The position numbers and the translations under genes were made by a program. From an uncultured Thermoplasmata archaeon (GTDB lineage: Archaea; Thermoplasmatota; Thermoplasmata; UBA10834): 64,000 nucleotides of DNA. Where the stretch lies: NCBI GenBank assembly GCA_963748615.1, contig CAVVJQ010000002.1:17718-81717 (forward strand). The letters run 5' to 3'. Under the pieces are notes generated by a model. It had not been told where the DNA came from, did no database searches, and saw only the letters and a program-made list of their open reading frames with translations. This document shows, in pieces, positions 1 through 64,000 of this stretch (position 1 is its first letter; each line of letters starts with the position of its first letter).

Positions 1-93
1 AGTGACATACTCCTTCGTCACGCCTTCCAGCCTTACGAGATTATCATCGTGTCCAGCTGCGGTCGTAATCGTAGTATCCTCTCCGTCGTTCAT
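1..93 (-). CDS. partial CDS (first 31 codons, runs off the left edge); possible ABC-type ATPase N-terminus
   Basis: The reverse-strand ATG at 93..91 opens MNDGEDTTITTAAGHDDNLVRLEGVTKEYVT. The L.L.GVTK.Y pattern resembles the first strand of ABC ATPases. It is too short to be sure and is absent from the ORF track because it is truncated. Confidence 0.3.
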   Translation of the reverse strand, partial: MNDGEDTTITTAAGHDDNLVRLEGVTKEYVT

Positions 94-284
94 CCCGAAG
101 GATTGGAGACTCTAAGAATCTTAGGGATGTTCAGGGTTGTTGCCGTTCATGTGGAGTCGCATATGGGGCAGGAGGATGCCGTCATGATCGGATCCATGTT
201 CCTCACCCAACATTTATTACTCCAGAGCCTCGATGACTGTATGTTCTCAGAAGACGGGCAGTCAGTATATGGGAGAATGACAGA

Positions 285-1232
285 ATGGATTACTTCATAA
301 CGGGCGGAGCCGGGTTCATAGGTAGCGCGGTCGTGGACAAGTTCGCGCCAAGGAACAGGGTGACCGTATACGATAACCTCAGCAGCGGAAGGGAGGAGTT
401 CATAAGCCATCACAAGGGCAGGAAAGGCTTCAAGTTCGTCAAGGCGGACCTGCTGGATATCGAGATGCTGATCAAGCACATGAAGGGCCACGACACCGTC
501 TGGCACATGGCGGCGAACCCAGACATACGCAAGGGCACCGAATCCACGATGCTCGACCTCGAGCAGAACACCCTCGCCACCTTCAACGTGCTCGAGTGCG
601 CCCGAAGGGCGGATGTGAAGAGCGTCGTGTTCTCGTCGACATCCACGGTATACGGCAGGGCGAAGAAGGTCCCGACTAATGAGGACTACGGACCACTCAT
701 GCCCATCTCGCTCTACGGCGCGTCCAAGCTCGCGTGCGAGGCGCTGGTGTCAGCGTACGCCGAACTCTATGGCATCAGAGGATACATCTACAGGTTCGCG
801 AACATCATAGGACACAGGAGCACGCACGGCATACTGTTCGACCTCGTACAGAAGCTCAACCGCGACCCGACCCAGCTGGAAGTGCTCGGGGACGGCAACC
901 AAAGGAAGTCGTACCTGCTTGTGAACGAATGCGTCGACGGCATGGTCTACGGTTTCAAGAACTCGAAGGACAAGGTGAACTACTTCAACCTTGGATCACA
1001 GGACCAGATATCCGTCAAGAAGATCGTCAAGGTGCTCGTCGATGAGACCAAGCTGAAGGGCGTGAAGCTCAACTACACCGGGGGCGAGAGCGGCTGGAAA
1101 GGGGATGTGCCCAGGTTCCTGCTCGATACGAAGAAGATGTCGAAGCTGGGCTGGAAGCCGAGGCACAACAGCGAGGAGGCCATCCGCAAAGCCGCGAAGA
1201 TCGTCGTCGATGAATATCTGAAAGTATGCTAG
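285..1232 (+). CDS. NAD-dependent nucleotide-sugar epimerase/dehydratase (UDP-glucose 4-epimerase family, extended SDR)
   Basis: 315-aa ORF. Rossmann motif ITGGAGFIGS near the N-terminus, catalytic YxxxK in SLYGASKLACE, and typical SDR length. It is followed directly by wecB. Confidence 0.85.
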   Translation: MDYFITGGAGFIGSAVVDKFAPRNRVTVYDNLSSGREEFISHHKGRKGFKFVKADLLDIEMLIKHMKGHDTVWHMAANPDIRKGTESTMLDLEQNTLATFNVLECARRADVKSVVFSSTSTVYGRAKKVPTNEDYGPLMPISLYGASKLACEALVSAYAELYGIRGYIYRFANIIGHRSTHGILFDLVQKLNRDPTQLEVLGDGNQRKSYLLVNECVDGMVYGFKNSKDKVNYFNLGSQDQISVKKIVKVLVDETKLKGVKLNYTGGESGWKGDVPRFLLDTKKMSKLGWKPRHNSEEAIRKAAKIVVDEYLKVC

Positions 1233-1278
1233 CGGAACATATCAAGGAGGAAGTGCTCTGAAGCCAGTCAGGATAGTC

Positions 1279-2349
1279 GTGGGGACGAGACCTCAGGTGA
1301 TAAAGCTCGCGTCGCTCGTCAAGGCGTTCGACGCGAAACGCATCGAGTACTCCATCGTCCACACTGGACAGCATTACGACTTCGACATGGACGAGATATT
1401 CTTCAAAGAGCTCGGACTCCCGAAGCCTGATGCGCACCTTGGGATAGGCAGCGGTTCGCAGGGAGTGCAGACGGGCAACATGCTCGTCAAGTTGGATGAG
1501 GCGCTCGAGGGTGCGAAGCTCGTGATCGTCCCCGGGGATACGAACAGTGCGCTTGCGGGCGCGCTCGCGGCAGTGAAGAAGGGCATACCTGTCGGTCATG
1601 TGGAAGCTGGATTGAGGAGTTGGCTCGAGTACATGCCGGAGGAGATCAACCGGGTGCTCGTGGACCACATGTCCCATCTGCTGTTCGCGCCCACAAAAGT
1701 GGGTTACGATAATCTGATCAGAGAGGGCATCCCCAGGAAGAAGGTCTTCAGGACCGGGGATGTCATGGCGGACAACATCGCGATGCTGAAGGGCAGGATA
1801 TCGAAGACTCCGCTGCCAGTCGATGTCGGCCGGAAGGGATTCGCATATGTCACGACACATAGGGCCGAGAACGTCGACGACCCGAAGAACCTCAGGACCG
1901 TAGTCGACATACTATCACGATTCCCCAAGAAGCATGGACTCGAGATCGTCTTCCCCGTGCACCCTAGGACGGAAAAGAGGTTGGAGGACCTAGGACTCGC
2001 GGAAGGGCTTCGAAACGCCGAGGGGGTTCACATGATCAAACCTGTGAGCTATCTCACTAGCCTCCGCATGACGAAGGATGCTCGGATCGTGCTCACCGAC
2101 AGCGGCGGACTGCAGAAGGAGGCCTTCATACTGGGCACTCCGGCCGTAACCCTGAGGTCTGTTACAGAATGGGTAGAGTCCGTAAATACTGCCTGGAACA
2201 TGATAACCGGACTTGACGCCAAAAAGGTAGATAGAGCGGTCAAGAGATTCCTCACTTCTGAGCCGAAGAGGATCGACCCGATGAAGTTCTACGGAGAGGG
2301 CAAGGCATCCAAGAACATCGCGGGGATCGTCGCGGAGAATCTGGAATAA
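1279..2349 (+). CDS. wecB: UDP-N-acetylglucosamine 2-epimerase (non-hydrolysing)
   Basis: Motifs GTRPQVIKL, HVEAGLRS and LTDSGGLQKEA are classic WecB/MnaA signatures. The GTG start at 1279 is uncertain: the frame is open from 1222 and family N-termini usually include the upstream residues KPVRIVV. Confidence 0.9.
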   Translation: MGTRPQVIKLASLVKAFDAKRIEYSIVHTGQHYDFDMDEIFFKELGLPKPDAHLGIGSGSQGVQTGNMLVKLDEALEGAKLVIVPGDTNSALAGALAAVKKGIPVGHVEAGLRSWLEYMPEEINRVLVDHMSHLLFAPTKVGYDNLIREGIPRKKVFRTGDVMADNIAMLKGRISKTPLPVDVGRKGFAYVTTHRAENVDDPKNLRTVVDILSRFPKKHGLEIVFPVHPRTEKRLEDLGLAEGLRNAEGVHMIKPVSYLTSLRMTKDARIVLTDSGGLQKEAFILGTPAVTLRSVTEWVESVNTAWNMITGLDAKKVDRAVKRFLTSEPKRIDPMKFYGEGKASKNIAGIVAENLE

Positions 2350-2351
2350 TA

Positions 2352-3518
2352 TCATCGCAGCGCGGAATCGTAGACGAGCTTGATCTGCCGGGTTATCTCA
2401 GACCAATCATATCGTTTGGCGTGCTCCAGGATCAGCTCCTTGTTCCAGCTCTTCGATACCGCAGCCGAGATATTCGCAGCGAGTGCATCGACATCCATCG
2501 GCTCCGACAGAAGGCCGAGGTCTTCCGAGTCTATCACTTCCGGGATACCGCCTACGCCTGACCCCACGAACGGCTTCCCGCACGCGAGCGCTTCGAACAT
2601 CACTGTCGGGTTTCCTTCAGAGAGGCTCGCGAGAGTGAAGACATCACAAGCATTCATCCAGCAGGCGATATCGCCGTGTGGCTTGCCGCCGACCATGAGG
2701 ACCGTGTCCGATAGGCCAGAATCCTCGATCTGCTTGTGCAGGACATTATTCAATTTCCCTCCGCCGACGATGACGCATATCACTGATTTGTCCTTCTCGG
2801 CGATCTTCTTCATCGCGGCTATCAGATACTTCTGCCCCTTGACCCCGACCAGGTTGCCCACGTTCATGACGATCTTCTTATCGAGTGGAAGGTCCAGGGA
2901 TCTGCGGCATTCGGCCTGGTCCATTGGATGGAACTTGCCGCCATCGAAACCGTTCGGGATGTGATGCACCTTCTGTATCGGAACGCCCATCGATGCGAAT
3001 CGCTCTATGTCTCCACCTCTGACCCTGATGATCGCGTCCGCCATATCCCATGCGTCCTTGAAGACCGGGTCCTTCTCATCCATCGCACGTTTGATCGCGA
3101 CGGATGTGTGCTCGGTCACTATCAACGGGACCTTGTGTTTCCTCTTCAGGGCTGCGCCCACCGTTCCGGACGCCCATGTATAGTGCGCGTGTATGAGGTC
3201 GAACTTGATGCCTCGCTTACGTATGAATCGATCGACCGCACGATACTGCATGAATATCCAGACCTTGCGGCCGTAACGGTAGAAGAACGGCACGTTCAGG
3301 TACTTGAGGAAATGAACATCCACATTGCCATATGAATAATCCTTGTGGACAAATCCACGGATCGTGCCCGTGATGAACATCGAGGGGGAGATCACGGTGA
3401 CCCGATCGAAATCCTGCGCGAGGTACCTCAGCTGTTCCTTGACGAATATGCCACCGATCGAGCGGCTCCCTTCGTCAGGGAAGTTGTTGGTGATCACCAG
3501 AAGATTCCTAGGTGTCAT
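2352..3518 (-). CDS. glycosyltransferase, GT4 family (GT-B fold)
   Basis: 388-aa ORF with the C-terminal E-x7-E type motif region EGNPTVMFEALACGKPFVGSGVGGIPEVI. The N-terminal half is typical of Glyco_trans_4. Confidence 0.85.
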   Translation of the reverse strand: MTPRNLLVITNNFPDEGSRSIGGIFVKEQLRYLAQDFDRVTVISPSMFITGTIRGFVHKDYSYGNVDVHFLKYLNVPFFYRYGRKVWIFMQYRAVDRFIRKRGIKFDLIHAHYTWASGTVGAALKRKHKVPLIVTEHTSVAIKRAMDEKDPVFKDAWDMADAIIRVRGGDIERFASMGVPIQKVHHIPNGFDGGKFHPMDQAECRRSLDLPLDKKIVMNVGNLVGVKGQKYLIAAMKKIAEKDKSVICVIVGGGKLNNVLHKQIEDSGLSDTVLMVGGKPHGDIACWMNACDVFTLASLSEGNPTVMFEALACGKPFVGSGVGGIPEVIDSEDLGLLSEPMDVDALAANISAAVSKSWNKELILEHAKRYDWSEITRQIKLVYDSALR

Positions 3519-4012
3519 GGTACAATCTCACTAATGACGAACCTGCACTTGCCGGCCTTGGTCCGGTCGATGCTGGTAGTTATGTCGAAATCCACATTCC
3601 ATGCAGGGCGGGGCTTCGCGATCGATGCCCTCACATTCTCCAGTTCCCGCTTGTCAGAGTCGGGTTCTGGCACCGTCTTGATCGTCAGATGGTCCTTCGT
3701 ATCCTGTACGACCTGGGATTCCATCACATTGCGGACTTCCCGGAATATGTGCGTGAAGGATCCTCCGTGTAGCGCCATGCCCTCCGACGTGATGGGCAGC
3801 TCCTGATCTCGGCCCTTGATCTCCTTGAGCGAAGCATATCCCTTCCACTGGTCCCCCATCAACCTGCGATACTCTCGCAAGAATCCTGGATATGCGAGTT
3901 CATAGACCGCCCTGAACAATAACCGTTTCAAGCTCCGCCACCGTCCCCAGACCCCGAAGGGACTGGATTGTATCTGCAAACTATCTAAAGTACCTGCCTG
4001 TCTGGCAGTCAC
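3515..4012 (-). CDS. hypothetical protein, apparently translationally coupled to the downstream GT4 gene
   Basis: 165-aa ORF whose stop overlaps the GT4 start (ATGA overlap at 3515-3518). No motif recognised. The true start may be the internal Met (MGDQWKGY) near 3856. Confidence 0.4.
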   Translation of the reverse strand: MTARQAGTLDSLQIQSSPFGVWGRWRSLKRLLFRAVYELAYPGFLREYRRLMGDQWKGYASLKEIKGRDQELPITSEGMALHGGSFTHIFREVRNVMESQVVQDTKDHLTIKTVPEPDSDKRELENVRASIAKPRPAWNVDFDITTSIDRTKAGKCRFVISEIVP

Positions 4013-4019
4013 GATCTGA

Positions 4020-5501
4020 CTAAGCTTCCCCTTCGGCCGGGATGGTCTCCCTGTGTCTGAGGAGCAGTGTCAGGAACAAGCCCACGGCCAAGAATACCGA
4101 GCTCATCAGGAATATGATCTGATATGCGTTGTCGTCCGGGATCGAAGTCATCGTGGCTGGGTTGAACACCGAATGATTGGATATGATGACCGCTGCGACC
4201 GCTGGACCAACCACCGACCCTGCGGTCCTGATGATCATGTTCATGCCCGTCGATATGCCCGTCTCCTCCTTGGGCGTGCACACGATGATTATGTTTATGC
4301 TGCTGACCATCGCGAACGCCAACCCTGAACCCATGATCGCTATCCCGATCATCACTTCCGTCTGGGTCGAGTGCCAGTTGTACATGGCCAGGAAGCCGAT
4401 TATGCCGATGATCATCCCGAGCAGCAGAGGCCGCTTGGGACCGAGCTTCTTCACCAGGAACCCTGCGCTGGGTCCGAGCACCAACATGACACCAGACATG
4501 GGCAGATTCAGCAACCCGATCTCCATGGCGCCCAATCCGAAGTTGAAACCCGCGAGCGCGGCGATCGTCTGGGATACCGTGAACATAGCGAACCCGATGA
4601 GGAATGCGATGACGTTCGTGAGAGCGATCTCCCTCTGAGCCATCAACGACGGACGGACCAAGGGCTCCTTTGCCTTTGTCTGCCAGAATATGAACATGAA
4701 CAGCAGCATGACCGATGAAGCAAGCAGGGAGATCACGATGGGGTCTGTCCAGCCGCGGTTGCTCGTCTCCGTCATCCCCACCAGGAAGGTGACCAGAGTG
4801 GCCCCGAGAAGCGAAGCGCCGATGTAATCGACCTTGCCTTTGTACCTTACCGGCGACTCCCTTATCTTGAACGCGACCAGGATCGTGGATATGCCGATGA
4901 ACGGAACCACGGTGTGATATGTCCATGCCCATCCTAGCGCGTCTGTGACATAGCCGCCGACTACGAAACCAATCGCGGCCCCCACCCCGAACATGGCGGA
5001 TATGACTCCCTGGGCCACTGCGATCCGGTCCTTGGGGAACTCGTCCCTTATGATCGAGAAGGCCAGAGGGAACATGCACATGCCCAGTCCCTGGAACGCC
5101 CTGAAGGCGATCATGACGTATATCGAGTCTGAGAGGTCGCGCGAGAAACCCGTCAATGTCACGGCGACCGTATACAACGACATCGCGATGACGAGCATCT
5201 TCTTCTTGCCGTAGATGTCGCCCAGTTTGCCGAACACGGGGATCGATACCGCCCCGACGACGAGGTAGATCGTGATGATCCATGATGCGAGGGAATAGTC
5301 CTGAGGCGTCAGCCCGAAATCATTCATCACCATTGGCAGCGATGGGAATGCCATCGCCTCGACGTACATGACCATGATAGCTATCGATGCGAGGAGTATG
5401 AGTATGAAGGTCGGATTCGTGATGGTCCGATCGTTGCCATTGTTCAGCGGTTTCATCAGTGCACTGTCCGAAACACAATTGGTGCTGTGTTGTTCCGCCA
5501 T
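4020..5501 (-). CDS. MFS transporter, DHA2/EmrB-like (about 14 TM segments)
   Basis: Long hydrophobic ORF with MFS motif A-like FGKLGDIYGKKKMLV. The ORF track extends to 5567. I prefer the ATG at 5501 (MAEQHS), with 5456 (MKPLNNG) as an alternative. Confidence 0.8.
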   Translation of the reverse strand: MAEQHSTNCVSDSALMKPLNNGNDRTITNPTFILILLASIAIMVMYVEAMAFPSLPMVMNDFGLTPQDYSLASWIITIYLVVGAVSIPVFGKLGDIYGKKKMLVIAMSLYTVAVTLTGFSRDLSDSIYVMIAFRAFQGLGMCMFPLAFSIIRDEFPKDRIAVAQGVISAMFGVGAAIGFVVGGYVTDALGWAWTYHTVVPFIGISTILVAFKIRESPVRYKGKVDYIGASLLGATLVTFLVGMTETSNRGWTDPIVISLLASSVMLLFMFIFWQTKAKEPLVRPSLMAQREIALTNVIAFLIGFAMFTVSQTIAALAGFNFGLGAMEIGLLNLPMSGVMLVLGPSAGFLVKKLGPKRPLLLGMIIGIIGFLAMYNWHSTQTEVMIGIAIMGSGLAFAMVSSINIIIVCTPKEETGISTGMNMIIRTAGSVVGPAVAAVIISNHSVFNPATMTSIPDDNAYQIIFLMSSVFLAVGLFLTLLLRHRETIPAEGEA

Positions 5502-5686
5502 GAAAATGTCTCGGTACTTAAAACGTGAGACGTCTTCAATCGGCGAAGATGGCGCGGATCGGCGCAAGGGAGGGTCGCGTCAGGACGAATGGGTGCACCA
5601 CGCATCCAGCAGGGTTTGTTGTCTCCGCGCAGATTTCCAGAATTGCTGGCCATTGCATAGAATTGGTTACCTGCACGCGCAAACTT

Positions 5687-5693
5687 GATATAC
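5687..5693 (+). promoter_or_regulatory. TATA-like box upstream of the Fic gene
   Basis: gatatac (within cttgatatact) is centred ~29 nt upstream of ATG 5719. Confidence 0.4.
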
Positions 5694-5718
5694 TGTCGAG
5701 AGATTGTTATATCATATT

Positions 5719-6855
5719 ATGACAATCGAATATCACAATTTCAAGGGTTTCGTGCCCAAAGGGTATCCTGTGCGCCACAAACGGAAGGTTCCTTTTGACC
5801 CGGACATCAGGGTTCCCAGAGAATATGCGAAGAGAGTACATAGGATCAAGGAGCTCGATTTCGAGCTGGACCGTTTCATCCTCACGGACAAGGATTACGC
5901 TGACCTCGCCATGGATGCGTACATCTCCAATGTCCATTGGACGACCAAGGTGGAGGGGAACCCTTTGCACGAAGATGAGGTCAGGAAGATCACTCTTTCC
6001 ACCTTCGGGAAGGGGACCGACTCGATGGAGCTCCCAGCTGGACCAAAACAGGAGATCATCAACCACCTGACACGTCTCATCTCACCAGGTGAGATCGGTG
6101 ACCCATGGGACCATACATTGATCCAGACCATCCACGACTTCCTTCTGAAGGATACTGGAGCGAGATTCAGGAAGAGGTCGTACAGGAAGAACCACGCCTC
6201 TGTCTGCGATTCAACCGGCGAGGAGACCTTCATCACATGCCCTCCAGGCTCGATTGAAGAAGAGATGGAATCACTTCTCAAATGGATGAATGAATCAGCC
6301 GCTGCCTATGACTCCATCGTCTCCGCAACGGTGTTCTTCCACGAATTCGAGAGCATACATCCTTTTGCGGATGGGAACGGGCGTACGGGGCGTTGTCTGT
6401 TCCACCTGTTCCTTCAGAACGCAGGTCTGCCCAACTCGCATCTCTGCAAGATCGAGAAGCAACTGCTGTCGGATGAGGAACTATACTACCAACTCCTGGC
6501 ATACACTGACGACTCACGATCATACGAGGTTCTCATCGACTTTGTATCAGATGCCATCCTCAAGAGCTATCTGGATGCGCATAAGAACCTGTCCGAGAAG
6601 GACCTCCTCAGTTCTGACCTGGATGAGGTGTCCAAGAGGCTTCTTAAGGTAGCGAAGCGAAGGGACGAATGGTTCTCCGTCTCTGAAGCGGTGAAATGGG
6701 TCAGCAACACAGGCGCTCAGACGGTCAGGAACAAGTTGAACCATCTCGTGGAAATCGGCGCGCTCGAGAAGGTGGGTCGCACGCAATCGTGCAGGTACCA
6801 CATCAGGAACTCACTGGACGATGTCAGAAGACTCCTGAGCGAGGATGGCTTTTGA
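5719..6855 (+). CDS. Fic-domain protein (class II, with N-terminal inhibitory helix) and a C-terminal winged-helix-like region
   Basis: Canonical Fic motif HPFADGNGRTGR. An upstream (S/T)xxxE(G/N) inhibitory motif occurs in WTTKVEGNPL. The ORF track starts at TTG 5704. ATG 5719 sits about 29 nt downstream of a TATA-like box, consistent with a leaderless transcript. Confidence 0.85.
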   Translation: MTIEYHNFKGFVPKGYPVRHKRKVPFDPDIRVPREYAKRVHRIKELDFELDRFILTDKDYADLAMDAYISNVHWTTKVEGNPLHEDEVRKITLSTFGKGTDSMELPAGPKQEIINHLTRLISPGEIGDPWDHTLIQTIHDFLLKDTGARFRKRSYRKNHASVCDSTGEETFITCPPGSIEEEMESLLKWMNESAAAYDSIVSATVFFHEFESIHPFADGNGRTGRCLFHLFLQNAGLPNSHLCKIEKQLLSDEELYYQLLAYTDDSRSYEVLIDFVSDAILKSYLDAHKNLSEKDLLSSDLDEVSKRLLKVAKRRDEWFSVSEAVKWVSNTGAQTVRNKLNHLVEIGALEKVGRTQSCRYHIRNSLDDVRRLLSEDGF

Positions 6856-7089
6856 CTTGAAGACAAAGACGATGAAGATTAGGACCGCCACGCATCGTCC
6901 ACATTCCCGATTCCGGACCCAATGGCATGATCGATGGGACAATCCTTTTTGTAGGAGTTAGGCATACAGTCAGGAAACCACAAATTATCCGGCACCTCTG
7001 GCACTTCTGGACGCAACGAAAAGAGGCGGACCGCATAAACTGTGGAATAGACAATGAAGAGCTGAAAACAGAAAAGGGAGGCGAGAAAC

Positions 7090-8538
7090 ATGGAGGGTAT
7101 CAAGTGTGGACCCAAGCTGAAGGTCCTGACGGAAGGACAGGTCGATGCGATTCACGAGGCTACGCTGAAGATTCTTGAGAAGACCGGCGTTAGGTTCGAT
7201 AGCGAGAATGCTCTCAACCGCCTCATCGCTGCTGGAGCTGCCAAGCATCCGACGAGGAAGAACGTGCTCACATTCTCGAGGAGCATGGTCGAGGAATCCA
7301 TCAAGAAGATCACGCCGTATGGAACATACTTCGCAAGGGATCCAAAGAACGATGTGAAGTTCGACGGAGAGACCACTTTCGCTCATTCCCTTGGTGGCAA
7401 CCCGTTGATGAAGGACATCGATACGGGTGAACCGAAGATGGCCACCCTGAAGGACGTCGAGGACGCGACGAAGCTCATGGATGCGCTCCCCAACTGTCAC
7501 ACGATATCCAACCTGGTGGTCGCCACGGACGTCCCACCGGAGATCCTCCCCCTCAAGACGATGGAGGCCATGATCAAGAACACCAGCAAGTGCGTCTCCG
7601 GATACGCGCTCAACATACCGACGGTCGATGCGATGGTCAAGATGTGGACCGCGGTCGCCGGCGGGATTGACGAACTGATGAAGAGGCCTCTGTTCTCAGT
7701 GTACGGTTCCCCGAGCAGCCCGCTCACATGGGACGCGCACGCTGCAGACGTCATGCTGAAGGGAGCGGAATACAAATCATTCGTCGACATAGTGCCATGC
7801 CCTATCTGCGGAGGCACGGCACCAGTCACGCTCAGCGGCGGGCTCGCACAGCAGAATGCGGAGCTGCTCTCAGGAGTCATGCTCGTACAAACCGTGAGCA
7901 CGAAGATCCCGATGCAGTACTCCGGCAGATTGAGCATGCTCGACCTCCGGACGGGCAAGAACATCTGGGGAGTACCAGAGATGGCTCTGGTATCCGCTGC
8001 GACGGTCCAGATCGCTCACAAGTACAAGATGATCGCCGATGTGTACGGCGTCACAACGGACGCGAACGACTGGGGCATGCAGGTCGGACTGGAGAGGATG
8101 ATGAGCGGGATGTTGCCAGCCATGGCCGGCGCCGATAATCTGTCCGGCATCGGCGGAGCATGGGACAACGCCGCGAGCTACGAGATGCTCGTCATTGACA
8201 ACGAGATCTACGCTGATATCTTCCAGATGATGCGAGGAATTTCAGTGGACGACAACAAGCTCGCACTGGACATCATAGACAAGGTCGGTCCGATGGGCAA
8301 CTACCTCGCGCAGATGCACACGATGAAGAACATGAAGGACATCCGCATATCGTCGCTGTACGATAAGCGCCCCGCGGACAAAGCGAGGAAGGACGGCATA
8401 CGCCCATTGCACGAACTCGCGAGGGAGCAGGCCAAGAAGATCCTGAAGGAGCACCAGCCAACACAGCTGGACAAGGACCAGCTCAGGGAGCTGGAGAAGG
8501 TCGTGAAGGAGTCCGAGAAGATACTGATGAGGAAGTGA
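7090..8538 (+). CDS. MttB-superfamily methyltransferase (trimethylamine methyltransferase family) with no in-frame amber codon; non-pyrrolysine member
   Basis: 482-aa uninterrupted ORF. The N-terminus LTEGQVDAIHEATLKILEKTGVRF and the overall length are typical of the MttB family. A GGGAGG Shine-Dalgarno-like element lies upstream. No corrinoid protein gene is adjacent. Confidence 0.8.
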   Translation: MEGIKCGPKLKVLTEGQVDAIHEATLKILEKTGVRFDSENALNRLIAAGAAKHPTRKNVLTFSRSMVEESIKKITPYGTYFARDPKNDVKFDGETTFAHSLGGNPLMKDIDTGEPKMATLKDVEDATKLMDALPNCHTISNLVVATDVPPEILPLKTMEAMIKNTSKCVSGYALNIPTVDAMVKMWTAVAGGIDELMKRPLFSVYGSPSSPLTWDAHAADVMLKGAEYKSFVDIVPCPICGGTAPVTLSGGLAQQNAELLSGVMLVQTVSTKIPMQYSGRLSMLDLRTGKNIWGVPEMALVSAATVQIAHKYKMIADVYGVTTDANDWGMQVGLERMMSGMLPAMAGADNLSGIGGAWDNAASYEMLVIDNEIYADIFQMMRGISVDDNKLALDIIDKVGPMGNYLAQMHTMKNMKDIRISSLYDKRPADKARKDGIRPLHELAREQAKKILKEHQPTQLDKDQLRELEKVVKESEKILMRK

Positions 8539-8545
8539 ACCATCC

Positions 8546-8624
8546 CTCACCGGTATCCCTGCAAACCCGTTCAAAAACCCTTACTTCGTTTTCATCTTTC
8601 GAACGAACAGGTACCCCGCTGCGC
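8546..8624. repeat. direct repeat copy 1 (3' end plus 3' flank of the SBP5/Ig paralogues)
   Basis: About 79 nt, ctcaccggtatccctgcaaacccgttcaaaaacccttacttcgttttcatctttcgaacgaacaggtaccccgctgcgc. It is nearly identical (a handful of mismatches by eye) to 9984..10062. Identity is much higher than in the rest of the paralogous coding sequence. Confidence 0.8.
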
Positions 8625-9878
8625 ATATCACAGCTGCGATGGCTGCGATCAAACCAATGACCACCCAGGGACCGGCCGGGCCGTCCATCGCGAACAGGTC
8701 CGTCTCCACGGAGAAGGTCACTGTGTCCGATGCAGAGTTGCCAGCTGTATCGTATACCGTCACGGTCAACGTGTGCTCTCCATCCTCGAGTTCCTCGAGC
8801 GAAATGGTCTCCATCAAGAAGCTGCTGTTCCATTCGCCATCGTCCAGGGATGCGACCATGTGTGCAACACCGCTCGTCGCATCGGCCCAGACTACATCGA
8901 CTTCAACAGAACTCGAAGTGACTGTCGTGTCCATTTCGATCGATACGATCGGGGCTTCGGTGTCGATCTTGAGCATCGTACTCCTATTGGCCTCGACATT
9001 GTCATTGGCATCTATGGACCGATATGTTATGTTGTTGATTCCATCATAGGCCATTTCGAAAACGCCTGCGTACTCCGTCCATGCACGTGGTGGTTGGGAT
9101 TCTTGTATAAGTTCACTACTGAGCCCGAGAGATACTCGTCCAGAATATCCGGACCTGCCATGAACGGACCCGTGCCAATCATCGGTATGTCCTCATCGAA
9201 TGTACCTGTCCATGTGAATGCAACTTCGGCTGGACTCATCTCCGAGAGCTTGTGCGCAGGGAGCATGTATATCGGCAGGAAGTAGCCATACGAAACTGGG
9301 ATCGGATCGCCTGATTCGCGGTCGCTGAAGTGTATCCTTACAGAATCTGAATCGTACACTTCAGCGTAGTCCATGAAATACGAGTATGGTTGGAATGCCC
9401 ATACCGTATCGTAGTATTGCGCGTGCAGGTTCATGTTCCAAGCGACGTCTTCGGCAGTGAACGGGGTTCCATCGTGCCAGATAGCGTTCTGGGTGATATT
9501 GTACTGCCAGACCGAGCCGTATGGTTCCCCACTCAGGACCACATCTGAGTCAGTCTCCGGGACTATCCAACACTCGGTCGCGAGGTTCGGTGTGGCTTCT
9601 AGGTCATTACCTGCACCTTGCAGTGCGTCATAGACTAATCCATAGAATATGAATGATGAATCAGTAAGCCCCATCAAGGGATTCAGGCTATCGATTCGGT
9701 CGATGAACCCTATCTTGAGCACGGTCTCATCATCGGCTTGATAGGTCTTGGCGCTCATCTCATCATAGTTCTGAGGGACTATCGACAACATCAGACAAAG
9801 GCCCGCGACAAGCGCGAATGCCATTGGACATATGATCTTCATCCGAACCCACTCCAGTTTGGCGGTCTGTTCCGCCAT
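8581..9878 (-). pseudogene. decayed tandem paralogue of the 1579-aa SBP5/Ig surface protein (internal deletion plus frame break)
   Basis: ORF 9027..9878 (283 aa) has a signal/TM segment and an SBP family 5 N-terminal part, alignable to residues ~40-290 of ORF 10019..14758. ORF 8581..9054 (157 aa, different frame) matches the last Ig-like domain plus C-terminal anchor of the same protein: ITYRSIDANDNVE vs EYYSVDFSGNVE, and GPAGPWVVIG...FVRKMKTK vs GPVGPWAVIG...FVRKTKTK. The roughly 1150 residues in between are missing. Confidence 0.6.
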
Positions 9879-9983
9879 TCCCAGCTGATCGAGTATCTTG
9901 CCACTATATGAATAATGAGGTTCGATAGGCTGGTCAGTCTCCCCGTGCTCACCGTAGCTGCATCGGATAAGTGTGAGCGGTCT

Positions 9984-10062
9984 CTCACCTGTATCCCTGC
10001 AAACCCATTCAAGAACCCTTACTTCGTTTTCGTCTTTCTAACGAACAGGTATCCCGCTGCGC
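9984..10062. repeat. direct repeat copy 2 (3' end plus 3' flank of the SBP5/Ig paralogues)
   Basis: ctcacctgtatccctgcaaacccattcaagaacccttacttcgttttcgtctttctaacgaacaggtatcccgctgcgc, the counterpart of 8546..8624. Confidence 0.8.
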
Positions 10063-13000
10063 CTATCACCGCGACGATTCCCGCGATCGCGCCGATGACC
10101 GCCCAAGGGCCGACGGGGCCGTTGAGACTGAACACACTCGTCTCGATGGAGAACATGATTGTGGTGGTCTGTGAATTGTTCGCTTCGTCATACAGCGTGA
10201 TGACCAACTCGTGTTCGCCATCCGTCAGGTCCGTCAATGTGATGCCATCGATCATCGCGGTGATTGGATCGCCACTATTCAGCTGGCAAAGGATGGAGCA
10301 TGGGCCACTCATTTCGTCGGAGCAAGTCCATGTGATATCGACCATGTTCGATGTGGATATGAAGCCCGATGCTCGATCCAGGGTCACCACGGGTTTGTCC
10401 GTGTCGACCTTCACGACAATGGATCTAACGGGCTCGACATTCCCGGAGAAATCGACGGAGTAATACTCCAGGAGGTGGACGCCATCTCCAAGGATTATCT
10501 GCGAAGAGTAGGCTGACCATTCCCCGGAATCGATCCTCGTGTATGTCACGCTGACGTCGCTCGCATCATCTTCTCCTGTGAGACTGACAGTGACCGACGA
10601 GACATACCATCCATTCCCGCCATGAGTTCCGTTCATCGAGAACTCGGTGTGCGGAGCCTCTGCATCGATTCCGAAGGTGAACTCCTGTGCGACCTCTGTG
10701 TTGCCTGCGATATCGACAGAATAGAACTCGATCGTGTGGAGCCCGTCGCCTTCGACAGTGAAGGGGCCTGAGAACTCCTGCGCCGCATCGCCGTCCAAGA
10801 TGTAGAACGTGTCTGCAACGCCGCTCAATCCATCAGATGCTGAGAAGTTCACCTCCACCGGCGATCGGTACCAGTCGAAGTGTTCCCAAGTCCCTGACAG
10901 ATCGTAACTCGTCACGGGCACAGTGCCATCGATCATGACCTCCAATGATTTCGAAGCCTCATCGTTGCCATAGCAATCCACGGAGTAGTACTCGATAAGG
11001 TGAACCATGTCTCCCTGAAGTATGATAGGGAATTCATAGACATACCATTCGCCGCCGTCGACCCTGCAATATGTCATGGGATCTGGATCGGAATCGTCCA
11101 TCGAATGGAGAGTGACCTCGACAACGCCGATGTACCAGCCATCAAGGCCATCTGAACCGTTGCATGTCGCGAGAGTGAGTGGGGCCTGATTGTCATAGAC
11201 ATCCACTGTGATGGATGCACTATCCGTATTGCCTGAAGAGTCGCGGACCTCCAGACATACAGTGTGCGTTCCGATCGTGGAATACGAGTGCGTGACTATC
11301 TTGTCCGTGGACCAATCCACATCCCAAACACCATCATCCTCCCAATCCCATCGAACTTCCAATGACGATGCAGGATCGATATCATCCTTGCACCCAGTAG
11401 CATAGAACTCGAACATCGTGGACACATCTCCTGATGGCGGCATCACGATGATTTCTGCGACGGGAGGCAGGTCCAGTATCTCGGACGACATCGAGAATCT
11501 GACGAAGGGTGCGCCATATGGCATCAAGCCGACCCTGTCCCATTCATTCTCAAGATAGCTATGGGCAACCTGAGTGTTCGACCACTCCCACATATCGATC
11601 GGACCGACGAATGCCAATATGCGCGCCATTGGATCAACGAATATCTGGCCCTCGAAATCTGTCCACATGGGCTCTGAATAGACGCAGGTCATCGACTCGT
11701 ATATCTCGTTGATTGCATCAGTTCCGGCATGTTCCAGGAATAGCTGCTCCCCTGCAGGCCACTCGAAGACGAGCGATTCTCCTTCAGATAGATTGAACGC
11801 GCCAGGGACATTGTGATACGGCACATACTCGCCATATCTCTCAGATCCAGGAGTAAGGCTCAGACGCTCTTTGTCGCTGTAAGACTCATAGGCCGAGGGA
11901 TGCGTGATGCTTGTTACGTAGTCCTGACACACAGGCTCCCAGACCCAGCAAGGATCGCCATCGACGGATGATGCGAATGCATACATCGCGTAGTCCACAA
12001 CCGTATCGATATCGATGTCCGATGATTCAGGACCGATCTCCGCGTGCATCGAGAAGTCCTCGAACCAGTATTCTGAATCATCCATCCACGCGTCGTGCAG
12101 CCATCTCGTCATGAGTGCCTCGAATCCCCATGATACGATCTGCTGGTTCACGACCACAGTGTCTCCGACACGCTCAGCCGTGAGCTGGTGCGTGAACGCC
12201 TGCAACAGATACTCGTACATGCAATAGATATCGAGTCGGTCGTTCGCTTCCGATCTAATGTAGTTCCACCAGGCATTCTCGACCGATGCACTGTTCGCCG
12301 CCCACCATGTATCGAATGTCTCCCATTGGTCAGAGGGCATGCCAAGAACAGACATCGCCGCCGTCTGGTCGAGAATCATCTCACCGTCGAATATCGTGAT
12401 CCATCCGTCGTTGTTGTCCGCAGCGATTGGTGATAAGATCTCCAGTTCTGCATCGGTGCCGTATGTGAAGTACCAATCGAGTGTGACGTTTCCTCCGCTC
12501 GTGGTCCCGAGGTTCGGGACGAACAAGGGATTCTCATTCATGTTGATCTCTGGCATGTTCCTTCCAGTTATGTCCAGGCGCATGTTGGAGTATGTCCAGA
12601 CGTTGCCCTCCAGAGACCCATCGATCCAGTCATAAATGTAGGGATAACTGTCACTCCATGTGATCTCGTTGTTCCTCTTCTCGTACCATTCACCGAATGG
12701 CACGTTGAACATATCGTACCATCTATATTGCATGGACCTCTCATTGCCATAGTCTGGAAGGACAGTCACCACAAGCGAATCGGATACCGATTGATCATCT
12801 TTGTCAGTGACGGTGAGCGTCACATCGATGGTGCCATCCGAATAGAAGCATGCGACCACGGACTGTCCGAACATGTCGTACGAACCATCGGGTCCGTCGA
12901 AGGACCATGTCCAGTTCAGGGATTCGATCGAGTCATCTGGGTCAATTGCGCTCCCGCTGAATAATACCGGAACGCCTTGATTCACGGTGACATCCTCACC

Positions 13001-14758
13001 TGCATAGACATCCATAGGACCGGTGTATTCGTTGAACTCGATCGATAGGTAGAACCATGGTCCTGCAGGGGACATGTTAGGGTTCTCATGCATATCTGGA
13101 TAGTTGGTCCAGATCATACTGTTGTACGCCACCAGCGTGTACGGGTACCAGAGGACGACATATGGAGAATCGTAGTACAGGATATCCTGCATCTCGTATA
13201 CGATGTCCTGTCGGGCGGCATCATCCGTCTCGGCCAACTGCTCTTCGTACAACTGATCATAATATGAGTTCGAATAGAACGAATCGGACCAGGCGGTCCA
13301 ATCGGTGGGAGATTCCGGTATCTGATCCGTGGTCATAACGGATAGCGCAAAGCTGGGGGGAAAAGGTTCCTTATATCCGAAGTCCCAACCCCAGATGAAC
13401 AGGTCCAGACTGCAAGAGTACCAATATGTGTAGAGCATGCTCTCTGATACAGCGACCACGGGAGCAGAGATGCCTATGGATGCTAGGCAGTCCGATATCA
13501 AGTTCGCTGCGGCAATATCGGCAGTCTCATCGTTCCGGACCTTGATAGTGAATTCCAATGGCACTCCGCTCGTGACGTTCTCCCTGATGCCATCGCTATC
13601 GAAGTCGATATATCCTGCCGCGTCCAACAGTGAGGCTGCAGCATCTAGGTCGAATGGCAACTCGGATTCATCCGGGATATCTAAGTGCCAATACTTCATC
13701 GTCTCAGGGAGCAGCGTCTCCCCTACTCCGGCATGACCGTCCAAGATCGCGTCCACCATATATGTCTGGTTCACGCACATGGCAATCGCTTGTCGCACGG
13801 ATCTGTTCGTCGTCTCGAGGTTATCACTTGCCTTATAAAAATTGGCTCTGATCTCCTCCGAGGCGCAGTTCACGCCAAGCTCAATGATACTCCCAGATTT
13901 GATGGACTGGCCTCCGATCCCAGGAGTTGCGACGAGAGACTCCCAGTTCATGGCGGGAACATCATATGCGAGGTCTATCGTACCGGCCATGAGTGAATTG
14001 ATCATCCCTTCCGGGGACGAGAATATCTTGAAGAGTAATGTATTGAATTTTGCAGCTCCCAGATGATACATGGCCCAGCTATTCATAAGGACATAATCAT
14101 TGTATACGAAATCATCCAGTATGAACGGTCCTGAGCCGATGGGGCCATCAGGGAAGTATGCTGAACTCAAGACATCGACATCGTTCAGGTAGTTGGAGGG
14201 CACGTTGCTCCATAGATGCTCTGGTAGTATGGGTATCATCGAGTAAGGGAGGTCCGCCGTTGGAACGCTTGTGGTTATCTGCACGGTGTTGCTGTTCAGA
14301 GCGATGACCTCGGTCACATCGGTCAAGAGTTTGATGTACAAGGAGCACTCAGCTGGGTTGGACAGGATCAAGTTGTAAGTGAATGCGACATCATCCGCGT
14401 GAACCTGCTCACCGTCGTGCCAGTAGACATCGTCATCTATTACGAATGTCCAGACCAGCTCCGATTCATCGCAATCCCATGACGATGCAAGCATGGGTGC
14501 AGGCATCATATCCGAATCGACCGATGTCAATGATTCGTACATCAGGGATAGTATGGTGTAGGAGTTCCGCAAAACCGCCCTGAACGGATTCAGCGTATCG
14601 ACGCCACCAGTTGTTCCCACGGTGAACATCGTAGCGTCTGCGCCTTCCACATCATCCGCGGTGTAGAGCAGGTAAGCAAATGGCGAAATCACCATCGCAA
14701 CGATCAAAAGAGATACCTCTACTATTCTGAACTTTTCAGTGCTAACAGGCCACTTCAT
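10019..14758 (-). CDS. large cell-surface protein: signal/TM, SBP family 5 (peptide/nickel-binding type) domain, two PKD domains, four Ig-like repeats, C-terminal TM anchor
   Basis: 1579 aa. The N-terminal hydrophobic segment is followed by an SBP_bac_5-like region (VDTLNPF..., WHDGEQVHADDVAFTYN). PKD-like segments are WTWSFDGPDGS...TLTVTDKDDQS and VRWDWEDDGVWD...CLEVRDSSGNT. Repeats end in YSVDCYGNDE, YSVDIAGNTE and YSVDFSGNVE. The C-terminus is NGPVGPWAVIGAIAGIVAVIGAAGYLFVRKTKTK. Confidence 0.8.
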   Translation of the reverse strand: MKWPVSTEKFRIVEVSLLIVAMVISPFAYLLYTADDVEGADATMFTVGTTGGVDTLNPFRAVLRNSYTILSLMYESLTSVDSDMMPAPMLASSWDCDESELVWTFVIDDDVYWHDGEQVHADDVAFTYNLILSNPAECSLYIKLLTDVTEVIALNSNTVQITTSVPTADLPYSMIPILPEHLWSNVPSNYLNDVDVLSSAYFPDGPIGSGPFILDDFVYNDYVLMNSWAMYHLGAAKFNTLLFKIFSSPEGMINSLMAGTIDLAYDVPAMNWESLVATPGIGGQSIKSGSIIELGVNCASEEIRANFYKASDNLETTNRSVRQAIAMCVNQTYMVDAILDGHAGVGETLLPETMKYWHLDIPDESELPFDLDAAASLLDAAGYIDFDSDGIRENVTSGVPLEFTIKVRNDETADIAAANLISDCLASIGISAPVVAVSESMLYTYWYSCSLDLFIWGWDFGYKEPFPPSFALSVMTTDQIPESPTDWTAWSDSFYSNSYYDQLYEEQLAETDDAARQDIVYEMQDILYYDSPYVVLWYPYTLVAYNSMIWTNYPDMHENPNMSPAGPWFYLSIEFNEYTGPMDVYAGEDVTVNQGVPVLFSGSAIDPDDSIESLNWTWSFDGPDGSYDMFGQSVVACFYSDGTIDVTLTVTDKDDQSVSDSLVVTVLPDYGNERSMQYRWYDMFNVPFGEWYEKRNNEITWSDSYPYIYDWIDGSLEGNVWTYSNMRLDITGRNMPEINMNENPLFVPNLGTTSGGNVTLDWYFTYGTDAELEILSPIAADNNDGWITIFDGEMILDQTAAMSVLGMPSDQWETFDTWWAANSASVENAWWNYIRSEANDRLDIYCMYEYLLQAFTHQLTAERVGDTVVVNQQIVSWGFEALMTRWLHDAWMDDSEYWFEDFSMHAEIGPESSDIDIDTVVDYAMYAFASSVDGDPCWVWEPVCQDYVTSITHPSAYESYSDKERLSLTPGSERYGEYVPYHNVPGAFNLSEGESLVFEWPAGEQLFLEHAGTDAINEIYESMTCVYSEPMWTDFEGQIFVDPMARILAFVGPIDMWEWSNTQVAHSYLENEWDRVGLMPYGAPFVRFSMSSEILDLPPVAEIIVMPPSGDVSTMFEFYATGCKDDIDPASSLEVRWDWEDDGVWDVDWSTDKIVTHSYSTIGTHTVCLEVRDSSGNTDSASITVDVYDNQAPLTLATCNGSDGLDGWYIGVVEVTLHSMDDSDPDPMTYCRVDGGEWYVYEFPIILQGDMVHLIEYYSVDCYGNDEASKSLEVMIDGTVPVTSYDLSGTWEHFDWYRSPVEVNFSASDGLSGVADTFYILDGDAAQEFSGPFTVEGDGLHTIEFYSVDIAGNTEVAQEFTFGIDAEAPHTEFSMNGTHGGNGWYVSSVTVSLTGEDDASDVSVTYTRIDSGEWSAYSSQIILGDGVHLLEYYSVDFSGNVEPVRSIVVKVDTDKPVVTLDRASGFISTSNMVDITWTCSDEMSGPCSILCQLNSGDPITAMIDGITLTDLTDGEHELVITLYDEANNSQTTTIMFSIETSVFSLNGPVGPWAVIGAIAGIVAVIGAAGYLFVRKTKTK

Positions 14759-14911
14759 GCCTACTTCCTCCCGAACACCCGATCCGATGGATTCTAGATG
14801 TAGTCAGTACACATGATAAAATGCTATATTAATGTTGAGTCGGACAGCCACGGAGACTCACGCGCAAGGTCTAATGTATGCGCAATACGTTCTGTAACAA
14901 GGTGGGATTCG

Positions 14912-15904
14912 GTGCTCTGTTCGAACTGCGGGAAGGAGAATCTGGACGACTCACGGTACTGCATGACCTGTGGATCCGAGATACGCAAGGTCAAACCGTT
15001 CACAAGCAACGAGCTCGCGAAGCCGAGAGATGAGATCGGGAAGGCGATAGGCCAACGAGCCGCATCCGACACGATCATACCGCCTTGGATCGTCGTGATC
15101 CCGTTCATAGTTGCGATGATTGGTGGGATGGTGATCTTCGCCGTCATACTCAGCAGAGTGTTCGAATACTTCTCTGAGAATGGAGAGTTGACGAACGATT
15201 ATGACTTCATAGCCGGCTCCGAATGGATGATCCTGCTAGCACTTGCGATTTCCACAGTGTTCTACATAATCTACGGGATGATCACGTACAAATTGATAGA
15301 CAGAATGAACAAGCACAGCGCAAGGGAAGTAACCCTGAGATTGGCGGTCTCTTCGTTCATCGAGAATCTCGTGGGTTCGTCCACTCATGGAGGAAGGGGT
15401 GATCTGGGTTGGAGCGGACTCGGAGGCCAAAACCTCCTATCACCGGACGATGTGAAGAGAAGATCACCGGTCTTGTGGATGCTGATCATCGCCTTGCCTA
15501 TTTTCGGATCGATCCTGCAGGCTTTCGTCTACTTCGCGTATGGCTACGGTGCCTACTCAGAATACTCATCATATACATTCCTGATAGCGCTGGTCCCGGG
15601 GCTGCTCATGTTGTACATGTTCAATTTCCTCATGGAAGAAACCCGCGAGCACGACCGCAGGTGGATCGAGTTCACAAGGGATGTGAAGGTATCATTGGCA
15701 ATGGCAGGGCTCGCCGTAGGCACGCTGCCCGACCATGCAGTCCTCGAGAGAAGGTCGTTCTGGCTGTACTTCGTCCTGTCAATCATCACCTTAGGGATCT
15801 TTGTGATATTCTGGTGGTACGTATTGCTGAAGGACCCGAACGAGCACTTCAAGAAACAGTGGGAGTTCGAGGATGAGTTGCTCAGATTCATATCTCCGAG
15901 ATAG
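14912..15904 (+). CDS. membrane protein with N-terminal zinc-ribbon (CxxC...CxxC) and several TM helices
   Basis: Zinc-ribbon CSNCGKENLDDSRYCMTCG is followed by at least 4 hydrophobic helices. The ORF track starts at 14813. GTG 14912 is preceded by AAGGTGG (SD-like) and would place the zinc ribbon at the N-terminus. Confidence 0.55.
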   Translation: MLCSNCGKENLDDSRYCMTCGSEIRKVKPFTSNELAKPRDEIGKAIGQRAASDTIIPPWIVVIPFIVAMIGGMVIFAVILSRVFEYFSENGELTNDYDFIAGSEWMILLALAISTVFYIIYGMITYKLIDRMNKHSAREVTLRLAVSSFIENLVGSSTHGGRGDLGWSGLGGQNLLSPDDVKRRSPVLWMLIIALPIFGSILQAFVYFAYGYGAYSEYSSYTFLIALVPGLLMLYMFNFLMEETREHDRRWIEFTRDVKVSLAMAGLAVGTLPDHAVLERRSFWLYFVLSIITLGIFVIFWWYVLLKDPNEHFKKQWEFEDELLRFISPR

Positions 15905-15928
15905 TCACGGACGAGTCGATTGGCACAC

Positions 15929-16822
15929 CTATGGCTTCTCGGCGATTATCCTGTAGCTAGCCACCATATCGGACATATCGGCTTTGGACGATATCTGACC
16001 GTGACCACTCCTTGCGGAAGAGGATGAGAACGCAGTCTGCGCATCTGGAACGTACACACTCATCTGCTCTTGCGTGTACACGACCTTGTCCTGAACCTGT
16101 ATGTTCGTGAAGCCTGCATGCTTGATCGCGCCGAGGTACTCATCTTCAGATACGGCTCCGCTTACACAACTCGCCCAAGCGGCGAGGTTGGTCCTGAGCT
16201 CATCGGGAAGCTCGCGCAACAAGACGATATCGGATACGGCAAGCCGTCCACCGGATTTGAGTATCCTGAAAGCCTCGTTGAACACCTGCTGCTTGGATGG
16301 TGAGAGATTGATGACGCAGTTGCTTATCACGACGTCCGCGCTCGAATCCTGGAGTGGGATGTGCTCTATCTCTCCCAACCGGAATTCAACATTGTCGAAC
16401 CCGTTCTCCTTTGCAGTCCTGCGGGCTCTGAGGATCATCTCTGGAGTAGCATCGATACCAATCGCCCTTCCAGTCGGACCGACCTTCTTGGCCGACAGGA
16501 ACACATCGATACCTCCACCGCTTCCGAGGTCGACCACAGTCATGCCAGGCTTGAGATCGGCAATCGCAGTCGGGTTGCCGCATCCCGCACTCACCGCTGC
16601 CGCATCTGATGGAAGTGATGCGACATCCGAATCAGAATAGAGGGTCGAGCAGCCACACATGGTGTTCACCTTCGTGCCACAACATGATGTCCCGCGCTCG
16701 GCCAATGATCTGTACCGCTCTCGCACCGCGTCACGTATCTGCGATTCATCGACATCCATGGACTTTTCTTTCTTCTTGCGATCATCGGTCAACGGAGACA
16801 CCTCGATGGCTGCCATATACAC
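15929..16822 (-). CDS. arsM: arsenite S-adenosylmethionine methyltransferase
   Basis: SAM-binding motif VVDLGSGGGID. Conserved cysteine clusters SCCG / MCGCS / SAGCGNP precede it. ISNCVINLSP and LKSGGRLAVSDIV are typical of ArsM/AS3MT. Confidence 0.85.
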   Translation of the reverse strand: MYMAAIEVSPLTDDRKKKEKSMDVDESQIRDAVRERYRSLAERGTSCCGTKVNTMCGCSTLYSDSDVASLPSDAAAVSAGCGNPTAIADLKPGMTVVDLGSGGGIDVFLSAKKVGPTGRAIGIDATPEMILRARRTAKENGFDNVEFRLGEIEHIPLQDSSADVVISNCVINLSPSKQQVFNEAFRILKSGGRLAVSDIVLLRELPDELRTNLAAWASCVSGAVSEDEYLGAIKHAGFTNIQVQDKVVYTQEQMSVYVPDAQTAFSSSSARSGHGQISSKADMSDMVASYRIIAEKP

Positions 16823-17020
16823 TAGCTAGTTCATACGATATATTCCTTCCACATTAATGATTCTGAGATTGAACATGTCTCACCTTGTACTACGGTCGCA
16901 GTACTACACGATTCTCGCGTAGATTTCTCGTTTCTCGATAATTGAATATACTCGTAACGCTGAATAGGGGCCCGTGGGTCGGTAGAGTCTGGAATAAGCA
17001 GAGCTAGCTGTGGAGATGGC

Positions 17021-17671
17021 ATGATGGGAGTGGTATCAGACAGGATTGCTGGAATCGAAATGAAAGACCCAGTCACGATGCACCTCTTCGTGGAGGAGGG
17101 GTCGAAGGCGACGAAAGAATTGGTCGATCTGGCAGAATCGTTATCCGAATCGAACAACAAGATGAAGATCGACTTGGAATACGTGGATCGTGGCAGGAAC
17201 GGCAAACTCAGACCATATCACATCGAGCATTGGCCGTGCATGGTGCTCGAGAAGAACGGCTTCTCCAGGATCAGATACTACGGTGTGCCCTCGGGATATG
17301 AGCTTCAGGCGATGAAGGATGCGATACACGAATTATCGACATCGAGTCCTCGCCTCTCGCACCTGGCGCTCGAATCGCTGTCGAAGGTCAGGCGAAAAGC
17401 GAATGTGAAGGTGTTCGTCCTGACGACCTGTCCGTTCTGTCCGACCGTCGCGAGACACGCGTACAGGGCGGCGATAGCCTCCGAGAACGTCACCTCGGAG
17501 GTCATAGACTCGTCCATGTTCCAGGATCTCGCACTCAGACATTCGGTCATGGGCGTACCGAAAATGGTGCTGAACGACAACATCGACATCACTGGCGCAG
17601 TCGATGAAGTGGATTTCTTCGAACGATTGAGGGACGCGGACATGTCACTCTTGGACAACATGTATGGCTGA
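17021..17671 (+). CDS. glutaredoxin-like / protein disulfide oxidoreductase (PDO-type, two thioredoxin-fold units)
   Basis: 216 aa. The second unit carries the CxxC site TTCPFCPTV. Length and N-terminus resemble archaeal PDO / glutaredoxin-like domain proteins. The first unit lacks CxxC. Confidence 0.6.
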   Translation: MMGVVSDRIAGIEMKDPVTMHLFVEEGSKATKELVDLAESLSESNNKMKIDLEYVDRGRNGKLRPYHIEHWPCMVLEKNGFSRIRYYGVPSGYELQAMKDAIHELSTSSPRLSHLALESLSKVRRKANVKVFVLTTCPFCPTVARHAYRAAIASENVTSEVIDSSMFQDLALRHSVMGVPKMVLNDNIDITGAVDEVDFFERLRDADMSLLDNMYG

Positions 17672-17734
17672 TGAGAAGTCCCAAAACGGATTTAGATGGG
17701 GACAGCCATAACAGCCAAACGGTCGGAGAATTAG

Positions 17735-18589
17735 ATGGCTTCCCTCGGCTTCTTGAGAAAGGTCACTATGAAAGGATGGGTGATCGGCGGAATACTCATC
17801 GCTGCTGGCGTGCTCTCCCTCGTGTTCGCATACAATACACATATGGACATCCTGCAGATGATGCCCACGACCGACCCGGCTGAGCTGCAGGAGATATCCG
17901 ACTTGCAGGATCTCCGAGGGATATGCATCAACCTCGCTTTCGGCACGCTCTTCGTTGGCATCTTCACGATATTCGTGATGACTGAACGCGCATTGCCTTC
18001 GGACATCGCGCAGAGACAGATGCTGTCCGAGGTGAGGATGACGAACGAGCTGGTCGCCAACTTAAACCTTGAAGGCTCTGCGGCCTATGTTCCGGCGAAG
18101 TACGCACTCACCAGGGAGAAGGTGATGATACCGTCCTCGGACTCGTCGCTGTCCCTTCCGATAATGACAGACGACCTCGTCTTCTCGCTCGGAGCGGACA
18201 GGGCCACTCTAGGCATATTCCTCACGCCACCAGGACTCGACCTCCTGGATGGTTTCGAGCGCGATCTCGCAGTATCGAACAAGGAGGTCGGACTCGAGGC
18301 TTTCGAGGGCAACATGCAGGTCGTGAAGCTTGGCTTCGGCCTGGTGAAGGATTTCAAGATCAAGGAGAGGGCAGGAGAGATCATACTCAGGGTCGAGCAC
18401 TCCATGTTCAAGGAGAGTTGCGATACGATCCGAGCACTCATGCCGAACGTGTGCAGACAGGCAGGATGTCCGATCTGTTCGGCCTTCTTGACGGGGATCG
18501 CGCGTTCGACAGGAAAAGTGACCAGGATATTGAGGGTCGAGAACGATACTGACCGGATACAATTCCACATGATATTGAGCGATTGGTGA
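17735..18589 (+). CDS. module 1 gene 1: N-terminally membrane-anchored protein with a conserved C-terminal 4-Cys motif (possibly V4R-like; family uncertain)
   Basis: TM segment WVIGGILIAAGVLSLVFAY. The C-terminal pattern CDTIRALMPNVCRQAGCPICS (C-x10-C-x4-C-x2-C) and the terminal ILSDW are shared with the paralogue at 45273..46121. A GGAG lies upstream of the ATG. Confidence 0.55.
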   Translation: MASLGFLRKVTMKGWVIGGILIAAGVLSLVFAYNTHMDILQMMPTTDPAELQEISDLQDLRGICINLAFGTLFVGIFTIFVMTERALPSDIAQRQMLSEVRMTNELVANLNLEGSAAYVPAKYALTREKVMIPSSDSSLSLPIMTDDLVFSLGADRATLGIFLTPPGLDLLDGFERDLAVSNKEVGLEAFEGNMQVVKLGFGLVKDFKIKERAGEIILRVEHSMFKESCDTIRALMPNVCRQAGCPICSAFLTGIARSTGKVTRILRVENDTDRIQFHMILSDW

Positions 18590-18647
18590 TTTTTCGAAGG
18601 CAGAACCTGTGATATAATCGCCATTGAAGTGAGTTATTTATATCCGC

Positions 18648-20846
18648 GTGTGCCTGAAGCGAAGTGTGTCCGTTCCTAGGGGGGTGACGGCGTGCTTGCT
18701 AGCGGTTGTTCTCTTGATGCCCGCAACCGCAGCGGCAGTAGCGGAGACGATTCCGCACGAGCAGTTCGACCAGGCGGAGCTAGATCTAGCGGTCCTGATG
18801 CTTCTGCTAGACGAGAGCCTCGGGCTCGCGACCGAATCGATATTGTCATGCGTTGCGGACGATGCCGTCGGCGCGATCACATATTCCGATAGACTACAGG
18901 AATCGCTCGCTGCGCCGACCGAGATCATAGACGACCTCTCCCACGATGTCGAGAGCTACGAGTTCCTGATAACATTCATACCACCGTTCGAGACGATGTC
19001 GGTCGACGATTCCTCGATAACCGAGACATATTCCATATTCTTCGATGAGCTGACAACGCTGAGGTTGCTCGCGGAGGAGGCGGTCCTCCCACCTGAGGTC
19101 TACGAATCGGGCATGGAGACCCTCGCATCGGCGACCGCATACGTGAAGGAACTGATACATCAGTTGGATGTCCTTGAGAAAGATGTCGATGCGATAGATG
19201 CTCTTCCGGAGATACCTGAACAGGGTACCCTTGATGTGCAGCCGCTCCTCGATGCGATCGCCCTATTGAGAGAGAGACTCGCTCAGTTGGAGATGGAACT
19301 CGAGCTGCTGGCCGAGAAGATACTGAACCCTGTCCCGCGCCTGTTCCTGGTGCTCAACGACGATTCAATGTACCTCGGCCAGACACTCATAATCACGGGA
19401 TACCTGTTCTACATGGGACAGTTCGTGCAGGACCTTGACGTGAATGTGCGCAGGGACGGGACTGATATTTCGAATATGAGCACAGGAGCATCTGGTAGGT
19501 TCTCGATCACATACTACATACCGATCGACCCGATTGAGCTGGGCACATACATTTTCGACGCGTCAACAGTCTTCAACGAGGTGGAGTATTGGTCTGAAGA
19601 GACACAACTCATCGTGCTCAAGATACCGACAAGCACGATCATGTATCCAGAGGACAGCTATGAGATTGGTCCTACAGCGACCATCGACGGGATGCTGGGG
19701 GATTATCTTGGTTCCGGACTCGTGGACCAGATCGTGAGCGTAACGATAGACTCGACGATCTTCGATTTCACGACGGATGATTCAGGCGGCTTCGAAGCCG
19801 TTATCGTCACTGCTAGCCTCGGATTCGGCCCTCACAATATATCCGCGACATATCCTGGAAATACTACTCATCAGGGTTCATCCACACCGGTCTACGAATT
19901 CCATCTGAAATATCCAGCAGTACTCACGCTGGACGTATCAGGTGATGAGTTCGAGATGGGTGACGAGATCGTGTTCAACGGAACTTTCACAAACATGTCC
20001 TGGGAGTGCATAGGTTCCGCGACGATTCGATTCATAATCGATGACAGATACTTCACGAGCACAATCACATCAGACAATGGCACCTATAAGATGACTGAGA
20101 ACTCCGAGGATATCGGGAAAGGGACCCATGTCGCTTTCGCCGAGCACGACGGCGTCGGGACTCCGTGGTTCCATACACGATCCGAAGAGGTCACCTTCAC
20201 TATCACTGAGAAGAAATCATCGAACATATTCCCAGGGATCGAGACCAGTCCAAAGGACATATTCGATTCGATCAAGGATTTCTTCACTGGACCCTTCCTT
20301 GATTTTCTCAAGAACGCCTTCTTCGGAGAGCTCGCATGGTTGGCATGGATGATCCTGGCATTACTCATCGTCCTTGCATACTATGGCTACAAGAGATTGC
20401 AGTTCCGCATATGGGCGAACCGCCTGAGACAGATGGACTCGCAGAGAGTCTCCATCTTCGAGAACAAAGTCGTCACTGCGAAAATGAGGCCTCTCTCAAC
20501 ATTGCCTGCAGCGCAGTCCAAGAGTCTGATGAAGGCGACACTGTGGAGGTTGATCGATACGCTCTTGGGCTCGATGCCGCCAAAGGACGCGGTCGTGATC
20601 GGGTATCAGAAGTTCATACAGTTCCTCAGGACCGATAGGGACGCCACCGTCGACAATAGCCTCACGCACAGAGAGATACAGACAGAGCTGGTCTTCATGG
20701 GCTACCCGAAAGAGACCATAGGCAAGGTGACCAATATCTACGAGAAGGCGATGTTCACCGATCGTGATGTGACCATCGAGGATGCGCTCGGGTTCGCAGA
20801 CTCACTTGCCGTGTTGGAGGGGTTCGGTAGGGCGGTGCCCGAATGA
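18648..20846 (+). CDS. module 1 gene 2: large exported protein with coiled N-terminal region, three beta-sandwich (carboxypeptidase-regulatory-like) units, a TM segment and a DUF4129-like cytoplasmic tail
   Basis: Signal-like LLAVVLLMPATAAAVA and late TM LAWLAWMILALLIVLAYYGY. The tail ...THREIQTELVFMGYPKETIGKVTNIYEKAMFTDRDV resembles DUF4129. It is colinear with paralogue 46180..48312. The start could be GTG 18684 instead, because a TATA-like box at 18635-18642 is very close to 18648. Confidence 0.6.
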   Translation: MCLKRSVSVPRGVTACLLAVVLLMPATAAAVAETIPHEQFDQAELDLAVLMLLLDESLGLATESILSCVADDAVGAITYSDRLQESLAAPTEIIDDLSHDVESYEFLITFIPPFETMSVDDSSITETYSIFFDELTTLRLLAEEAVLPPEVYESGMETLASATAYVKELIHQLDVLEKDVDAIDALPEIPEQGTLDVQPLLDAIALLRERLAQLEMELELLAEKILNPVPRLFLVLNDDSMYLGQTLIITGYLFYMGQFVQDLDVNVRRDGTDISNMSTGASGRFSITYYIPIDPIELGTYIFDASTVFNEVEYWSEETQLIVLKIPTSTIMYPEDSYEIGPTATIDGMLGDYLGSGLVDQIVSVTIDSTIFDFTTDDSGGFEAVIVTASLGFGPHNISATYPGNTTHQGSSTPVYEFHLKYPAVLTLDVSGDEFEMGDEIVFNGTFTNMSWECIGSATIRFIIDDRYFTSTITSDNGTYKMTENSEDIGKGTHVAFAEHDGVGTPWFHTRSEEVTFTITEKKSSNIFPGIETSPKDIFDSIKDFFTGPFLDFLKNAFFGELAWLAWMILALLIVLAYYGYKRLQFRIWANRLRQMDSQRVSIFENKVVTAKMRPLSTLPAAQSKSLMKATLWRLIDTLLGSMPPKDAVVIGYQKFIQFLRTDRDATVDNSLTHREIQTELVFMGYPKETIGKVTNIYEKAMFTDRDVTIEDALGFADSLAVLEGFGRAVPE

Positions 20847-22003
20847 TGCCATCACGGTTGAAGAGGTTCTACGCGCTGGCGGTCACGCTCGGACTTGCGT
20901 GCATATTCCTAGCGCTGTCACTAGTGGTGCCTGTAGTAGGGACGACCACGGACTTCAGCATATACAACGCAGGCTGGAACGGGACCAGCGGCCTCGCGGT
21001 GAGGACTTACAAGACGGGGGAGTTCGTGCCGGCCCTGGAGCTCAGAGGAACGGACGCTTCTATCGAACCGGCTATAATCGCACTTGATAGAGTTGAGCTC
21101 GATCCGCTCACGAGCAGCATAATCATCATCGGGCCTAGCAGGACATTCACGAAGGCGGACGGAGATTACATGTCGGATTTCCTGCAAGGAGGAGGGACAG
21201 TACTCCTCGCAGACGATTTCGGATCCGCCAACACGTTGCTCGCATACCTGGACACGAGCAGCAGGTTCACCAAGAACCTGGTCTTGGATCTGGCCTTCGA
21301 AAAGAAGCCCGAGTTCGTGGTCGCATACAACTTCGAGGAGAGCGACCTCACGGAAGAGGTCTCCACGATCCTGCTGAACTATCCGTCTTCCCTGAAGCCC
21401 AGTGCGAGCGCCGAGGTGCTGGCGACGACGAGCCAGGCAAGCTGGGTGGACCTGAACGACAACATGTACAAGGACGACAACGAAGTGTCTGGGCCGTTTC
21501 CGCTGCTGTCGGTCGAGCAGGTCGGAAAAGGCACTCTGATATTGCTGGCGGATCCGAGCATCCTGATAAACAGCATGTACGACCAGTTGGACAACTCGGT
21601 CCTGGTGGACAACATCTTGGCATTCCTCTCGGAGGGACGCACGGACATACTCATAGACGAGAGCCATAGGAACTTCTTCGACCCGCTCTCGTTCACTTCG
21701 AATGTTCTGATGGGCATAGGCGAGGATGCGAAGTTGGCACTCATAATCATCATAGTCGTCGCGTTCTTCCTCGCGACCACCGATGTGTTGCAGATGACCT
21801 GCCGATTCATACTCAAGTCGATGAATACAGCATGGAGCAGGGTCCTCAGAAAGTTCACCAAGGAACAGGCGACAATGCCAGATGCATTCTTGAACGATGA
21901 TGAGATCCTCCGCAGGGTGATGGAGAGGCACCCCAACTGGAACAAGGGAGTGCTGTCACACCTCATGCGTCAGCTGCAAAGACATGGAGCGGTGAAGAAA
22001 TGA
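20843..22003 (+). CDS. module 1 gene 3: DUF4350-like protein (N-terminal TM, extracytoplasmic domain, C-terminal TM plus short tail)
   Basis: Motifs DFSIYNAGWNGTSGLAV, VLLADDFGSANTLL, FEKKPEF and LNYPSSL are shared with 48302..49468. It overlaps its neighbours by 4 nt at both ends (ATGA-type coupling). Confidence 0.6.
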   Translation: MMPSRLKRFYALAVTLGLACIFLALSLVVPVVGTTTDFSIYNAGWNGTSGLAVRTYKTGEFVPALELRGTDASIEPAIIALDRVELDPLTSSIIIIGPSRTFTKADGDYMSDFLQGGGTVLLADDFGSANTLLAYLDTSSRFTKNLVLDLAFEKKPEFVVAYNFEESDLTEEVSTILLNYPSSLKPSASAEVLATTSQASWVDLNDNMYKDDNEVSGPFPLLSVEQVGKGTLILLADPSILINSMYDQLDNSVLVDNILAFLSEGRTDILIDESHRNFFDPLSFTSNVLMGIGEDAKLALIIIIVVAFFLATTDVLQMTCRFILKSMNTAWSRVLRKFTKEQATMPDAFLNDDEILRRVMERHPNWNKGVLSHLMRQLQRHGAVKK

Positions 22004-23466
22004 CCGATCCCAGCGAGAAGTCATTGCAGACCTCATCCCTCGGGATGGCACTCATGGCAACCTGCGCCGCGTTCGCAATTGCAGGGTTTCTCTTCATGAG
22101 TTTGTCATGGGTCATCGCAAGCGTCGTCATAACCACCATGATGGTCTATGCACATGAGAGGTTCGCATGGGAGCTATCCAACTCACGTCTCGATGTGAAA
22201 CACGAGATACTGAGTAAGATGGCCTTCGCCCAGGAGCCGGTCAGTGTCAAAGTCGAGATCAGAAACAAGGACCATACGCCACTCAGAGCTTCGCTTGAGG
22301 ATGTGCTACCGGAAGACTGCATCCTCGGAGCAGGGACCAACATACTCGATGCCAAAGTGCCTCCGCGTTCCATCAAGTCGTTCACGTACTCGTTCATACC
22401 GACGAGACGAGGGGGGCACACGATCGGCACACTAAAGATCACACGCACGGACCAGTTCGGACTGTTCACACACGTGCGATACTTCGAGGACGCCCAGCGA
22501 CTGGGCGTGCACACACAGAAGGAAAGCTTCGATGCGGCCAGGAAGACGGCGGGTAAGGAGCACTTCGAATATTCTGGCATGTTCAAGACCCCGGCTGTCG
22601 TGCTTCGTGAATTCCAGTTCGACGGGATAAGAGAGCACATCCCTGGCGACCGCTCGAGGGACATACACTGGAAGAGCCTGTCCAAGACCGGCAAGCTCAT
22701 GACGAAGATATACAAGAAAGAGGGCACTCTGAGGACCATGATATTCATCGACTGCAGTCGAAGCATGCGACTGGAGAAGGGCGGGTCGGCCAAGCTGAAC
22801 CACGCTGTGGACCTTGGCCTCCAACTCTCGAATGTGCTCATCAGCAGCTTCCACCCCGCAGGCGTGACGACATACGACGAGATCACGGTCACGGGGGAGG
22901 TGAGACCGTCGCTGGGGAAGCAACAGTTCGAGCGCATCACGAAGGTCCTCAGAGGGGTCCCGGGCACGATCATCGTCGATGATGAGGAGCAGCCACCCAA
23001 AAACGAGACGACCACGGCAGACCATTCCCCCGTGGCGATTCATGACCGCGGAACTGGCAGCGCGTTCCTGAATGCTGTGAGCGCAGTCAGACGGACGAGC
23101 GCCAAGAGGATGACAGGACTTGGACTCGAGAGCGTTGCGAAGGATATGATAGCCCACACAAAGAACCAGAAGTTGCTGTTCATAGTCGTCTCGGACCTGG
23201 TCTCCTCCAGAGATGCCGTCCTATCGACAGCTCGGTTATGCCAGCGGACCGGCAACAGGCTGCTGGTCATACAGACCTACGATGATTGGTACTCTTCGCC
23301 GGAGAGAGTCCTCGATTTCGCTGAAGGAGAACAGCTCTATGCAAAGCTGACAGAAGGGGTCAAGGTCGAGTCGGCGCTAAGGAGAGCAGGTGCGTCATTC
23401 ATGAGGATAGGTCCTGCGGACACCACGGTGAGGATAGTCAGAAGCATCAGGAAGGGGTTGACATGA
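22000..23466 (+). CDS. module 1 gene 4: DUF58 family protein (vWA-like, usual partner of MoxR ATPases)
   Basis: Signature region FQFDGIREHIPGDRSRDIHWKSLSKTGKLMTKIYKKEGTLRTMIFIDCSRSM. Two N-terminal TM helices are present. Confidence 0.8.
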   Translation: MTDPSEKSLQTSSLGMALMATCAAFAIAGFLFMSLSWVIASVVITTMMVYAHERFAWELSNSRLDVKHEILSKMAFAQEPVSVKVEIRNKDHTPLRASLEDVLPEDCILGAGTNILDAKVPPRSIKSFTYSFIPTRRGGHTIGTLKITRTDQFGLFTHVRYFEDAQRLGVHTQKESFDAARKTAGKEHFEYSGMFKTPAVVLREFQFDGIREHIPGDRSRDIHWKSLSKTGKLMTKIYKKEGTLRTMIFIDCSRSMRLEKGGSAKLNHAVDLGLQLSNVLISSFHPAGVTTYDEITVTGEVRPSLGKQQFERITKVLRGVPGTIIVDDEEQPPKNETTTADHSPVAIHDRGTGSAFLNAVSAVRRTSAKRMTGLGLESVAKDMIAHTKNQKLLFIVVSDLVSSRDAVLSTARLCQRTGNRLLVIQTYDDWYSSPERVLDFAEGEQLYAKLTEGVKVESALRRAGASFMRIGPADTTVRIVRSIRKGLT

Positions 23467-24026
23467 CCACTGTGAATGCGCATCTGAAGATTGCGGCCAC
23501 AGTGGCCTCGGCGAGTGTGATGCTCATATTCACGGAGGTCACGCTATCCACACTGATCCCGATCCTTGTGGGAGTCTCCCTGATAATATTGAGCGTAGGG
23601 ATGAGCTACAGACCACCAGCGGTCGTAGGCATCCTGACCATACTGGCGGTTTCCGCACTGGCCACCGACATCGCGACGCTCACTGATGCACGCAACCTTT
23701 TCGCGGCGACAGTGTCACTGTACGTGCCGTCCTTGATCATGATGTGGGCAGCGTTGTCGGCCGAGCGGGACGACGACTATGAACTCAGGATGATGACGAG
23801 ACCGTTCGGACGGTTCGTCATCGCTGCAATCGTGTGCCTGCTGAGCGTTCCGGTGTTTGCCGTGGTTCTTGGCATCCTGCAGCCGAGCATGTCGATGCGC
23901 CTATCGACCATGGCAGAGATGTCACTGCTGCTGCTCGTGACCTCGACGACAGCATTCCTCCTCGCAAGGTCATCGCCCGATTCGCTCAATGCCGAAGCGG
24001 AGGCGGAACAAGAGATCTCCGAGTGA
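23463..24026 (+). CDS. module 1 gene 5: polytopic membrane protein (4-5 TM), unknown family
   Basis: 187-aa hydrophobic ORF whose start overlaps the DUF58 stop. It has the same position and architecture as 52450..52959 in module 2. Confidence 0.55.
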   Translation: MTTVNAHLKIAATVASASVMLIFTEVTLSTLIPILVGVSLIILSVGMSYRPPAVVGILTILAVSALATDIATLTDARNLFAATVSLYVPSLIMMWAALSAERDDDYELRMMTRPFGRFVIAAIVCLLSVPVFAVVLGILQPSMSMRLSTMAEMSLLLLVTSTTAFLLARSSPDSLNAEAEAEQEISE

Positions 24027-24079
24027 TACTGACCATGGACGATATCGTCGTTTTACATCCTGAAGCGCGCGCGAACAAT

Positions 24080-24089
24080 CATTATATAC
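24080..24089 (+). promoter_or_regulatory. TATA-like box upstream of the archaeosortase gene
   Basis: cattatatac lies about 25-30 nt upstream of the TTG at 24114. This fits an archaeal TATA/leaderless arrangement. Confidence 0.4.
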
Positions 24090-24113
24090 GCTAGAGAATG
24101 TGCATCGTTATCG

Positions 24114-25106
24114 TTGAGACTCAAGGGTGAATGGCTCCTGCTGTTGGGGTCTATGCTTGTTGCAGGGGCGTTGTACAATCACTACATGGGGCACTCCGCC
24201 CTTCTGGTCGAGATAATCATGGTGGCCGTGGGATGTGCCATGGCCATCTATTCGGCGATGCTGCTCAAGGTCCCTGAGGATGAGGAAGCCCATGGGATCC
24301 TGATCGATCTGATGTCACGATTCATCTCCAGGGAACGATGCAGGATGCTCATACCCATGCTGGGATTCCTCCTGCTATTCTTATGGTCGACCTGGAAGAT
24401 ACTCGTGAACGGCGAAACCAACCTGCAGATGGAGGACTTCATAGTCACCTTGCTGGGGCTTTCCCTGGTGGTATACTACTCGGGCCCGAGCGCGTTCGCA
24501 GAAGTGAAGGACTTCGTGGTCCTGTACCTGATGTTCCTCACGATAGTCTTCGTCATCATCTGGCGCACCTACTACTTGGTGACCGGGGAGTCGCACTATG
24601 AGATCACATCCTATGCGGAGCATTACTTCGTGACACTTCCCGTCGTCAATCTGCTCGGACTGCTGGGATTCCATGTCACCGCGGTCCTCGAACTCGACGG
24701 CATCGGTCTGGCGAACATCATAGAGTATGTCCACGATGGGCGGCTGCTCAGACTCGGGATAGGCGTCGGGTGCAGCGGCCTCTATTCAGCAGGCCTGTTC
24801 TTCTCGGCATTCCTCGCATTCGTGCTCGTGCGGTATCGAAAGATGAGTGCGCGCGTCGGCATCGGTTTGGGGATTGGGCTGCTTGTCACCTGGGCATCCA
24901 ACATAATCAGAATGGCCATCACGATCATGGTAGGGATAGCATACGGCCATCCCGCGCTCGCGTTCGTACATGCTTACATCGGGATACTCATATTCGTGGG
25001 ATGCATCACGGTCTTCTGGATCCTCATAGTCAGGTGGCTTGACAAGACGGAGAAGATCCATACGGGTCCAGATATTCCGACGGTCGAGACATCACCAGCG
25101 GACTGA
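24114..25106 (+). CDS. archaeosortase (exosortase/archaeosortase superfamily); PEF-CTERM-associated ArtC-type is the most likely subtype
   Basis: Polytopic 330-aa protein with the three hallmark sites in order: Cys in GVGCSGLYSAG, Arg in ASNIIRMAI, His in FVHAYIGILIF. Two PEF-CTERM-type proteins are encoded 6-7 kb away. Confidence 0.8.
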   Translation: MRLKGEWLLLLGSMLVAGALYNHYMGHSALLVEIIMVAVGCAMAIYSAMLLKVPEDEEAHGILIDLMSRFISRERCRMLIPMLGFLLLFLWSTWKILVNGETNLQMEDFIVTLLGLSLVVYYSGPSAFAEVKDFVVLYLMFLTIVFVIIWRTYYLVTGESHYEITSYAEHYFVTLPVVNLLGLLGFHVTAVLELDGIGLANIIEYVHDGRLLRLGIGVGCSGLYSAGLFFSAFLAFVLVRYRKMSARVGIGLGIGLLVTWASNIIRMAITIMVGIAYGHPALAFVHAYIGILIFVGCITVFWILIVRWLDKTEKIHTGPDIPTVETSPAD

Positions 25107-25111
25107 TCGCA

Positions 25112-25729
25112 TCAGAAGAGTGAGTCGTCATCGATCTCCTCGTTGTCCATGAGCCGCTTGAGTTTCATGGCGGAGATGATCCGGTCCTCGGGTGGGATCA
25201 GTTCCGATGATGCACCCTTATGGAGTTCGTGAACGGTGTCGCGATACACTGACCTGCTCAACACGCCCTGGATGAGTTCACGTTCTATCATCTCACCGTA
25301 ATCGATATCGTCCTCATCTGGCGCATCGGGCGTCTTGACCATGATCCGACCAGGCGCGATTGTTCCTGGCGTTCCAGCGCTGGCGGAGATGTTGGGCACC
25401 TGTCCAAGGATGGTCTGGCGACCATATGACCAGGGTCTCCCTCTGACCACCGGGGGCTTGTCGACTGCAGCTGCGTCCGTATGCGCACTCGACCTCGCAT
25501 CATATTCCTCCTTTGCTGGAAGCGCAGTCTCTCGAACAGACGATGACCGCCTTGGCCAAATGTCGCGATACGAAAACCCGGTTTCCGATCTCCCTCTGTT
25601 CATCATGAACAGGACCAGGATGAAGATCGCTGCGATGATGGATGATATCGAGATGATGCCTGCGAGCGAAGTGAACCATGATCCGCTGGATCCACCCGAT
25701 AGCGTACTCCACCTCAACAGCGGATACAT
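25112..25729 (-). CDS. TM segment plus ~160-aa acidic cytoplasmic tail; probably the detached C-terminal anchor of the upstream subtilase
   Basis: N-terminus GGSSGSWFTSLAGIISISSIIAAIFILVLFMMNRGR (N-out, C-in by the positive-inside rule). The start overlaps the subtilase stop region. The tail ends in DNEEIDDDSLF. Confidence 0.5.
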   Translation of the reverse strand: MYPLLRWSTLSGGSSGSWFTSLAGIISISSIIAAIFILVLFMMNRGRSETGFSYRDIWPRRSSSVRETALPAKEEYDARSSAHTDAAAVDKPPVVRGRPWSYGRQTILGQVPNISASAGTPGTIAPGRIMVKTPDAPDEDDIDYGEMIERELIQGVLSRSVYRDTVHELHKGASSELIPPEDRIISAMKLKRLMDNEEIDDDSLF

Positions 25730-28700
25730 GTTCGCTCTCCACGACAGTTGCCGGCCAGATCGTACACAGATACATAGACGTCCATGCCGTCCCAGAGCAC
25801 TTGCGAAGGCAATGTGGCCGTCAGCTCGGACCCGGACAGAGTCATCGGTATCGAACCGTAGCCTCCATCCTTCAGCTCGTAGTACACCACGCCTTCGGCG
25901 ATCCCGAAGTCGTCCGTGGCGGTTATCGTGAGAACGAGCGTACCACCGGTCACGAACTCAACTGGTCCAGCCAGCTGAGTCTGCGGCGGGGTCCCGTCAA
26001 TGTATATCGAGAGCTCGTTTACCGTTATACGCCCGGACATGTCAGTGGCGACCAGGACGAGTGCGTGCCATCCGAGGGTCAGCGCATCCGTTTCGATGAT
26101 CATCCCGGGATAACCTGTCACGGCATCGCCCCCGTCGAACGATAGGGTCACCGTCTTCAGGTGGCTGTCGCTCGCCTGAAGCACCATATCCTCGCCTTCC
26201 ATTATCGACTCGCCCGATGCGACTCCGACGATGCCTGTGACGGGGTCGTACAAGTCCATCGTGAAGGCGAAGGAGTCCTCGGCAGTGTTGTCTGCGAGAT
26301 CGTATGCGAAGACGTTCATCGAGAAGGAACCGTCGATGTTCACCGACGAAAGGGATACCGTGAATGTGCCGGAACTGGTCGTTTCGGATATGCCCAAAAC
26401 GCTCCAAACGGCGTAATCCATATTATCATCTGTGACCTGGAACGATACAATATCGCCAGGGGTGACATATGCGTCAATCTCGGGCCATATCAGGGATATC
26501 TCCGGTGGCGTGTCATCTATCGTGAAAGAGAACGAGAACTCCGACGATCCACCGATGTCGTCCGCAGCATTGACCGATATGTCGTAGGCACCTTCATCCC
26601 ACCCTTCGGTGGATATGATGTAGGGAGTTGGAAGGATGGACCATGGGCCTCCGTCGCTCCATGAACAGGTGATGTTGCCCGAGCTGTATATCAATATCTG
26701 CAACGGGGTACCTGAGTGGACATAGGAGCCGTCCTCCGGGCTGGCGAGCATCGCCACGAGGGTCGCGTTCACGATCTCAAAGTAGACTGATGTCGAACTC
26801 TCGTGTCCGACCGAGTCCATGGCAGTGGCCACGACCACGTGCATCCCGATGGCCCAACCAGTCATGTCGACCACGTACGGCGATGGGATGGTCACGAAGT
26901 CCGAGTCGTCGACCGAATATGCCACGGTCGATAGGTGCGAGTCAGACACGCTGATCACTATGCTGAACCCTATCGGGACCTGGCTCGCCATGATCGGCTG
27001 GATGATCTCCAGTTCGGGCGCGGATGCATCGACATCGAATGAATAGGATGCCGTCACGGTGAACCCGTCGTCGTCCATCACGGTGACTGCCAATGAGTGC
27101 ACCGCGTCGCTCCAGGAGGATGTGGATATGTCCCACGGCTCCGCCAGGGTGACATATGAGCCCCCGTCGACCGAGTACAACACTTCCACTTCGCCGTCAT
27201 CGATGACGTCCAGGTCTATGATGGCACCAGAGGCTATCAGGGAGCCGTCCTCAGGCGACACCAGCTCGATGACTGGCGCCACCGCGTCGCTCATGATGGA
27301 TGTAAGGGTGAAAGTGATGGTGACCGATTCGTATATCCCCAGATCGAAAGTGGCTGTGACCTGCACATTCTGCCCGGTGCCCGTGAACAGGCTCGTCGGG
27401 TTCAACATCCACTGGAACAGTATCTGGCCGTCGTGCGTATGAGTCGTGCCCAGGACATAGTCGTCGAGCAGCATGGCGACCTTGCGGTCGCCGGAGTACA
27501 GCTCGATCGGGACCGCTGCCGTCGGGCTGAGCGGGTTCCCGGACATGTCCGTGAGCTGACCTTCCAGCACCACCGTGACGGTCGCGTCCCTGTATTCCAC
27601 GGTGGATGTCTTCGGTGCCAGCTCGAACACGACTGGTATCTCGGGGAGCGAAGCCGAGGTGATGACTGCGGACATGTAGTTGGAGTACGAGTCCGTGACA
27701 ATGATCATGAGGTCTATGGATGTGGTGGCAGTGGTCGTCTGAATGGATGTGCTGTATGTGCTACCAGAGGACGATACTGCAAGGGACTCCCACGAATCGG
27801 TCGAGCCTGCGCGCCAGCTGATGGCAACCGAGACCGAAGACATCGTATCGATCACATCCAGTGACAGCGCGACCGCAGATCCCGGGACGAACCGCTGAGA
27901 CATCTCGAGGCCGGTCACCATGGGAGGGTCGCGGTCGACTGACGGGACCGAGAACCCTAGCTCCATCGCGACATTGCTGGAGATCTCGGATGTGGGTGAG
28001 TAGCTGATCCTCGCCTCATAGGAACCTTCGCCGAACAGGTCGAGCACGCGCTGAGCATCGGGCCTTGCCAGATACTCCGAGAGCTGGTATATCCCGACCA
28101 AACCCCCGTTACGGTACAGGTTCATGGAAGGGATGACCGTCCCGCCCACGCGTGCACCTGATTGGTCACGGAGGAGTGGATGATAGAGGACCATTGTATC
28201 TTCAGTGTTCTCTGTGAACAGTGACGGGTAGAACGGACCCGACCCGAGCCTCTGCTCCTCGAACGTCGGGTCGAGCGGTGTGACATAATTCCTGTCAGGG
28301 ATGTAGATGCCTGCCGCGACCGCTGCCTGGAGAACATAGTCGTAGTCGGCGACGAAGAACTGTCTCTCCGAGTACCCACCCATCACGTTCCTGGGGAAGT
28401 ACAGCTCGGAGAAGGTACCAGTCACGATCGTCGTCCTGGTCAGGCCTGAGAAGAACGGGTTGAGCGATGTATCAGTATCCCTCCGGATATAGAAGGTAGC
28501 GTCCCCGCCCATCGCCTTGTGGGTGCCCCAGTTGCACCAGGGGTCGGAGACCGTCCCTGGGATGTCATACTTGGTCTCGAACACGGCCGCATCGTCCTCG
28601 TCCCAAGTCAGCGTGGAAGGCATCGACGAGTCGATGCTGTCGAACTCCCATGCGAGCAAGTACTGGAGGTCCGCGCTCGCCTCGACCATGAATGCGGTCG

Positions 28701-31065
28701 ATGTGCCACTGGTCATCTCATACCAGTGTTGCCAGTTGAGGCTCATGAAATCCCACATGTCGGGAGTGTACGCGAACCCGGCGATAGATATGCCAATCTC
28801 GGCGGAGGTGTCGCTGACATAGAGAGTCATCGAATGGGGTATCGCGAACACCTCTGAGCCCACTATCGAATAATCCGAACCTGTGAGATCGAACGATATG
28901 TTCCTGGAACCCTCGTACCTGCAGTATACCCTGTAGTCCTTGACATAGATCGGCTGGCCACCATCTGTCTCGAGGTCGAGGGTCACCTCATGCGCGTCGG
29001 CCATGTAGATGTTCAGTTCGACTGTCTCGAGCATGCCGACACTGACCGTATCGGATAACACGTAGGCATCCGAGTAGGTGTACAGGAGTTGATGGCCCAT
29101 CGAATGGACCGCGTATGATCCTGACGGGAGGAAGAACGTGGCCGGCGGCACGGCGCTTATCATGCCCCGGTAGCCCATGGCAAACGACGCATCTGGGAGG
29201 TCATACACCCAAACGCCTCCGTAGGGGTCGAACACTTCCCGTCCGGACATGTCGTACACATGGACGTTCAGAGTGCTCAGGATGACGAACCCGAACGGTA
29301 TGGTCAGATGGCCAGTGCTAGCCTCCATCTCCAGTGTGCCTGCGTAGTAGCCCTCGTCGATCAAGGCCGCAGGAAGGTCTACTGTGAGCGTGACAGACCC
29401 CGAGCCTCCGGAGGGAATAGACAGTGAAACGGGAGACGAGCCTGACAGATCGGTCTGAACCGGGTCTGGCAGAGAGCCATTGGCTGTGAGCGAGAAGAAG
29501 TCGACCGAGGATATCGCGAACGATGCCGACGAGCCGGTGTTAGTGACCGACACGGTCTGCGATGAGGAGCCTGCGAGCCCATAGGAAATGAGTGGCGTGG
29601 ACGAGAACATGGTGGCCTCCGCAGCTCCAGGAGCCCACATCCCGCCAGCACCGGCAGCCCATAGCGATTCGTTGAGCAGCAAAGCACCGCTCACCACCGC
29701 CGACTTCACGTATGATGGTGTCCAATCAGGGTGCAACTGGAGCAGCAACGCGACGGCACCGCTCACATGAGGTGTAGCCATGGATGTGCCGCTCAGGCTG
29801 GCATATCCAGTCGGTGAGCTTATGACAGTGCCTGAGAAGGGCACGGTGGACACGATATCCACGCCTGGAGCCGATATCTCGGGCTTGACATTCATCTCGG
29901 GAGTGGGCCCGCGCGAGCTGAAGGGTGCGAGGTTACCATCGCCGTCCACGGCTCCGACCGTGATCGCGCTCGGCGCAAGTCCTGGTGTCGCGACGGTCCC
30001 CAGGGATGGGCCCTCGTTTCCGGCTGCGACGACGACCACCACCCCGGCATCAACGGCCCGCTCGACTGCCTGGCAGACAGGGTCGTCCGTGCCACCTGCA
30101 CCACCTAGGCTCATGCTGATGATGTCCGCGTGATCGCTCGTGGACCCGTCACCATCAGGGTCCATGGCCGCATCGATCGCTTCTATGACATCGCTCATGC
30201 TGCCAGAGCCGCTCGCCCCCAGCGCCTTGTACGCCAGAAGCTTGGCATCAGGTGCCACGCCAGGCACAGTCCCGTCAGCGGCTATCGTGCCGGCGACATG
30301 GGTGCCATGACCGTTATCGTCCATAGGGTCGGCGTCGTTGTTCACGAAATCGTATCCGCCGATGACCTTGTATGATGGGCCGAACCCACCGCCCAGGTCG
30401 GGGTGCATGTAATCGATGCCTGTGTCGATGACAGCCACCACTATACCCACGCCTGTGACCGATACGCCCAATGGATCGGTCATGACCCAGACCTCGTCCG
30501 CGCCTATCTTGCGGACGCCGTCTGTGCCAGTCGCGTTGAGTGCTAGGTCAGGATATATGCTGAGGCTCGGTTCCGACTGGATCAAGGATTCGATAGTGCC
30601 CAGGTCCAGGCGGGCGGAGAAGCCGTTCAGGCTGTGTGTGAATGTCTTCAGCGAAGAGACTGGTTCAAGCGGGTCATCGTTCTGTGCCCTAAGGGCGGAT
30701 GCAGAAGCATACTGGATTGCTTTCGCGAGAGGCGCGAAGTCATCGACATCATACGGAAGCGAGACGATCACGTCCACATAACCGTCGTCGTCCGCGAGTG
30801 CGGACCAGTCCCATGAACAGGCAGATGCGGGATATTCGTATGAGTCAGTGGCGCGTGACACATCCATGTCGGCACCACCGGCGGATGATAGGATGGACGA
30901 ACTGACGATAGCGAAGGATGAGAGTGAAAGAATGAACACGACGAGAAGTGGGAAGAGCCGCCCGGCTATCACACCCCTCTCGGGGGATGTCCTCAGGAGC
31001 AGACCCCTATTCCCGTGGGCCTCCGATAGTGACGGGTTATCTCTATACAAGAGTGACATCTCCAA
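25714..31065 (-). CDS. giant subtilisin-like serine protease (peptidase S8) with propeptide and a long array of Ig-like domains
   Basis: Catalytic triad motifs VAVIDTGIDYMHPDL (Asp), HGTHVAGTIAA (His) and SGTSMATPHVSGA (Ser), with oxyanion Asn in VVAAGNEGP. There is an N-terminal signal anchor. More than 1100 aa of beta-rich repeats follow (for example AYDLADNTAEDSFAFTMDL). Confidence 0.9.
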   Translation of the reverse strand: MEMSLLYRDNPSLSEAHGNRGLLLRTSPERGVIAGRLFPLLVVFILSLSSFAIVSSSILSSAGGADMDVSRATDSYEYPASACSWDWSALADDDGYVDVIVSLPYDVDDFAPLAKAIQYASASALRAQNDDPLEPVSSLKTFTHSLNGFSARLDLGTIESLIQSEPSLSIYPDLALNATGTDGVRKIGADEVWVMTDPLGVSVTGVGIVVAVIDTGIDYMHPDLGGGFGPSYKVIGGYDFVNNDADPMDDNGHGTHVAGTIAADGTVPGVAPDAKLLAYKALGASGSGSMSDVIEAIDAAMDPDGDGSTSDHADIISMSLGGAGGTDDPVCQAVERAVDAGVVVVVAAGNEGPSLGTVATPGLAPSAITVGAVDGDGNLAPFSSRGPTPEMNVKPEISAPGVDIVSTVPFSGTVISSPTGYASLSGTSMATPHVSGAVALLLQLHPDWTPSYVKSAVVSGALLLNESLWAAGAGGMWAPGAAEATMFSSTPLISYGLAGSSSQTVSVTNTGSSASFAISSVDFFSLTANGSLPDPVQTDLSGSSPVSLSIPSGGSGSVTLTVDLPAALIDEGYYAGTLEMEASTGHLTIPFGFVILSTLNVHVYDMSGREVFDPYGGVWVYDLPDASFAMGYRGMISAVPPATFFLPSGSYAVHSMGHQLLYTYSDAYVLSDTVSVGMLETVELNIYMADAHEVTLDLETDGGQPIYVKDYRVYCRYEGSRNISFDLTGSDYSIVGSEVFAIPHSMTLYVSDTSAEIGISIAGFAYTPDMWDFMSLNWQHWYEMTSGTSTAFMVEASADLQYLLAWEFDSIDSSMPSTLTWDEDDAAVFETKYDIPGTVSDPWCNWGTHKAMGGDATFYIRRDTDTSLNPFFSGLTRTTIVTGTFSELYFPRNVMGGYSERQFFVADYDYVLQAAVAAGIYIPDRNYVTPLDPTFEEQRLGSGPFYPSLFTENTEDTMVLYHPLLRDQSGARVGGTVIPSMNLYRNGGLVGIYQLSEYLARPDAQRVLDLFGEGSYEARISYSPTSEISSNVAMELGFSVPSVDRDPPMVTGLEMSQRFVPGSAVALSLDVIDTMSSVSVAISWRAGSTDSWESLAVSSSGSTYSTSIQTTTATTSIDLMIIVTDSYSNYMSAVITSASLPEIPVVFELAPKTSTVEYRDATVTVVLEGQLTDMSGNPLSPTAAVPIELYSGDRKVAMLLDDYVLGTTHTHDGQILFQWMLNPTSLFTGTGQNVQVTATFDLGIYESVTITFTLTSIMSDAVAPVIELVSPEDGSLIASGAIIDLDVIDDGEVEVLYSVDGGSYVTLAEPWDISTSSWSDAVHSLAVTVMDDDGFTVTASYSFDVDASAPELEIIQPIMASQVPIGFSIVISVSDSHLSTVAYSVDDSDFVTIPSPYVVDMTGWAIGMHVVVATAMDSVGHESSTSVYFEIVNATLVAMLASPEDGSYVHSGTPLQILIYSSGNITCSWSDGGPWSILPTPYIISTEGWDEGAYDISVNAADDIGGSSEFSFSFTIDDTPPEISLIWPEIDAYVTPGDIVSFQVTDDNMDYAVWSVLGISETTSSGTFTVSLSSVNIDGSFSMNVFAYDLADNTAEDSFAFTMDLYDPVTGIVGVASGESIMEGEDMVLQASDSHLKTVTLSFDGGDAVTGYPGMIIETDALTLGWHALVLVATDMSGRITVNELSIYIDGTPPQTQLAGPVEFVTGGTLVLTITATDDFGIAEGVVYYELKDGGYGSIPMTLSGSELTATLPSQVLWDGMDVYVSVYDLAGNCRGERTCIRC

Positions 31066-31260
31066 TATCCTATCCGGCTTTGAGGCTTAAGAAGGATATT
31101 ACCCTGTTATCAATCTGTATAATGATATACTGGCGCATCGCAGAAAAGACTTCCCTCTCCCGAGCTGCAATATCGCATCTAGAGATATGAGTGTTTGGGG
31201 GAAAATAGGTGCCCGATAATTAACGATTGAGAAGCGTACTGACGCGACGGTTCCGAGGGC

Positions 31261-31743
31261 CTACTTGCGTCTCCAAACGAGAAGGCCGACCGCGATCACG
31301 CCCACGCCCAAGCCCGTGACGAGGACTCCGGCATCGGACCCTAGCTCGGGTATCGCATATAAGAAGTGCACATCGACGTCGAACTGGCTCGAGTCATCGG
31401 CGATCGTGGAGTTCGACGCCTGGCCTGCGGGTCCGGTTGCGATCACCTGTATGGTGTATCCAATCTCCCATTCGGCTGAGAGGAAGAGCCTGAGGTATTC
31501 GCCGTTCGAATCCGAGGTGGCCGTCTTTGTGGTCACGATCGATGCTCCGTCCTTGATGTTGATTGTGATCGGGATATCGGGTATCAGGGTGCCTTCCGAA
31601 TCGAAGATGAAGCCGGTGACGGACATCGGATGGCTCGCTGCGGCACAGTTGCTCGGTACGGCCATGGTCAATGCGATCAGTGTGATTGAGGCTACGAACC
31701 CGATGGAGAGCATCGCGGTGAAGAGTCTTCTAAACATGTTCAT
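31261..31743 (-). CDS. small secreted protein with a PEF-CTERM-like (PEL variant) sorting signal
   Basis: Signal peptide, a single carboxypeptidase-regulatory-like beta-sandwich (VTGFIFDSEGTLIPD...SDSNGEY), and the C-terminus YAIPELGSDAGVLVTGLGVGVIAVGLLVWRRK. Confidence 0.7.
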   Translation of the reverse strand: MNMFRRLFTAMLSIGFVASITLIALTMAVPSNCAAASHPMSVTGFIFDSEGTLIPDIPITINIKDGASIVTTKTATSDSNGEYLRLFLSAEWEIGYTIQVIATGPAGQASNSTIADDSSQFDVDVHFLYAIPELGSDAGVLVTGLGVGVIAVGLLVWRRK

Positions 31744-31881
31744 ACCACCCTATATGCAGACATCCTAAAGGACTTCTAGATGCTGGGAATGGTCAAAGTG
31801 CGGACACTGTTTAAATTACTTTCCACGGAATGTGGAAAAGACAGCCAGTATCGGCAACGTCTTCCAGCCAGTGCGGATACC

Positions 31882-32376
31882 CTAGAGTGCCTTGCGCCGC
31901 TTCATCGAGATGAGTGCGACCAAACCGATCAATGTCGCAGAGACGATGATCCCAAGGGTGCTGCCGAACTCAGGTATGGCATATGCGAAATGCACGTCGA
32001 TCTGCAGGACAGGGGTCACGGTTGCCACGCCAGTCTCGCTATCCACGAGTGTGCTGTATGTCGCAGTGGTCTCGACCGTGTCGCCAGCAAGCCAAACGTC
32101 GAGTGGGAATGTCACGTCGTATCTGCCGTTTGAATCAGTCGTATCAGACAAAGTGGCTCCCGTCCTGAGGACTTCAACGAGAACGCTCGCACCTTCGATG
32201 GGCAATCCCTCGCTATCGTAGATAAAGCCATAGACCACGAGCGGAGCAATTCCCGCAGCGGCGTCATCAGCAGCGTATTGTATAACCATGAGCCCGAGAA
32301 CGATGGAGAGAGACACGACTGCGGTCATCCTCCAGCATTTCAGAGTGTTGAGAGTCATGTTGTCACTATCACCCAT
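31882..32376 (-). CDS. small secreted PEF-CTERM protein (archaeosortase substrate type)
   Basis: The C-terminus YAIPEFGSTLGIIVSATLIGLVALISMKRRKAL has the PEF motif, a TM helix and a basic tail. It is a paralogue of 31261..31743. Confidence 0.75.
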   Translation of the reverse strand: MGDSDNMTLNTLKCWRMTAVVSLSIVLGLMVIQYAADDAAAGIAPLVVYGFIYDSEGLPIEGASVLVEVLRTGATLSDTTDSNGRYDVTFPLDVWLAGDTVETTATYSTLVDSETGVATVTPVLQIDVHFAYAIPEFGSTLGIIVSATLIGLVALISMKRRKAL

Positions 32377-32451
32377 TTTATTTCGAGTGTAAATAGATTT
32401 GCAACAGGCGGCTATAAAAACCGCCGCCTGTCTGTGAAAGGTTTCCTAGTC

Positions 32452-32901
32452 TCATCCTGTGGCTTGTTCGAAGTACACTGACGCGGGCCCGTCGAGTATC
32501 ACGAAGTACGCCCTGCCCTGGGTGACGGTGAAGTCACTATCAGAGCCAGAATCGTGGAACCCGGGTATGAAGCTCTTGTACGTGCCCGACTCAGGATCGA
32601 AGTACGATATCGCATACACCCTCGCGCCATGTATCGCATCTGCAATCGAGCTCGCGGTCGTCGGGGCAAGTTCCGTGTATCCCATTATGTTGACACCGCT
32701 GCTCAACGCGCCGACTGCATTCGCAGGCAGATCGCCAATCAGCGTGAACACAACCTCGCCGCTAGTGGTCAGGAAGTATCCGACGCCCAGTTCGATCTCG
32801 AAGTCGTCTTCAACATCGCCTGGGGTGTGGAACCCAGGTATGAAGCTCTTGTAGGTTCCGTTGACTGTGTCGAACTTGCTGATCGAAAGCAGCGTCAGGT
32901 C
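32452..32901 (-). CDS. C-terminal module of the giant adhesin (two copies of an unassigned ~70-aa domain containing YKSFIPGFH), in the +1 frame relative to ORF 32810..39283
   Basis: The frame is open from 32901 (just after an in-frame TAG at 32904..32902) and reads DLTLLSISKFDTVNGTYKSFIPGFHTPGDVEDDFEIELGVGYFLTTSGEVVFTLIGDL...ISYFDPESGTYKSFIPGFHDSGSDSDFTVTQGRAYFVILDG. The ORF track lists only the last 99 aa (32452..32751). Confidence 0.55.
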   Translation of the reverse strand, partial: DLTLLSISKFDTVNGTYKSFIPGFHTPGDVEDDFEIELGVGYFLTTSGEVVFTLIGDLPANAVGALSSGVNIMGYTELAPTTASSIADAIHGARVYAISYFDPESGTYKSFIPGFHDSGSDSDFTVTQGRAYFVILDGPASVYFEQATG

Positions 32902-35900
32902 CTACCGCAGTCGCGAGGCCCGAAGCACTCAGGCCGCCCGCGATCACGAGCGGGGAAGACCACAGGTTCACACCAGCGTCGAGCACGAACTTGATCTCGG
33001 GGTCCGGCGTCGGCAACATGTTGCCGAAGTCGATCCTGATCTGGACCGGTCCCATCGGGAACGGATAGATCATGCTCATCGTGCAGATCGGTCTGGTCGC
33101 GTAGAACCCGTACTGAAGGGTCTCGTTGACCCAGTACGTGCCCGGAAGCAGCTCGTCGAACTCGTAGTATCCGATGTTGTCGTAGTTGTCCGTGTACTCG
33201 ACACGGTCCACATACACGCCCGTGGTGGTCCAGCCCTGCAGGGTTATCTCCCAGTTGCCCAGACCGTACTCGTCATCGTCGAACAGTCCGTTAGGCCAGT
33301 ACGGGTAGTAGTCGCCATAGGTGTCGAGGAACTTCCAGCCGAACACGGTCGCGTACCTCACATTGCCGATGTTGACCCAGATGTCGAAGTACACCATCGC
33401 ACCTGCGACGCTGATGTGCACGGGCATCGGGGTCGTCGGGGCCCAGTCGGGCCAGAGGATCTCGTAGACATCGTACACGCCAGGCTGCACTTCGTCGAAG
33501 ACGTACTTGCCGGTGCCGTCCGTCACGTCGGTCCTGTACACGTACACGCCCTGGTCGGTGTAACCCTCGAGCACGATGGTCCATCCGGACAGGCCAGGCT
33601 CGTCGCCGTCCATCCAACCATCCAAGTTCTTGTCGTAGAACTTGTAGCCCTCGACCACTCCGAACACCGCGTTGCCGAAGCTCACGCCGGCCGCTGTGCC
33701 GCTGAGCATGTCGACCACGACCGAGGCCGGGGTCATAGGCACCCATCCAGAGGGCGCGTACTCCAACCTCTCGGACACGACATATGTCCCCGCTGGCAGG
33801 CCCGCCACGGAATAGAATCCGTTCGAGTCCGTCAGGCGGGTGAAGTTGAGCCATCCGCCCTTGACCAGCGTGCCGTTGATCCATATGACCCAGTTGGCCA
33901 GGCCCGGCTCGTCGCCGTCCTTGAGACCGTTCATGTTCCAGTCGTAGAACTTCTGACCAGTCACCTGTCCGAGCTTGAAGTTGCCGAACATCAGCTGCCT
34001 GAACATATCTCCCGAGATGACATCGAGTGTCATCGTACCGTCCTCAGGCGTCACATGCATCCAGCCTTCCCTGTCCTCCTCGACCACCAGGTACTCGCCT
34101 GCTCCGGTCAGGACGACATAGGCCTTCCCGTCGACATCCGTGTACACGACGAGCGGTGCATCGAAGCACGGCCCTGTGACCGTGAACTCCCAATCCTCGA
34201 TCGGGCGGTCGCCTGCGTTGTACACACCGTTCCCGTCCACATCCTCGTACTTGAACAGGGTGATGTCCACATTGTGGAAGTTGCCGAACGCCGGTATCTC
34301 GATGCAATCACCGGAGTAGACTGTGACGATCGCCCAGTCCAGGGTCGTCGGGGTCCAGTCTGCCCGGGCTTCCTCGTAGATGTAGTACCAGTTGCCCGCA
34401 AGCCCGCCGAAGTAGAACATGCCTTTCGCATCGGTGTGGGTCACATGCGTGCCAGGTATCGAGTCTATCACCATGTAGATGGTCCAGCCTTCGATGGCGG
34501 GCTCGCCCTCGTCCCAGATGCCGTTGCTGTTCAGGTCCTCGAACTTGTAGCCGTAGATGCTTCCGAGCTCGAAGTTCAGGAATGTATGTATCCTGATGCT
34601 CGCGCCCGAAGTCATTACCACGGTCTCGGATGGGTCATTGGTCGCGATCCAACCAGTCTTGGCCTCCTCGGATACCACATATATCCCGGGCCCGAGGCCG
34701 CAGAAGCAGTAGTAGCCGTTCGCGTCCGTAAGGGTCATGTCCAAGAGCATGATCGCGCTCATCGCACCCTCGGGCGTCTCTATCACGCCAGTCGTTATGG
34801 ACAGGTAGATCGTCCATCCAGCCAGAGGTGTGTCGCCCTCGTCCAGGATCCCGTTGCCGTTGACATCGACATACTTGTAGCCGTCTATGCAGCCCAGCTG
34901 GAAGTTGAAGAAGTCCACGCGCGACTCGGTGTGGCCTATGATGACCACTTCGACCTCATCTGAAGAGGTCGGGATCCAGCCGCTCTGGCCGATCTCCCAG
35001 ACAAGGTACGTCCCGCTCGGCAGTCCGGAGAACTCGTAGTAGCCGTTCGCGTTGGTCACTGTCCATCCGGTGAGATACTGAGGCGAGACGCACTGGAACC
35101 ATATGGTCCAACCGCTAAGGGCAGGCTCTCCCTCGTCCCAGACGCCGTTGCCGTTCAGGTCGTTCCACTTCCAGCCGAATATCTTACCCAGCTTGAAGTT
35201 GCCGAACTCGATGACCTGCAGCTCCTGACCTCCGAGCACGGTGAAGTCCATCGCGCCGTTGGTCTGGGTGATGCAGGTCCAGCCGATCCGCTGCTCCTCC
35301 TTTATCATGTAGAAGCCCGCGTGGTCGATCTGGAAGCCAGCGTAGCCGAACTCGTCGGTGTAGTCCACCGCGACCAGCACCCACTCGTCATCCTCCAGGA
35401 CATACAGCTCGAACATCCAGCCCTCGATCGGGACATCGCCCTCTCCAGGACCGTACCATCCGTTCGCCAGGATGTCATCGTACTTGAAGACCAAGACCGT
35501 CACGATCTCGAAGTTGCCGAACATCAGGCAGACAGGCTTGTCGCCAGATATCACAGATGTATCGAGCGTTCCGGACAGCGGGTTCACATGTACCCAGCCT
35601 GCGCGGTCCTCCTCGGTGACTGTGTATGTGCCAGCCCTGTCCACGCGGAAGTAGCCGTAGCCGTCCGAATCCGTGCATACCATGGCGTTGGTCACACCAG
35701 GCCCGGATATCGTGAACACCCAGCCCTCGATCGGCAGGTCGTACATCTGGTCATAGACTCCGTCGCTGTCACGGTCGTGGTACTTGAACACCACGATCCA
35801 GACATCCTGGAAGTTGCCGAACATGAGCGTCGCCGGCTGAGAGCTCGATGGCGTCTCGACCGTCATTGCGCCGCTTGCGGGGCTGATGTGAGTCCATCCC

Positions 35901-38900
35901 TCGCGGTCCTCCTCGACCACGGTCCACAGGTCGTAGTGGCACACGTAGAAGTACACATGCCCGCTCGAGTCCGTGCAACCTGAGTCGTACAACGCACCGG
36001 ACGATGTCAGCAGCTCGAAGTACCATCCCTCGAGCGGCGTGTCGCCGTTGTCGTATACGCCGTTGGAGTTCGCATCCTCGTACTTGAACACGTCTATCGT
36101 GACGCATCTGAAGTTGCCGAACTCGAACACATCGGGCGTATCGCCTGATGAGGCGAAGTACCAGTATCCGCCGTCTCCAGGTGTGATCTGGCACCAGCCA
36201 GCCTGGAGGTACTCAGATATGTACCACAGGCCGCCCTGGGTCATCACCATGGTCGCGTAGCCGTCTGAGCCAGTCACCGCGGTGAGGTAGCCACCGTAGT
36301 CCATCGAGTACGCCTCGATGGTCCATCCGGCCAAGGGTCTGTCACCCGCATCGTATACGCCGTTGGAGTTCGCGTCCTCGTACTTGAAGACCGTGATCTC
36401 GACGTCCTCGAAGTTGCCGAACATTATCGGCTTCAACACGTATCCAGACATCAGCGAGAGCTCGGCGTGCGTGGATGTCGTAGGTGTCCAGCCGGCTTGG
36501 ACCAGCTCGTCCACCGTGTACATCCCAGCGCGGTCTACCACGACCGACGCGTAGCCATCTGGCCCGGTCACTATGACCGTGCCTGATCCGGCCCACGGAC
36601 CTGTCACGAGGAACTCCCAATCAGCGAGAGGTCGGTCCTCTTCGTCATAGTATCCATCGCCGTCCATGTCCTCGAACTTGAACACGGTTATGGTGACATC
36701 GTGGAAGTTGCCGAACATCTGCAGGGGCACCTCGGTCCCAGACTCGATGCTCACCAGGCTCATGCCGATGGCAGGGTTGATCGCTGTCCAGTCTGCGCGG
36801 TCCTCCTCTACGAGGGTGTACATCCCGGACCTGTTCACTGTCAGGACCAGCATGCCGTACTCGTCCGTGTAGCCGGAGTAGACCGTGCCGTCATCGCGTA
36901 CGAGCTCGAAGTACCAGCCCTCGAGCGGGTTGTCGCACTCGTCGTATACGCCGTTCGAGTTCACATCCTCGTACTTGAATATCGGGACATCGACATCGAG
37001 ATAGTTGGCGAACCAGACATCCATCTGCCTGTCACCCGACAGCACCTCGATCTCGTAGTATCCGCTCAACGGGAGTATGTGGGACCATCCGTCCCTGTCC
37101 TCCTCGACCACGACGTATGTGCCGGCAGCGCATACGGTCCAGTGTATGTAACCGTCCTGGTCCGTGTAGCCCGAATCGAGCAGCAGCCCGTCCGGACCGT
37201 ACAGCTCGAAGTACCAGCCCTCGATCGGCTCGTCACCGAACGATGGGTCGTACCAACCGTTGCTGCACTTGTCCCAGAACTTGAACACGACGATGTCGAC
37301 GCACTGGAAGTTGCCGAACTCGAACCAGTACACCTCATCCATCGACTCCTCCTCGAGCGCGACGCCCGAGTATACCCAGAAGGTATAGTAGCCGTCCACT
37401 GGAGATATCATGCACCAGCCGTCCTTGAGGTCCTCGGTCAGGCCCCACAGGTCGTGCTTGCAGAAGGTCACTTGAACCGTTCCGTCCGGACCGGTCACGA
37501 CCTCCCTGTAATCGCCTCCGAGGCTGCGCAGATAGAATGTCCATCCAGACAGTGGCACATCGTCGCCGTCGAAGACACCGTTGCTGTCCACGTCCTCGTA
37601 CTTGAATATGGTTATGGTGACGCACTCGAAGTTGCCGAACATGACAACCTTCTGGCTCACATAACCGGACAGGACATCGACGTACTGGATGGCGGGTGTT
37701 ATGTTGCACCAGCCAACCTGCATCAGCTCCTCCACAGTGTACAGACCAGCGGCCGTCACCTCGACGGATGCGTAGCCCGTCCCATCAGTGACCAGAGTCA
37801 CGACGCCACCAGGCACGCCGGGCCCGGAGACGACGATCTGCCAGCCAGCGAGAGCGACATCGCCCTCGTCGTATACGCCGTTGGAGTTCACGTCCTCGTA
37901 CTTGAAGACCGTGATGTCCACATTGTGGAAGTTGCCGAACGCGGGCACCTCGCGACAGTCGCCCGAGTGTATCGAAAGAAGTGCCCAGTCCTGGGTCGTC
38001 GGGGTCCAGCCTGCGCGAGCCTCCTCCCAGATGTAGTAGTACTCATCGGGCATCAGGCCGCTGAACTCCCAGTACCCGCCCTGACTAGTAGTGGTCGAGT
38101 AGGTGGTGGGGTTCTCGTCCCAGACCATGTAGATGGTCCAGCCCTCGATGCCGGGTTCGCCTTCGTCCCAGATGCTGTTGCTGTTCAGGTCCTCGAACTT
38201 GTAGCCCCAGATCCTGCTGAGCTCCACATTGAGGAACGGATCGAGGGACACATCCGAGCCTGAGGATATGGGCACAGTGTACGACGCTGTCGTCATGTGC
38301 ACCCAGCCTTCGCGGCTCTCCTCACTCACGACATATGTGCCGTATGTGAGGTCCGTGAACTCGAAGTACCCGTCGGAGTCCGTCATCGTGGTATCGGACA
38401 TAGGTCCGGACAGTGTGATCAGCCAACCTGCTATCGGCATGTCGCCCTCGTCCAGGATACCGTTGCCGTTCATGTCCTCGTACTTGTAGCCGCTTATCGT
38501 GCCCAGCTCGAAGTTGAGGAACAGGAACTTGTACTCCACCGGCTCCATGCACATCTCAGGCTCGAAGACTATCTCGTACGGGGTCGTGGCCATCCAGCCA
38601 TCGGGCATCATCTCGTAGACCAAGTAGGTCCCGGGCAGTATGTTGTAGCATGTCTCCCAGTAGCCGAACTCGTCAGTGACGAGCTCGATATACACGTGCA
38701 CGCCATCGTTCCTGACACCCTCGACGACGATGGTCCAGCCAGGTATTCCGACCTCGCCATCGTCCCAGATGCCGTTGCCGTTCATGTCCTCGACCTTGTA
38801 GCCCCAGAGGCAGGAGTATGGCACGTTCCCGAACTTGATGTCCACGATGTCGCTGCCAGAGCAGACGACCAAGGTCACATTGTCCGGAGTCGTGTGGTAC

Positions 38901-39283
38901 CAACCTTCGCGGGACTCCTCGCTCACGATGTATATGCCTGGCAACAGGTTCTCGAACGACCAGTAGCCGTTCGCATCCGTCGTGATGGTTATCGGACCGA
39001 TGTATGTGCAGCCGACGAATGACGACGGGAGCGGGAACGTCCCGTCATTGAGCCAGCCCTCGAGGGTTATCTCCCAGTTGGGTATCCCAGGCTCGTTGCC
39101 GTCCTTCGTGCCGTCCATGTCCCAGTCGAGGAACTTCCAGCCATCGATGCTACCATATTCGACATTGCCGAACTTGACACAGGTGACCTCGGAACCCTCG
39201 ATCAAGGTGACCTCCTTGCTGAGAGGCGTCACATTGTACCAACCGGGTTGGAGTATCTCCGTAATCGTGTACACGCCAGGCAT
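32810..39283 (-). CDS. giant adhesin, middle ORF: about 21 SdrD-B-like / Cna-B-type repeat units; no signal peptide of its own
   Basis: Repeats follow the pattern G(Y/W)K(F/Y)xDxNGNGxxDxGExxxxGWxIxL...TDxxGxYxFxxLxPGxYxVxE......FGN(F/V). The ORF begins in mid-domain (MPGVYTITEILQPGWYN). The last ~35 codons (AAFDQQVRHSQRNLQELHTWVPHPRRC) look out of frame. Confidence 0.8.
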   Translation of the reverse strand: MPGVYTITEILQPGWYNVTPLSKEVTLIEGSEVTCVKFGNVEYGSIDGWKFLDWDMDGTKDGNEPGIPNWEITLEGWLNDGTFPLPSSFVGCTYIGPITITTDANGYWSFENLLPGIYIVSEESREGWYHTTPDNVTLVVCSGSDIVDIKFGNVPYSCLWGYKVEDMNGNGIWDDGEVGIPGWTIVVEGVRNDGVHVYIELVTDEFGYWETCYNILPGTYLVYEMMPDGWMATTPYEIVFEPEMCMEPVEYKFLFLNFELGTISGYKYEDMNGNGILDEGDMPIAGWLITLSGPMSDTTMTDSDGYFEFTDLTYGTYVVSEESREGWVHMTTASYTVPISSGSDVSLDPFLNVELSRIWGYKFEDLNSNSIWDEGEPGIEGWTIYMVWDENPTTYSTTTSQGGYWEFSGLMPDEYYYIWEEARAGWTPTTQDWALLSIHSGDCREVPAFGNFHNVDITVFKYEDVNSNGVYDEGDVALAGWQIVVSGPGVPGGVVTLVTDGTGYASVEVTAAGLYTVEELMQVGWCNITPAIQYVDVLSGYVSQKVVMFGNFECVTITIFKYEDVDSNGVFDGDDVPLSGWTFYLRSLGGDYREVVTGPDGTVQVTFCKHDLWGLTEDLKDGWCMISPVDGYYTFWVYSGVALEEESMDEVYWFEFGNFQCVDIVVFKFWDKCSNGWYDPSFGDEPIEGWYFELYGPDGLLLDSGYTDQDGYIHWTVCAAGTYVVVEEDRDGWSHILPLSGYYEIEVLSGDRQMDVWFANYLDVDVPIFKYEDVNSNGVYDECDNPLEGWYFELVRDDGTVYSGYTDEYGMLVLTVNRSGMYTLVEEDRADWTAINPAIGMSLVSIESGTEVPLQMFGNFHDVTITVFKFEDMDGDGYYDEEDRPLADWEFLVTGPWAGSGTVIVTGPDGYASVVVDRAGMYTVDELVQAGWTPTTSTHAELSLMSGYVLKPIMFGNFEDVEITVFKYEDANSNGVYDAGDRPLAGWTIEAYSMDYGGYLTAVTGSDGYATMVMTQGGLWYISEYLQAGWCQITPGDGGYWYFASSGDTPDVFEFGNFRCVTIDVFKYEDANSNGVYDNGDTPLEGWYFELLTSSGALYDSGCTDSSGHVYFYVCHYDLWTVVEEDREGWTHISPASGAMTVETPSSSQPATLMFGNFQDVWIVVFKYHDRDSDGVYDQMYDLPIEGWVFTISGPGVTNAMVCTDSDGYGYFRVDRAGTYTVTEEDRAGWVHVNPLSGTLDTSVISGDKPVCLMFGNFEIVTVLVFKYDDILANGWYGPGEGDVPIEGWMFELYVLEDDEWVLVAVDYTDEFGYAGFQIDHAGFYMIKEEQRIGWTCITQTNGAMDFTVLGGQELQVIEFGNFKLGKIFGWKWNDLNGNGVWDEGEPALSGWTIWFQCVSPQYLTGWTVTNANGYYEFSGLPSGTYLVWEIGQSGWIPTSSDEVEVVIIGHTESRVDFFNFQLGCIDGYKYVDVNGNGILDEGDTPLAGWTIYLSITTGVIETPEGAMSAIMLLDMTLTDANGYYCFCGLGPGIYVVSEEAKTGWIATNDPSETVVMTSGASIRIHTFLNFELGSIYGYKFEDLNSNGIWDEGEPAIEGWTIYMVIDSIPGTHVTHTDAKGMFYFGGLAGNWYYIYEEARADWTPTTLDWAIVTVYSGDCIEIPAFGNFHNVDITLFKYEDVDGNGVYNAGDRPIEDWEFTVTGPCFDAPLVVYTDVDGKAYVVLTGAGEYLVVEEDREGWMHVTPEDGTMTLDVISGDMFRQLMFGNFKLGQVTGQKFYDWNMNGLKDGDEPGLANWVIWINGTLVKGGWLNFTRLTDSNGFYSVAGLPAGTYVVSERLEYAPSGWVPMTPASVVVDMLSGTAAGVSFGNAVFGVVEGYKFYDKNLDGWMDGDEPGLSGWTIVLEGYTDQGVYVYRTDVTDGTGKYVFDEVQPGVYDVYEILWPDWAPTTPMPVHISVAGAMVYFDIWVNIGNVRYATVFGWKFLDTYGDYYPYWPNGLFDDDEYGLGNWEITLQGWTTTGVYVDRVEYTDNYDNIGYYEFDELLPGTYWVNETLQYGFYATRPICTMSMIYPFPMGPVQIRIDFGNMLPTPDPEIKFVLDAGVNLWSSPLVIAGGLSASGLATAVGPDAAFDQQVRHSQRNLQELHTWVPHPRRC

Positions 39284-42200
39284 CAGGTTCTCGAACGCAT
39301 AGTAGCCGGTCTCGTCCGTGACTAGCGTACAACGGTCCTATGACGGTCCCGTTGGTCGCGACACCTTCGAGCACGATCGTCCAGCCGGGCAGGAGCGGTT
39401 CGTTGCCGTCCCTGTAGCCGTTCATGTACTCGTCCAGCCACTTGAAGCCCGTGATGCGGCCGTACTTCGCGTTGCCGAAGTTGACATCGGTCACTTCGAA
39501 CGGTGCGAGCGCGCTCACATCGACGATGACCGTGACCGGCACGGTCGCGAACCATCCGTCCTGAGTCTCCTCTGAAACGCTATATGCGCCGGGGATCAGG
39601 TCGATGAACTCATAGTAGCCGTTGGCGTCGGTCGTCGTGGTCAGATCGACATACATGCCGTTGACATCGTATCCGAACAGGTAGATGGTCCAGCCCTCGA
39701 TGCCGAGTTCGCCATCGTCCCAGATGCCATCGATGTCGACATCGTGCCACTTGTAACCGGATACCGATCCGATCGGCAAGTTGCCGAAGTCGCATGCGAA
39801 GGTCGTGCCGCTACCGACTGCGAATGGCGCAGACGATATGGGCAGGATGTTGATCCATCCCGAAAGCATGACCTCACTCACAGTGTACAATCCAGCATCG
39901 ATACTCTTGAACTCGTAATAGCCGAACGAGTCCGTGAGGCGGGTCTGGTATACGCTGTCGCCCGAGTCGGTCGTACCGCTCAGTACTATGAGCCAGATGT
40001 TCAGGCCGGGTTCGTAAGTGTCCATGTATAGGTTCTGGTTGATATCGACGAACTTATAGCCAGTCACTATGCCGTACTTGAACACAGACCACTCAGCCGA
40101 GTCATCGACCCAGATGTGCTGCTTGTCCTCGCCTTCAGCGACCACTATGTTGTCGAGCGTGCCCACACCTGCCGGGACGACATATGTGTAAGTGATGTGC
40201 TCCGTCGCGCCCACCGCGATCATCGCATATGTGCCGATGATGCCCATGAGCGAGTCGTCGACCGTCACGTTGTACAGGGGCGTGTCGCCCATGTTAGTGA
40301 CGTTCACATAATACGTTATAGTCTGACCGATGTCGGCCTTCTCAGGCCCTATCTTCGTGACCAGTATCTCAGGATGCAGTATGTCCACGGTCCACGAGTC
40401 CGTGTCCGTGACCATGTGCAGCTGGTGATCGAATCCTTCGACATACACAACGTTTGTGAACGGATCAGGCGTCGCCTCAGTCACCAGGTATGACACTTTC
40501 CAGCTGACCGAGAAACCGGGCATGACATCGAAGAACGACTCGGCCCAGCCCAGATCATAGTCATAGACTGTACCGTTCATCCAGACATCCGCTTCCTTGG
40601 GCACCGTCACGGTGATGGTGTAGATGATGGTCTCGCCCACATGAGCGCATGTCACATCGGCCGTCTTCGTGACCTCGATCATCGGGTGAACCACATCCAC
40701 GCTCCATGAAGCGCTTGCGGTGACTTCGTGCAGCTGGTGATCGTACGCCACGACTTCGACCGTGTTCTCGAACGGGTCGACGTCAGGCATAGCCAGCGCG
40801 TATGTGTAATACAATGTCTGCCCTGGCTTCAGGTTCGTGAAGTCCCAGGTCTGACCCAGCATATCGTCCGTGACGGAACCGTTGAGCCAAACATCCGCCC
40901 ATTCAGGGTTCGTCACAGTGATAGTGTATGTGACAACTTCGTCAACTGCAGCGCACTCCAGGTCCGCGGTCTTCGAAACAAAGACCTCAGGGTGCACGAC
41001 ATCGATCGACCATGAAGCCGATGCGGACACCTCGTGTCCCTGGTGGTCCGTCGCCTCCACATATGCGGTGTTGATGAACGGATCGACATCAGGCATAGCC
41101 ATCTCGACGACGTATCTGAGATATTCGCCGGGCTTGAGGTCGGAGAACTTCCAAGCCTCGCCCAGTGTCTGGTCGTAGACCGTCCCGTTGAGCCATACAT
41201 CGGCCCAATCAGGGTTCGTCACGATTATCGTGTATGTGACCACCTCTCCGACAGCAGCGCACTCCAGGTCCGCCGTCTTGGTGATCTGCACCTCGGGGTG
41301 AACCACATCTACGCTCCATGAAGCGCTTGCGGTGACCAGATGCAGCTGGTGATCGTACGCCACGACCTCGACCGTGTTCTCGAACGGGTCGATGTCAGGC
41401 ATGGCCAGCGTGTATGTGTAGTACAATGTCTGCCCTGGCTTCAGGTTCGTGAAGTCCCAGGTCTGGCCCAGCATATCGTCCGTGACGGAACCGTTCAGCC
41501 ATACATCGGCAGACTGCGGATTCGTCACATTGATCCAGTAGGTCACGACCTCATCGACAGCTGCGCACCGCTTGTCTGCCACCTTAGTCACATAGACATC
41601 AGGATGCACGACATCGATGCTCCACGAAGATGCAGCGCGCACCTCGTGGTCCTGCGGGTCCTTCGCGTAAACCGTCGCAGTGTTCGGGAGCGGATCTGGA
41701 TCGGACTCGCTGACCGTGTATGTCAGCAGAGGCATGTCGAGCACGATGGTTTCCAGCGAATCGAGGCTCCCGGTCCATATGATGCCGCCGAACATGTCAT
41801 CGGACACCTGGACGAATACCAACGGGGTGTCGTTGCTCGGGTTTGTCAGGGTTATGGTGTAAACGACTTCCTCACCGACCGCGGCGCATGACTTGTCCGC
41901 GGACTTGATGATCTCTATCGCCGGGTGGTAGATGTCGACGGTCCAGTTGTCCCATGCGAACACCTCATGACCCTGCGGATCCGAGGCATACACCAACACC
42001 TCGTTTATCAACGGGTCGGGATCGTTCTCGGTGACCGTGTGCTTGTATGAGCCCGTCCAACTGGTGCCACCGGTGATCCAACCCTCGTAGATGCAGCCGC
42101 CGAACATGTCGTCGTAGACCTCGACATACATCGGTGTGTCTGCATTCGGAGCGGTCACGGTTATCGTGTATGTGATTGTCTCGCCGATCATGGCACACGA

Positions 42201-44906
42201 CTTGTCAGCGGTCTTGTCCACTTCTATCGCCGGGTGGAATATATCGATCTCAACGGAGGCAGAGTCCTCGCGGACATGCCCCTGTGGGTCCTCGGCGACG
42301 ACAGTGGCGATGTTTATTAGGTGGTCCTTGTCCTCGACGGTAACCGTGTGGACGAGCACCATCACATGACTCGCATTCGCGACGAGCGTGCCGGTCCAGA
42401 TAACGCCACCGAACATCAAGTCTGTCACGACCGCGTCCATCGGTGTGTCCGTGCTTGGGTTGCTGACCGTGATCGTGTACTCGACATCTTCACCGATCAT
42501 GGCGCAGGTCATGTCCGAGACCTTGGTGATATCGATCATCGGGTGATAGATATCGATCGTCCACGAGGCACTGGCAGACACGAAGTGCTCCTGCACGTCC
42601 CACGCTTCGACATAGACCGTGTTGATCAACGGGTCGGGGTCGTCTGCCTGGACCTCGTACACAAAAGATCGGTTCCAGTAATCTCCCGACACGAGCTCCA
42701 GTGAAACAGATAGGTCGAGTATGCCATCGGTGACCATGACCCACATTGTCGTGTCCCAGCTCGGGTTGCTCACGTTGATCCAATAGGTCACGAGCTCGCC
42801 GACTTCTGCGCATACCTTGTCCGCGCCTTTGAGCACGCTTATCATCGGGTGATAAATCTCCACCGTGGCGCTCGCCTCGGCGCTCACTTCCAGGTTGATG
42901 ATATCCTCACCAGTGGCCGTGACCGTGTTGACAAGCGGGTCGGTGTGATCCGCTGTCACCATCAGGTCTTTCGGAGGTAGGTCGTACGTTTCGCCCCCGA
43001 GCAGTTCGCCTACGAGCCATGTGCCCAGCAGCGGGTCAGTGATCGTCACATTGTACAGGACCGTGTCATCAGACGGGTTGTACACTGATATCTCGTATGT
43101 GACGGTCTCACCGATCTTGGCACACTCTGGATCGACCACTTTGAACACCACGATCTCGGGGTGCAGGATATCGACGGACCAGCTGGCATCATCTGTCGCT
43201 GTTCTGCCGTATTCGTCCACACCTGTTACGGTGGCCGTGTTGGGCAACGGATCGTCGTCCGTGTCAAGGACTACATGAGTCGCATAGAGCGTCTCCGAGT
43301 CGCCTACTGTCAGCGTCAGGCCGGTCGCTACATCACCGATATCGGGGAGGGAGTCCGTGACGTCCACGCAGAACAGGTCGACTTCGCCCGTGTTCGTGAC
43401 TGTGTACTCGTAAGTCACAGTGTCGCCCACATGGGCGTACTCGGGTCCAGTCTTCTCGATCATGATCTCTGGCTCAGAGATGATGCAGAACATGCACCAC
43501 GCGACGACTATCGGGTAATAACCACCGTGATTGTCCTGGTAAGTCAGATTGGCCCAGTTGTAGTAACATCCAGGCTCGTTGGTGTTGACCGTCGCTGTGA
43601 AGCTCAAATGACCCTCGAGCACAGGGCCGCATCCATCGTATCCGGTTCCGGGCCAGTAGCCCAATGTCCAGTCCCATGTGTCACCAGAGACTGTCGGTGG
43701 GGTTGAGAGAGGCATTGGGGTGGTCTGGACAGATGTCCAGTAGCGGAAGGATGTAGGATCGATGTCCACGACATAGGGGAGGTCGTCGTGGAACACGAGG
43801 CAACCCGCGGCCGCCTGGCCGATGTTGCTCCATGTGATCTCGAACGTTATCTCGTCACCTTCGATGACGGTGCACGGGTCGCACTCCTTCTCCAGAGTCA
43901 TCTCTGGAGGCATCAGGACATCGCCCAGCATGATCGGCACGTCTCTGTGGCCCTCATTGGTTTCTGGGTCCGTCATGACCATGCGGACATGCAATGCGCT
44001 TCCAGGATAGTACGAGGCGCCGAGTCTGCCGGGAACTTCATCCGATACTGCCAGATGCGCGCCGAACCTGACGATCGCGACCTCATAACTCTCATTCAGG
44101 TCGATCGTGAAACCGTATACCCTGATCATCTGGTTCTCGCCTTCGTCCGAAGGCTCGTCTCGAATCCAGCCCTGCGAAGTTATGTAACCTTTCCATGATT
44201 CGGTCACTGAGAATGGCTCATCCGCAGCTGGTAGTGTGTTGTAAGGTGCCTCAGGCGGGTCAGACCAGTACTGTGTAAGGTAATCAATTCCATAAGTCGG
44301 GTTGACTGGCGAGTTCAGATCGACATAGTCGAACCCGATTTCGATCGTGATAGTGGATATGTCTCCAAGATGTCTGGAGCTCAGAACGACGCTCATCGGG
44401 ACGCTGTCGCCTTCGTTATATCCCTTGATGTCGCCCTTGGTCCATCTGTGGAATGGAGCTAGTGTGTAGCCTTCGAGGAATACTCCTGGGTCCCAGAACT
44501 GCGTCGTCGCGACGAGGTCACCGGTTATAAGCACCTGGGTTACCGTCACATTCACTGGCAGCTCATAATTCTCAACCCATTCGGCGAGATATCCATCGAA
44601 AACAAAACTCCCATCGATCTTCGGCGTTTCAGTAAAGGTTTGTATTCCAAGGTCAGGGTGTTCCAGTTCTATCTCCAAAGGAACCCACTTGACGAAACCA
44701 TCACCGAAGATGTAAACCGTCTCCCCGGGAGCGTACTCGTCACTATCGGTCCATACGACTGGATCGGATGTCGCGTTGGCCAAGATGGCCACGAACGACG
44801 TCGAAATCATGACGAGAACGACGATCACCGCTAGAATGCTCGCATACAGTCTCTTTGGCAAACTCCATTGATGCGCAGTGCTCACACTGCTACCGCTATT
44901 TACCAT
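39150..44906 (-). CDS. giant adhesin, N-terminal ORF: signal/TM, ~450-aa unassigned head domain, ~11-12 DUF11-type repeats, first three SdrD-B-like units
   Basis: N-terminal hydrophobic LYASILAVIVVLVMISTSFVAILANA. There are 102-aa repeats such as IYHPAIEIIKSADKSCAAVGEEVVYTITLTNPSNDTP...DPDPLPNTATV. The last ~50 codons (SHGRDRLLCVREPDAWRVHDYG...) are out-of-frame junk overlapping the next ORF. GGGGAGG lies ~8 nt upstream of the ATG. Confidence 0.8.
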   Translation of the reverse strand: MVNSGSSVSTAHQWSLPKRLYASILAVIVVLVMISTSFVAILANATSDPVVWTDSDEYAPGETVYIFGDGFVKWVPLEIELEHPDLGIQTFTETPKIDGSFVFDGYLAEWVENYELPVNVTVTQVLITGDLVATTQFWDPGVFLEGYTLAPFHRWTKGDIKGYNEGDSVPMSVVLSSRHLGDISTITIEIGFDYVDLNSPVNPTYGIDYLTQYWSDPPEAPYNTLPAADEPFSVTESWKGYITSQGWIRDEPSDEGENQMIRVYGFTIDLNESYEVAIVRFGAHLAVSDEVPGRLGASYYPGSALHVRMVMTDPETNEGHRDVPIMLGDVLMPPEMTLEKECDPCTVIEGDEITFEITWSNIGQAAAGCLVFHDDLPYVVDIDPTSFRYWTSVQTTPMPLSTPPTVSGDTWDWTLGYWPGTGYDGCGPVLEGHLSFTATVNTNEPGCYYNWANLTYQDNHGGYYPIVVAWCMFCIISEPEIMIEKTGPEYAHVGDTVTYEYTVTNTGEVDLFCVDVTDSLPDIGDVATGLTLTVGDSETLYATHVVLDTDDDPLPNTATVTGVDEYGRTATDDASWSVDILHPEIVVFKVVDPECAKIGETVTYEISVYNPSDDTVLYNVTITDPLLGTWLVGELLGGETYDLPPKDLMVTADHTDPLVNTVTATGEDIINLEVSAEASATVEIYHPMISVLKGADKVCAEVGELVTYWINVSNPSWDTTMWVMVTDGILDLSVSLELVSGDYWNRSFVYEVQADDPDPLINTVYVEAWDVQEHFVSASASWTIDIYHPMIDITKVSDMTCAMIGEDVEYTITVSNPSTDTPMDAVVTDLMFGGVIWTGTLVANASHVMVLVHTVTVEDKDHLINIATVVAEDPQGHVREDSASVEIDIFHPAIEVDKTADKSCAMIGETITYTITVTAPNADTPMYVEVYDDMFGGCIYEGWITGGTSWTGSYKHTVTENDPDPLINEVLVYASDPQGHEVFAWDNWTVDIYHPAIEIIKSADKSCAAVGEEVVYTITLTNPSNDTPLVFVQVSDDMFGGIIWTGSLDSLETIVLDMPLLTYTVSESDPDPLPNTATVYAKDPQDHEVRAASSWSIDVVHPDVYVTKVADKRCAAVDEVVTYWINVTNPQSADVWLNGSVTDDMLGQTWDFTNLKPGQTLYYTYTLAMPDIDPFENTVEVVAYDHQLHLVTASASWSVDVVHPEVQITKTADLECAAVGEVVTYTIIVTNPDWADVWLNGTVYDQTLGEAWKFSDLKPGEYLRYVVEMAMPDVDPFINTAYVEATDHQGHEVSASASWSIDVVHPEVFVSKTADLECAAVDEVVTYTITVTNPEWADVWLNGSVTDDMLGQTWDFTNLKPGQTLYYTYALAMPDVDPFENTVEVVAYDHQLHEVTASASWSVDVVHPMIEVTKTADVTCAHVGETIIYTITVTVPKEADVWMNGTVYDYDLGWAESFFDVMPGFSVSWKVSYLVTEATPDPFTNVVYVEGFDHQLHMVTDTDSWTVDILHPEILVTKIGPEKADIGQTITYYVNVTNMGDTPLYNVTVDDSLMGIIGTYAMIAVGATEHITYTYVVPAGVGTLDNIVVAEGEDKQHIWVDDSAEWSVFKYGIVTGYKFVDINQNLYMDTYEPGLNIWLIVLSGTTDSGDSVYQTRLTDSFGYYEFKSIDAGLYTVSEVMLSGWINILPISSAPFAVGSGTTFACDFGNLPIGSVSGYKWHDVDIDGIWDDGELGIEGWTIYLFGYDVNGMYVDLTTTTDANGYYEFIDLIPGAYSVSEETQDGWFATVPVTVIVDVSALAPFEVTDVNFGNAKYGRITGFKWLDEYMNGYRDGNEPLLPGWTIVLEGVATNGTVIGPLYASHGRDRLLCVREPDAWRVHDYGDTPTRLVQCDASQQGGHLDRGFRGHLCQVRQCRIW
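40685..41512. repeat. near-identical internal tandem duplication in the DUF11 array (period about 612 nt, i.e. two 102-aa units)
   Basis: ~40685-40900 and ~41296-41512 align with only scattered mismatches by eye (ggtgaaccacatc.acgctccatgaagcgcttgcggtgac...gtgaagtcccaggtctg.cccagcatatcgtccgtgacggaaccgtt). Protein units 7 and 9 differ at only a few residues. Confidence 0.75.
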
Positions 44907-45198
44907 ATTCTTGGCCTCCCCTCATCTCCACGCCGAGACGCGAACTTTTCCCCCCCTTCGAGGAACCACCCGCGTTGGTCAAAGCATGGAGCCGAGCCGA
45001 CGTATCTTGCTCAATGATATTAACCTTGCCGCTGAAATGTACTATACTGACTGCATCGTCCGGGAACACGGAATCAGCCCACCTTATGATTGGAAATTCC
45101 ACAGCTTTGTACATTGCCAATAGATCGGTCATGGACGCTCCGAACCGATTCAAAACGAGCAACTTCGAAGGTACAATCGATCTGTAATACTCACCCAT
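44896..45198 (-). CDS. hypothetical small protein immediately upstream of, and overlapping, the adhesin start
   Basis: 100-aa ORF (MGEYYRSIVPSKLLVLNRFGASMTDLLAMYKAVEFPIIRW...) of ordinary composition, ending 11 nt inside the adhesin ORF. No motif recognised. It could be spurious. Confidence 0.3.
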   Translation of the reverse strand: MGEYYRSIVPSKLLVLNRFGASMTDLLAMYKAVEFPIIRWADSVFPDDAVSIVHFSGKVNIIEQDTSARLHALTNAGGSSKGGKSSRLGVEMRGGQEYGK

Positions 45199-45210
45199 CC
45201 CTCACCTTCG

Positions 45211-45222
45211 GGATATATACAA
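45211..45222. promoter_or_regulatory. TATA-like box in the divergent region between the adhesin locus and module 2
   Basis: ggatatatacaa. It lies ~50-60 nt upstream of the proposed module 2 start and ~15-25 nt from the minus-strand small ORF start. Orientation is ambiguous. Confidence 0.35.
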
Positions 45223-45272
45223 ATTCCTGTTCGACGTTGACCATAATCCGAGGGAGCCTGCTGAAGGTAAAG

Positions 45273-46121
45273 TTGAGAGGAAGGGATATCGAGATAGCAG
45301 GGGCTAGCCTGGTAGGGGTCGCTCTTGCCTTGGTCGGTGTCTTCCTACTTATCTTGATGTTTCAAAACCAATCGCAGATAGATGAGATCGGTGAGACGAC
45401 CGACCCGCTCCTGCTGGAGGAGCTGGCAGATCTCCGAGACTCGAGGGACGTGTACATGGTCTCAGCGATCGGGTTCTTGTTCCTGGGCCTTTTCGGAGTG
45501 TTCATACTGTCAGAGAGGAGCGTCCCGACCAAACTCTCTGAGTCGCAGATGCATGGGGCCGCCAGGATGGCGCATGACTTCATCGCAGGTCTTTCGCTCG
45601 GCGGAAACGCATCCTACCTACCAGCCAGGAACGGCCTGACCAAGGAGCGGTTGTTCATTTCAGCGACTAAGGGAGAGAGCGTGCCCCCAGCTGCTGTCTC
45701 GGACGACCTTACAGTGTCTCCAGGAAGTGATGGTTCGACTCCGGGCATGATCGTGGAGCCGTTGGGTCTTGAAATGTTGAACAACATCCAATCGGAGAGC
45801 GGCGTGACCTTCGAAGGCATAGGACTCGAGGCTACGGAAGGTGCGTTGCAGGTGCTCAGATACGATCATGGTATCATCAAGGATTTCCACTTCAAGGAGA
45901 GAGAGGGAAAGACCATCCTACGCGTGGAGTACAAGGAGCTGCTCGAGACTTGCAGGAGAGTGAGGAAGGAGATGCCTGACACCTGCAGGCAGATGGCCTG
46001 CGCAGGCTGCGCGTGCATCCTCACGGCCGCAGCGAGGGCCACGGGCAAAGTGGTCGCGGTCGAGGAAGTCGATGTCGACAAGGACATGGTCGTCTTCACA
46101 CTGAACCTCAAGGACTGGTGA
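45273..46121 (+). CDS. module 2 gene 1: paralogue of 17735..18589 (TM anchor plus C-terminal 4/5-Cys motif)
   Basis: TM LVGVALALVGVFLLILMF. The C-terminus is CRRVRKEMPDTCRQMACAGCACILTAAARATGKV...LNLKDW. The ORF track starts at 45090, but alignment to the paralogue and the TATA position favour the TTG at 45273. The start is uncertain. Confidence 0.55.
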   Translation: MRGRDIEIAGASLVGVALALVGVFLLILMFQNQSQIDEIGETTDPLLLEELADLRDSRDVYMVSAIGFLFLGLFGVFILSERSVPTKLSESQMHGAARMAHDFIAGLSLGGNASYLPARNGLTKERLFISATKGESVPPAAVSDDLTVSPGSDGSTPGMIVEPLGLEMLNNIQSESGVTFEGIGLEATEGALQVLRYDHGIIKDFHFKEREGKTILRVEYKELLETCRRVRKEMPDTCRQMACAGCACILTAAARATGKVVAVEEVDVDKDMVVFTLNLKDW

Positions 46122-46179
46122 CCGGCTGGATGCCGCCAAGGCGTCATGTTTAATACCGCAATCGGAGGTTCGCTAAAAG

Positions 46180-48312
46180 ATGGACGTGCACCCCGAACGC
46201 TCATCATCCCCAGGACGAAGACTGTGCATGATAGCGATTATGCTCCTGGTGGTCCTTTCAGCGATCCCTATCGGGGCGAAGGCAGAGATACCGCACGAGA
46301 ACTACGACCTCGCATCCTCAGACCTCGACACCGTCATCGCACTCCTCAACTCGTCTATAAGATCGTTCGAAGGGTCGCTCAGGGCGCTCAACGAAGAGGA
46401 CACTGCAACGGCTGGAGAGTACATCGACAGGGTGAGCACGGTACTCCGGCCGGTCGAAGGCGTCCTCGAGGACATACAGGATGTCGCAGGGAGCTACGAG
46501 GACCTGAACGGACTGCTGCCTCCGTTCACTTCACTCTACGATTCGACGGATTCGTTCCTTGTGATGGAGGTCGAGCTCCTGGGAGCCAGGAGCGATATCG
46601 TCTCATCGTCGGAACTGCTCAATCTCTCAGATGAGCAACTGATAGAAGCTCTTGATAACATCGAGAGATTCAACTCCCTCGCCAACCGGATGAACTCCAC
46701 GATCGACGAGATGCTGGTCCATGCGCATGAGATCAACGCGCTGACCGTCGATGGCACGACGCCGTTCGTGCCGAACGACCTCATCGAGTTGATAGAGCAG
46801 CTGCGAGACATGATAGGCAAGATCTTCACGGACATGCAGCGTGTGATAGACGAGGACATTCCATGGGACAGCGATGTCTCGTTCATACTGATATGGATCG
46901 AGGATCAGAACCTGTACCTCGGCGAGACGATGGTCGGGGGAGGATACCTGTTCATACACGGCTCGTTCGTCGTCGGCGAGACCGTGAACATCTCCATGGA
47001 CGGCGGTCAGCTGCTTCAGGTCGTGACCGGGGCCGGGGGCAGGTACGCGTTCACTCAGTCGATACCGCTGAACGCCTCCTGGCTCGGCACGCACACGATC
47101 ATCGCGCATGCATACACGGCGAACGGCACGCTCGATTCCGACCCGGTCAATGTGATCATCTCGCTGGTCCCGACGACGATCAAGCTGACAGCGGATATGA
47201 CCGTCATGTCACGGGACGAGGCGGTCGCTCTGCAGGCCAAGCTATCGGACGTCAAGGGCAAGCCACTGTCTCACATGAACTGTTCCCTGGCGATCGATGG
47301 GGAGGAAGCCGCGTTCATAACGGATGATGCCGGCAGCGAGGAGTGGTCACGGACCGGCTCAGAGCTGGGGTACGGTACCCATGTCATGTCCGCATCATTC
47401 CCCGGTGTGTTGCCATATGCTCCGAGTACATCCAGTGATGTGACAGTGGTCGTGGACATACCGACCAACATCACGATCAACCTGTTCGCGGACCGTCTGC
47501 GGAAGGGAGGTCATGTCGTCGGAGACGGCATGCTCGTGTCGAACGGCTCGCAGCCGATGGGCATGCAGAACCTGAGCCTGTTCATCGACGGCGAATACTT
47601 CAGGGACGTCAGGACGGAGGCGGACGGAGTGTTCGCATTCTCCATCAGCACGGACAATCTGACCGTCGGCGCCCACGTGCTCAGGGCGGCATTCGTCCTG
47701 AGAGATGACATATGGAGATACTCGGAGGCAGATGCGAGTTTCGTGATAATCTCGATGAAGTATGCCGATTACCCGTTCTTCCCATGGATCCCTGGCTGGA
47801 GCATCGGCCTTGCCGAGGAGATACCGTATCTGTTCTTCGGAGAGAACGCGTACTACACATGGATGTTCATCGTGCTCGTAGTGGGCGTGGTCATCAAGGC
47901 GCTCCAGGTTAGGAAGGCCCGCAGGGCCAAGGAGCGCGAGCTCGTCCCGTCCCCCGAGGAGGACTTGGAAGAGGGCATGGAGTTCGGACCACAGGAGGAG
48001 AGATATCTGGTGCCGGAGCCTGCGCCTGAGTGGCTTTCAGGGCCGAACGAGAAGATAGTCTGGCACTACAACAAGATGATATCGTTCCTGATGAGAAGGC
48101 GCAAGATCGGGATAACGGACAACATGACTCATTGGGAGGTTGCGAGACTGCTGCGATCGCTCGGCTACTCCGCGACCACCACTACGACGGTCACCGTCCT
48201 TTTCGAGAGGGCGTACTATTCGGGTTCCACGCTTTCCATGGCGGATGAGATCCAGATGGGATCATCGACACATATGATGAAGAGGACCGGGGGTACCAAT
48301 CTTGCAGGCTAG
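46180..48312 (+). CDS. module 2 gene 2: paralogue of 18648..20846 (exported, beta-sandwich units, TM, DUF4129-like tail)
   Basis: Signal IAIMLLVVLSAIPIGAKA and the shared EIPHENYD / ETIPHEQFD start of the mature part. Late TM YYTWMFIVLVVGVVI. The tail MTHWEVARLLRSLGYSATTTTTVTVLFERAYYSGS is DUF4129-like. Confidence 0.6.
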   Translation: MDVHPERSSSPGRRLCMIAIMLLVVLSAIPIGAKAEIPHENYDLASSDLDTVIALLNSSIRSFEGSLRALNEEDTATAGEYIDRVSTVLRPVEGVLEDIQDVAGSYEDLNGLLPPFTSLYDSTDSFLVMEVELLGARSDIVSSSELLNLSDEQLIEALDNIERFNSLANRMNSTIDEMLVHAHEINALTVDGTTPFVPNDLIELIEQLRDMIGKIFTDMQRVIDEDIPWDSDVSFILIWIEDQNLYLGETMVGGGYLFIHGSFVVGETVNISMDGGQLLQVVTGAGGRYAFTQSIPLNASWLGTHTIIAHAYTANGTLDSDPVNVIISLVPTTIKLTADMTVMSRDEAVALQAKLSDVKGKPLSHMNCSLAIDGEEAAFITDDAGSEEWSRTGSELGYGTHVMSASFPGVLPYAPSTSSDVTVVVDIPTNITINLFADRLRKGGHVVGDGMLVSNGSQPMGMQNLSLFIDGEYFRDVRTEADGVFAFSISTDNLTVGAHVLRAAFVLRDDIWRYSEADASFVIISMKYADYPFFPWIPGWSIGLAEEIPYLFFGENAYYTWMFIVLVVGVVIKALQVRKARRAKERELVPSPEEDLEEGMEFGPQEERYLVPEPAPEWLSGPNEKIVWHYNKMISFLMRRRKIGITDNMTHWEVARLLRSLGYSATTTTTVTVLFERAYYSGSTLSMADEIQMGSSTHMMKRTGGTNLAG

Positions 48313-49468
48313 GGTCAAGCGAGGGTACATGATGGCCACGGTCCTCGTCGCAGCCTTGGGCCTGACCATGCTGACCATGTTCACCCCGGCGATATCCACG
48401 ACGGAGGACTTCTCGATATTCAACAGTGGTTGGAACGGCACGAGCGGGCTCGCAGTGTCCGTATACGAGACCGGCAAGTTCGTCCCGAGTTTCAGGGTGG
48501 AGACTTCGGGGACCGATGTGACCATCGCTGAACTGGGGTTCGAGGAGCTCGACCTCGATCCTGATGCGGATGCCATCGCAATCATAGGACCATCCGAGAC
48601 ATTCTCCGCCTACGATGGCGACCTCATGGGCGCCTTCGTCAGGGCTGGAGGCGCACTGCTCATCGCGGACGATTTCGGCTCTGGCAACTCGCTCCTGGAG
48701 AAGATGGGAGCGACCTCGAGGTTCTCTGGCGACCTCGTCATGGACCTATCGTTCGAGAAGAAGCCGGAGTTCCCCGTCTGCTTCGACCTGCGTGTGGACG
48801 ACCTGACTCGGAACGTGTCCGCGCTGCAACTGAACTACCCATCATCGATCATCTCTGGAACGGGCACGACCACCGTCGCATACACCAGCAGCGCCAGCTG
48901 GCGCGACACGAACGGCAACGGACTCCAGGATTACGGAGAGCCTTGGGGACCGTTCCCGATACTGGCCAGGGAGACGATCGGGGCAGGGACCGTCGTCTTG
49001 CTGTCGGACCCGAGCGTGCTCATAAACGGCATGAGCGACCTGCTCGACAACGCGAGATTGGCGGACAACGTGATCTCGCATCTGAGCTCGTCTCGCACGG
49101 CAGTGTACTTCGACGAGAGTCACAGGACCTTCTTCGACCCGGTCGCCGTGACCTCGGAGTTCACGGGCTCGATCTCGAACCCATTGAAGGGCGTCATCCT
49201 TTTCACCGCCATGGCACTCGCGCTCTGGGTCGCCACTGACTTCATCGACCGCGCGATTGCTTGGATTTCCATGAGCATCGGGAAGGTCGTATCGTTTTTC
49301 AGAAGTCTCCTGCGCAGACGAGAGGTGCAAGAGCCCGTGCCCGAAGAGAAGAGCATCGAAGACCTCACGAAGGAGATACATGCGGCTCATCCCGAGTGGC
49401 GTGAAGGACTCATAAGACACGCGCTCAACGAGCGGCGGAGGCACAGACGCGCCCAAGTGAAACCGTGA
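48302..49468 (+). CDS. module 2 gene 3: DUF4350-like protein, paralogue of 20843..22003
   Basis: Shared motifs DFSIFNSGWNGTSGLAV, LLIADDFGSGNSLL, FEKKPEF and LNYPSSI. Roughly half the residues are identical to the module 1 copy by eye. Confidence 0.6.
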   Translation: MQARVKRGYMMATVLVAALGLTMLTMFTPAISTTEDFSIFNSGWNGTSGLAVSVYETGKFVPSFRVETSGTDVTIAELGFEELDLDPDADAIAIIGPSETFSAYDGDLMGAFVRAGGALLIADDFGSGNSLLEKMGATSRFSGDLVMDLSFEKKPEFPVCFDLRVDDLTRNVSALQLNYPSSIISGTGTTTVAYTSSASWRDTNGNGLQDYGEPWGPFPILARETIGAGTVVLLSDPSVLINGMSDLLDNARLADNVISHLSSSRTAVYFDESHRTFFDPVAVTSEFTGSISNPLKGVILFTAMALALWVATDFIDRAIAWISMSIGKVVSFFRSLLRRREVQEPVPEEKSIEDLTKEIHAAHPEWREGLIRHALNERRRHRRAQVKP

Positions 49469-49477
49469 CGACCGACA

Positions 49478-49732
49478 TCAGGATAGTATGAGCCAGACCC
49501 GTCTGATCACGATGACCACGAATAGGAAGAGTCCCAAATAGATGAAGTAGTCGATCTTGTCCTTCAGATCGCGTCCGAGTATCCCGTCCGTGAGTTCCCT
49601 GGCCACAAGAAGACCGATGATCTCGAGCGTCAGCAGGACCTCGACGCCGGCGGACAATGAGATTATGATGGACGCCAGGGTCCATATCGAGATGCCAAGG
49701 AACACCTTGTGCGACAACAACATCAGGTCCAC
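49478..49732 (-). CDS. small 3-TM membrane protein, paralogue of 58357..58602
   Basis: 84 aa. Shared motifs LEIIGLLVARELTD / LILIGVLVIRELTD and the C-terminal VIVIRRVWLILS / IIVVRRVWEILS. It is inserted in opposite orientation inside module 2. Confidence 0.55.
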   Translation of the reverse strand: MDLMLLSHKVFLGISIWTLASIIISLSAGVEVLLTLEIIGLLVARELTDGILGRDLKDKIDYFIYLGLFLFVVIVIRRVWLILS

Positions 49733-49867
49733 CGAAGGTCAGGGCTTCAGATAGTACAGGCCCCGCAGACTGAAGATGAGTGCTCGGTATAAGAGATTCA
49801 CGCATGCGGCGGTGCTTGATAGTTGAGAACAGATAGTTTTCATATACAACAACACTCTTCTCATTCG

Positions 49868-50023
49868 ATTCCGTTCATCGATGAGCAGGACGCGGCCACG
49901 GATACATTCATGAGCGATGAGGAAATTGTACGGTAGGTGGTGGAGAGGCTCCCCGGGTGGAACAGGGGCATGCCATCGCACCTTCCGCGTCAGATAGAAA
50001 GGCACGGAGCTGTGAAGGAATGA
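49868..50023 (+). pseudogene. relic 3' end of a third DUF4350-like gene, with an in-frame TAG; its stop overlaps the MoxR start (ATGA)
   Basis: Translation FIDEQDAATDTFMSDEEIVR*VVERLPGWNRGMPSHLPRQIERHGAVKE aligns residue for residue with the C-terminus of 20843..22003 (FTKEQATMPDAFLNDDEILRRVMERHPNWNKGVLSHLMRQLQRHGAVKK). The TAG at 49934-49936 replaces an Arg position. Confidence 0.6.
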
Positions 50024-50994
50024 TAGATTTCAGAGTGAGGGCACCGGAAGATGTGGAGGCGGTCCTGGAAGCAGTGAACGAGCAGATAGGGAAGGTCGTG
50101 GTCGGATACCACGAACAGGTGGAGGACTTCATGATGTGCCTCATCACACAAGGGCACATACTCATGGAGGGAGTGCCTGGAGTTGCCAAGACCACATTGT
50201 CGAAGGCGTTCACGAAGGTCTGCGGGTTGTCGTATAAGAGGATACAGTTCACGCAGGACCTGCTCCCATCGGATATAACTGGGCATTACTTCTTCAACCA
50301 GAAGACTGGAGACTTCGAGATCAGGAAAGGGGCATTGTTCGCAGACTTCATCCTCGCAGATGAGATAAACAGGGCTCCGCCAAAGACGCAGTCCGCCCTG
50401 CTTGAGGCGATGCAGGAACGGCAGGTCACCATCGAGGGGACGACCTTCGAGCTGCCTACCCCGTTCATGGTCATCGCAACGCTCAACCCCATCGAGACCG
50501 AGGGCGTGTTCCCGTTGCCAGAAGCACAGCTAGACCGGTTCATGTACAAGAGCATCATGGACTACGTGTCCGAGGAGGACGAGCTGGGCATACTGGACCT
50601 CAAGAGCAAGAAGAACGGGGTCATGGAACAGGTGCTGGACAGAGACGTGCTGATGGACATCTGGAACCTATACAACAGCATGCACGTCGACGAATCGATC
50701 AAGGAGTACATCAGAGACATAGTCGTCGCATCGAGGAACATCGAAGCGTTGACATTGGGTGCGAGTCCGAGAGCGGGCGAATACCTCCTGTACTCATCGA
50801 GGGCGCATGCGCTCATAGCGGGCAAGGACTACGTCATACCCGATGATGTCAAGGCCGTCGCGCACAAGATCCTCGATCACAGACTCATACTCTCTATCGA
50901 TTCCGAGCTCGAGGGGCTGACGGTCTCCGGCGTCGTGGATGACATCCTGAACAAGGTGCCCGTGCCCAAGAGCCACGGTCCCGTCCAGGAATGA
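50020..50994 (+). CDS. moxR: MoxR-family AAA+ ATPase
   Basis: Walker A GVPGVAKTT and Walker B/sensor region ILADEINRAPPKTQSALLEAMQERQVTIEG. It is ~324 aa from ATG 50020, preceded by GTGAAGGA. The ORF-track extension to 49957 overlaps the DUF4350 relic and is rejected. Confidence 0.9.
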   Translation: MIDFRVRAPEDVEAVLEAVNEQIGKVVVGYHEQVEDFMMCLITQGHILMEGVPGVAKTTLSKAFTKVCGLSYKRIQFTQDLLPSDITGHYFFNQKTGDFEIRKGALFADFILADEINRAPPKTQSALLEAMQERQVTIEGTTFELPTPFMVIATLNPIETEGVFPLPEAQLDRFMYKSIMDYVSEEDELGILDLKSKKNGVMEQVLDRDVLMDIWNLYNSMHVDESIKEYIRDIVVASRNIEALTLGASPRAGEYLLYSSRAHALIAGKDYVIPDDVKAVAHKILDHRLILSIDSELEGLTVSGVVDDILNKVPVPKSHGPVQE

Positions 50995-51016
50995 TCTTCC
51001 CGTCCGGAGGAACTCG

Positions 51017-52438
51017 ATGAGATACACTTACCTGGGACTGTCGTTGGTCGCTCTATCCGCGATACTGTACCTAGAAGCGTTCCTATTCGAGAACCTCATC
51101 CCAGCGTTCTGCGGCCTCGGGATAATCGCATACATGATCTACGACAGGTTGTCGTTCTCAGAACAGCTCGAGAACCAACGCCTCGAAATCAAGAGGGAGG
51201 TCATGGAGAAGATGCTGTTCGCCGACAAACCGTTCACCGTGCTCACCCGGGTACGGAATCTGGGAGATCCGATCCGGATAACCTTCGAGGAGGTCGTCCC
51301 TGAGGGATTGGAGCTGAGGTCAGGAACGAACAGCATCAGCACGGACCTCAACTCGGGAGAGGTCGCGAAGATCAAGTACACTGCCCAGGCCAAGAAGAGA
51401 GGGTACTACACGATCGACAGGATCAAGATAGAATCGAAGGACAGAGCGGGCTTCTTCGAATCCGATTCGATGATGACACACGCGACCCATATGAGGGTCC
51501 ACAGCTCGAGGGAGGAGCTGAGGAAGGCACACACGGTCGCGAAGAGGGAGCACATGGAGATGCTCGGGAAATCACCCGAGAGATGGTCGAGGACGAGGGA
51601 GTTCGAGTTCGAAGGGATAAGAGAATTCGTCCCAGGGGACAGGTTCAGGGACATCGACTGGAAGAGTTTCTCGAGGGTCCAGAAACTGATGACGAAGGTA
51701 TACGAGCGCGAGACGATGGTCCCGACGACGATCCTGTTGGACTGCGGCAGGAGCATGAGGATCGCGATCGGGGAAGGCTCGAAACTCGATCACGGCATCA
51801 GATTATCCATACAGTTGACGAAGGTGCTTCTGTCAGGCTATCATCCCACTGGCGTCGTCGCCTTCGACGACATCGGAACGGTCGCGCGAGTCAAGCCCGA
51901 TGTGGTGAGAGGACAGTATGACAAGGTCCTCAGAGCGTTGCTGCACGTGCCTCAGGAGATACGGACCGACACCGTAGCTCAGCCGAGACCTGCGACAGAA
52001 GCGGTGGTCTTGCAGGATGCTGCTGGGGGCAAGTTCGTCAGCGTCGTATCGTCATTCATAGGAGGGCACAAGAGGGGCGCTGCCAAGGGTAAGGTGGGTG
52101 CTGAGGGGATCGTCCGAGAAGCGATCGCGAAGGGCGGCAAAGGCCAGATGTTCATGTTCATATCGGACCTCGAATCGAACCAGGATGCCATCGTAAAAGC
52201 TGCGTCTCTCGCAAGGGCGCATGGGCACCGGGTGATTTTGGCGAGTCCGGATTCCACATTATACGGTATATGCAGGGAGAGCCTCACCGTCGAGCGGATC
52301 GAAGAGTTGTACGACCCGCATCTATCCAAGCTCAAGACCCTCGCCAGGCTCAGAAGACTGGGCGTGATCGTACTCGAGCTCGGACCAAAGGACGAGGCTG
52401 CGACCATCGCAAGGCAGATCAGGAGGATGACCATTTGA
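51017..52438 (+). CDS. module 2 DUF58 family protein (vWA-like MoxR partner)
   Basis: FEFEGIREFVPGDRFRDIDWKSFSRVQKLMTKVYERETMVPTTILLDCGRSM. Two N-terminal TM helices. Paralogue of 22000..23466. Confidence 0.8.
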   Translation: MRYTYLGLSLVALSAILYLEAFLFENLIPAFCGLGIIAYMIYDRLSFSEQLENQRLEIKREVMEKMLFADKPFTVLTRVRNLGDPIRITFEEVVPEGLELRSGTNSISTDLNSGEVAKIKYTAQAKKRGYYTIDRIKIESKDRAGFFESDSMMTHATHMRVHSSREELRKAHTVAKREHMEMLGKSPERWSRTREFEFEGIREFVPGDRFRDIDWKSFSRVQKLMTKVYERETMVPTTILLDCGRSMRIAIGEGSKLDHGIRLSIQLTKVLLSGYHPTGVVAFDDIGTVARVKPDVVRGQYDKVLRALLHVPQEIRTDTVAQPRPATEAVVLQDAAGGKFVSVVSSFIGGHKRGAAKGKVGAEGIVREAIAKGGKGQMFMFISDLESNQDAIVKAASLARAHGHRVILASPDSTLYGICRESLTVERIEELYDPHLSKLKTLARLRRLGVIVLELGPKDEAATIARQIRRMTI

Positions 52439-52449
52439 GAGAGAGCTCC

Positions 52450-52959
52450 ATGGCGGTCGTCGCTGCGTTCGTCGCGCTGTGCACGCTATCGAGTTTCTCA
52501 GGGGACGCGGTCCTCATCTTCGGCGCGTCATGCGCCCTCATAGTGGTCGGCATATTGGTCCGCAAGGCGATCATAGGCATCGCCGGGATATTCATGCTCG
52601 GCATATCGTCCCCGTTCGCGGTTCAGTACGAGAGGGTGGCGGATGGGTTCACATTGATGGCGGTGACCGCTCTCGTCGTAATATCCATGGCCGTACTCAC
52701 TCACTTGGCTGCGACATCCGACGAGAAGCGGAGGTTCGAATGGCGAGTGGACAGGAGAGCGTTGCTCATAAGCGCGGTCGTGACATTGCTGATCGCCAAC
52801 TCCATCGTCATCGTCTCCGCGATCGGGGTCTTGGGGACATTCCTCGGGGATATCGAGACGACCGGAGCGAGAGTGATCATACTGGCATTCGCGACGGCTT
52901 TGGTCAGCGCGATCGTGTTGGTGCCGCAAGTGGACGAAGTGGAGACTGAGCACGCATGA
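52450..52959 (+). CDS. module 2 polytopic membrane protein, positional counterpart of 23463..24026
   Basis: 169 aa from ATG 52450 (MAVVAAFVALCTLSSF...), with 4-5 TM helices. The ORF-track start at 52270 overlaps DUF58 and is unlikely. Confidence 0.55.
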   Translation: MAVVAAFVALCTLSSFSGDAVLIFGASCALIVVGILVRKAIIGIAGIFMLGISSPFAVQYERVADGFTLMAVTALVVISMAVLTHLAATSDEKRRFEWRVDRRALLISAVVTLLIANSIVIVSAIGVLGTFLGDIETTGARVIILAFATALVSAIVLVPQVDEVETEHA

Positions 52960-53021
52960 AAAGTGCTCCATGCTCTAAGCCATTTAATGACTCGGCGAGC
53001 AAATGATTGAAAAAGTCGAGG

Positions 53022-54005
53022 TCAACCTTTCCTGGCACCCAGTTTGGAGGTTATGACCCAGAGCCCAACCTTGACGGGATGTCTGAGTATCAGGCTTCGA
53101 GTATTGCAGATCATCCAACATCCTTTCCTGCAGGAGCGCACGGCCTTTGCGACTCGCATCTTTTCAGATGGTGTGAACAACTCATCAAGGCACGCCACCG
53201 TAGATATATTGCCCACGGGAAGATCAAGTGCATTGCATGGATACACATCACCTTGGGGTGACATGAAGAAATAACGTCTTCCCGCTTCACATCGAGTCTC
53301 GAAATATTTCTTGATCCCCTCATCGACCATCCCGTTGGTGTGGTAAGCTCTAAGCCAATCCTTCGGATGCTTGGACTTCAGTTGACGGCGCATCAATTCT
53401 TCCGTCTCTTTGAGTAGTTCCGATCGGTCTGCATTGAGGGTCTCATCGAGCTCTCCGAAATAGATGTCAGACCCATGAGCCATCGTTATTGTGAATTCAA
53501 CCCCTAGATCTCGAGATAATTCGAATACATCGATTATCTCGGATTGGTTCTCGGTCGTCACGGTCATCGCAATCCTGAGGTCCGTGAATCCTTTTTCCTT
53601 CAAGGATCGGACAGTGGAGATGGCCCGCTCGAACATCCCCGGAACGCCTCTGATACGGTCGTGCGTCTGCTCCAGGCCGTCGATTGAAATCCCGACTCCG
53701 ACTCGTGGATGAATCGAACGAATCTTCATCATCGTCTCTACGATTCTGTCTGTCAGAAGACCATTCGAGGAGAAGACCAGTCTGGACCTGGGAACGCGAT
53801 CATGAATCACTGTGATAACTTCCAGGAGGTCACGTCTCATGAACGGCTCGCCGCCGGTGATGTTGATGGTTTTCAGAGAAGACGGGATCCTGCCATACAT
53901 GGACGGCTCGAGTTCATCGGTTAGGGGTGATTTCCATATGCTGCACATGACGCACTTTGAGTTGCATCTGTACGTGACAGCAATGGCTGCCTCCTGGAAT
54001 GTCAT
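53022..54005 (-). CDS. radical SAM enzyme with C-terminal SPASM/twitch-like Cys cluster
   Basis: CxxxCxxC in YRCNSKCVMCSIW, GGEPF motif in ITGGEPFMR. C-terminal cysteines are CEAGRRYFFMSPQGDVYPCN ... SCRKGCWMICN. Confidence 0.85.
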   Translation of the reverse strand: MTFQEAAIAVTYRCNSKCVMCSIWKSPLTDELEPSMYGRIPSSLKTINITGGEPFMRRDLLEVITVIHDRVPRSRLVFSSNGLLTDRIVETMMKIRSIHPRVGVGISIDGLEQTHDRIRGVPGMFERAISTVRSLKEKGFTDLRIAMTVTTENQSEIIDVFELSRDLGVEFTITMAHGSDIYFGELDETLNADRSELLKETEELMRRQLKSKHPKDWLRAYHTNGMVDEGIKKYFETRCEAGRRYFFMSPQGDVYPCNALDLPVGNISTVACLDELFTPSEKMRVAKAVRSCRKGCWMICNTRSLILRHPVKVGLWVITSKLGARKG

Positions 54006-54028
54006 TACGGGTTGGGAATGAACAAGGT

Positions 54029-54037
54029 CTATATATT
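54029..54037 (-). promoter_or_regulatory. TATA-like box for the radical SAM gene (leaderless geometry)
   Basis: Plus-strand ctatatatt is centred ~28 nt upstream of the minus-strand ATG at 54005. Confidence 0.4.
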
Positions 54038-54128
54038 CCCTTTTTCAATAGCCAACATGAAGTCCAGTACATTGGCCAGATTGCATTGAAAGCCACCCTG
54101 ACCGATTAAATAAGCATGAAATCATCTG

Positions 54129-55358
54129 ATGGATGGGTTTGATTTGAGAGTAATTTTGCTGACATCAGATTTCGCTCCCGTGCAAGGGGGCATCGGCAAT
54201 TATGCGACTGAGATCGCTAAACGCGTATCGGATGATGTGGAATTGCACGTTGTCGCCCCGAATCCTAAGGTCTCGAACGATGCAGCGCCTGCGAATGAAG
54301 AGACCGAGCACTTCCCAGATCATGTCACCATACACCGTCTGGGTTCAGGAAAAGGCGGGTTTCTCTCAGACCTTGATTTCCAGATCAAATGCAGGAGTTT
54401 CGTGAAATCGATTGCCAGGAAAGAGAAGATCGACCTGATCCACTCGCAGAGCACCATGCCGGACCTGTTCATCCGCGGAGATGCGATTTCCATTCCGATC
54501 GTCACGACAATACACACGACGGTCACCGGCCACGTTGCTGCCCTTAGAGAGTCCGGAATTCCATTCAATCAAATGTCTCGTTCTGAGAAGTCCACGCTGA
54601 TGATATCACCATTCTTCAGGGCCTTGGAGAGGAGATATTACTCTGGCTCTAGGCGATACATCACCGTATCCGAGTGGGGAAAGAAGACTGTCTCGAAGGA
54701 GAAGAAAATCGACCAGGCCAAGATCGAGGTGATATACATCGGAGTCGATCCGGAACGGTATTCCCCATCCAACAGGGTAGATGCCGTCAAGCATTTTGGC
54801 AGCATCCCTGAAACATCGGCACCTAAGGTGCTGTATTTCTCCAGGTTCGCCACGAGGAAGGGGGTGCATCTTCTGGCAGATGCGATTCCAAGGATCCTCG
54901 AGAAAGTCGATGCGCATTTCATATTTGCGGGATCAGGCCAAATGCCGAAGATTAACACCCCGAAAGAAAACGTCACGATTCTTGGATATGTTCCATCAGA
55001 ACTGACCCACAAACTGTACGCAATGTCAGACATCTTCATACTTCCATCGCTCTATGAAAACTTCCCTAGCTGCATCCTCGAGGCAATGGCGTCGGAATGT
55101 GCACCTATAGCGACAGATATCGCGGGAATACCTGAGATGATACGTCATGGCGAGAACGGCATTCTAATTAAGCCACACGACGTTGACGCGATAGTGCAAT
55201 CGGTCATAGATCTTGCGTCCGATGACAGCCTACGACTCAAGATGGCGAAAGAGGGACGGAAGAGCGCTATCGAGAGATTCTCATGGAATGATTCGATCTC
55301 GAAGATGGAATCCCACTATGGAGATGTTATCAATTCCTACAAGAGGAAGACCAGGTGA
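54129..55358 (+). CDS. glycosyltransferase, GT4 family
   Basis: 409 aa. N-terminus ILLTSDFAPVQGGIGNY. C-terminal motif region ENFPSCILEAMASECAPIATDIAGIPEMI. Confidence 0.85.
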   Translation: MDGFDLRVILLTSDFAPVQGGIGNYATEIAKRVSDDVELHVVAPNPKVSNDAAPANEETEHFPDHVTIHRLGSGKGGFLSDLDFQIKCRSFVKSIARKEKIDLIHSQSTMPDLFIRGDAISIPIVTTIHTTVTGHVAALRESGIPFNQMSRSEKSTLMISPFFRALERRYYSGSRRYITVSEWGKKTVSKEKKIDQAKIEVIYIGVDPERYSPSNRVDAVKHFGSIPETSAPKVLYFSRFATRKGVHLLADAIPRILEKVDAHFIFAGSGQMPKINTPKENVTILGYVPSELTHKLYAMSDIFILPSLYENFPSCILEAMASECAPIATDIAGIPEMIRHGENGILIKPHDVDAIVQSVIDLASDDSLRLKMAKEGRKSAIERFSWNDSISKMESHYGDVINSYKRKTR

Positions 55359-55409
55359 TGAGAGTGCGGTCCCGGGATCAATTTCCTACCCAATCATCGA
55401 TGCTCACGA

Positions 55410-56139
55410 GTGCGTGGGGATGAGCTGATGGAAACTCTTAGATTCGTCATGGTGACGACTCATTATCCACCCCAGCATGTGGGCGGTGACGCCATGATGG
55501 TGAAGCACATAAGCACCGAACTCACAAAACGGGGCCATGAAGTAAACATATTCTACGACCCGAGCGTTCACAATATAATCCATGGAAGTGGCCGTACAAC
55601 CATGGATTCGAATGAGCACACACCCGAGATTCATGGAACCACATAAGGGTCCACAGACGCTATTGGAGGCGTTTGCTATAAGCAAAGATAATCAAGGATT
55701 CAAGCTGAACATGATTGGAGATGGTTCGCTTCGAGTATCCATCGCGGACAGAGTAAGGGAACTGGGCCTCGAAGATAGGATCCATGTGAGAGGATATGTG
55801 CAGCGAGATGAACTGAACCGACTTCTGGCAGGGAGCGTTGCCCAGATAATTCCTTCTCAATGGTATGAGAACAATCCGTTGACCGCGATTGAAGCTTTCT
55901 CTCACGCAATCCCAGTCCTTGGATCAAGGATAGGCGGATTGCCAGAGATTGTGAATGAGGCATCGGGGTCGCGCACGTTCAGGGCAGGAGACGCCAGAGA
56001 TCTGGCGGATAAACTGGTCCAGCTGTGGAGCGAGAAGGACGCGATGGATCAAATGAGCAAACAGGCTAGAAACGCATATCTGGACAAGTTCACAGCAAAA
56101 AGACACATCGACAGATATCTGCATACCCTTGGCACCTGA
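55410..56139 (+). pseudogene. decayed GT4 glycosyltransferase (N-terminal ~45 aa fused out of frame to the C-terminal ~170 aa; middle part missing)
   Basis: ORF 55410..55646 starts like GT4 (FVMVTTHYPPQHVGGDAMMVKHISTELTKRGHEVNIF). ORF 55582..56139 (+1 frame) carries only the C-terminal Rossmann half (HKGPQTLLEAF...YENNPLTAIEAFSHAIPVLGSRIGGLPEIV). The combined length is far below a normal GT4. Confidence 0.6.
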
Positions 56140-56352
56140 CATGTCCATCTCCGCATCCTCGAGCGCAGACTCACCGCACTGTGTCTTAGACTATCGAGAC
56201 GATTCAGATTGTGATTGTCATCGATCATATCGTCCCGTGCATCTCATGTCTGCATCGGTCAGAGTAGGTCCCTACCCGAATGCGATGATGAGAATCGAGG
56301 GTACAAATGAGAGAATCGCTGAGCCCATGATAATGCAGCGCCCGTGAACAGT

Positions 56353-56362
56353 ATTCATATAT
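56353..56362 (+). promoter_or_regulatory. TATA-like box upstream of the DUF1616 gene
   Basis: attcatatat is centred ~30 nt upstream of the GTG at 56390. Confidence 0.4.
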
Positions 56363-56389
56363 CCTAAGCCACTTCACAATCCGGTCTGC

Positions 56390-57364
56390 GTGGAAGAGAA
56401 GGTTGAGGAAGAATTGACAGAGGAAGAGAAGCCGTTCAAGATCCACATCGAGGTCAGGGAGAGGCCCTACGACCTGCTCATATGCATCGTGCTCGCACTT
56501 GTGCTCGTCGCCCTGGTCCTATTCGTCCCCGACAGTCTCGCGCGTCAGATCCTCGGACTCGTCTTTGTTCTATTCCTGCCAGGATATGCGGCGACCGCCG
56601 CTCTGTTCCCGGAGAACGACCAGATAGACGGTATTGAGAGGGTCGCCCTGAGCTTCGGGCTCAGCATAGCTATCGTCCCGCTCATCGGCCTTGCACTCAA
56701 CTTCACACCGTTCGGGATCAGGTTGGACCCGATACTCGCGAGCGTCTCTGCGTTCATAATCGCCGCATCGTTGATCGGATGGTACCGGAGGGTCAGCATA
56801 CCAGAGGACGAGCGGTTCGCGATCGTCGTCGACTTCGAGATGGACTGGAAGGGCATGCCTATGGTCGACAAGTTGCTCACCATAGGCATCGCGGTCATGC
56901 TGATCGCATCGGTCGTGGTGCTCGCGTGGGCCGTCACCACGCCAAGGGAAGGAGAGACATTCACACAGTTGGCGTTGCTGGGCCCTAGCGGGATGGCCTC
57001 TGATTATCCACATAACCTGACCGTGGACGAGGACGCGAGGGTTCTGCTGAGCGTGAAATCATTCGAACATCAACCGATGAACTACACGGTCGTGATCGTG
57101 CTTACGAATGCGACCGATTACAATTTCACAGTGGATGATTACTCGATCGATTGGGGTCTGACCAACGCCATGACACCACATTCTGCCATAGCGCAGAACT
57201 TCTCGATCGATCATCTGGAGTATTACAACCAGACTTTCGATTTCAATGTCGTCGGAGAAGGCACCTGGAAACTGCAGTTCCTACTGTTCACCGAAGGTCA
57301 GGAATTCACCCAGAACGCATATCGGTCCGTGCACCTGTGGCTCAACATATCTCCGGTCGTCTGA
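56390..57364 (+). CDS. DUF1616-type archaeal membrane protein (often found in N-glycosylation or surface-polysaccharide loci)
   Basis: N-terminal part PYDLLICIVLALVLVALVLFVPDSLARQILGLVFVLFLPGYAATAALFPE...ERVALSFGLSIAIVPLIGLALNFTP matches my memory of DUF1616. A C-terminal beta-rich extracellular domain follows. Confidence 0.6.
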   Translation: MEEKVEEELTEEEKPFKIHIEVRERPYDLLICIVLALVLVALVLFVPDSLARQILGLVFVLFLPGYAATAALFPENDQIDGIERVALSFGLSIAIVPLIGLALNFTPFGIRLDPILASVSAFIIAASLIGWYRRVSIPEDERFAIVVDFEMDWKGMPMVDKLLTIGIAVMLIASVVVLAWAVTTPREGETFTQLALLGPSGMASDYPHNLTVDEDARVLLSVKSFEHQPMNYTVVIVLTNATDYNFTVDDYSIDWGLTNAMTPHSAIAQNFSIDHLEYYNQTFDFNVVGEGTWKLQFLLFTEGQEFTQNAYRSVHLWLNISPVV

Positions 57365-57404
57365 GCATCGCGCGCCGATTGATGCATACTTTTGTGCACT
57401 TGGA

Positions 57405-57414
57405 ATTATATATA
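57405..57414 (+). promoter_or_regulatory. TATA-like box upstream of proC
   Basis: attatatata. The expected TSS is ~57438-57442. GGAAGAGGA (SD-like) precedes ATG 57454. Confidence 0.45.
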
Positions 57415-57453
57415 CGACTCAATCTGGCACAATATACGGAAGAGGAACGCGAG

Positions 57454-58278
57454 ATGAACAACAAGAAGATCGCGATAATTGGCGGAGGCAACATGGGCAT
57501 CGCCCTCGCGAAGGGCATACTCCAGACCAAATGGGCAACACCGGAACATATCATGGTAGCTGAGCCTCTGAAGACTAGGTTCGAGCACATCAAGAACCTG
57601 GTGCCAGGTGTCAAAGTCTCACACTCCAATATCGAAGCGGCCCAGTTCGCGGACATAATAGTGCTATCCGTGAAGCCGCAGATACTCCTCAAAGTCGTAG
57701 ACGAGATCAAGCCTACCCTGAAGGATAGCAAGCTCCTGATCTCTGTCGCGGCCGGACTCACTACCTCCGAGATGGAGAAGAAATCCGGCGGCAAGGTTCC
57801 CGTTGTCAGGGCGATGCCGAACATCGCAGCTGTCGTCAGGGAAGCGGCTACTGCGATCTGTCCAGGCAAGTATGCGACTGAGACGGACATGGCCGCGGCT
57901 CAGCACATATTCGAATCGGTCGGCATAGTGGTCGAGGTCGAAGAGGTGCTCATGGACGCCGTCACTGGCCTGAGCGGTACCGGACCTATGTACGTCTTCC
58001 AGATACTCGAAGGGCTCTCCGACGCGGGCGTCAAGGTCGGTCTGTCCAGGGACATCGCCAACACACTTGCGGTGCAGACGCTCATCGGATCATCCAAGTT
58101 GATACAGGAGACGAAAGAACATCCCGCGAAGCTGAAGGACCTTGTGACATCACCAGGTGGCACTGCGATAAGCGCGCTCCACTCGCTCGAGAGGAACGGG
58201 CTCAAGGCCATGTTGATCGATGCGGTCGAAGTCGCTTCGCTGCGTTCTGCGGAACTCGGTCTCAAGAAGAAGGAATAG
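57454..58278 (+). CDS. proC: pyrroline-5-carboxylate reductase
   Basis: From the internal ATG: MNNKKIAIIGGGNMGIALAKG (Rossmann motif), with C-terminal signature TSPGGTAISALHSLE. The ORF-track extension to 57151 overlaps the previous gene and is rejected. Confidence 0.9.
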   Translation: MNNKKIAIIGGGNMGIALAKGILQTKWATPEHIMVAEPLKTRFEHIKNLVPGVKVSHSNIEAAQFADIIVLSVKPQILLKVVDEIKPTLKDSKLLISVAAGLTTSEMEKKSGGKVPVVRAMPNIAAVVREAATAICPGKYATETDMAAAQHIFESVGIVVEVEEVLMDAVTGLSGTGPMYVFQILEGLSDAGVKVGLSRDIANTLAVQTLIGSSKLIQETKEHPAKLKDLVTSPGGTAISALHSLERNGLKAMLIDAVEVASLRSAELGLKKKE

Positions 58279-58356
58279 AGTTCCGAGTGAGCGCACGGTT
58301 CTCACCGATGCATGATCCATTTCATGATCCAGCGGGAGCGAGATTGGACTGTTGCA

Positions 58357-58602
58357 TCACGACAAGATCTCCCAGACCCGTCTCACGACTATGATCGCGA
58401 AGACGACCAGGAACGTGTAGATGAAGAAGTCGATACGTTCCTTCAGATGAAGAGGGGTGAAAGAATCTGTCAGCTCGCGGATGACCAACACTCCAATCAA
58501 AATGAGTGTTAGGAACACTTCGAGGCCAGCACCCATCGAGAGCACTAGGGCGAAGAATACCCAGATCAGCATCGCAAGGGCTATCTTCTCAGAAAGCTGC
58601 AT
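58357..58602 (-). CDS. small 3-TM membrane protein, paralogue of 49478..49732
   Basis: 81 aa with the same helix pattern and C-terminal RRVWEILS. Confidence 0.55.
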   Translation of the reverse strand: MQLSEKIALAMLIWVFFALVLSMGAGLEVFLTLILIGVLVIRELTDSFTPLHLKERIDFFIYTFLVVFAIIVVRRVWEILS

Positions 58603-58892
58603 CCCAGAGCCTCAGGTGAGGATTGCCGAAGGTACCATTTGTCCTTTTCTATTGGGGGAGCGGACGAATCTTGACGGGGACAAACTAGATATCGGAGCGA
58701 AGACAATCACATGACTGGGATGCACTGAGACTCTCTCAGCATTTCGACATACAGGAGAGAACTCGTTTGAAATATCTAAGTCAGGGACCAGCGACTCGCG
58801 ACGAAGGATCCAATTGAATCATGTTCGGTCAGTGCTGGTGATATTCCTAGTCCTGACTCTGACTGCGAGCATGACGGCTGGTCCGTTGTCAA

Positions 58893-59756
58893 TCATCTGA
58901 GCATCCCGCGCAACCGCTCTATACCTATTCTGAACCCTTCTCCGTCATTGACATGACCATTCCATATCTCGACCAGGACGGGGACTTCCGATTCCCTCAG
59001 AATGGAGAAATCCACATCACCCTCTCCGATCTGCAGACCTTCACTGGCAGGCGCCTTCGCATCGGAAGCGTGTATGTGCACGACTTTCTGTCCGAACGCC
59101 TCGATGAATCGTCTGTTGTATTCGCCATCGCCTTCAGGACATGAGAGGTATCCGTGACAGAGGTCCAGGGTGAATCCGTCGACGAGGTCCTCGACGAGCT
59201 TCATGTCCTCGATCGAGACGCAGACGTTCGATGTCATCTGCTGCTCCTTCCTGAACCAGTAGTACCAAGGCATGTTCTCCAACAGGAGGTTTTCTGAACC
59301 GAGGTCGGTCAATGACCGCTTCAGATTCTTTAGCAGGATAGAACGGTCGACCCGCGAACTACGGATGCCTCCTGGATGCACGACGACCATCGCACAACCC
59401 AGTGATCTTGCGATTTCTCTCGTCCTGCGTACTATGTCTACGGAAGACGCCCTAACCGTTTCCGATTCGGACGACAGATCGACCATGACCTCTGACCCTT
59501 CGCACTCCATGAACTCCGAGACATGCACGAGTTCGATGCGCGGAACAGCGGAACGCATATCCGCGATCTGCTCGCCGATAACATGCAGATCCCCATTGAA
59601 CAATAACAGCTCCGAGAAATCTGCGCCAGGTATTCTCATATTAGAATAATCATTCAAGCCTACCATCGCACCAAGCCGAAGCATCGAATACAACCGAGGA
59701 CATGATGCACGACGCCATATGTAAATCACTCCGATGATCGTCGGTTTCAGAAACAA
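58893..59756 (-). CDS. sugar phosphate isomerase/epimerase (xylose isomerase-like TIM barrel)
   Basis: Pattern VVHPGG ... LLLENM ... LDLCHG ... HIHASD is typical of the AP_endonuc_2 / TIM-barrel family. The start may be the internal MLRLGAMVG. Confidence 0.6.
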   Translation of the reverse strand: MFLKPTIIGVIYIWRRASCPRLYSMLRLGAMVGLNDYSNMRIPGADFSELLLFNGDLHVIGEQIADMRSAVPRIELVHVSEFMECEGSEVMVDLSSESETVRASSVDIVRRTREIARSLGCAMVVVHPGGIRSSRVDRSILLKNLKRSLTDLGSENLLLENMPWYYWFRKEQQMTSNVCVSIEDMKLVEDLVDGFTLDLCHGYLSCPEGDGEYNRRFIEAFGQKVVHIHASDAKAPASEGLQIGEGDVDFSILRESEVPVLVEIWNGHVNDGEGFRIGIERLRGMLR

Positions 59757-59790
59757 TTATTACCTCAGGCGAGGGTAGCCAAGAGCGTAC

Positions 59791-60463
59791 ATGGCTCCAC
59801 CCGTGATAGAGATAAAGGACCTGGTCAAGACGTACAATGGAAGACAGCCGGTCCTGAGACAGCGTCTCCTTCGTCGTGGATGATCAGGACTTCGTGACCG
59901 TCTACGGCAAGTCCGGGTGCGGGAAGACCACGCTCCTGAACATCATAGGCGGACTCGACAGACCTTCATCGGGAGACATAGCGATAGACGGCACGAGCAT
60001 CGTCGGGTTGACCGAGGATGCGCTCGCCACCCTACGCCTCGAGAAGATCGGCTTCGTGTTCCAGGATTACAATCTGCTCCTCGACCTCACGGTCAGGGAG
60101 AATCTGGAACTTCCGTTGAAATTCTCAAAGAAGAAGGATGCGGGCAGGGTGGGAGAGCTGCTCGAGAAGTTCGATATTGCAGATATCGCCGGCGAGAGGG
60201 CAAACAAGATCAGCGGAGGGGAGGCCCAGAGGACAGCTATCGCGAGGGCTATGATGAACAACCCACGGATCATCCTCGCGGACGAGCCTACGGGCAACCT
60301 AGATGACGAGAATGCGGAGAATGTGATCGAAATGTTCCAATTGGCAAGGAAGGAGTTCGGTACCACGGTAGTGCTAGCTACACATGACCCGAGCCTGGCA
60401 TCTCATTCGACCAAGAGGATAAGGCTCATGGAAGGTTCCGCTGAACTTGAGAGTCAGGGATGA
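59791..60463 (+). CDS. ABC transporter ATP-binding protein (MacB/LolD-like), interrupted by a +1 frame break near 59858-59866
   Basis: ORF 59791..59883 reads MAPPVIEIKDLVKTYNGRQPVLR and then runs out of frame. ORF 59876..60463 (+1) continues (S)VSFVVDDQDFVTVYGKSGCGKTTLLN (Walker A), ISGGEAQRTAIARA (signature) and IILADEPTGNLD (Walker B). No permease gene is adjacent. Confidence 0.75.
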
Positions 60464-60549
60464 TTGTCATGATATATCCCACACGACATGAATGTATTTA
60501 TTTAGACATCGTTACCTGGAAAGTATGAAATATGCCCGGTAGATGACAG

Positions 60550-61494
60550 GTGGGTACTCAGTTGGCTGACGAGTTAGCATACATTGGAGCATTCGCAGTC
60601 GCTTTTGCGATGACATTCCTCATCATACCCTGGATGATGCCCAAGTTGAAAGCCAGAGGCATCGTCGGCAGAGACCTCAACAAGCCGGGTACCCCACAGG
60701 TAGCCGAAATGGGCGGGATCGCCGTTGTCATCGGCTTCTTTGCAGGCGTGAGCCTCCTGCTTGCTGTGGATGGCATCACCAATGTCTCGCTTCTGAATGT
60801 ATCATTGGCAGTCATCCTCGGCGCTGCTTTCATAGGCATGGTGGATGACCTCTTTGAGCTCAGACAGCGACAGAAGGCTTTCTTCCCGTTCCTGCTCGCG
60901 CTTCCCCTCGGAGCAGCCTTGGAACCGACGATCAACCTCCCATTCATAGGAGACGTTGATTTTGGACCATTGATGATCATCGCCGCGCCTTTCGCAATCA
61001 CTTGCGCGGCGAATGCAGGCAACATGCTAGAAGGATTCAACGGCCTCGGCACAGGACTTGGAATAATAATGTCTTCGACTCTCGTGATACTTGCATTCGC
61101 ACACAATAATCTGGATGGCGTCTACCTGCTCATCCCGCTCTTGGGATGTCTGGTAGCATTCCTGTGGTTCAACAAATACCCTGCCAAGATATTCCCGGGA
61201 GACACCCTCATGTTGTTCATGGGAGCAACGATAGCCGTCGCGGGCATGCTTTCGAGCCTGTACCTGCAGACCATCGTAATCTTCGTGCCTATGATCACCG
61301 AGTTCTTCCTGAAGATGAGAGGGCGGTTCAAGGCGGAGAATTATTGCTCCAATGCAAGCAATGGTCATCTCGAATACCACGGAAGAATCGAATCCATCAC
61401 GCATGTCTTCATGAAGAAGACCAGATTGACCGAATCCCGCCTTGTGAGCAGGATCTGGCTTCTAGAGGGCGCATCTGCGCAGCAGTCATTCTGA
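60550..61494 (+). CDS. aglH: UDP-GlcNAc:dolichyl/polyprenyl-phosphate GlcNAc-1-phosphate transferase (MraY/WecA family, archaeal AglH type)
   Basis: Motifs FIGMVDDLFELRQRQK, AGNMLEGFNGLGTG and IFPGDTLMLFMG, with ~10 TM segments. Confidence 0.8.
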   Translation: MGTQLADELAYIGAFAVAFAMTFLIIPWMMPKLKARGIVGRDLNKPGTPQVAEMGGIAVVIGFFAGVSLLLAVDGITNVSLLNVSLAVILGAAFIGMVDDLFELRQRQKAFFPFLLALPLGAALEPTINLPFIGDVDFGPLMIIAAPFAITCAANAGNMLEGFNGLGTGLGIIMSSTLVILAFAHNNLDGVYLLIPLLGCLVAFLWFNKYPAKIFPGDTLMLFMGATIAVAGMLSSLYLQTIVIFVPMITEFFLKMRGRFKAENYCSNASNGHLEYHGRIESITHVFMKKTRLTESRLVSRIWLLEGASAQQSF

Positions 61495-61591
61495 TCGACC
61501 TTACAATCTAGAAGCACCAGTAATCTGCGAGTGATGATAGCCAGCGAATTACGTCACCTCAGAAGATTCTCGTAGGCGGGACGGATGATCG

Positions 61592-61601
61592 TTTGTTTTT
61601 T
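61592..61601 (+). terminator. oligo-T tract, candidate archaeal terminator downstream of aglH
   Basis: tttgtttttt (T6 run at 61596-61601) lies ~100 nt after the aglH stop, in a convergent intergenic region. Confidence 0.3.
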
Positions 61602-61733
61602 CCAGAATTTGGACAATGAACGGCAGTAGCGCATAGTTCCTACTGACCATGCGACCCATCTCGAGGCAGGGACAAAAGGGTCGTCAATCTCAAGACAGGT
61701 CAGATAGAGCAGAATCCGAAGTATCGGAAGTGC

Positions 61734-63384
61734 TCAGAACAGAATCGCTGACGTCTGGAAGATGACGATATTATTTGACTCAGGACCGCCAACATAAAGG
61801 ACATTCGAGTTCTCAAGGACCGAGTTGACATAGACTGGATCCAACACGGGGTGGCCGCGAGGATAATCATTCACGCCAACCACGGTCCACTCTTCGAGAA
61901 GCATGTTCATTATGCCAAGAGCGGAAAGTTCGCCCGATACAAGTCGACTAGGCAGATATGGATCCTTTTCGAAATCGTACAGTGCTCGGGCGTTGTATGC
62001 AAGTCGTTCATCGCTTCTCACATGAGTCGAGGAGCCAGCAGAGTCATAGACCCAGCCGAGTGCATCGACCTCATACTCCTGAGAGTCGTGCCTATCCCCC
62101 AACAACGTCTCAGTCGCGTAGCCAAATGGGAAGGAGCAAAGGAGGGCGATAATGAGAACGCATACAACCACCTGCTTGTATCGAGTCTTCGCGAAGTATC
62201 CCACGGCTATACCCACTCCGAGCGCAAGAGCGATATCAGCGTAGTCGAAAGTCCTGTAGAATATCTTGTGTCCGTCTAGGTCAAACCCTGAAGTCAATGC
62301 GAACAAGAACAGTGTCAATACAGGCAAGAGAAGACCGAGAGGGACGGCGCGATATCGGGAATTCGAAAATGCCACCCGCTCGAGGCCAAACCATCCAAAC
62401 ATCACGATAATGCCATAGATCAGGCCGATCAGGAGGACGCTGGATGTGAATCCTTGCGAATAAGGGAACATCGGGTTGAAGTAGTCCATGAAGGCGGCGA
62501 AGACCACGACAGCTCCCACCGCTGGAGCAAACGACAGACCGGGCCAACGCTCCTTCCCATTGAGGGTCAGTGCTGCTATGAATAACAATGCAGAAAAGGA
62601 GAGGATCATGAAGATGACATTCGCAAACTGCACCATAGTCCGACAACCTCTGGAACGAGGTTCCGAGATAGTATGCGTATGCAAGAACAGATGCCGCTCC
62701 GATTATTGCAATATCAATCACATGCGATAATGATATGCGCCTCTTCATGACCGCGATGATCAAAGACCAACATGTCAGATATGCAAGGAACAAGTAGGCC
62801 AGGATAGTCGCGAGGTGATACGTCAGAGGGAGCGCTGCAAGGACCACCAATTCGAGAACAAGGAACCGCTTATCGGATCTGTTCATGTATGCGAGAGTCA
62901 ACAGTATAAGCAGCGCTATGCCGAGCGAGCCCTTCCAAGCGGATCCTGTCAAGTACACGAAGGTGCCCAGGAAAGCCAGAACGAAAGCGGTGGACAACGA
63001 TCCAATGAGACTCTTGGTGATCTTGAACGCTATGACGTATCCCCCAACAACCGTCAGAATGGAGAAGACAGCAATCAACACCTGGGAAATCGAATAAGTG
63101 CCCACCGAGAGAGTTGATGATGAGAAGGCGATGATCATGTTGTAGATTGGGGTGATGATGCTGTAACTGTCAATGTAGAAACTATCTCCAGGATACGAGA
63201 GGTGCCCCGAGGAAAGTATGTCATCCGCGATCCTCGCTTCCGTCATGCCGTCGTTATTGAAAGGCAGGGGCGAGAAGGAAAGGGGAAGAATTCGAGTCGA
63301 GAATGCGAGCACTGACAGTACGATCAATACCAACAGCCTCGGATTTAATGATCGGATCCGGGCCTTGATTGATGACCTGTTCAA
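61734..63384 (-). CDS. polytopic GT-C-like membrane protein with C-terminal extracytoplasmic domain, interrupted by a +1 frame break near 62627-62645
   Basis: ORF 62281..63384 is coherent to ...AYAYYLGTSFQRL and then turns to junk. ORF 61734..62684 (+1) continues MVQFANVIFMILSFSALLFIAAL... with more TM helices and a ~130-aa soluble end. The first loop NNDGMTEARIADD resembles the acidic loop of ArnT/PMT/AglB-like enzymes. Family is uncertain. Confidence 0.55.
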
Positions 63385-63786
63385 TGCGTAAACCTCAAAC
63401 CATCAAGACCAACCCTAAGATAATAGTTTGCGGTACACCGAGACGCGCATTTTGCGGCCAGATGCTCACGAAGGAAAAGGATTAGCCCTGGCGACCGAAT
63501 GTGATGGAGTATCAGAAATTCTCGATACTGGCTGTGAGTTCGAAATACGACGACTGAATCACTTGGACGAAGAAATCGTAACGCATTGTCGAATATAGCC
63601 ACGATTTGGCCAACCCTAGTGCGAATAGATAGCTACGGGCAGTCTGTATTGTCACTAATATCGGTCGCAGCAAGGGCACTGACGGCTCTCACCAGATGGT
63701 GTAATCGCGACGGAACTCAGCGAGGGATGTGCCGTCTCCATGCCGACTGACCTCCTGCCCCGGAATAGTGTCGAGGAAGTCCGTTC

Positions 63787-64000
63787 ATGAGGGTATTTGT
63801 TTGGGCAGGAGGACACACGATCGCCGAGACTCTGATTCAGAACCCTCCGGAAGGTGTAGAAGTTATTTCTAACGTACAGGCTTACACGAAGAAGACGGGA
63901 GTCTCCGGCGAACGCATGTTCGTCATGCCAAATGAAGCGAAACTGATCATAGACCGAGTGGTGTATGGTACCGGACTACCCAGGCTCCTTCCTTCCATCC
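63787..64000 (+). CDS. partial CDS running off the right edge, unknown function
   Basis: The ATG at 63787 opens MRVFVWAGGHTIAETLIQNPPEGVEVISNVQAYTKKTGVSGERMFVMPNEAKLIIDRVVYGTGLPRLLPSI with no stop before the window end. Confidence 0.3.
   Translation, partial: MRVFVWAGGHTIAETLIQNPPEGVEVISNVQAYTKKTGVSGERMFVMPNEAKLIIDRVVYGTGLPRLLPSI

Follow-up and report, generated by a model that had tools for sequence, protein, structure and literature searches.

Two nested gene sets of one predicted envelope system around a single MoxR ATPase in an uncultured Thermoplasmata archaeon

Genes of a MoxR/DUF58/DUF4350 system lie on both sides of an archaeosortase gene and giant surface-protein genes in a 64,000-nt window (the whole stretch of DNA analysed) from an uncultured Thermoplasmata archaeon (GCA_963748615.1 CAVVJQ010000002.1:17718-81717). 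Which of these genes belong together, and does their link to the archaeosortase reflect function? An earlier note had parsed the locus as two colinear modules bracketing a surface-protein island. Comparison with loci of relatives (numbered L001, L004, L005 and so on) shows instead two diverged sets of one putative envelope system (24–42% identity), nested rather than side by side. Each set contains a (Cys4 membrane protein of the DUF7982 family), b (Ig-like ectodomain and DUF4129 tail), c (DUF4350), d (DUF58/vWA) and e (5-TM). The outer set, U, consists of a-b-c (17735–22003) and MoxR-d-e (50020–52959). The inner set, P, whose genes are primed, occupies 27.9 kb (22000–49872) between the U-type c and the U-type MoxR. 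The U genes and their neighbours are as follows.

17021–17671, plus strand: Thioredoxin_3 (Trx3) gene (Pfam Thioredoxin_3, 53.3 bits)
17735–18589, plus strand: a, DUF7982 protein (93% identity to L005 a, 70% to L004/L006 a)
18648–20846, plus strand: b (78% identity to L005 b)
20843–22003, plus strand: c, DUF4350/arCOG01314-type (DUF4350, 58.8 bits; 81% identity to L005 c)
50020–50994, plus strand: MoxR AAA+ ATPase (AAA_3, 205 bits, plus AAA_lid_2; 92% identity to L005 MoxR)
51017–52438, plus strand: d, DUF58/vWA (DUF58, 44.0 bits; 89% identity to L005 d)
52450–52959, plus strand: e, 5-TM membrane protein (84–85% identity to L005 e)
56390–57364, plus strand: DUF1616 (pfam07760) membrane protein (DUF1616, 261 bits)

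Trx3 is a constant upstream neighbour of U-type and P-type loci (L004–L007, L009, L130 and many others). Protein a has a 2-TM hairpin followed by a soluble domain with C-x10-C-x4-C-x2-C and a terminal DW; its DUF7982 (PF25939) assignment was made on the relatives' proteins, and its structure model (pLDDT 65) gave weak, Bet3/H-NOX-like fold matches. Protein b comprises a signal/TM segment, a helical and Ig-like ectodomain, a TM segment and a cytoplasmic DUF4129-like tail, with Pfam scores below cut-off (Big_3_5, 27.8 bits; DUF4129, 14.6 bits). Protein c is membrane-anchored with a flavodoxin-like (GldG/GIFT-like) ectodomain. MoxR carries the motifs GVPGVAKT and ILADEINR, and d keeps the vWA MIDAS motif in part (DC[GS]RS). 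The DUF1616 gene adjoins module genes in L001, L004, L006, L033–37, L044–51, L089 and L129; DUF1616 is counted among the system components by Makarova et al. 2015 (PMC5898192), and the protein encoded here is probably a further component.

The P set has a circularly permuted and native order, with the surface-protein genes on the minus strand between the archaeosortase and a'.

22000–23466, plus strand: d', DUF58/vWA with N-terminal membrane anchor (DUF58, 40.4 bits)
23463–24026, plus strand: e', ~5-TM membrane protein (TM segments; 63% identity to L130 e')
24114–25106, plus strand: archaeosortase (Art), unclassified ArtC-like subfamily (exo_archaeo signature, 38.3 bits; cut-off 23)
25112–31065, minus strand: giant S8 subtilase with C-terminal TM and cytoplasmic tail (Peptidase_S8, 219.9 bits)
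31261–31743, minus strand: small secreted transthyretin/Ig-like protein with IPELG-TM-RRK tail (tail sequence; Big_1/CarboxypepD_reg below cut-off)
31882–32376, minus strand: second small protein, with IPEFG-TM-KRRK tail (tail sequence)
32458–44906, minus strand: giant adhesin, ~4100 aa, with DUF11/CLIPPER, DUF7507 and SdrD_B/SpaA-type domains (Pfam)
45273–46121, plus strand: a', DUF7982 protein (80% identity to L129 a', 37% to a)
46180–48312, plus strand: b', Ig-like ectodomain and DUF4129 tail (72% identity to L129 b')
48302–49468, plus strand: c', DUF4350 protein (DUF4350, 60.1 bits; 80% identity to L129 c')
49481–49723, minus strand: DUF8044', intact 81-aa membrane protein and last gene of the P block (tblastn, 75% to the L089 and 84% to the L129 copy)

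The a' gene starts with TTG and is divergent from the adhesin gene. In L089 and L129 the DUF8044 copies come after c' in P-type loci; a second, resident copy lies at 58360–58602 in the window. Both sets are intact, with dN/dS of 0.08–0.32 relative to their nearest relatives, and by GC3 the P block does not stand out as foreign. Glycosylation genes and further surface-protein genes surround the locus.

The paralogy of the five gene pairs, claimed in the earlier note, was borne out. Four pairs were matched by BLASTP (a/a', 37% identity over 279 aa, E 5e-67; b/b', 24% over 752 aa, E 2e-49; c/c', 42% over 384 aa, E 2e-107; d/d', 33% over 482 aa, E 2e-89). The e/e' pair gave no BLASTP match; profiles made from each protein and its relatives align over their full length (hhalign probability 93.5%, E 2e-7, 152 columns). 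Re-checking the gene map gave the same positions and strands, and the motifs quoted were all found: the Cys4 motif with terminal DW in both a proteins, DFSI[YF]N.GWNGTSGLAV, ADDFGS.N, FEKKPEF and LNYPSS in c and c', and DI[HD]WKS.S...KLMTK.Y in d and d'. The whole window indeed holds one MoxR and one archaeosortase. Of the families proposed, DUF4350 (c, c'; cut-off 30.4 bits), DUF58 (d, d'; 23.4 bits) and AAA_3/MoxR lie above the Pfam cut-offs. DUF4129 (24.8 bits) does so in b' alone (27.7 bits, with Big_3_5 at 32.2 bits), b falling short, and V4R gave no match in the profile search.

The archaeosortase scores 53.7 bits against the ArtC model, under its 100-bit cut-off. Residues C220, R240, R266 and H286 do not vary among 14 orthologues, the catalytic Cys, Arg and His being kept. 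The 1783-aa subtilase was confirmed as S8; here the gene is read as two ORFs (25714–31065, 1783 aa, and 25112–25729, the C-terminal 205-aa part) separated by a frame break near 25744, and its L007 orthologue is a single 1981-aa ORF. The adhesin is read in three frames, with breaks near 39315–39328 and 32891–32895; the L007/L089 orthologue is one 4135-aa ORF. With subtilase and adhesin frame-broken and MoxR' gone, the P set could therefore be decaying in this genome. The two small proteins, each of ~160 aa, end in IPE[LF]G, a hydrophobic stretch and RRK, the only sorting-type tails among the window ORFs; their orthologues retain IP[EQ][FLM]G, and both are predicted archaeosortase substrates. 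Their earlier description as PEF-CTERM proteins holds for the pattern seen by eye and fails for the NCBIfam PEF-CTERM model, which matched neither tail. Inspection of the adhesin C-terminus revealed no PEF-type tail. IPEFG-type tails are present also on SBP_bac_5/NosD surface proteins encoded elsewhere.

In its nearest relatives the U set is one uninterrupted operon; L004, L005 and L006 have Trx3-a-b-c-MoxR-d-e with nothing between. The high identities of L005 proteins to the U set (a/b/c 93/78/81%, MoxR/d/e 92/89/84–85%) compare with only 25–41% to the P copies. L005 DNA is colinear with window positions 14913–22003 and then 49873–55649, the first stretch ending exactly at the c stop codon. 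By sequence the lone MoxR belongs to the outer set: in an NJ tree it groups with the U-type MoxR of L004/L006, apart from all P-type MoxR'. In P-type sets elsewhere an own MoxR' stands in front, and about 70 related Thermoplasmata loci have the P order preceded in this way. The closest P relative, L129/L130, has the gene order of L007 and L089 (one contig), Trx3-MoxR'-d'-e'-Art-subtilase-pef-pef-adhesin-a'-b'-c'-DUF8044-DUF1616; in L021 the order is MoxR'-d'-e'-a'-b'-c'. Since orthology splits outer from inner genes, the 'module 1' and 'module 2' of the earlier note are each a chimera of two lineages.

That parse could still be right if a-b-c-d'-e'(-Art) and a'-b'-c'-MoxR-d-e were real, paralogous functional units flanking the island and sharing one MoxR. 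Taken by position, each block contains every component once, in the canonical order a-b-c-(MoxR)-d-e; none of the ten genes is broken, and the stop/start overlaps (c/d' ATGA, d'/e') suggest co-translation. We nevertheless consider it improbable: a, b and c are 78–93% identical to L005 and the adjacent d' and e' closest to P-type loci (63–75%), the arrangement occurs in none of about 70 other loci examined, and the c/d' junction is a secondary deletion scar. The block boundaries are marked by two copies of the 3' end of c.

21853–22003, plus strand: left copy of the 151-bp 3' end of c, the functional gene end (77.5% identity to L005)
49873–50023, plus strand: right, decayed copy of the 151-bp 3' end of U-type c (85% identity to the L005 c 3' end)

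L005 positions 14119–14269 match both copies, which are 72% identical to each other; the insertion is therefore old, or the copies are of different sources. The right copy follows the second intact DUF8044 and lies directly upstream of MoxR, with an in-frame TAG (translation FIDEQDAATDTFMSDEEIVR*VVERL...). At the left junction, the DNA past the stop of c shares homology with the spacer that separates MoxR' from d' in L008 and L011. The d' ATG overlaps the stop of c at the site where MoxR' begins in relatives, and the native d' start GTG of relatives is GAG in the window. The d' protein is 75% identical to L130 and 68% to L009, and only 33–34% to U-type d. A clean deletion appears to have removed the MoxR of the inner set. 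We suggest that a U-type locus took up a P-type locus by recombination where c meets MoxR, which would have left the 151-bp duplicate. A later deletion between two (A/G)ATGA sites would have removed MoxR', so that d' now begins at the ATG overlapping the stop of c. The change may have been an insertion here or, through recombination between the repeats, a loss in L005. The flanks of L033 are 90–100% identical to the window, its P genes only 43–55%, and its locus is inverted, an exchange of P blocks.

The nesting might instead be ancestral, an old tandem a-b-c-MoxR1-d'-e'-Art-island-a'-b'-c'-MoxR2-d-e having been reduced differently to U and P types, with only MoxR1 lost in the window. U-type and P-type loci do share the chromosomal site between Trx3 and DUF1616, a circular permutation arises most simply from duplication followed by end deletions, and in L007 and L012 the P-type MoxR' is immediately preceded by a remnant of a U-like c, as expected if a-b-c once stood there. 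The c remnant between DUF8044' and MoxR is not expected from such a tandem, however; the nested form is found in the window alone, sister L005 and distant L004 and L006 having the identical simple form, and similarity in the P block does not go together with similarity in the flanks (L033 versus L129/L130). This history is accordingly unlikely in our judgement, though less so than the two-module parse. An assembly artefact joining a U-type and a P-type strain is very improbable. The sequence does come from a metagenome contig, since the window's own proteins lie on one 455-kb contig, and several long genes have frame breaks. The junctions, however, are not the shared exact repeats at which assemblers join: the left is a 4–6-bp ATGA microhomology with an adapted start codon, the right a 72%-identical decayed repeat.

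The link of the module to archaeosortase, PEF-like proteins and giant adhesin, suspected in the earlier note, recurs among relatives. Of 33 species-level genomes, 31 have Art after e'; of 28 metagenome contigs retrieved with Art as query, 27 have d'/e' in front of it. All Art-linked loci come from a single clade of Thermoplasmata, where synteny often extends to unrelated flanking genes, so part of the linkage may be inherited gene order. Linkage could also exist without functional coupling: the Trx3-DUF1616 site would be a hot spot for variable surface-protein genes, MoxR/DUF58/DUF4350 would serve the general envelope (e.g. the S-layer) and Art its own substrates. The inversions, replacements and mosaic dS at the locus, the other surface-protein and glycosylation genes round it, the IPEFG-type tails encoded elsewhere and the modules without Art or island (L004–6, L021, L043, L051) would all fit. 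Such Art-less loci mean that the module is not intrinsically dedicated to adjacent giant proteins and, together with the tails elsewhere, that neither partner is strictly dedicated to the other. Yet in L109 and L127, which lack the subtilase and the adhesin, Art still sits within the module, between e' and a'. The block MoxR'-d'-e'-Art-subtilase-pef-pef-adhesin is preserved with at least three different sets of flanking genes (MTase-Trx3, inverted DUF1616, YjeF/FtsZ), and the Art-based search recovers the module at the rate given above. We regard the absence of coupling as a possible, if doubtful, reading. The nested anatomy with a recombination origin and a trans-membrane envelope-complex function, taken as a whole, seems to us rather probable.

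Pairs of MoxR AAA+ and vWA (DUF58) proteins are known from the Bacteroides Bat operon, RavA-ViaA, CbbQ-CbbO and NorQ-NorD; in general the ATPase ring acts through the vWA adaptor on a client complex. The window likewise has an AAA_3 ATPase adjacent to a DUF58/vWA protein. It differs from these pairs in that the clients would be membrane and extracellular proteins, MIDAS is partly kept, TPR or BatA/B-type partners are absent, and there is a single ATPase for two vWA partners, which share 33% identity. In Gram-positive sortase-dependent pilus or adhesin loci a dedicated sorting transpeptidase is encoded beside surface proteins. By analogy, both have surface proteins of SpaA/SdrD_B/DUF11-type domains, prone to isopeptide bonds; here the enzyme is of an unrelated family, anchoring would be to membrane or lipid rather than to the cell wall, the giant adhesin is without a sorting signal, and an ATPase-driven membrane complex lies within the locus. 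CLIPPER/DUF11 domains are covered in an isopeptide survey (PMC12617251). With the archaeosortase C/PEF-CTERM and archaeosortase A/PGF-CTERM systems (Haft et al. 2012, as cited in PMC5244752) the window shares the exosortase/archaeosortase signature domain with invariant Cys, Arg and His, and adjacent predicted substrates with a tripartite C-terminal signal (IPEFG, TM segment, basic tail). It departs from ArtC in the score below cut-off and in tails that the PEF-CTERM model does not match. In the searchable literature we found no description of an archaeosortase system embedded in a MoxR/DUF58/DUF4350 cluster.

We infer that the system would be a trans-membrane complex. A MoxR hexamer on the cytoplasmic side, with the vWA protein d as intermediary, would act on the tails of proteins a, b and c and in this way drive or check the assembly state of the ectodomains of b and c. 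The P-lineage complex, working with a dedicated archaeosortase, may be specialised in the construction and anchoring of a surface structure. Its lipid-anchored base would consist of the two small sorted proteins, and the isopeptide-type giant adhesin and the membrane-anchored maturation subtilase would also be included. Both sets in this genome would depend on the one U-type MoxR, which is plausible.

The module is the arCOG01314-associated archaeal secretion or membrane-remodelling system predicted by Makarova, Galperin and Koonin 2015 (PMC5898192). Common to both are the membrane-anchored DUF4350 protein with flavodoxin/GldG-like ectodomain, a MoxR-type AAA+ ATPase, a vWA/DUF58 protein, Ig-like ectodomain proteins, a DUF1616/pfam07760 protein and small 2–3-TM and 5-TM membrane proteins. 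That description does not mention an archaeosortase, sorting-signal proteins, subtilase or giant adhesin. Unlike it, the P lineage is permuted (MoxR-d-e...a-b-c) with archaeosortase and cargo genes inside, and the window has two sets nested around one ATPase. The proposal of a dedicated envelope machine thus keeps its genetic link to Art, PEF-like proteins and adhesin, and gives way on intrinsic dedication; the module itself had been predicted already. The earlier note's view that the archaeosortase link is undescribed stands, no searchable paper naming both archaeosortase and MoxR. Described nowhere in the searchable literature, the link of the P-type module with an archaeosortase and giant surface proteins is seen in dozens of related genomes.

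The gene map was established by ORF listing and profile searches. It confirms the observation of the earlier note that genes here are paired as paralogues (far beyond chance), and every motif named there was found in the window proteins. We denote the genes a to e, with primes for the second copy of each, and group them into a U set (a, b, c, MoxR, d and e) and a P set (the primed genes). The features are as follows.

17735-18589, plus strand: a (U), Cys4 membrane protein (ORF listing and profile searches)
18648-20846, plus strand: b (U), Ig-like ectodomain and DUF4129-like tail (Big_3_5 27.8 bits, cut-off 35.5; DUF4129 14.6 bits)
20843-22003, plus strand: c (U), DUF4350 (58.8 bits, cut-off 30.4)
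22000-23466, plus strand: d' (P), DUF58 protein (40.4 bits, cut-off 23.4)
23463-24026, plus strand: e' (P), multi-TM protein (ORF listing)
24114-25106, plus strand: archaeosortase (exo_archaeo signature 38.3 bits; ArtC 53.7 bits)
Island, minus strand: S8 subtilase, two proteins of ~160 aa ending IPE[LF]G-TM-RRK, giant DUF11/DUF7507/SdrD_B adhesin
45273-46121, plus strand: a' (P), second copy of a
46180-48312, plus strand: b' (P), DUF4129 (27.7 bits) and Ig-like (32.2 bits, cut-off 35.5)
48302-49468, plus strand: c' (P), DUF4350 (60.1 bits, cut-off 30.4)
50020-50994, plus strand: MoxR (AAA_3 205 bits, with AAA_lid_2)
51017-52438, plus strand: d (U), DUF58 protein (44.0 bits, cut-off 23.4)
52450-52959, plus strand: e (U), multi-TM protein (ORF listing)
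56390-57364: DUF1616/pfam07760 membrane protein (261 bits)
58360-58602: resident copy of DUF8044

The paralogues share 37% (a), 24% (b), 42% (c) and 33% (d) identity, with E values of 2e-49 to 2e-107; the e pair is related by profile comparison alone, over its full length (probability 93.5%, E 2e-7). The DUF4129 tail passes its cut-off of 24.8 bits in b' only, and b and b' align along their full length. Matches of d and d' to VWA_2 and BatD are weak and fall under cut-off. The whole window holds a single MoxR and a single archaeosortase; there is thus one MoxR for two sets, against one per set in relatives. The V4R identity proposed earlier for gene a was not upheld, as Pfam V4R is unmatched even at E≤5 and the relatives carry PF25939/DUF7982, the family of gene a by sequence. 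Structure did not rescue the assignment: the AlphaFold model has a moderate pLDDT of 65.5, the best Foldseek matches lie above E 5e-3, and those to Bet3/TRAPPC3 and H-NOX (E 0.06-0.2) are non-significant and can serve as hints only.

Among the contigs located through gene-a homologues, those of three relatives (L004, L005 and L006) carry a thioredoxin-like gene (Thioredoxin_3), a, b, c, MoxR, d and e as one unbroken operon. L005 is the closest relative, with 84% DNA identity in the flanks. Its proteins are 93, 78 and 81% identical to the first a, b and c of the window and 92, 89 and 84% identical to MoxR and the second d and e; against the remaining window copies the values are just 25-41%. 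The L005 DNA is colinear with window positions 14913-22003 and then jumps to 49873-55649. The protein identities and this colinearity therefore identify the outer genes as two halves of one set, U, and 27.9 kb (22000-49872) sits within that set, between c and MoxR. The earlier note had read two colinear modules side by side, bracketing a surface-protein island; this is replaced by a P set nested in a U set, with a recombination history that can be reconstructed. We hold the nested anatomy with high confidence. A nested insertion may pass for a tandem duplication when the locus is read gene by gene.

The surroundings of the U set vary among relatives. In the window as in L005, a minus-strand radical SAM/SPASM gene and two GT4 glycosyltransferase genes (53022-55358 and 55582-56139) separate e from DUF1616; they are lacking in L004 and L006, where e is followed directly by DUF1616. 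The DUF1616 gene adjoins module genes in many relatives. Upstream, the Thioredoxin_3 gene (17021-17671) is a constant neighbour of both U-type and P-type loci, is preceded by PadR in several relatives, and could conceivably act with the Cys4 protein a. A homologue of MttB-family methyltransferases (7090-8538) is a conserved upstream landmark in relatives; it has no in-frame stop codon and is thus of the non-pyrrolysine type. A sigma-70 promoter and terminator scan of the window was uninformative for an archaeon. We note that dS against L005 is uneven in the U region, ~1.0 for b and c (18648-22003) and ~0.35 for Thioredoxin_3, a (17021-18589) and e, which suggests further mosaic recombination inside the U operon.

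P-type loci were located by scanning species-representative genomes with a DUF58 alignment and then placing the window proteins by tblastn. In about 34 Thermoplasmata genomes a P-type MoxR (MoxR') is followed by d', e', the archaeosortase and then, on the minus strand, subtilase, two small IPEFG-tailed proteins and adhesin. Two stretches of one 644-kb contig (L007 and L089) jointly span the whole locus: Thioredoxin_3, MoxR', d', e', archaeosortase, subtilase, the two small proteins, an adhesin of 4135 aa, a', b', c', DUF8044 on the minus strand and DUF1616. The order is identical in the nearest relative of the inner block (L129/L130; d' 75%, c' 80%, archaeosortase 86% identity). In L021 the genes run MoxR'-d'-e'-a'-b'-c', with neither archaeosortase nor island. 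The P set thus has the U order in circularly permuted form, and in most genomes the archaeosortase and minus-strand genes interrupt it. A second, intact DUF8044 (49481-49723, minus strand) is also kept in the window, with 75-84% identity to those located after c' in P-type loci.

Several loci depart from this order. The entire P-type locus is inverted in L033-L037 and L042 (for example L033 7831-13009), with MoxR' abutting DUF1616. Genes flanking the inverted locus of L033 are 90-100% identical to those of the window and the P genes merely 43-55%; given this difference, P blocks do not track the genome tree, and the pattern suggests that the surface locus was replaced allelically. One genome (that of L028) has a second, partial copy consisting of the 3' part of d', e' and archaeosortase, with no MoxR upstream and no subtilase downstream (L040 10001-12450, CP070748.1). 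One relative (L001-L003; for example L001 10001-10900) has a lone DUF7982 gene between methyltransferase and DUF1616, the other module genes being absent at the locus. In CP070732.1, a MAG 'chromosome', a'-b'-c' lie ~370 kb from the block running from MoxR', d', e' and archaeosortase to subtilase, small protein and adhesin (L090, 19873-41045, against L014, 1598048-1619490) and adjoin a 967-aa N-terminal adhesin fragment; a true rearrangement and a misassembly in the repetitive adhesin gene are both possible explanations.

The junctions bear on how the two sets came together. The right junction (49873-50023) duplicates the terminal 151 bp of a U-type c and is 85% identical to L005; it carries an in-frame TAG, and its terminal ATGA contains the MoxR start codon. 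Its counterpart at 21853-22003 forms the functional end of c, with 77.5% identity to L005 and 72% to the right copy. On the left side, the ATG of d' and the stop codon of c overlap (AAATGACC). Beyond that stop, the sequence is homologous to the MoxR'-d' spacer of two P-type loci, L008 and L011 (...AGATGACGG...), and the GTG start of d' in relatives is GAG in the window. On the simplest reading, recombination in the c 3' end/MoxR region would have brought a P-type locus into a U-type one, giving a-b-c-MoxR'-d'...c'-DUF8044'-(c remnant)-MoxR-d-e. A subsequent deletion between two (A/G)ATGA sites would have removed MoxR' and coupled the translation of d' to that of c. The MoxR of the window clusters with those of the U-type loci L004 and L006, apart from every P-type MoxR'. 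A U-like c remnant also precedes the MoxR' of L007 and of L012, so similar recombination has taken place elsewhere; significant in these two loci only, the remnant was rejected as a general feature of P-type loci.

We consider this history of insertion plus deletion reasonably probable. Insertion in the window lineage and loss of the P block from L005, through recombination of one repeat with the other, are alternatives here, and identities of 77.5, 85 and 72% over 151 bp are too little to date the event or give it a direction. An ancestral double locus is also possible. An assembly chimera is unlikely, since neither junction is an exact shared repeat. Transport of the P block as an integrative mobile element was rejected: no integrase or transposase domain was found in it, module and island genes fill it, and its flanking repeats (151 bp, just 72% identical) are unlike near-identical att-type direct repeats. 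Composition gave no case for foreign origin, as GC and GC3 of the P-block genes overlap those of resident genes.

The module itself is an already known predicted system. Makarova, Galperin and Koonin (2015; PMC5898192) predicted a novel secretion or membrane-remodelling complex comprising arCOG01314 (DUF4350, with a GldG-like flavodoxin ectodomain), a MoxR-type ATPase, a vWA protein, Ig-like ectoproteins, DUF1616/pfam07760 membrane proteins and small 2-3-TM and 5-TM proteins; archaeosortases go unmentioned there. The window matches this parts list, its DUF1616 protein included. It has a membrane-anchored DUF4350 protein (pfam14258; N-terminal signal/TM and C-terminal TM, at ~11-29 and ~298-316), an adjacent MoxR/GvpN-type AAA+ ATPase (COG0714), DUF58 proteins (d' and d) in the place of the vWA protein with an N-terminal Ig-like domain, and Ig-like ectoproteins (b and b', both scoring under cut-off). 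A literature search found no experimental work on DUF4350, DUF7982 or DUF1616.

The archaeosortase satisfies the generic exo_archaeo signature (TIGR04178; cut-off 23 bits) and misses the ArtC cut-off (TIGR03762; 100 bits). The conserved catalytic Cys, Arg and His of exosortase/archaeosortase enzymes are present, C220, R240, R266 and H286 being invariant in 14 orthologues, and the enzyme represents an unclassified ArtC-like subfamily. The PEF-CTERM model has zero matches in the tails of the small proteins even at E≤5, so that neither ArtC nor PEF-CTERM membership could be assigned by HMM. By inspection, these tails consist of IP[EQ][FLM]G, ~20 hydrophobic residues and a basic cluster, in the window and in dozens of orthologues; only two ORFs of the 64-kb window have such a tail, and the small proteins beside the archaeosortase keep it throughout. 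Surface proteins of SBP_bac_5 or NosD/beta-helix type (940-970 aa) near the locus in relatives end in a similar (I/V)PEF(G/S)-TM-basic tail, and the archaeosortase thus probably has substrates beyond the two small proteins. These large tailed proteins are:

L029, 3654-6470
L036, 2648-5551
L100, 1490-4411
L126, 545-3448
L089, 13604-16465

Linkage between module and archaeosortase was found in both directions. Starting from the module, 33 genomes had enough sequence, and in 31 of them e' is followed by the archaeosortase. Metagenome contigs were also scanned with an alignment of the 14 orthologues; of the 28 contigs reaching 600 bp or more upstream of the archaeosortase, 27 have d' and/or e' before it. 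The flanks differ between loci, with the block present in at least three contexts (methyltransferase-Thioredoxin_3, inverted DUF1616 and YjeF/FtsZ), and with reduced cargo the archaeosortase still stands between e' and a' (L109, MoxR'-d'-e'-archaeosortase-one small protein-a'-b'-c'; L127 has archaeosortase-a'-b'-c'). All archaeosortase-linked loci come from one clade; the module occurs without the enzyme in L004-L006, L021, L043 and L051. The earlier interpretation of an envelope machine tied to an archaeosortase and surface proteins is thus partly supported: the link stands, and the parse into two colinear modules does not. No paper in the searchable literature contains both 'archaeosortase' and 'MoxR'. 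The conserved embedding of an archaeosortase and its candidate clients in the module appears previously undescribed, and is the valuable part of the finding.

Hydropathy predicts a 2-TM hairpin with a probably cytoplasmic Cys4 domain for a, bitopic proteins with large ectodomains and short cytoplasmic tails for b and c, a membrane-held N-terminus with the vWA domain on the MoxR side for d, and five TM segments for e. MoxR has Walker A (GVPGVAKT) and Walker B (ILADEINR) motifs, and the giant adhesin has isopeptide-type domains and no sorting tail. With the vWA protein as intermediary, the MoxR ring may work on the cytoplasmic portions of a, b and c and thereby alter or check what state the ectodomains are in. 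For the P lineage, this action would be coupled to archaeosortase processing of both small IPEFG proteins, and also to the membrane-anchored subtilase and the giant adhesin. The two sets are intact and their dN/dS relative to nearest relatives is 0.08-0.32, which argues that both are in use and that the single U-type MoxR serves both. Frame breaks occur in the subtilase (25714-25744) and twice in the adhesin (32891-32895 and 39315-39328), and the P cargo may be decaying. Elsewhere, the GT4 gene at 55582-56139 is half as long as its L005 orthologue and an SBP_bac_5 surface-protein gene (8581-14758) is split into three ORFs; all of these may reflect either sequencing error or real decay.

We put forward functional coupling of the module with the archaeosortase tentatively, as a possibility on the doubtful side. 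More speculative, and in our view rather unlikely, is that MoxR/DUF58/DUF4350/DUF7982 forms the missing energised partner of the archaeosortase pathway. This would be an ATP-driven trans-membrane machine exporting, positioning or quality-controlling a sorted surface structure of lipid-anchored IPEFG proteins and giant isopeptide-type adhesin, and its ATPase would be so interchangeable that a single MoxR could drive two sets sharing only 24-42% identity.

As the nested locus shows, recombination at the c/MoxR boundary exchanges and rebuilds such surface loci. The natural variants of the locus provide a comparative series that runs from the module alone, through module with archaeosortase and module with archaeosortase and one substrate, to the complete island and to nested double sets with a single ATPase. 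Widespread among archaea and with relatives in bacteria, the arCOG01314/MoxR/DUF58 system was predicted in 2015, and no client of it has become known since. Its P lineage has a dedicated archaeosortase, that enzyme's two small substrates, a membrane-anchored subtilase and a giant adhesin physically interleaved with the module genes; these are the first concrete candidates for clients and lead to a testable hypothesis on the role of MoxR-vWA membrane systems.

Follow-up and report, generated by a model that had tools for sequence, protein, structure and literature searches.

An ArtC-related archaeosortase in a conserved surface-protein island nested in a paralogous DUF4350/DUF58 module of an uncultured Thermoplasmata archaeon

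The window analysed here is a 64-kb stretch of DNA from an uncultured Thermoplasmata archaeon. In it, six genes lie on the same strand, running from a1 (DUF7982), b1 (DUF4129) and c1 (DUF4350) through d1 (DUF58) and the multi-TM gene e1 to an archaeosortase-family gene, with 4-nt overlaps at c1/d1 and at d1/e1. The question raised by this locus is whether the sortase belongs functionally to the genes in front of it, and on which proteins it acts. In one reading, a true ArtC acting on PEF-CTERM proteins is encoded at the end of a functional DUF7982-DUF4129-DUF4350-DUF58-5TM-sortase operon that lacks MoxR, and the adjoining DUF4350 and DUF4129 proteins present or lipidate its substrates. The features of the locus are listed in Table 1.

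Table 1. Features of the sortase island and of the surrounding host module (positions in the window)
Feature	Position	Strand	Remarks
Host module, first half: a1 (DUF7982), b1 (DUF4129), c1 (DUF4350)	17735-22003	+	78-93% amino acid identity to L021
c1 3' end, intact	21853-22003	+	Left copy of 151-bp duplication; c1 stop overlaps d1 start (ATGA)
d1, sortase-linked DUF58 (Ig-vWA) paralogue	22000-23466	+	PF01882, 40.4 bits; intact MIDAS DCSRS; left island edge
e1, sortase-linked membrane protein	23463-24026	+	5-6 hydrophobic segments (hydropathy); diverged paralogue of e2
BRE/TATA-like promoter element of the sortase gene	24072-24089	+	AACAA, BRE-like, 24074-24078; TTATATA, 24082-24088; some 29 nt before the TTG codon
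Archaeosortase-family gene	24114-25106	+	330 aa, TTG start; ArtC-like clade without a name; candidate catalytic residues Cys220, Arg266, His286
Subtilase (Peptidase_S8)	25112-31065	-	TM segment and cytoplasmic tail at the C-terminus; two ORFs, 25714-31065 and 25112-25729
PEF1, putative substrate	31261-31743	-	Signal peptide, one Ig-like/CarboxypepD_reg domain, AIPELGS tail, TM, RRK
PEF2, putative substrate	31882-32376	-	Signal peptide, one prealbumin/CnaB-like domain, AIPEFGS tail, TM, KRRKAL
Giant SdrD_B/CnaB-repeat surface protein	32452-44906	-	Three ORFs, 39150-44906, 32810-39283 and 32452-32751
a2 (DUF7982), b2 (DUF4129), c2 (DUF4350)	45090-46121, 46180-48312, 48302-49468	+	Pfam; far end of island
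DUF8044-like small membrane protein	49478-49732	-	Right island end, as in L024
c1 3'-end relic, decayed	49873-50023	+	Right copy of 151-bp duplication; in-frame TAG; abuts MoxR start
Host module, second half: MoxR, d2 (DUF58), e2 (5-TM)	50020-50994, 51017-52438, 52435-52959 (50020-52959)	+	

The sortase ORF carries the motifs GCSG, NIIR and FVHAYIG, and the ordered Cys, Arg and His sites read from them in the original prediction proved to be invariant in a 30-sequence alignment reaching down to 24% identity. Its start residue is the same in homologues, where TTG, GTG or ATG is conserved (17 relatives), and the 317-aa gene call P0001 is probably too short. The protein is a polytopic integral membrane protein with seven hydropathy peaks, and its AF2 model (pTM 0.81) is polytopic and helical, with nine long helices and a small sheet. 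No relative of solved structure was found by sequence search or by fold search, and no second sortase was found within the 64-kb window.

Classification with the TIGRFAM/NCBIfam models, which had been proposed as a check, placed the enzyme in the superfamily: it scored 38.3 bits against the signature model TIGR04178 (cut-off 23) over residues 216-309. The full-length match to PF09721 (Exosortase_EpsH; residues 55-306) reached 23.8 bits (E 3.3e-5) at a gathering score of 25.7, and PF09721 matches are precomputed for several close homologues. ArtC (TIGR03762) was the best-scoring subtype, but the score of 53.7 bits lies below the curated cut-off of 100, the alignment covering profile positions 79-271 only and starting at sortase residue 99. 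A representative of the clade (P0095) gave 49 bits against the same model. There was no match to the ArtE model, and ArtA was absent among the NCBIfam matches of the sortase. The clade forms one 50%-identity cluster whose next full-length relatives are 31-36% identical. By these curated tests the enzyme is to be classed as a genuine archaeosortase that is ArtC/PEF-like but outside ArtC, and its clade as ArtC-related, without a name and restricted, as it appears, to a single lineage of uncultured Thermoplasmata.

The two putative substrates are encoded 6.2 kb (PEF1) and 6.8 kb (PEF2) from the sortase. Both tails claimed for them were verified, the IPELGS or IPEFGS motif being followed by 21-23 residues without Lys or Arg and then by a basic cluster. 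A six-frame search with this pattern matched these two tails only in the 64-kb window, and orthologous positions only in approximately 300 kb of related loci. The motif is strongly conserved among 23 distinct tails (I 23/23, P 23/23, E 21/23, F 22/23, G 19/23) despite the tail-bearing proteins being merely 33-55% identical. Among main-lineage loci reaching at least 7 kb downstream of the sortase, all 11 (window included) carry the tail genes, and the description of the region as a sortase-substrate locus was thus upheld. In the L008/L012 sub-lineage no PEF-tail gene was found within 10 kb of the sortase, so substrate adjacency is not universal. The island-free genomes L021 and L022 encode a protein of 1013 aa with an IPEF tail. 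These tail statistics rest on the loci and not on the homology search with PEF2, which gave at least three non-self matches. The AF2 core of PEF2 (pLDDT about 86-97) is a prealbumin/CnaB-like sandwich, with the S-layer stalk protein SlaB (8qox_B, E 3e-5) as top PDB match.

No curated sorting-signal model recognised the tails of the window. They gave no match to the PEF-CTERM model TIGR03024 even at E<=10, the tails of relatives reached at most 11.9 bits against its cut-off of 23, and the sole match to the PEFG-CTERM model TIGR04296 was that of one relative's tail, with 7.2 bits versus 25. In five outgroup loci a PEFG-tailed or related (SEFG) protein is encoded directly upstream of the sortase, and the two outgroup VPEFGPG tails tested scored 21.9-22.1 bits on PEF-CTERM (cut-off 23). 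Proteins with GPxGPW + TM + RKxKTK tails (8581-9054 and 10019-14758) were also considered as carriers of a sorting signal and rejected; the orthologous proteins of L004 and L005 have other C-terminal ends, and weak model matches span the TM and basic part only.

The pairing of ArtC with PEF-CTERM is established, as stated in PMC5244752, which cites Haft 2012. Compared with this pair (TIGR03762/TIGR03024; Haft et al. 2012), the locus shares the superfamily signature with ordered Cys, Arg and His, and tails in which a PEF core precedes a TM helix and a basic cluster, but it differs in reaching only 53.7 of 100 bits on the enzyme side and 0-12 bits, at a cut-off of 23, on the side of the IPEFG(S) tails. 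The predicted ArtC/PEF-CTERM subtype was therefore borne out in part: ArtC is the top subtype and PEF or PEL lies within the tails, whereas neither curated model accepts its half of the pair from the window.

An 87-nt gap between the e1 stop (24026) and the sortase start (24114) was confirmed, as was the presence of a TATA-like box in it. An equivalent promoter element is found approximately 20-30 nt upstream of the sortase start in 17 of 17 relatives. The distance of the element from the TTG codon implies that the transcript has no leader or a very short one. With a promoter of its own, the sortase gene need not be co-transcribed with d1-e1.

When the window was compared with related genomes, L021 was found to be collinear with it up to 22003 and again from 49873, a segment of 151 bp occurring on either side. 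The right copy is 85.4% identical to L021 (blastn of L021 versus the window, and alignment). The left junction is spanned by the independent contig X1 (21931-22100), and the right one by the independent contigs X1 and X4. The genes a1-b1-c1-MoxR-d2-e2 are contiguous in L021-L023, and the second half of this set in the window is 91% (MoxR), 89% (d2) and 76% (e2) identical to L021 at the amino acid level. In L024 and L025 the layout is MoxR-d1-e1-sortase-island-a2-b2-c2. Module 1 of the window is thus, as the junctions indicate, a recombination chimera in which an island of ~28 kb (about 22000-49872) appears nested in the paralogous host module a1-b1-c1 / MoxR-d2-e2. The difference from L021-like genomes may have arisen by insertion of the island, or by its loss in those genomes through recombination between the 151-bp repeats. 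Composition gave no signal of a foreign origin of the island (GC3 0.72 vs 0.70, p = 0.47). A recent duplication of module 2 as the source of module 1 was rejected, the paralogues being only 24-42% identical. A pattern search of GTDB genomes for orthologues of the module-1 DUF4350 returned module-2-like loci only, and a protein search recovered true orthologues.

A single MoxR was found (AAA_3, 205 bits); it is of the host-module type, and none adjoins d1 in the window. In related loci, MoxR lies directly upstream of d1 in all 14 in which this upstream region is readable, and the island's own MoxR, by comparison with these relatives, is best regarded as lost in the window genome. With the island inside the host module and its MoxR lost, what looks like a "MoxR-less module 1" would be an evolutionary junction artefact and no functional unit; the MoxR-less claim is correct for module 1, but as a trait of this genome. 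The placement of the sortase as last gene of one module had to be abandoned, because the MoxR-DUF58-5TM half belonging to a1-b1-c1 sits 28 kb downstream. The proposed coupling to DUF58/DUF4350/DUF4129 was separated into two parts. The DUF58 gene d1 and e1 do travel with the sortase, but the adjacent DUF4350 and DUF4129 genes belong to the host module, and the copies that co-occur with the sortase in relatives are a2-b2-c2. The six same-strand genes and their 4-nt overlaps agree with an operon ending in a true ArtC; against it, a1-b1-c1 stand beside the sortase in none of 16 related loci and with MoxR-d2-e2 in L021-L023, the c1/d1 boundary is the recombination joint with the c1-end relic 28 kb downstream, and the sortase promoter is separate and conserved. 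Together with the subcut-off scores, synteny largely refutes that reading, which we consider very improbable.

The genes that do accompany the sortase are d1 and e1. The trio d1-e1-sortase was found in 16 of 16 related loci with two different downstream contexts, the sortase being 54-86% identical. In L008, a second copy on chromosome CP070748.1, the trio is kept although the downstream genes are unrelated. Paralogues of the d1/e1 type occur with the sortase only and those of the d2/e2 type without it only (d1 type in 16/16 sortase loci, never in island-free loci). No Pfam family was found for e1; HHalign relates it to e2 (probability 87%, E 4e-6), which has five hydrophobic segments. PF01882 gave 44 bits for d2, whose MIDAS reads DCGRS versus DCSRS in d1. 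For DUF4350 (PF14258) the scores were 58.8 bits for c1 and 60.1 bits for c2, with hydrophobic segments at the N- and C-terminus. Outside the clade, MoxR, DUF58 and DUF4350 were found within 10 kb of the sortase in none of 28 outgroup ArtC-like loci, a search built on a 7-sequence outgroup alignment; in this the MoxR-DUF58-5TM context of the clade differs from the other ArtC-like loci.

It could be argued that the sortase and its IPEFG substrates act alone, and that d1-e1 (and MoxR) form an unrelated envelope module that is adjacent by inheritance within a narrow clade. The independent sortase promoter is consistent with this, as is the outgroup result, by which sortase activity in general is independent of such neighbours. 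In the literature consulted on ArtA, the enzyme needs no MoxR or vWA partner (PMC7157517), and since the entire clade falls into one 50%-identity cluster, common descent could account for part of the synteny. However, the trio is kept though identity falls to 54% for the sortase and to 28-30% for e1, and it is kept in the paralogous L008 copy where all other neighbours have changed. The recombination joint of the window lies exactly before d1, leaving d1-e1-sortase together, and d1/e1 are a separate paralogue class with intact MIDAS that is restricted to sortase loci. An association by history alone is thus unlikely.

The remaining cargo of the island consists of the subtilase, the giant surface protein and the far-end genes. 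The subtilase is a single 1981-aa ORF in the relative L025, and the giant protein is one 4135-aa ORF in L024 and L025; the genes a2-b2-c2 are orthologous to the far-end a-b-c genes of the L024 island (57-64%). Compared with these single ORFs the window has two frame breaks in the giant gene and one in the subtilase gene (at about 25735, 32893 and 39323), each at a single site and none in a homopolymer. The island in this genome may therefore be impaired. A further reading makes it a decaying remnant, nested, with MoxR lost, cargo frameshifted and motif mutated, that may no longer function. Besides the frame breaks, the absent island MoxR (MoxR_Y) and the IPELG of PEF1, the sole F-to-L change among the 23 tails, are in line with decay, as are two changes in the backbone, where the SBP_bac_5 gene has a 1.5-kb deletion and the second GT4 gene is shortened. 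On the other hand, the ORFs of the sortase, d1, e1, PEF1, PEF2, a2, b2 and c2 are all unbroken, with key residues conserved. The two public read runs containing this DNA have ~2-4x depth and no contig across the frame-break sites, so that the breaks may be assembly errors, and in another MAG (L005) these genes are fragmented in a similar way. Decay is unlikely, and it is compatible with the explanation that we prefer for the clade.

In our preferred explanation, which we hold to be likely, a clade-specific archaeosortase serves a conserved surface-protein island with d1 and e1 as its partners, the island being nested in a host module in this genome. The sortase is probably active, as a membrane cysteine transpeptidase in which Cys220 is the likely nucleophile, acting with Arg266 and His286. 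Its mechanism is modelled here by analogy with ArtA of Haloferax volcanii, for which a thioester/lipid-amine model has been put forward (PMC7157517). By this analogy, PEF1 and PEF2 would be exported through Sec, with the C-terminal helix keeping them in the membrane, and the sortase would cut them in or close to IPEFG by way of a thioester at Cys220. The new C-terminus would be handed to an amine nucleophile, for which a membrane lipid is the likeliest candidate, and lipid-anchored Ig-like "stalk" proteins would result on a wall-less cell. The partners d1, with its intact MIDAS vWA domain, and e1 would act in the same surface-assembly pathway, normally driven by the island MoxR.

The likeness to the ArtA/PGF-CTERM/PssA/PssD system would thus extend from a probable Cys thioester resolved by a lipid amine to lipid-anchored proteins, and in Methanosarcina artA-pssA-pssD also has accessory genes syntenic with the sortase. 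The ArtA system, however, uses a PGF signal and lipid-synthesis accessory enzymes, whereas here the putative signal is IPEFG and the accessory genes are MoxR, vWA and 5-TM. The Gram-positive sortase-pilin/adhesin clusters (LPXTG, CnaB pilins) are similar by analogy, with a transpeptidase beside small CnaB/prealbumin-fold proteins, a C-terminal tripartite signal and a giant CnaB-repeat adhesin nearby. They differ in a non-homologous enzyme and another signal; here there is no cell wall and no sign of polymerisation.

The arCOG01314 (DUF4350) module has been predicted to be a secretion or membrane remodelling system (Makarova et al. 2015, PMC5898192), with membrane-anchored DUF4350, MoxR AAA+, Ig-vWA (DUF58), Ig-like surface proteins, DUF1616 and small multi-TM proteins as its parts (PMC5898192). 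The window has the same parts list, in one complete (split) copy and one copy without MoxR: membrane-anchored DUF4350, Ig-vWA (DUF58) and the multi-TM proteins e1/e2 are present, and the gene at 56390-57364 is 90% identical to an L021 gene annotated PF07760 (DUF1616). In contrast to the published description (PMC5898192), which is without a sortase, a paralogous vWA and 5-TM pair appears here to be dedicated to an archaeosortase, and the module is rearranged around a subtilase/IPEFG-protein/giant-adhesin cargo. The pair d1/e1 may thus be a specialised paralogous copy of this "putative secretion system". Nothing in the literature searched describes this clade-specific link between an archaeosortase and the predicted arCOG01314 "secretion system".

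The locus defines an ArtC-related clade and a co-diverged IPEFG signal, both of which are missed by the curated models, so that annotation pipelines give generic labels only. To our knowledge, ArtA is the only archaeosortase studied experimentally, the other subtypes being enzyme-signal pairings made in silico. Here an archaeosortase is tied to a dedicated vWA/DUF58 and multi-TM pair, and normally to MoxR, by a link that is clade-specific and independent of context. The nested island also illustrates how a recombination joint can look like an "operon" when a single genome is read. The arCOG01314 module is conserved in many archaea, and a role as a new secretion system has been predicted for it; we know of no experimental handle on the module. 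A concrete test of its role is offered by the sortase beside it, whose two putative substrates are small and easy to assay. A more far-reaching and quite unlikely proposal is that the arCOG01314 system is a surface-protein assembly machine, of which, in this Thermoplasmata lineage, a paralogous copy recruited the archaeosortase as an integral subunit. MoxR would then remodel d1, d1 and e1 would pass IPEFG-tailed Ig-like proteins to the sortase, and the lipid-anchored, perhaps protein-ligated, products would form a stalk displaying the ~4,100-aa CnaB-repeat adhesin after processing by the subtilase. If this were true, the enzyme would be the first accessory-factor-dependent archaeosortase, and the arCOG01314 system would gain a function.

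The ORF originally predicted to encode an archaeosortase scored 38.3 bits against the NCBIfam signature model TIGR04178 (cut-off 23), which on sequence grounds places it in the exosortase/archaeosortase superfamily. The best subtype was ArtC (TIGR03762), but its 53.7 bits fell well short of the curated cut-off of 100; by curated criteria the superfamily assignment stood and the ArtC subtype did not. Pfam PF09721 gave a full-length match of 23.8 bits, slightly below the gathering score of 25.7. The ordered Cys, Arg and His sites noted in the prediction, Cys220 (GCSG), Arg266 (NIIR) and His286 (FVHAYIG), were invariant across 30 aligned family members down to 24% identity and are the catalytic candidates. 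A confident AlphaFold2 model (30 clade members as input, pTM 0.81) was polytopic, with a small beta-sheet preceding Cys220 and with Arg266 and His286 within the last two long helices; no solved structure resembling it was found by sequence or fold search. In a search of 1.84 billion representatives the clade formed one 50%-identity cluster, and the next full-length relatives (31-36% identity) were likewise sub-threshold ArtC-like, at 48-73 bits. Several outgroup ArtC-like archaeosortases in the alignment (P0245, P0246, P0247 and P0308) extend at the C-terminus into a cytoplasmic part that bears a zinc-ribbon-like pattern, CxxC...CxxC; the window's clade lacks this extension.

Features of the locus and its flanks (window positions)
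Feature	Position	Strand	Remark
MttB-family (trimethylamine methyltransferase-like) gene	7090-8538	+	one uninterrupted 482-aa ORF, 95% identical to L021 orthologue
GP(V/A)GPW-tailed protein	8581-9054	-	
GP(V/A)GPW-tailed protein	10019-14758	-	1579 aa
a1-b1-c1 (DUF7982, DUF4129, DUF4350)	17735-22003	+	
d1 (DUF58)	22000-23466		
e1 (5-TM protein)	23463-24026		
Archaeosortase-family ORF	24114-25106	+	330 aa, TTG start
PEF1	31261-31743	-	N-terminal signal-like helix, one Ig-like/CarboxypepD_reg domain, AIPELGS tail
PEF2	31882-32376	-	N-terminal signal-like helix, one Ig-like/CarboxypepD_reg domain, AIPEFGS tail
a2-b2-c2	45090-49468	+	
DUF8044-like gene, island right end	49478-49732	-	small membrane protein; as in L024
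Right 151-bp c1 copy	49873-50023		adjoins MoxR start codon; in-frame TAG; 85% identical to L021 c1 end
MoxR-d2-e2	50020-52959	+	d2 at 51017-52438
DUF8044-like gene, backbone	58357-58602	-	small membrane protein, paralogous to the one at the island end

The 87-nt gap between e1 and the sortase gene (24027-24113) contains TTATATA at 24082-24088 with AACAA just before, in agreement with the predicted TATA-like box. In 17/17 related loci a matching BRE/TATA element occurs some 20-30 nt 5' of the sortase start, and the start position is kept as TTG, GTG or ATG in all 17. The conserved element and start indicate that the sortase has its own promoter, probably giving a leaderless transcript, and that the long TTG start is the correct one.

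The IPELGS and IPEFGS tails of the two small ORFs, the putative sortase substrates, were confirmed; after AIPELGS/AIPEFGS come 21-23 residues without Lys or Arg and then RRK or KRRKAL. When 23 distinct tails from relatives were compared, the residues I, P, E, F and G of the motif were present in 23, 23, 21, 22 and 19 tails, respectively, while the proteins bearing it share only 33-55% identity; the one F-to-L change within the motif is that of PEF1. Tail genes were present in 11/11 main-lineage loci (window included) that reach at least 7 kb downstream, which upholds the idea of a sortase-substrate locus, and the pattern had no other matches when about 300 kb were scanned in six frames. By the curated criteria the tails were not, as had been claimed, PEF-CTERM signals: the PEF-CTERM model TIGR03024 (cut-off 23) did not match the window's two tails and gave at most 12 bits for those of relatives. 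In five outgroup Thermoplasmata loci (L037, L041-L044) a tailed protein (about 320 aa where complete) lies directly 5' of an ArtC-like sortase, about 1 kb upstream, and ends in VPEFGPG (SEFG in L037 and L041), a TM segment and RRKK; the two VPEFGPG tails tested (L042, L044) scored 21.9-22.1 bits, slightly below the same cut-off. PMC5244752 and PMC6098224, citing Haft 2012, treat the ArtC/PEF-CTERM pairing as established. The window's enzyme and tail form a similar pair, yet both fall short in the curated membership tests, and they make up a distinct, co-diverged pair.

The PEF2 domain is a prealbumin/CnaB-like sandwich whose best PDB match was SlaB (E 3e-5), the Sulfolobus S-layer's membrane stalk; as the fold is generic, a stalk role is only suggested. 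The island-free relative L022 encodes a 1013-aa protein (1617-4658, minus strand) ending in a PEF2-like domain and AEIPEFVG, a TM segment and RRRR, so a cognate sortase should be present elsewhere in such genomes. A separate tail, GP(V/A)GPW followed by a TM segment and RK(T/M)KTK, is nearly identical in three SBP_bac_5/Big_13-type surface proteins, two of the window and one of L021 (1114-3864, minus strand), and the L004 and L005 orthologues have different C-termini. The LPXTG anchor model TIGR01167 gave 16.4 vs 15.9 bits, the match being limited to the TM and basic part; the tail may serve as a sorting signal of very local use or simply anchor the protein in the membrane.

Gene order was compared in 16 related loci of uncultured Thermoplasmata (sortase 54-86% identical). 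The conserved plus-strand order was Grx-like, MoxR, DUF58, 5-TM protein and sortase, followed on the minus strand by a subtilase, two IPEFG proteins, a 99-aa domain and a giant SdrD_B-repeat protein. The predicted coupling to a DUF58/DUF4350/DUF4129 module was thus retained for DUF58 (d1, 16/16 loci), but DUF7982, DUF4129 or DUF4350 was found upstream of the sortase in 0/16. DUF58 (d1), the 5-TM protein (e1) and the sortase are the tightest unit: it is kept although e1 falls to 28-30% identity, in a second copy with unrelated downstream genes (L008, chromosome CP070748.1), and across the window's recombination joint. In the public record of L008, a run of N in the 8087-8731 region masks the DUF58 gene's N-terminal part together with the sequence before it, so that any MoxR there would be hidden. 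As a negative control, MoxR, DUF58 or DUF4350 occurred within 10 kb in 0/28 loci of more distant ArtC-like sortases. The MIDAS motif of d1 is canonical (DCSRS in every copy examined); the host-module paralogue d2 of the window, of L021 and of L022 has DCGRS instead. No Pfam family was found for e1, whose alignment with e2 covers the full length of both (HHalign probability 87%, E 4e-6).

The closest backbone relative, L021, has flanking genes 79-95% identical to those of the window, and in L021, L022 and L023 the island is absent and a1-b1-c1-MoxR-d2-e2 is contiguous between the same flanks. The collinearity of L021 DNA with the window breaks off precisely at 22003 (the c1 stop) and picks up again at 49873; the terminal 151 bp of c1 stand at both joints. 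The right copy is 85% identical to the c1 end of L021, the intact left copy 77.5%. When every module gene was typed, d1/e1 types occurred solely with the sortase (16/16 loci) and d2/e2 types solely without it, and the window's MoxR was of host type (91% to L021, 47-69% to sortase-linked MoxRs). On a 643-kb contig (L025 and L024) the island runs on into a2-b2-c2, DUF8044 and DUF1616. An assembly chimera was ruled out as the source of this order, since both joints are crossed by contigs from independent assemblies of two public runs (21931-22100; 49737-49981 and 49795-49945). The window order is a1-b1-c1 / d1-e1-sortase-island-a2-b2-c2-DUF8044 / relic-MoxR-d2-e2. Collinearity, repeats and typing together show an island of about 28 kb inside a paralogous host module, with its own MoxR missing. 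Modules 1 and 2 of the original prediction are each half host and half island, and the supposed MoxR-less unit is a recombination product; at the place taken in the window by the host DUF4350/DUF4129 genes, relatives carry a MoxR. The paralogues of the two modules are old, sharing 24-42% identity, and in GC3 the island was indistinguishable from the backbone. Either the island was inserted here, or it was lost from L021-like genomes via recombination between the 151-bp repeats.

In all relatives the conserved left flank is marked by the MttB-family gene. Relative to L021, about 1.5 kb of an SBP_bac_5 gene is missing near 9084-9086, leaving ORFs 9027-9878 and 8581-9054; the second GT4 glycosyltransferase (55410-56139) is shortened and split, and the extra 1579-aa paralogue has no counterpart in L021. 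Within the island, the sortase, d1, e1, both PEF genes and a2-b2-c2 are intact. The subtilase is apparently broken at ~25735 (1783 + 205 aa; a single 1981-aa ORF in L025/L024), and the giant gene at ~39323 and ~32893 (1918 + 2157 + 99 aa; a single ORF of 4135 aa in L025/L024). Each break is a single-site frame change outside homopolymers with homology continuing across it; public read depth being low, these are either real frameshifts or assembly errors.

ArtA forms a thioester at Cys173 that is resolved by archaetidylethanolamine (PMC7157517). By analogy, PEF1 and PEF2 would be exported, then cut at IPEFG via Cys220 and passed on to a lipid amine, giving lipid-anchored one-domain proteins. 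The neighbouring subtilase and the CnaB-repeat protein of about 4,100 aa suggest a unit for the assembly of surface adhesins. Makarova et al. 2015 (PMC5898192) predicted a new secretion or membrane-remodelling system comprising DUF4350/arCOG01314, MoxR, Ig-vWA, Ig-like surface proteins, DUF1616 and small multi-TM proteins; the window's locus has such parts, its one MoxR being of host type and not adjacent to d1, and a sortase is not mentioned in that description. In the literature searched, no paper named an archaeosortase alongside MoxR or DUF58. What is new here appears to be an unnamed archaeosortase/IPEFG clade, set within a specialised version of the arCOG01314 module. We propose, as the least certain step, that d1, e1 and MoxR are dedicated accessory factors.

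What the first reader, a model, noticed from the sequence alone, without database searches (positions are those of the whole stretch)
25690..62645. Series of frame disruptions that are all +1; three sit on the plus-strand hexamer GGTCCT
Seen. Clean single-site breaks, where the protein continues seamlessly in another frame:
- 39322-39337 (adhesin)
- 32895-32901 (adhesin)
- 59858-59866 (ABC ATPase)
- 62627-62645 (GT-C-like protein)
- Two consecutive breaks at ~25741-25750 and ~25690-25700 (subtilase to TVVESEHVSAVEVEYAIG to GSSGSW-TM tail)

Every one requires a +1 shift, that is one extra base or two missing bases. None requires -1.

Three of them coincide with GGTCCT on the plus strand: 32898-32903, 39334-39339 and 59850-59855. 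This holds although two of the genes are on the minus strand and one is on the plus strand. In all three, the downstream frame has a stop followed by GAC just 5' of the junction (TAG GAC C, TAG GAC C, TGA GAC A). GGWCC occurs roughly every few hundred nt here by eye, so the coincidence is unlikely but not impossible.

Inference: a DNA-level or technical cause fits better than translational recoding. One candidate is systematic base-calling error at a methylated GGWCC-type motif. Another is a site-specific mutational process. If the breaks are real, they indicate ongoing decay or phase variation concentrated in envelope genes.
Basis: partly seen in the sequence, partly recalled or inferred. Interest (0 to 1): 0.7.

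Follow-up and report, generated by a model that had tools for sequence, protein, structure and literature searches.

The report
Likely assembly indels breaking archaeal genes
Six gene breaks in this uncultured archaeon's contig each come from one extra base that every intact relative lacks, and they look like leftover long-read assembly errors rather than biology, so the finding is ordinary.

Summary
The six frame breaks are really in the sequence and all need a +1 shift. Alignment to relatives (uncultured Thermoplasmata) shows each is exactly one extra base. Deleting one base per site restores a 4150-aa adhesin, a 1983-aa subtilase, a 223-aa ABC ATPase and a 549-aa membrane protein, with no stop codons. 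All relatives examined are unbroken at these positions. Purifying selection is as strong downstream of each break as upstream.

"None requires -1" is wrong: the GT4 glycosyltransferase gene lacks one base at 61472/3. The GGTCCT link is weak. Two insertions abut the hexamer on opposite sides and the third is 10 nt away (family-wise P about 0.06, chosen post hoc). Comparable insertions in related contigs show no such link.

Contigs of a Nanopore-only assembly (Microflora Danica sample MFD04716) that carry the same genes have their own private, mostly +1, often paired single-base insertions at other positions. Seven short-read assemblies have these genes intact.

Best explanation: residual consensus indel errors in a long-read metagenome contig (confidence about 0.8). 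Real recent mutation is the main rival. Recoding and phase variation are not supported.

The parts
25112..31065 (-). Subtilase (Peptidase_S8) with Ig-like domains, a C-terminal TM helix and a cytoplasmic tail. One 1983-aa ORF once two bases are removed.
   Evidence: Pfam. Repaired ORF has no stops. Orthologs are single ORFs in L023 (2024 aa) and L024 (1971 aa). P0001, P0003 and P0004 span both junctions.
25745..25746 (-). Site 5a: one extra base (gene strand AAC[TG]TCGTG; L023 has AACT-CGGCC).
   Evidence: A5. Protein lengths match P0001, P0003 and P0004 only if one base is removed.
25709..25710 (-). Site 5b: one extra base (gene strand GTG[G]AGT). After it the frame reads STLSGGSSGSWF, matching SSLSGGSGDAWY in P0001.
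32452..44906 (-). Giant surface adhesin-like protein (DUF11/DUF7507, at least 14 SdrD_B/Cna-B-type repeats, duplicated C-terminal domain). 4150 aa once two bases are removed.
   Evidence: Pfam. Repaired ORF has no stops. L023 and L024 have single ORFs of at least 3742 aa.
39323..39324 (-). Site 1: one extra base (gene strand GC[TA]GTC; L023 has GC-GGTC).
   Evidence: A3. Coordinates.
32896..32897 (-). Site 2: one extra base (gene strand CC[TG]ACG; L023 has CC-GACG). Abuts GGTCCT at 32898-32903.
   Evidence: A4. Coordinates.
59791..60463 (+). ABC transporter ATPase (LolD/MacB-like), 223 aa once one base is removed.
   Evidence: Pfam. Homologs P0007, P0008, P0127-P0131, P0133 and P0134 are all 223 aa.
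59857..59858 (+). Site 3: one extra base (CTG A[G]AC). L001, L002, L008, L026 and L027 read CTG-AAC or CTA-AAC; more distant relatives read GAC.
   Evidence: A1. Multiple alignment. Residue 23 is N in nine relatives.
61734..63384 (-).
   Evidence: Homologs of 513-560 aa span the junction.
62625..62628 (-). Site 4: one extra base (plus strand CGC[A]AACTG; L028 and L027 have AA).
   Evidence: A6. Three-way alignment. P0148 reads DYGAVTNVIF across the site.
60550..61511 (+). Glycos_transf_4 (AglH/GlcNAc-1-P-transferase-like) gene. One base is missing at 61472/3, so the annotated ORF ends early at 61494.
   Evidence: (relatives match only residues 1-306 of 314).
61472..61473 (+). Seventh lesion, of opposite sign: a one-base deletion (GGGCGC-ATCTGCG) relative to seven relatives.
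32898..32903 (+). GGTCCT hexamer next to site 2.
39334..39339 (+). GGTCCT hexamer 10 nt from site 1.
59850..59855 (+). GGTCCT hexamer 2-3 nt 5' of site 3.

Best explanation
The breaks are residual consensus errors in a long-read (most likely Nanopore-only, self-polished) metagenome-assembled contig of an uncultured Thermoplasmata archaeon. Seven single-base indels (six insertions, one deletion) were left in about 37 kb, and the organism's real genes are intact.

Shown: each lesion is a single-base difference private to this contig, inside genes that are otherwise intact and under selection. Contigs from a documented Nanopore-only assembly carry the same kind of private lesions, while short-read assemblies do not.

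Inferred: the sequencing platform of this contig. Also inferred is that the insertions arose during consensus or polishing, possibly where reads of co-occurring related strains were piled onto the contig.
For: 1. Each break is exactly one extra base against relatives. Removing one base per site gives ORFs of 4150, 1983, 223 and 549 aa with no stops.
2. Every relative is unbroken at these positions. This covers L023 and L024 for the adhesin and subtilase, P0001, P0003 and P0004, the 223-aa ABC proteins, and 12 membrane-protein homologs that cover the whole query across site 4.
3. dN/dS downstream of a break resembles upstream. Adhesin: 0.20 upstream, 0.24 middle, 0.32 tail. Subtilase: 0.15 and 0.24. 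ABC: 0.04 over the 201 codons after the break, at dS 0.3-0.5.
4. There are no nonsense lesions in about 6900 repaired codons.
5. Four of the six insertions do not duplicate a neighbouring base and none is in a repeat tract. This is unlike slippage mutations (own knowledge: spontaneous indels concentrate in homopolymers).
6. Sites 5a and 5b are two same-sign insertions 36 nt apart.
7. Control. ERZ25039527 contig_59604 is L008, the MAG MFD04716.bin.2.147. That project used Nanopore reads, Flye and one round of Medaka (PMC12313526).
   - L008 has 6 private inserted bases and no private deletions in 5 kb.
   - L028 has 9 private 1-nt insertions against 1 deletion in 4 kb.
   - L027 has one private +1 insertion in the same membrane-protein gene and a private 4-nt deletion in DUF1616.
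   - Pairs lie 12-50 nt apart: 60917/60950, 62107/62119 and 61356/61405.
8. Seven short-read-style assemblies (L029, L030, L031, L034, L036, L037, L038) have ABC at 223 aa and, where complete on the contig, GT4 at 316-320 aa, DUF1616 at 317 aa and the AP endonuclease at 248-263 aa.
9. The window also has only private insertions in the conserved intergenic stretches at 57429, 58657-9, 58788 and 58803.
10. Literature: more frameshift errors were seen for ONT than for HiFi in soil assemblies (PMC13087279).
Against: - The platform and read support of this contig are unknown to me.
- No same-strain independent assembly covering any site was found. The nearest relatives are about 89-90% identical in DNA.
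- An insertion bias is not what I would have predicted for Nanopore consensus (own knowledge: homopolymer deletions are the classic error). It is inferred only from sister contigs.
- Two post hoc sequence coincidences remain unexplained: GGTCCT near 3 sites (P about 0.06), and ACGC/GCGT within +-9 nt of 7 of 20 pooled insertions (family-wise P about 0.05).
- Very recent real mutations would also leave dN/dS unchanged.
Confidence: 0.8

Rival explanations
1. The lesions are real, very recent frameshift mutations (young pseudogenes or segregating null alleles) in this strain, concentrated in strain-variable envelope and glycosylation genes.
For: - The lesions are private to this lineage.
- Surface and glycosylation genes turn over fast. 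The membrane-protein gene is only about 50% identical to L008 and L001 although its flanks are 82-97% identical.
- A truncated SBP_bac_5 gene at 8581-9878 shows that some structural decay or rearrangement may exist in the window.
- Recent events would not yet raise dN/dS.
Against: - There are seven independent single-base lesions in 37 kb but no nonsense mutations.
- A strongly constrained ABC ATPase (dN/dS 0.04) is hit.
- Most insertions are non-duplicative and lie outside repeats.
- A same-sign pair lies 36 nt apart.
- The same signature is seen at other positions in Nanopore contigs of relatives and in none of the short-read assemblies.
Confidence: 0.12
2. The breaks are systematic base-calling or polishing errors triggered by a DNA modification motif. 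This is a special case of the artefact explanation.
For: - GGTCCT lies within 10 nt of 3 of 6 sites.
- AGCGT lies within +-8 nt of 4 of 6 sites (P 0.01-0.03).
- ACGC/GCGT lies near 7 of 20 pooled insertions against 1.7 expected (family-wise P about 0.05).
Against: - The insertion sits 5'-adjacent, 2-3 nt 3' or 10 nt 5' of GGTCCT, so the geometry is not fixed.
- Only 2-3 of 73 GGTCCT/AGGACC sites are affected.
- The pooled k-mer test did not rank GGWCC-type words among the enriched contexts. By eye, only one L028 insertion lies near GGTCC.
- All motif statistics are post hoc and borderline.
- Own knowledge: modification-induced Nanopore errors are mainly substitutions.
Confidence: 0.06
3. The breaks are programmed +1 ribosomal frameshifting or another form of recoding that reads through the extra bases.
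For: All six listed breaks have the same sign. Site 1 (GCU AGU C) superficially resembles the yeast Ty3 heptamer GCG AGU U (own knowledge).
Against: - No relative has a shift at any of the sites.
- The six sites share no P-site or A-site codon pattern.
- The 0-frame does not run into a nearby stop.
- A seventh lesion has the opposite sign.
Confidence: 0.01
4. The breaks are phase variation of surface genes by slipped-strand mispairing.
For: Four of the six breaks lie in two surface-protein genes.
Against: There is no homopolymer longer than 3 nt and no short tandem repeat at any site. Cytoplasmic ABC ATPase and GT4 genes are also hit.
Confidence: 0.01

Closest known systems
Residual indel (frameshift) errors in long-read, Nanopore-only metagenome assemblies, as measured by IDEEL-type protein-truncation tests
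   Same: Private single-base indels split otherwise conserved genes. Density here is about 1 per 5-9 kb. Errors cluster locally. They are absent from short-read assemblies of relatives and present at other positions in Nanopore contigs of relatives (PMC12313526, PMC9262707, PMC13087279).
   Different: The classic description stresses homopolymer errors. Here most lesions are non-homopolymer insertions, and the platform of this contig is not verified.
Modification (methylation)-induced Nanopore base-calling errors at restriction-modification motifs
   Same: Some lesions lie near GGWCC, and there is a weak excess of ACGC/GCGT contexts.
   Different: There is no fixed position relative to any motif, only a few per cent of motif copies are affected, and the lesions are indels rather than substitutions.
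Programmed +1 ribosomal frameshifting (bacterial prfB, yeast Ty1/Ty3, Euplotes genes)
   Same: The protein continues seamlessly in the +1 frame.
   Different: There is no conserved shift site, no conservation in orthologs, and no stop or rare-codon stimulator shared between sites.
Contingency-locus phase variation in surface genes
   Same: Surface-protein genes are interrupted by frameshifts.
   Different: There are no simple-sequence repeats at the sites.
Pseudogene accumulation in decaying genomes
   Same: Several genes are disrupted in one region.
   Different: Only single-base indels are present, with no stops and no relaxed selection.

Membership tests
Long-read assembly consensus indel errors | The lesion is private to one assembly; orthologs elsewhere are intact. 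| tested here: met
   All seven lesions are absent from every relative aligned.
Long-read assembly consensus indel errors | The gene shows no other sign of inactivation: no stops, and purifying selection persists after the break. | tested here: met
   Repaired ORFs have no stops. dN/dS downstream is about the same as upstream.
Long-read assembly consensus indel errors | The same error signature occurs in assemblies of the same technology and not in short-read assemblies. | tested here: met
   MFD04716 Nanopore contigs L008, L027 and L028 carry private, mostly +1, lesions. Seven short-read assemblies are intact (methods in PMC12313526).
Long-read assembly consensus indel errors | The contig was built from long reads without orthogonal polishing. 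| not testable with these tools
   The source record is hidden. I know only that the contig is 455,485 bp and is held by NCBI and ENA.
Long-read assembly consensus indel errors | Reads or an orthogonal platform contradict the consensus base. | not testable with these tools
   No reads are available. No same-strain assembly covers a site. A Logan contig from ERR12035938 carries an identical protein from elsewhere in the window.
Modification-motif-linked systematic error (GGWCC/GGTCCT) | Errors sit at a fixed offset within or next to the motif. | tested here: not met
   The offsets are 5'-adjacent, +2/3 and -10, and three sites have no motif within 100 nt.
Modification-motif-linked systematic error (GGWCC/GGTCCT) | A large share of motif copies is affected, or errors are enriched beyond chance. 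| tested here: not met
   Only 2-3 of 73 copies are affected. Family-wise P is 0.06 at +-16 nt and 0.80 at +-12 nt. GGWCC-type words are not among the enriched contexts in the pooled set.
Modification-motif-linked systematic error (GGWCC/GGTCCT) | The motif is actually modified in this organism. | not testable with these tools
   This needs the raw signal.
Programmed +1 ribosomal frameshifting | The shift site is conserved in orthologs. | tested here: not met
   Orthologs are in one frame at all sites.
Programmed +1 ribosomal frameshifting | There is a shared slippery or hungry-codon motif at the shift. | tested here: not met
   The 0-frame codons at the shifts are AGU, GAC, AGA, GUU, UGU and GAG, with no common pattern.
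Phase-variable contingency locus | There is a homopolymer or short tandem repeat at the frameshift. | tested here: not met
   The longest run at any site is 3 nt.
Pseudogene decay | There is a mixture of lesion types (stops, deletions) and relaxed selection. | tested here: not met
   Only single-base indels are present, and dN/dS is 0.04-0.32.

The most novel reading that the evidence does not exclude
The extra bases are real. On this reading, the Thermoplasmata lineage (and its relatives in the MFD04716 sample) carries an insertion-biased, sequence-context-dependent mutational or editing process near ACGC/GCGT or GGWCC. That process would repeatedly break envelope and glycosylation genes, which would either be tolerated or corrected at expression.
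Probability: 0.04. Interest if true: 0.55.

Novelty: not a real feature. Interest (0 to 1): 0.08.

Why it matters
Mainly as a caution. If taken at face value, the breaks would suggest pseudogenised adhesin, protease, transporter and glycosylation genes, or exotic recoding, in an uncultured archaeon. The evidence says these genes are intact and that the public contig carries about one indel error per 5-9 kb in this stretch.

Practical consequences:
- The gene calls here should be merged: adhesin 4150 aa, subtilase 1983 aa, ABC ATPase 223 aa, membrane protein 549 aa, and GT4 extended to 61511.
- Similar Nanopore-only MAGs (L008, L027, L028) need frameshift-aware annotation.

The apparent insertion bias and same-sign pairing of the errors may interest people who build polishing software.

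Tried and rejected
- Exact look-ups of window proteins, to find an independent assembly of the same strain. Only one hit turned up: a 2.2-kb Logan contig from ERR12035938, away from all sites and without DNA. Four other look-ups found nothing.
- A chimeric protein query joining three junction regions. Only the first region returned hits.
- Near-identical junction-spanning proteins for the subtilase tail, ABC and membrane protein. None came from the same strain.
- Internal repeats of the adhesin as a ruler for the junction. Repeat lengths vary too much (my reading).
- 'Inserted base is always G' on the gene strand. This fits sites 3 and 5b and L027. Relatives favour other bases at sites 1, 2 and 4.
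- 'Both alleles kept at a strain SNP'. This fits sites 2 and 3 and two of the eight L028 insertions, but not the rest. I keep it only as speculation.
- Supplementary tables of the Microflora Danica paper, to trace accessions. None are held.
- tRNA and Rfam scans of the window. Nothing was found.


Full report
What the window is. The window comes from an uncultured Thermoplasmata archaeon. Its Glycos_transf_4 protein (60550-61491) is 96% identical to that of MAG55 (L002). It is 90% identical to JAHIRF01 (L001) and 82% to MFD04716.bin.2.147 (L008). No tRNA or Rfam family was found. The region 25-64 kb encodes the following genes (Pfam):
- an S8 subtilase with Ig-like domains
- two small PEF-CTERM-like proteins
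- a giant DUF11/SdrD_B-repeat adhesin
- a MoxR/DUF58/DUF4350 cluster
- glycosyltransferases
- DUF1616 and proC
- an AP endonuclease
- an ABC ATPase
- a GT4 transferase

Checking the observation. Three-frame translation and a codon-usage frame plot trained on the window's long ORFs confirm the six junctions. At each one, coding continues in the +1 frame. GGTCCT is present at 32898, 39334 and 59850. It occurs 40 times on the plus strand, AGGACC occurs 33 times and GGWCC 229 times.

Relatives. One genome scan and one metagenome scan supplied DNA of relatives for all six sites. Protein searches and contig look-ups added more.
- L023 (JGI Ga0209706, 73-77% nt identity) is syntenic with window 43664-22514.
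- L001, L002, L008, L026, L027 and L029-L038 (about 88-90% nt) cover 56.3-61.5 kb.
- L027 and L028 (79-90% nt) cover 60.0-63.9 kb.

In L023 and L024 the adhesin is one ORF of at least 3742 aa. The subtilase is one ORF of 2024 aa in L023 and 1971 aa in L024, including the TM tail. P0001, P0003 and P0004 span both subtilase junctions. Every close ABC homolog is 223 aa. Twelve homologs of the membrane protein cover the whole query across site 4.

Exact lesions. Pairwise and multiple alignments show exactly one extra base in the window at each site (gene-strand sequences):
- Site 1: GC[TA]GTC, where L023 has GC-GGTC (A3).
- Site 2: CC[TG]ACG, where L023 has CC-GACG (A4).
- Site 3: CTGA[G]AC, where five close relatives have CTG-AAC or CTA-AAC (A1).
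- Site 4: plus strand CGC[A]AAC, where L028 and L027 have AA (A6). The 90%-identical P0148 reads DYGAVTNVIF across the site.
- Site 5a: AAC[TG]TCGTG, where L023 has AACT-CGGCC (A5).
- Site 5b: GTG[G]AGT. This placement makes the window read EV-STLSGGSSGSWF, against EVSSLSGGSGDAWY in P0001.

Site 5b is therefore at 25709/10, not 25690-25700, and the out-of-frame middle piece is 12 codons. Protein lengths across the junctions match the homologs only under 'one extra base', not under 'two missing bases'.

Repair and selection. Deleting one base per site yields ORFs of 4150, 1983, 223 and 549 aa with no stop codons. Nei-Gojobori dN/dS against L023 is as follows:

| Gene | Segment | dN/dS |
|---|---|---|
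| Adhesin | upstream of site 1 | 0.20 |
| Adhesin | between sites 1 and 2 | 0.24 |
| Adhesin | tail | 0.32 |
| Subtilase | upstream | 0.15 |
| Subtilase | tail | 0.24 |

For the ABC ATPase, dN/dS is 0.04-0.06 over the 201 codons after the break, at dS 0.3-0.5, against five relatives. The segments that would be untranslated if the breaks were real are therefore still evolving like coding sequence.

A break of the other sign. Every relative matched only residues 1-306 or so of the window's 314-aa GT4 protein. The window lacks one base at 61472/3 (GGGCGC-ATCTGCG) relative to seven relatives. The conserved C-terminus ICAAVILIDLTI* lies in another frame and ends at the same TAG as in L027 and L028 (61509-61511). 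A systematic scan using intact ORFs of eight relatives as queries recovered sites 1-4 and this one. It missed site 5, where identity to L023 falls below its 45% cut-off. It found no further coding break in the covered regions, 22.5-44 kb and 51.7-64 kb. The coding tally is six insertions and one deletion. The window also has private insertions in conserved intergenic DNA at 57429, 58657-9, 58788 and 58803.

The hexamer.
- With exact positions known, the insertion is immediately 5' of GGTCCT at site 2, 2-3 nt 3' of it at site 3, and 10 nt 5' of it at site 1. Sites 4, 5a and 5b have no copy within 100 nt.
- In 20,000 random placements, some plus-strand hexamer is shared by at least 3 of 6 windows of +-16 nt in 6% of trials. 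At +-12 nt only two sites share GGTCCT, which happens by chance in 80% of trials.
- At sites 1 and 2 the hexamer and the 'TAG GAC C' pattern both come from the codons (A/G)TA GGA CC(G/T), that is [I/V]-G-P.
- A different word, AGCGT, lies within +-8 nt of four sites (P 0.01-0.03).
- Pooling 20 private insertions from the window, L008, L027 and L028, ACGC/GCGT lies within +-9 nt of 7, against 1.7 expected (family-wise P about 0.05).

I regard both coincidences as post hoc leads, not findings.

The technology control. One search showed that ERZ25039527 contig_59604 is the same record as L008 (MFD04716.bin.2.147). L026, L027 and L028 are therefore contigs of that same Microflora Danica assembly. 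The project used Nanopore reads only, Flye and one round of Medaka (PMC12313526). Those contigs carry private single-base lesions at positions where the window is intact:
- L008 has six private inserted bases and no private deletions across DUF1616, the AP endonuclease and GT4. Its gene table shows GT4 as 179+137 aa and DUF1616 as 234+39 aa.
- L028 has nine private 1-nt insertions against one deletion in 4 kb. Its membrane-protein gene is in at least three pieces.
- L027 has a private inserted G in the same gene (A7) and a private 4-nt deletion in DUF1616.

Same-sign insertions come in pairs 12-50 nt apart in these contigs, as at the window's sites 5a and 5b. In contrast, seven assemblies with short-read-style contig names have no split in any of these genes, and wherever a gene lies complete on the contig it is full length. 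These are JGI Ga0180007, two megahit k141 assemblies, a SPAdes NODE contig, a Logan contig and two NCBI MAGs. The literature agrees that residual indels persist in such assemblies, more so in soil data (PMC9262707; PMC13087279).

Interpretation. The most economical reading is that the lesions are consensus errors.
- Arguments for: privacy of every lesion, intact selection, no nonsense mutations, mostly non-duplicative insertions outside repeats, same-sign pairing, and the matching signature in a documented Nanopore-only assembly.
- Caveats: I could not see the reads, the platform of this contig is unverified, and no same-strain independent assembly covered a site.

The concentration in 'envelope genes' is not significant. 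The adhesin and subtilase make up about 29% of the window's length and hold four of the seven lesions. A cytoplasmic ATPase and a GT4 enzyme are also hit. Strain-variable surface and glycosylation loci are also where mixed-strain pile-ups would be worst (inference).

Rivals.
- Real recent mutations (about 0.12) cannot be excluded without reads.
- A modification-motif error (about 0.06) is a sub-case of the artefact explanation and lacks positional consistency.
- Programmed +1 frameshifting and phase variation are effectively excluded. They lack conservation, a shared motif and repeats.

Verdict. Interest is low.

Noticed in passing
window 61472-61511 (GT4 gene 60550-61511, + strand): A one-base deletion relative to seven relatives shifts the last 13 codons, so the annotated ORF ends early at 61494.
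   Followed up: yes
window 8581-9878 (- strand), next to the paralog at 10019-14758: A truncated SBP_bac_5 gene. Homologs of 620-2275 aa match only up to residue ~265 (window ~9087). The sequence then continues in another frame as an Ig-like domain plus TM tail, 44% identical to the paralog's C-terminus. This is a large internal deletion or a misassembly, not a single-base lesion.
   Followed up: partly
window sites plus L008, L027, L028 insertion sites: ACGC/GCGT lies within +-9 nt of 7 of 20 private single-base insertions (1.7 expected; family-wise P about 0.05). AGCGT lies within +-8 nt of 4 of the 6 window sites. Both are post hoc; they may reflect an error context or chance.
   Followed up: partly
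L008/L033, L027/L032, L028 (ENA ERZ25039527; MFD04716 Nanopore assembly): Public Nanopore-only contigs of relatives carry many private, mostly +1, single-base insertions, often in same-sign pairs 12-50 nt apart. They split GT4, DUF1616, the AP endonuclease and the membrane-protein gene. Short-read assemblies of the same genes are intact.
   Followed up: yes
window 57429, 58657-58659, 58788, 58803: Window-private inserted bases in otherwise conserved intergenic DNA, relative to five relatives. No window-private deletions occur in that 4-kb block.
   Followed up: partly
window 24114-25106 (+), 31261-31743 (-), 31882-32376 (-): An exosortase/archaeosortase-like gene lies next to the subtilase. 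Two small secreted proteins end in PEF/PEL-G-S plus a TM helix plus a basic tail (PEF-CTERM-like sorting signals).
   Followed up: no
window 18648-24026 and 46180-52959 (+): Two paralogous clusters encode a Big_3_5 protein, DUF4350, DUF58 and a small ORF. Only the second cluster includes a MoxR AAA_3 ATPase (49957-50994).
   Followed up: no
window 61734-63384 versus L008, L001, L027, L028: The membrane-protein gene is only about 47-55% identical in protein to the copy in L008 and L001, although flanking genes are 82-97% identical. L027 and L028 carry a much closer version (80-90%). The glycosylation locus is a strain-variable island.
   Followed up: partly
window 59858-59890 (ABC ATPase residues 23-32): Four of the six amino-acid differences between the repaired ABC protein and its closest homolog (P0007) fall within ten residues at and just after the inserted base.
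   Followed up: no
window 7090-8538 (+): An MttB-family (trimethylamine methyltransferase-like) gene has an uninterrupted 482-aa ORF, so there is no in-frame TAG (pyrrolysine) codon.
   Followed up: no
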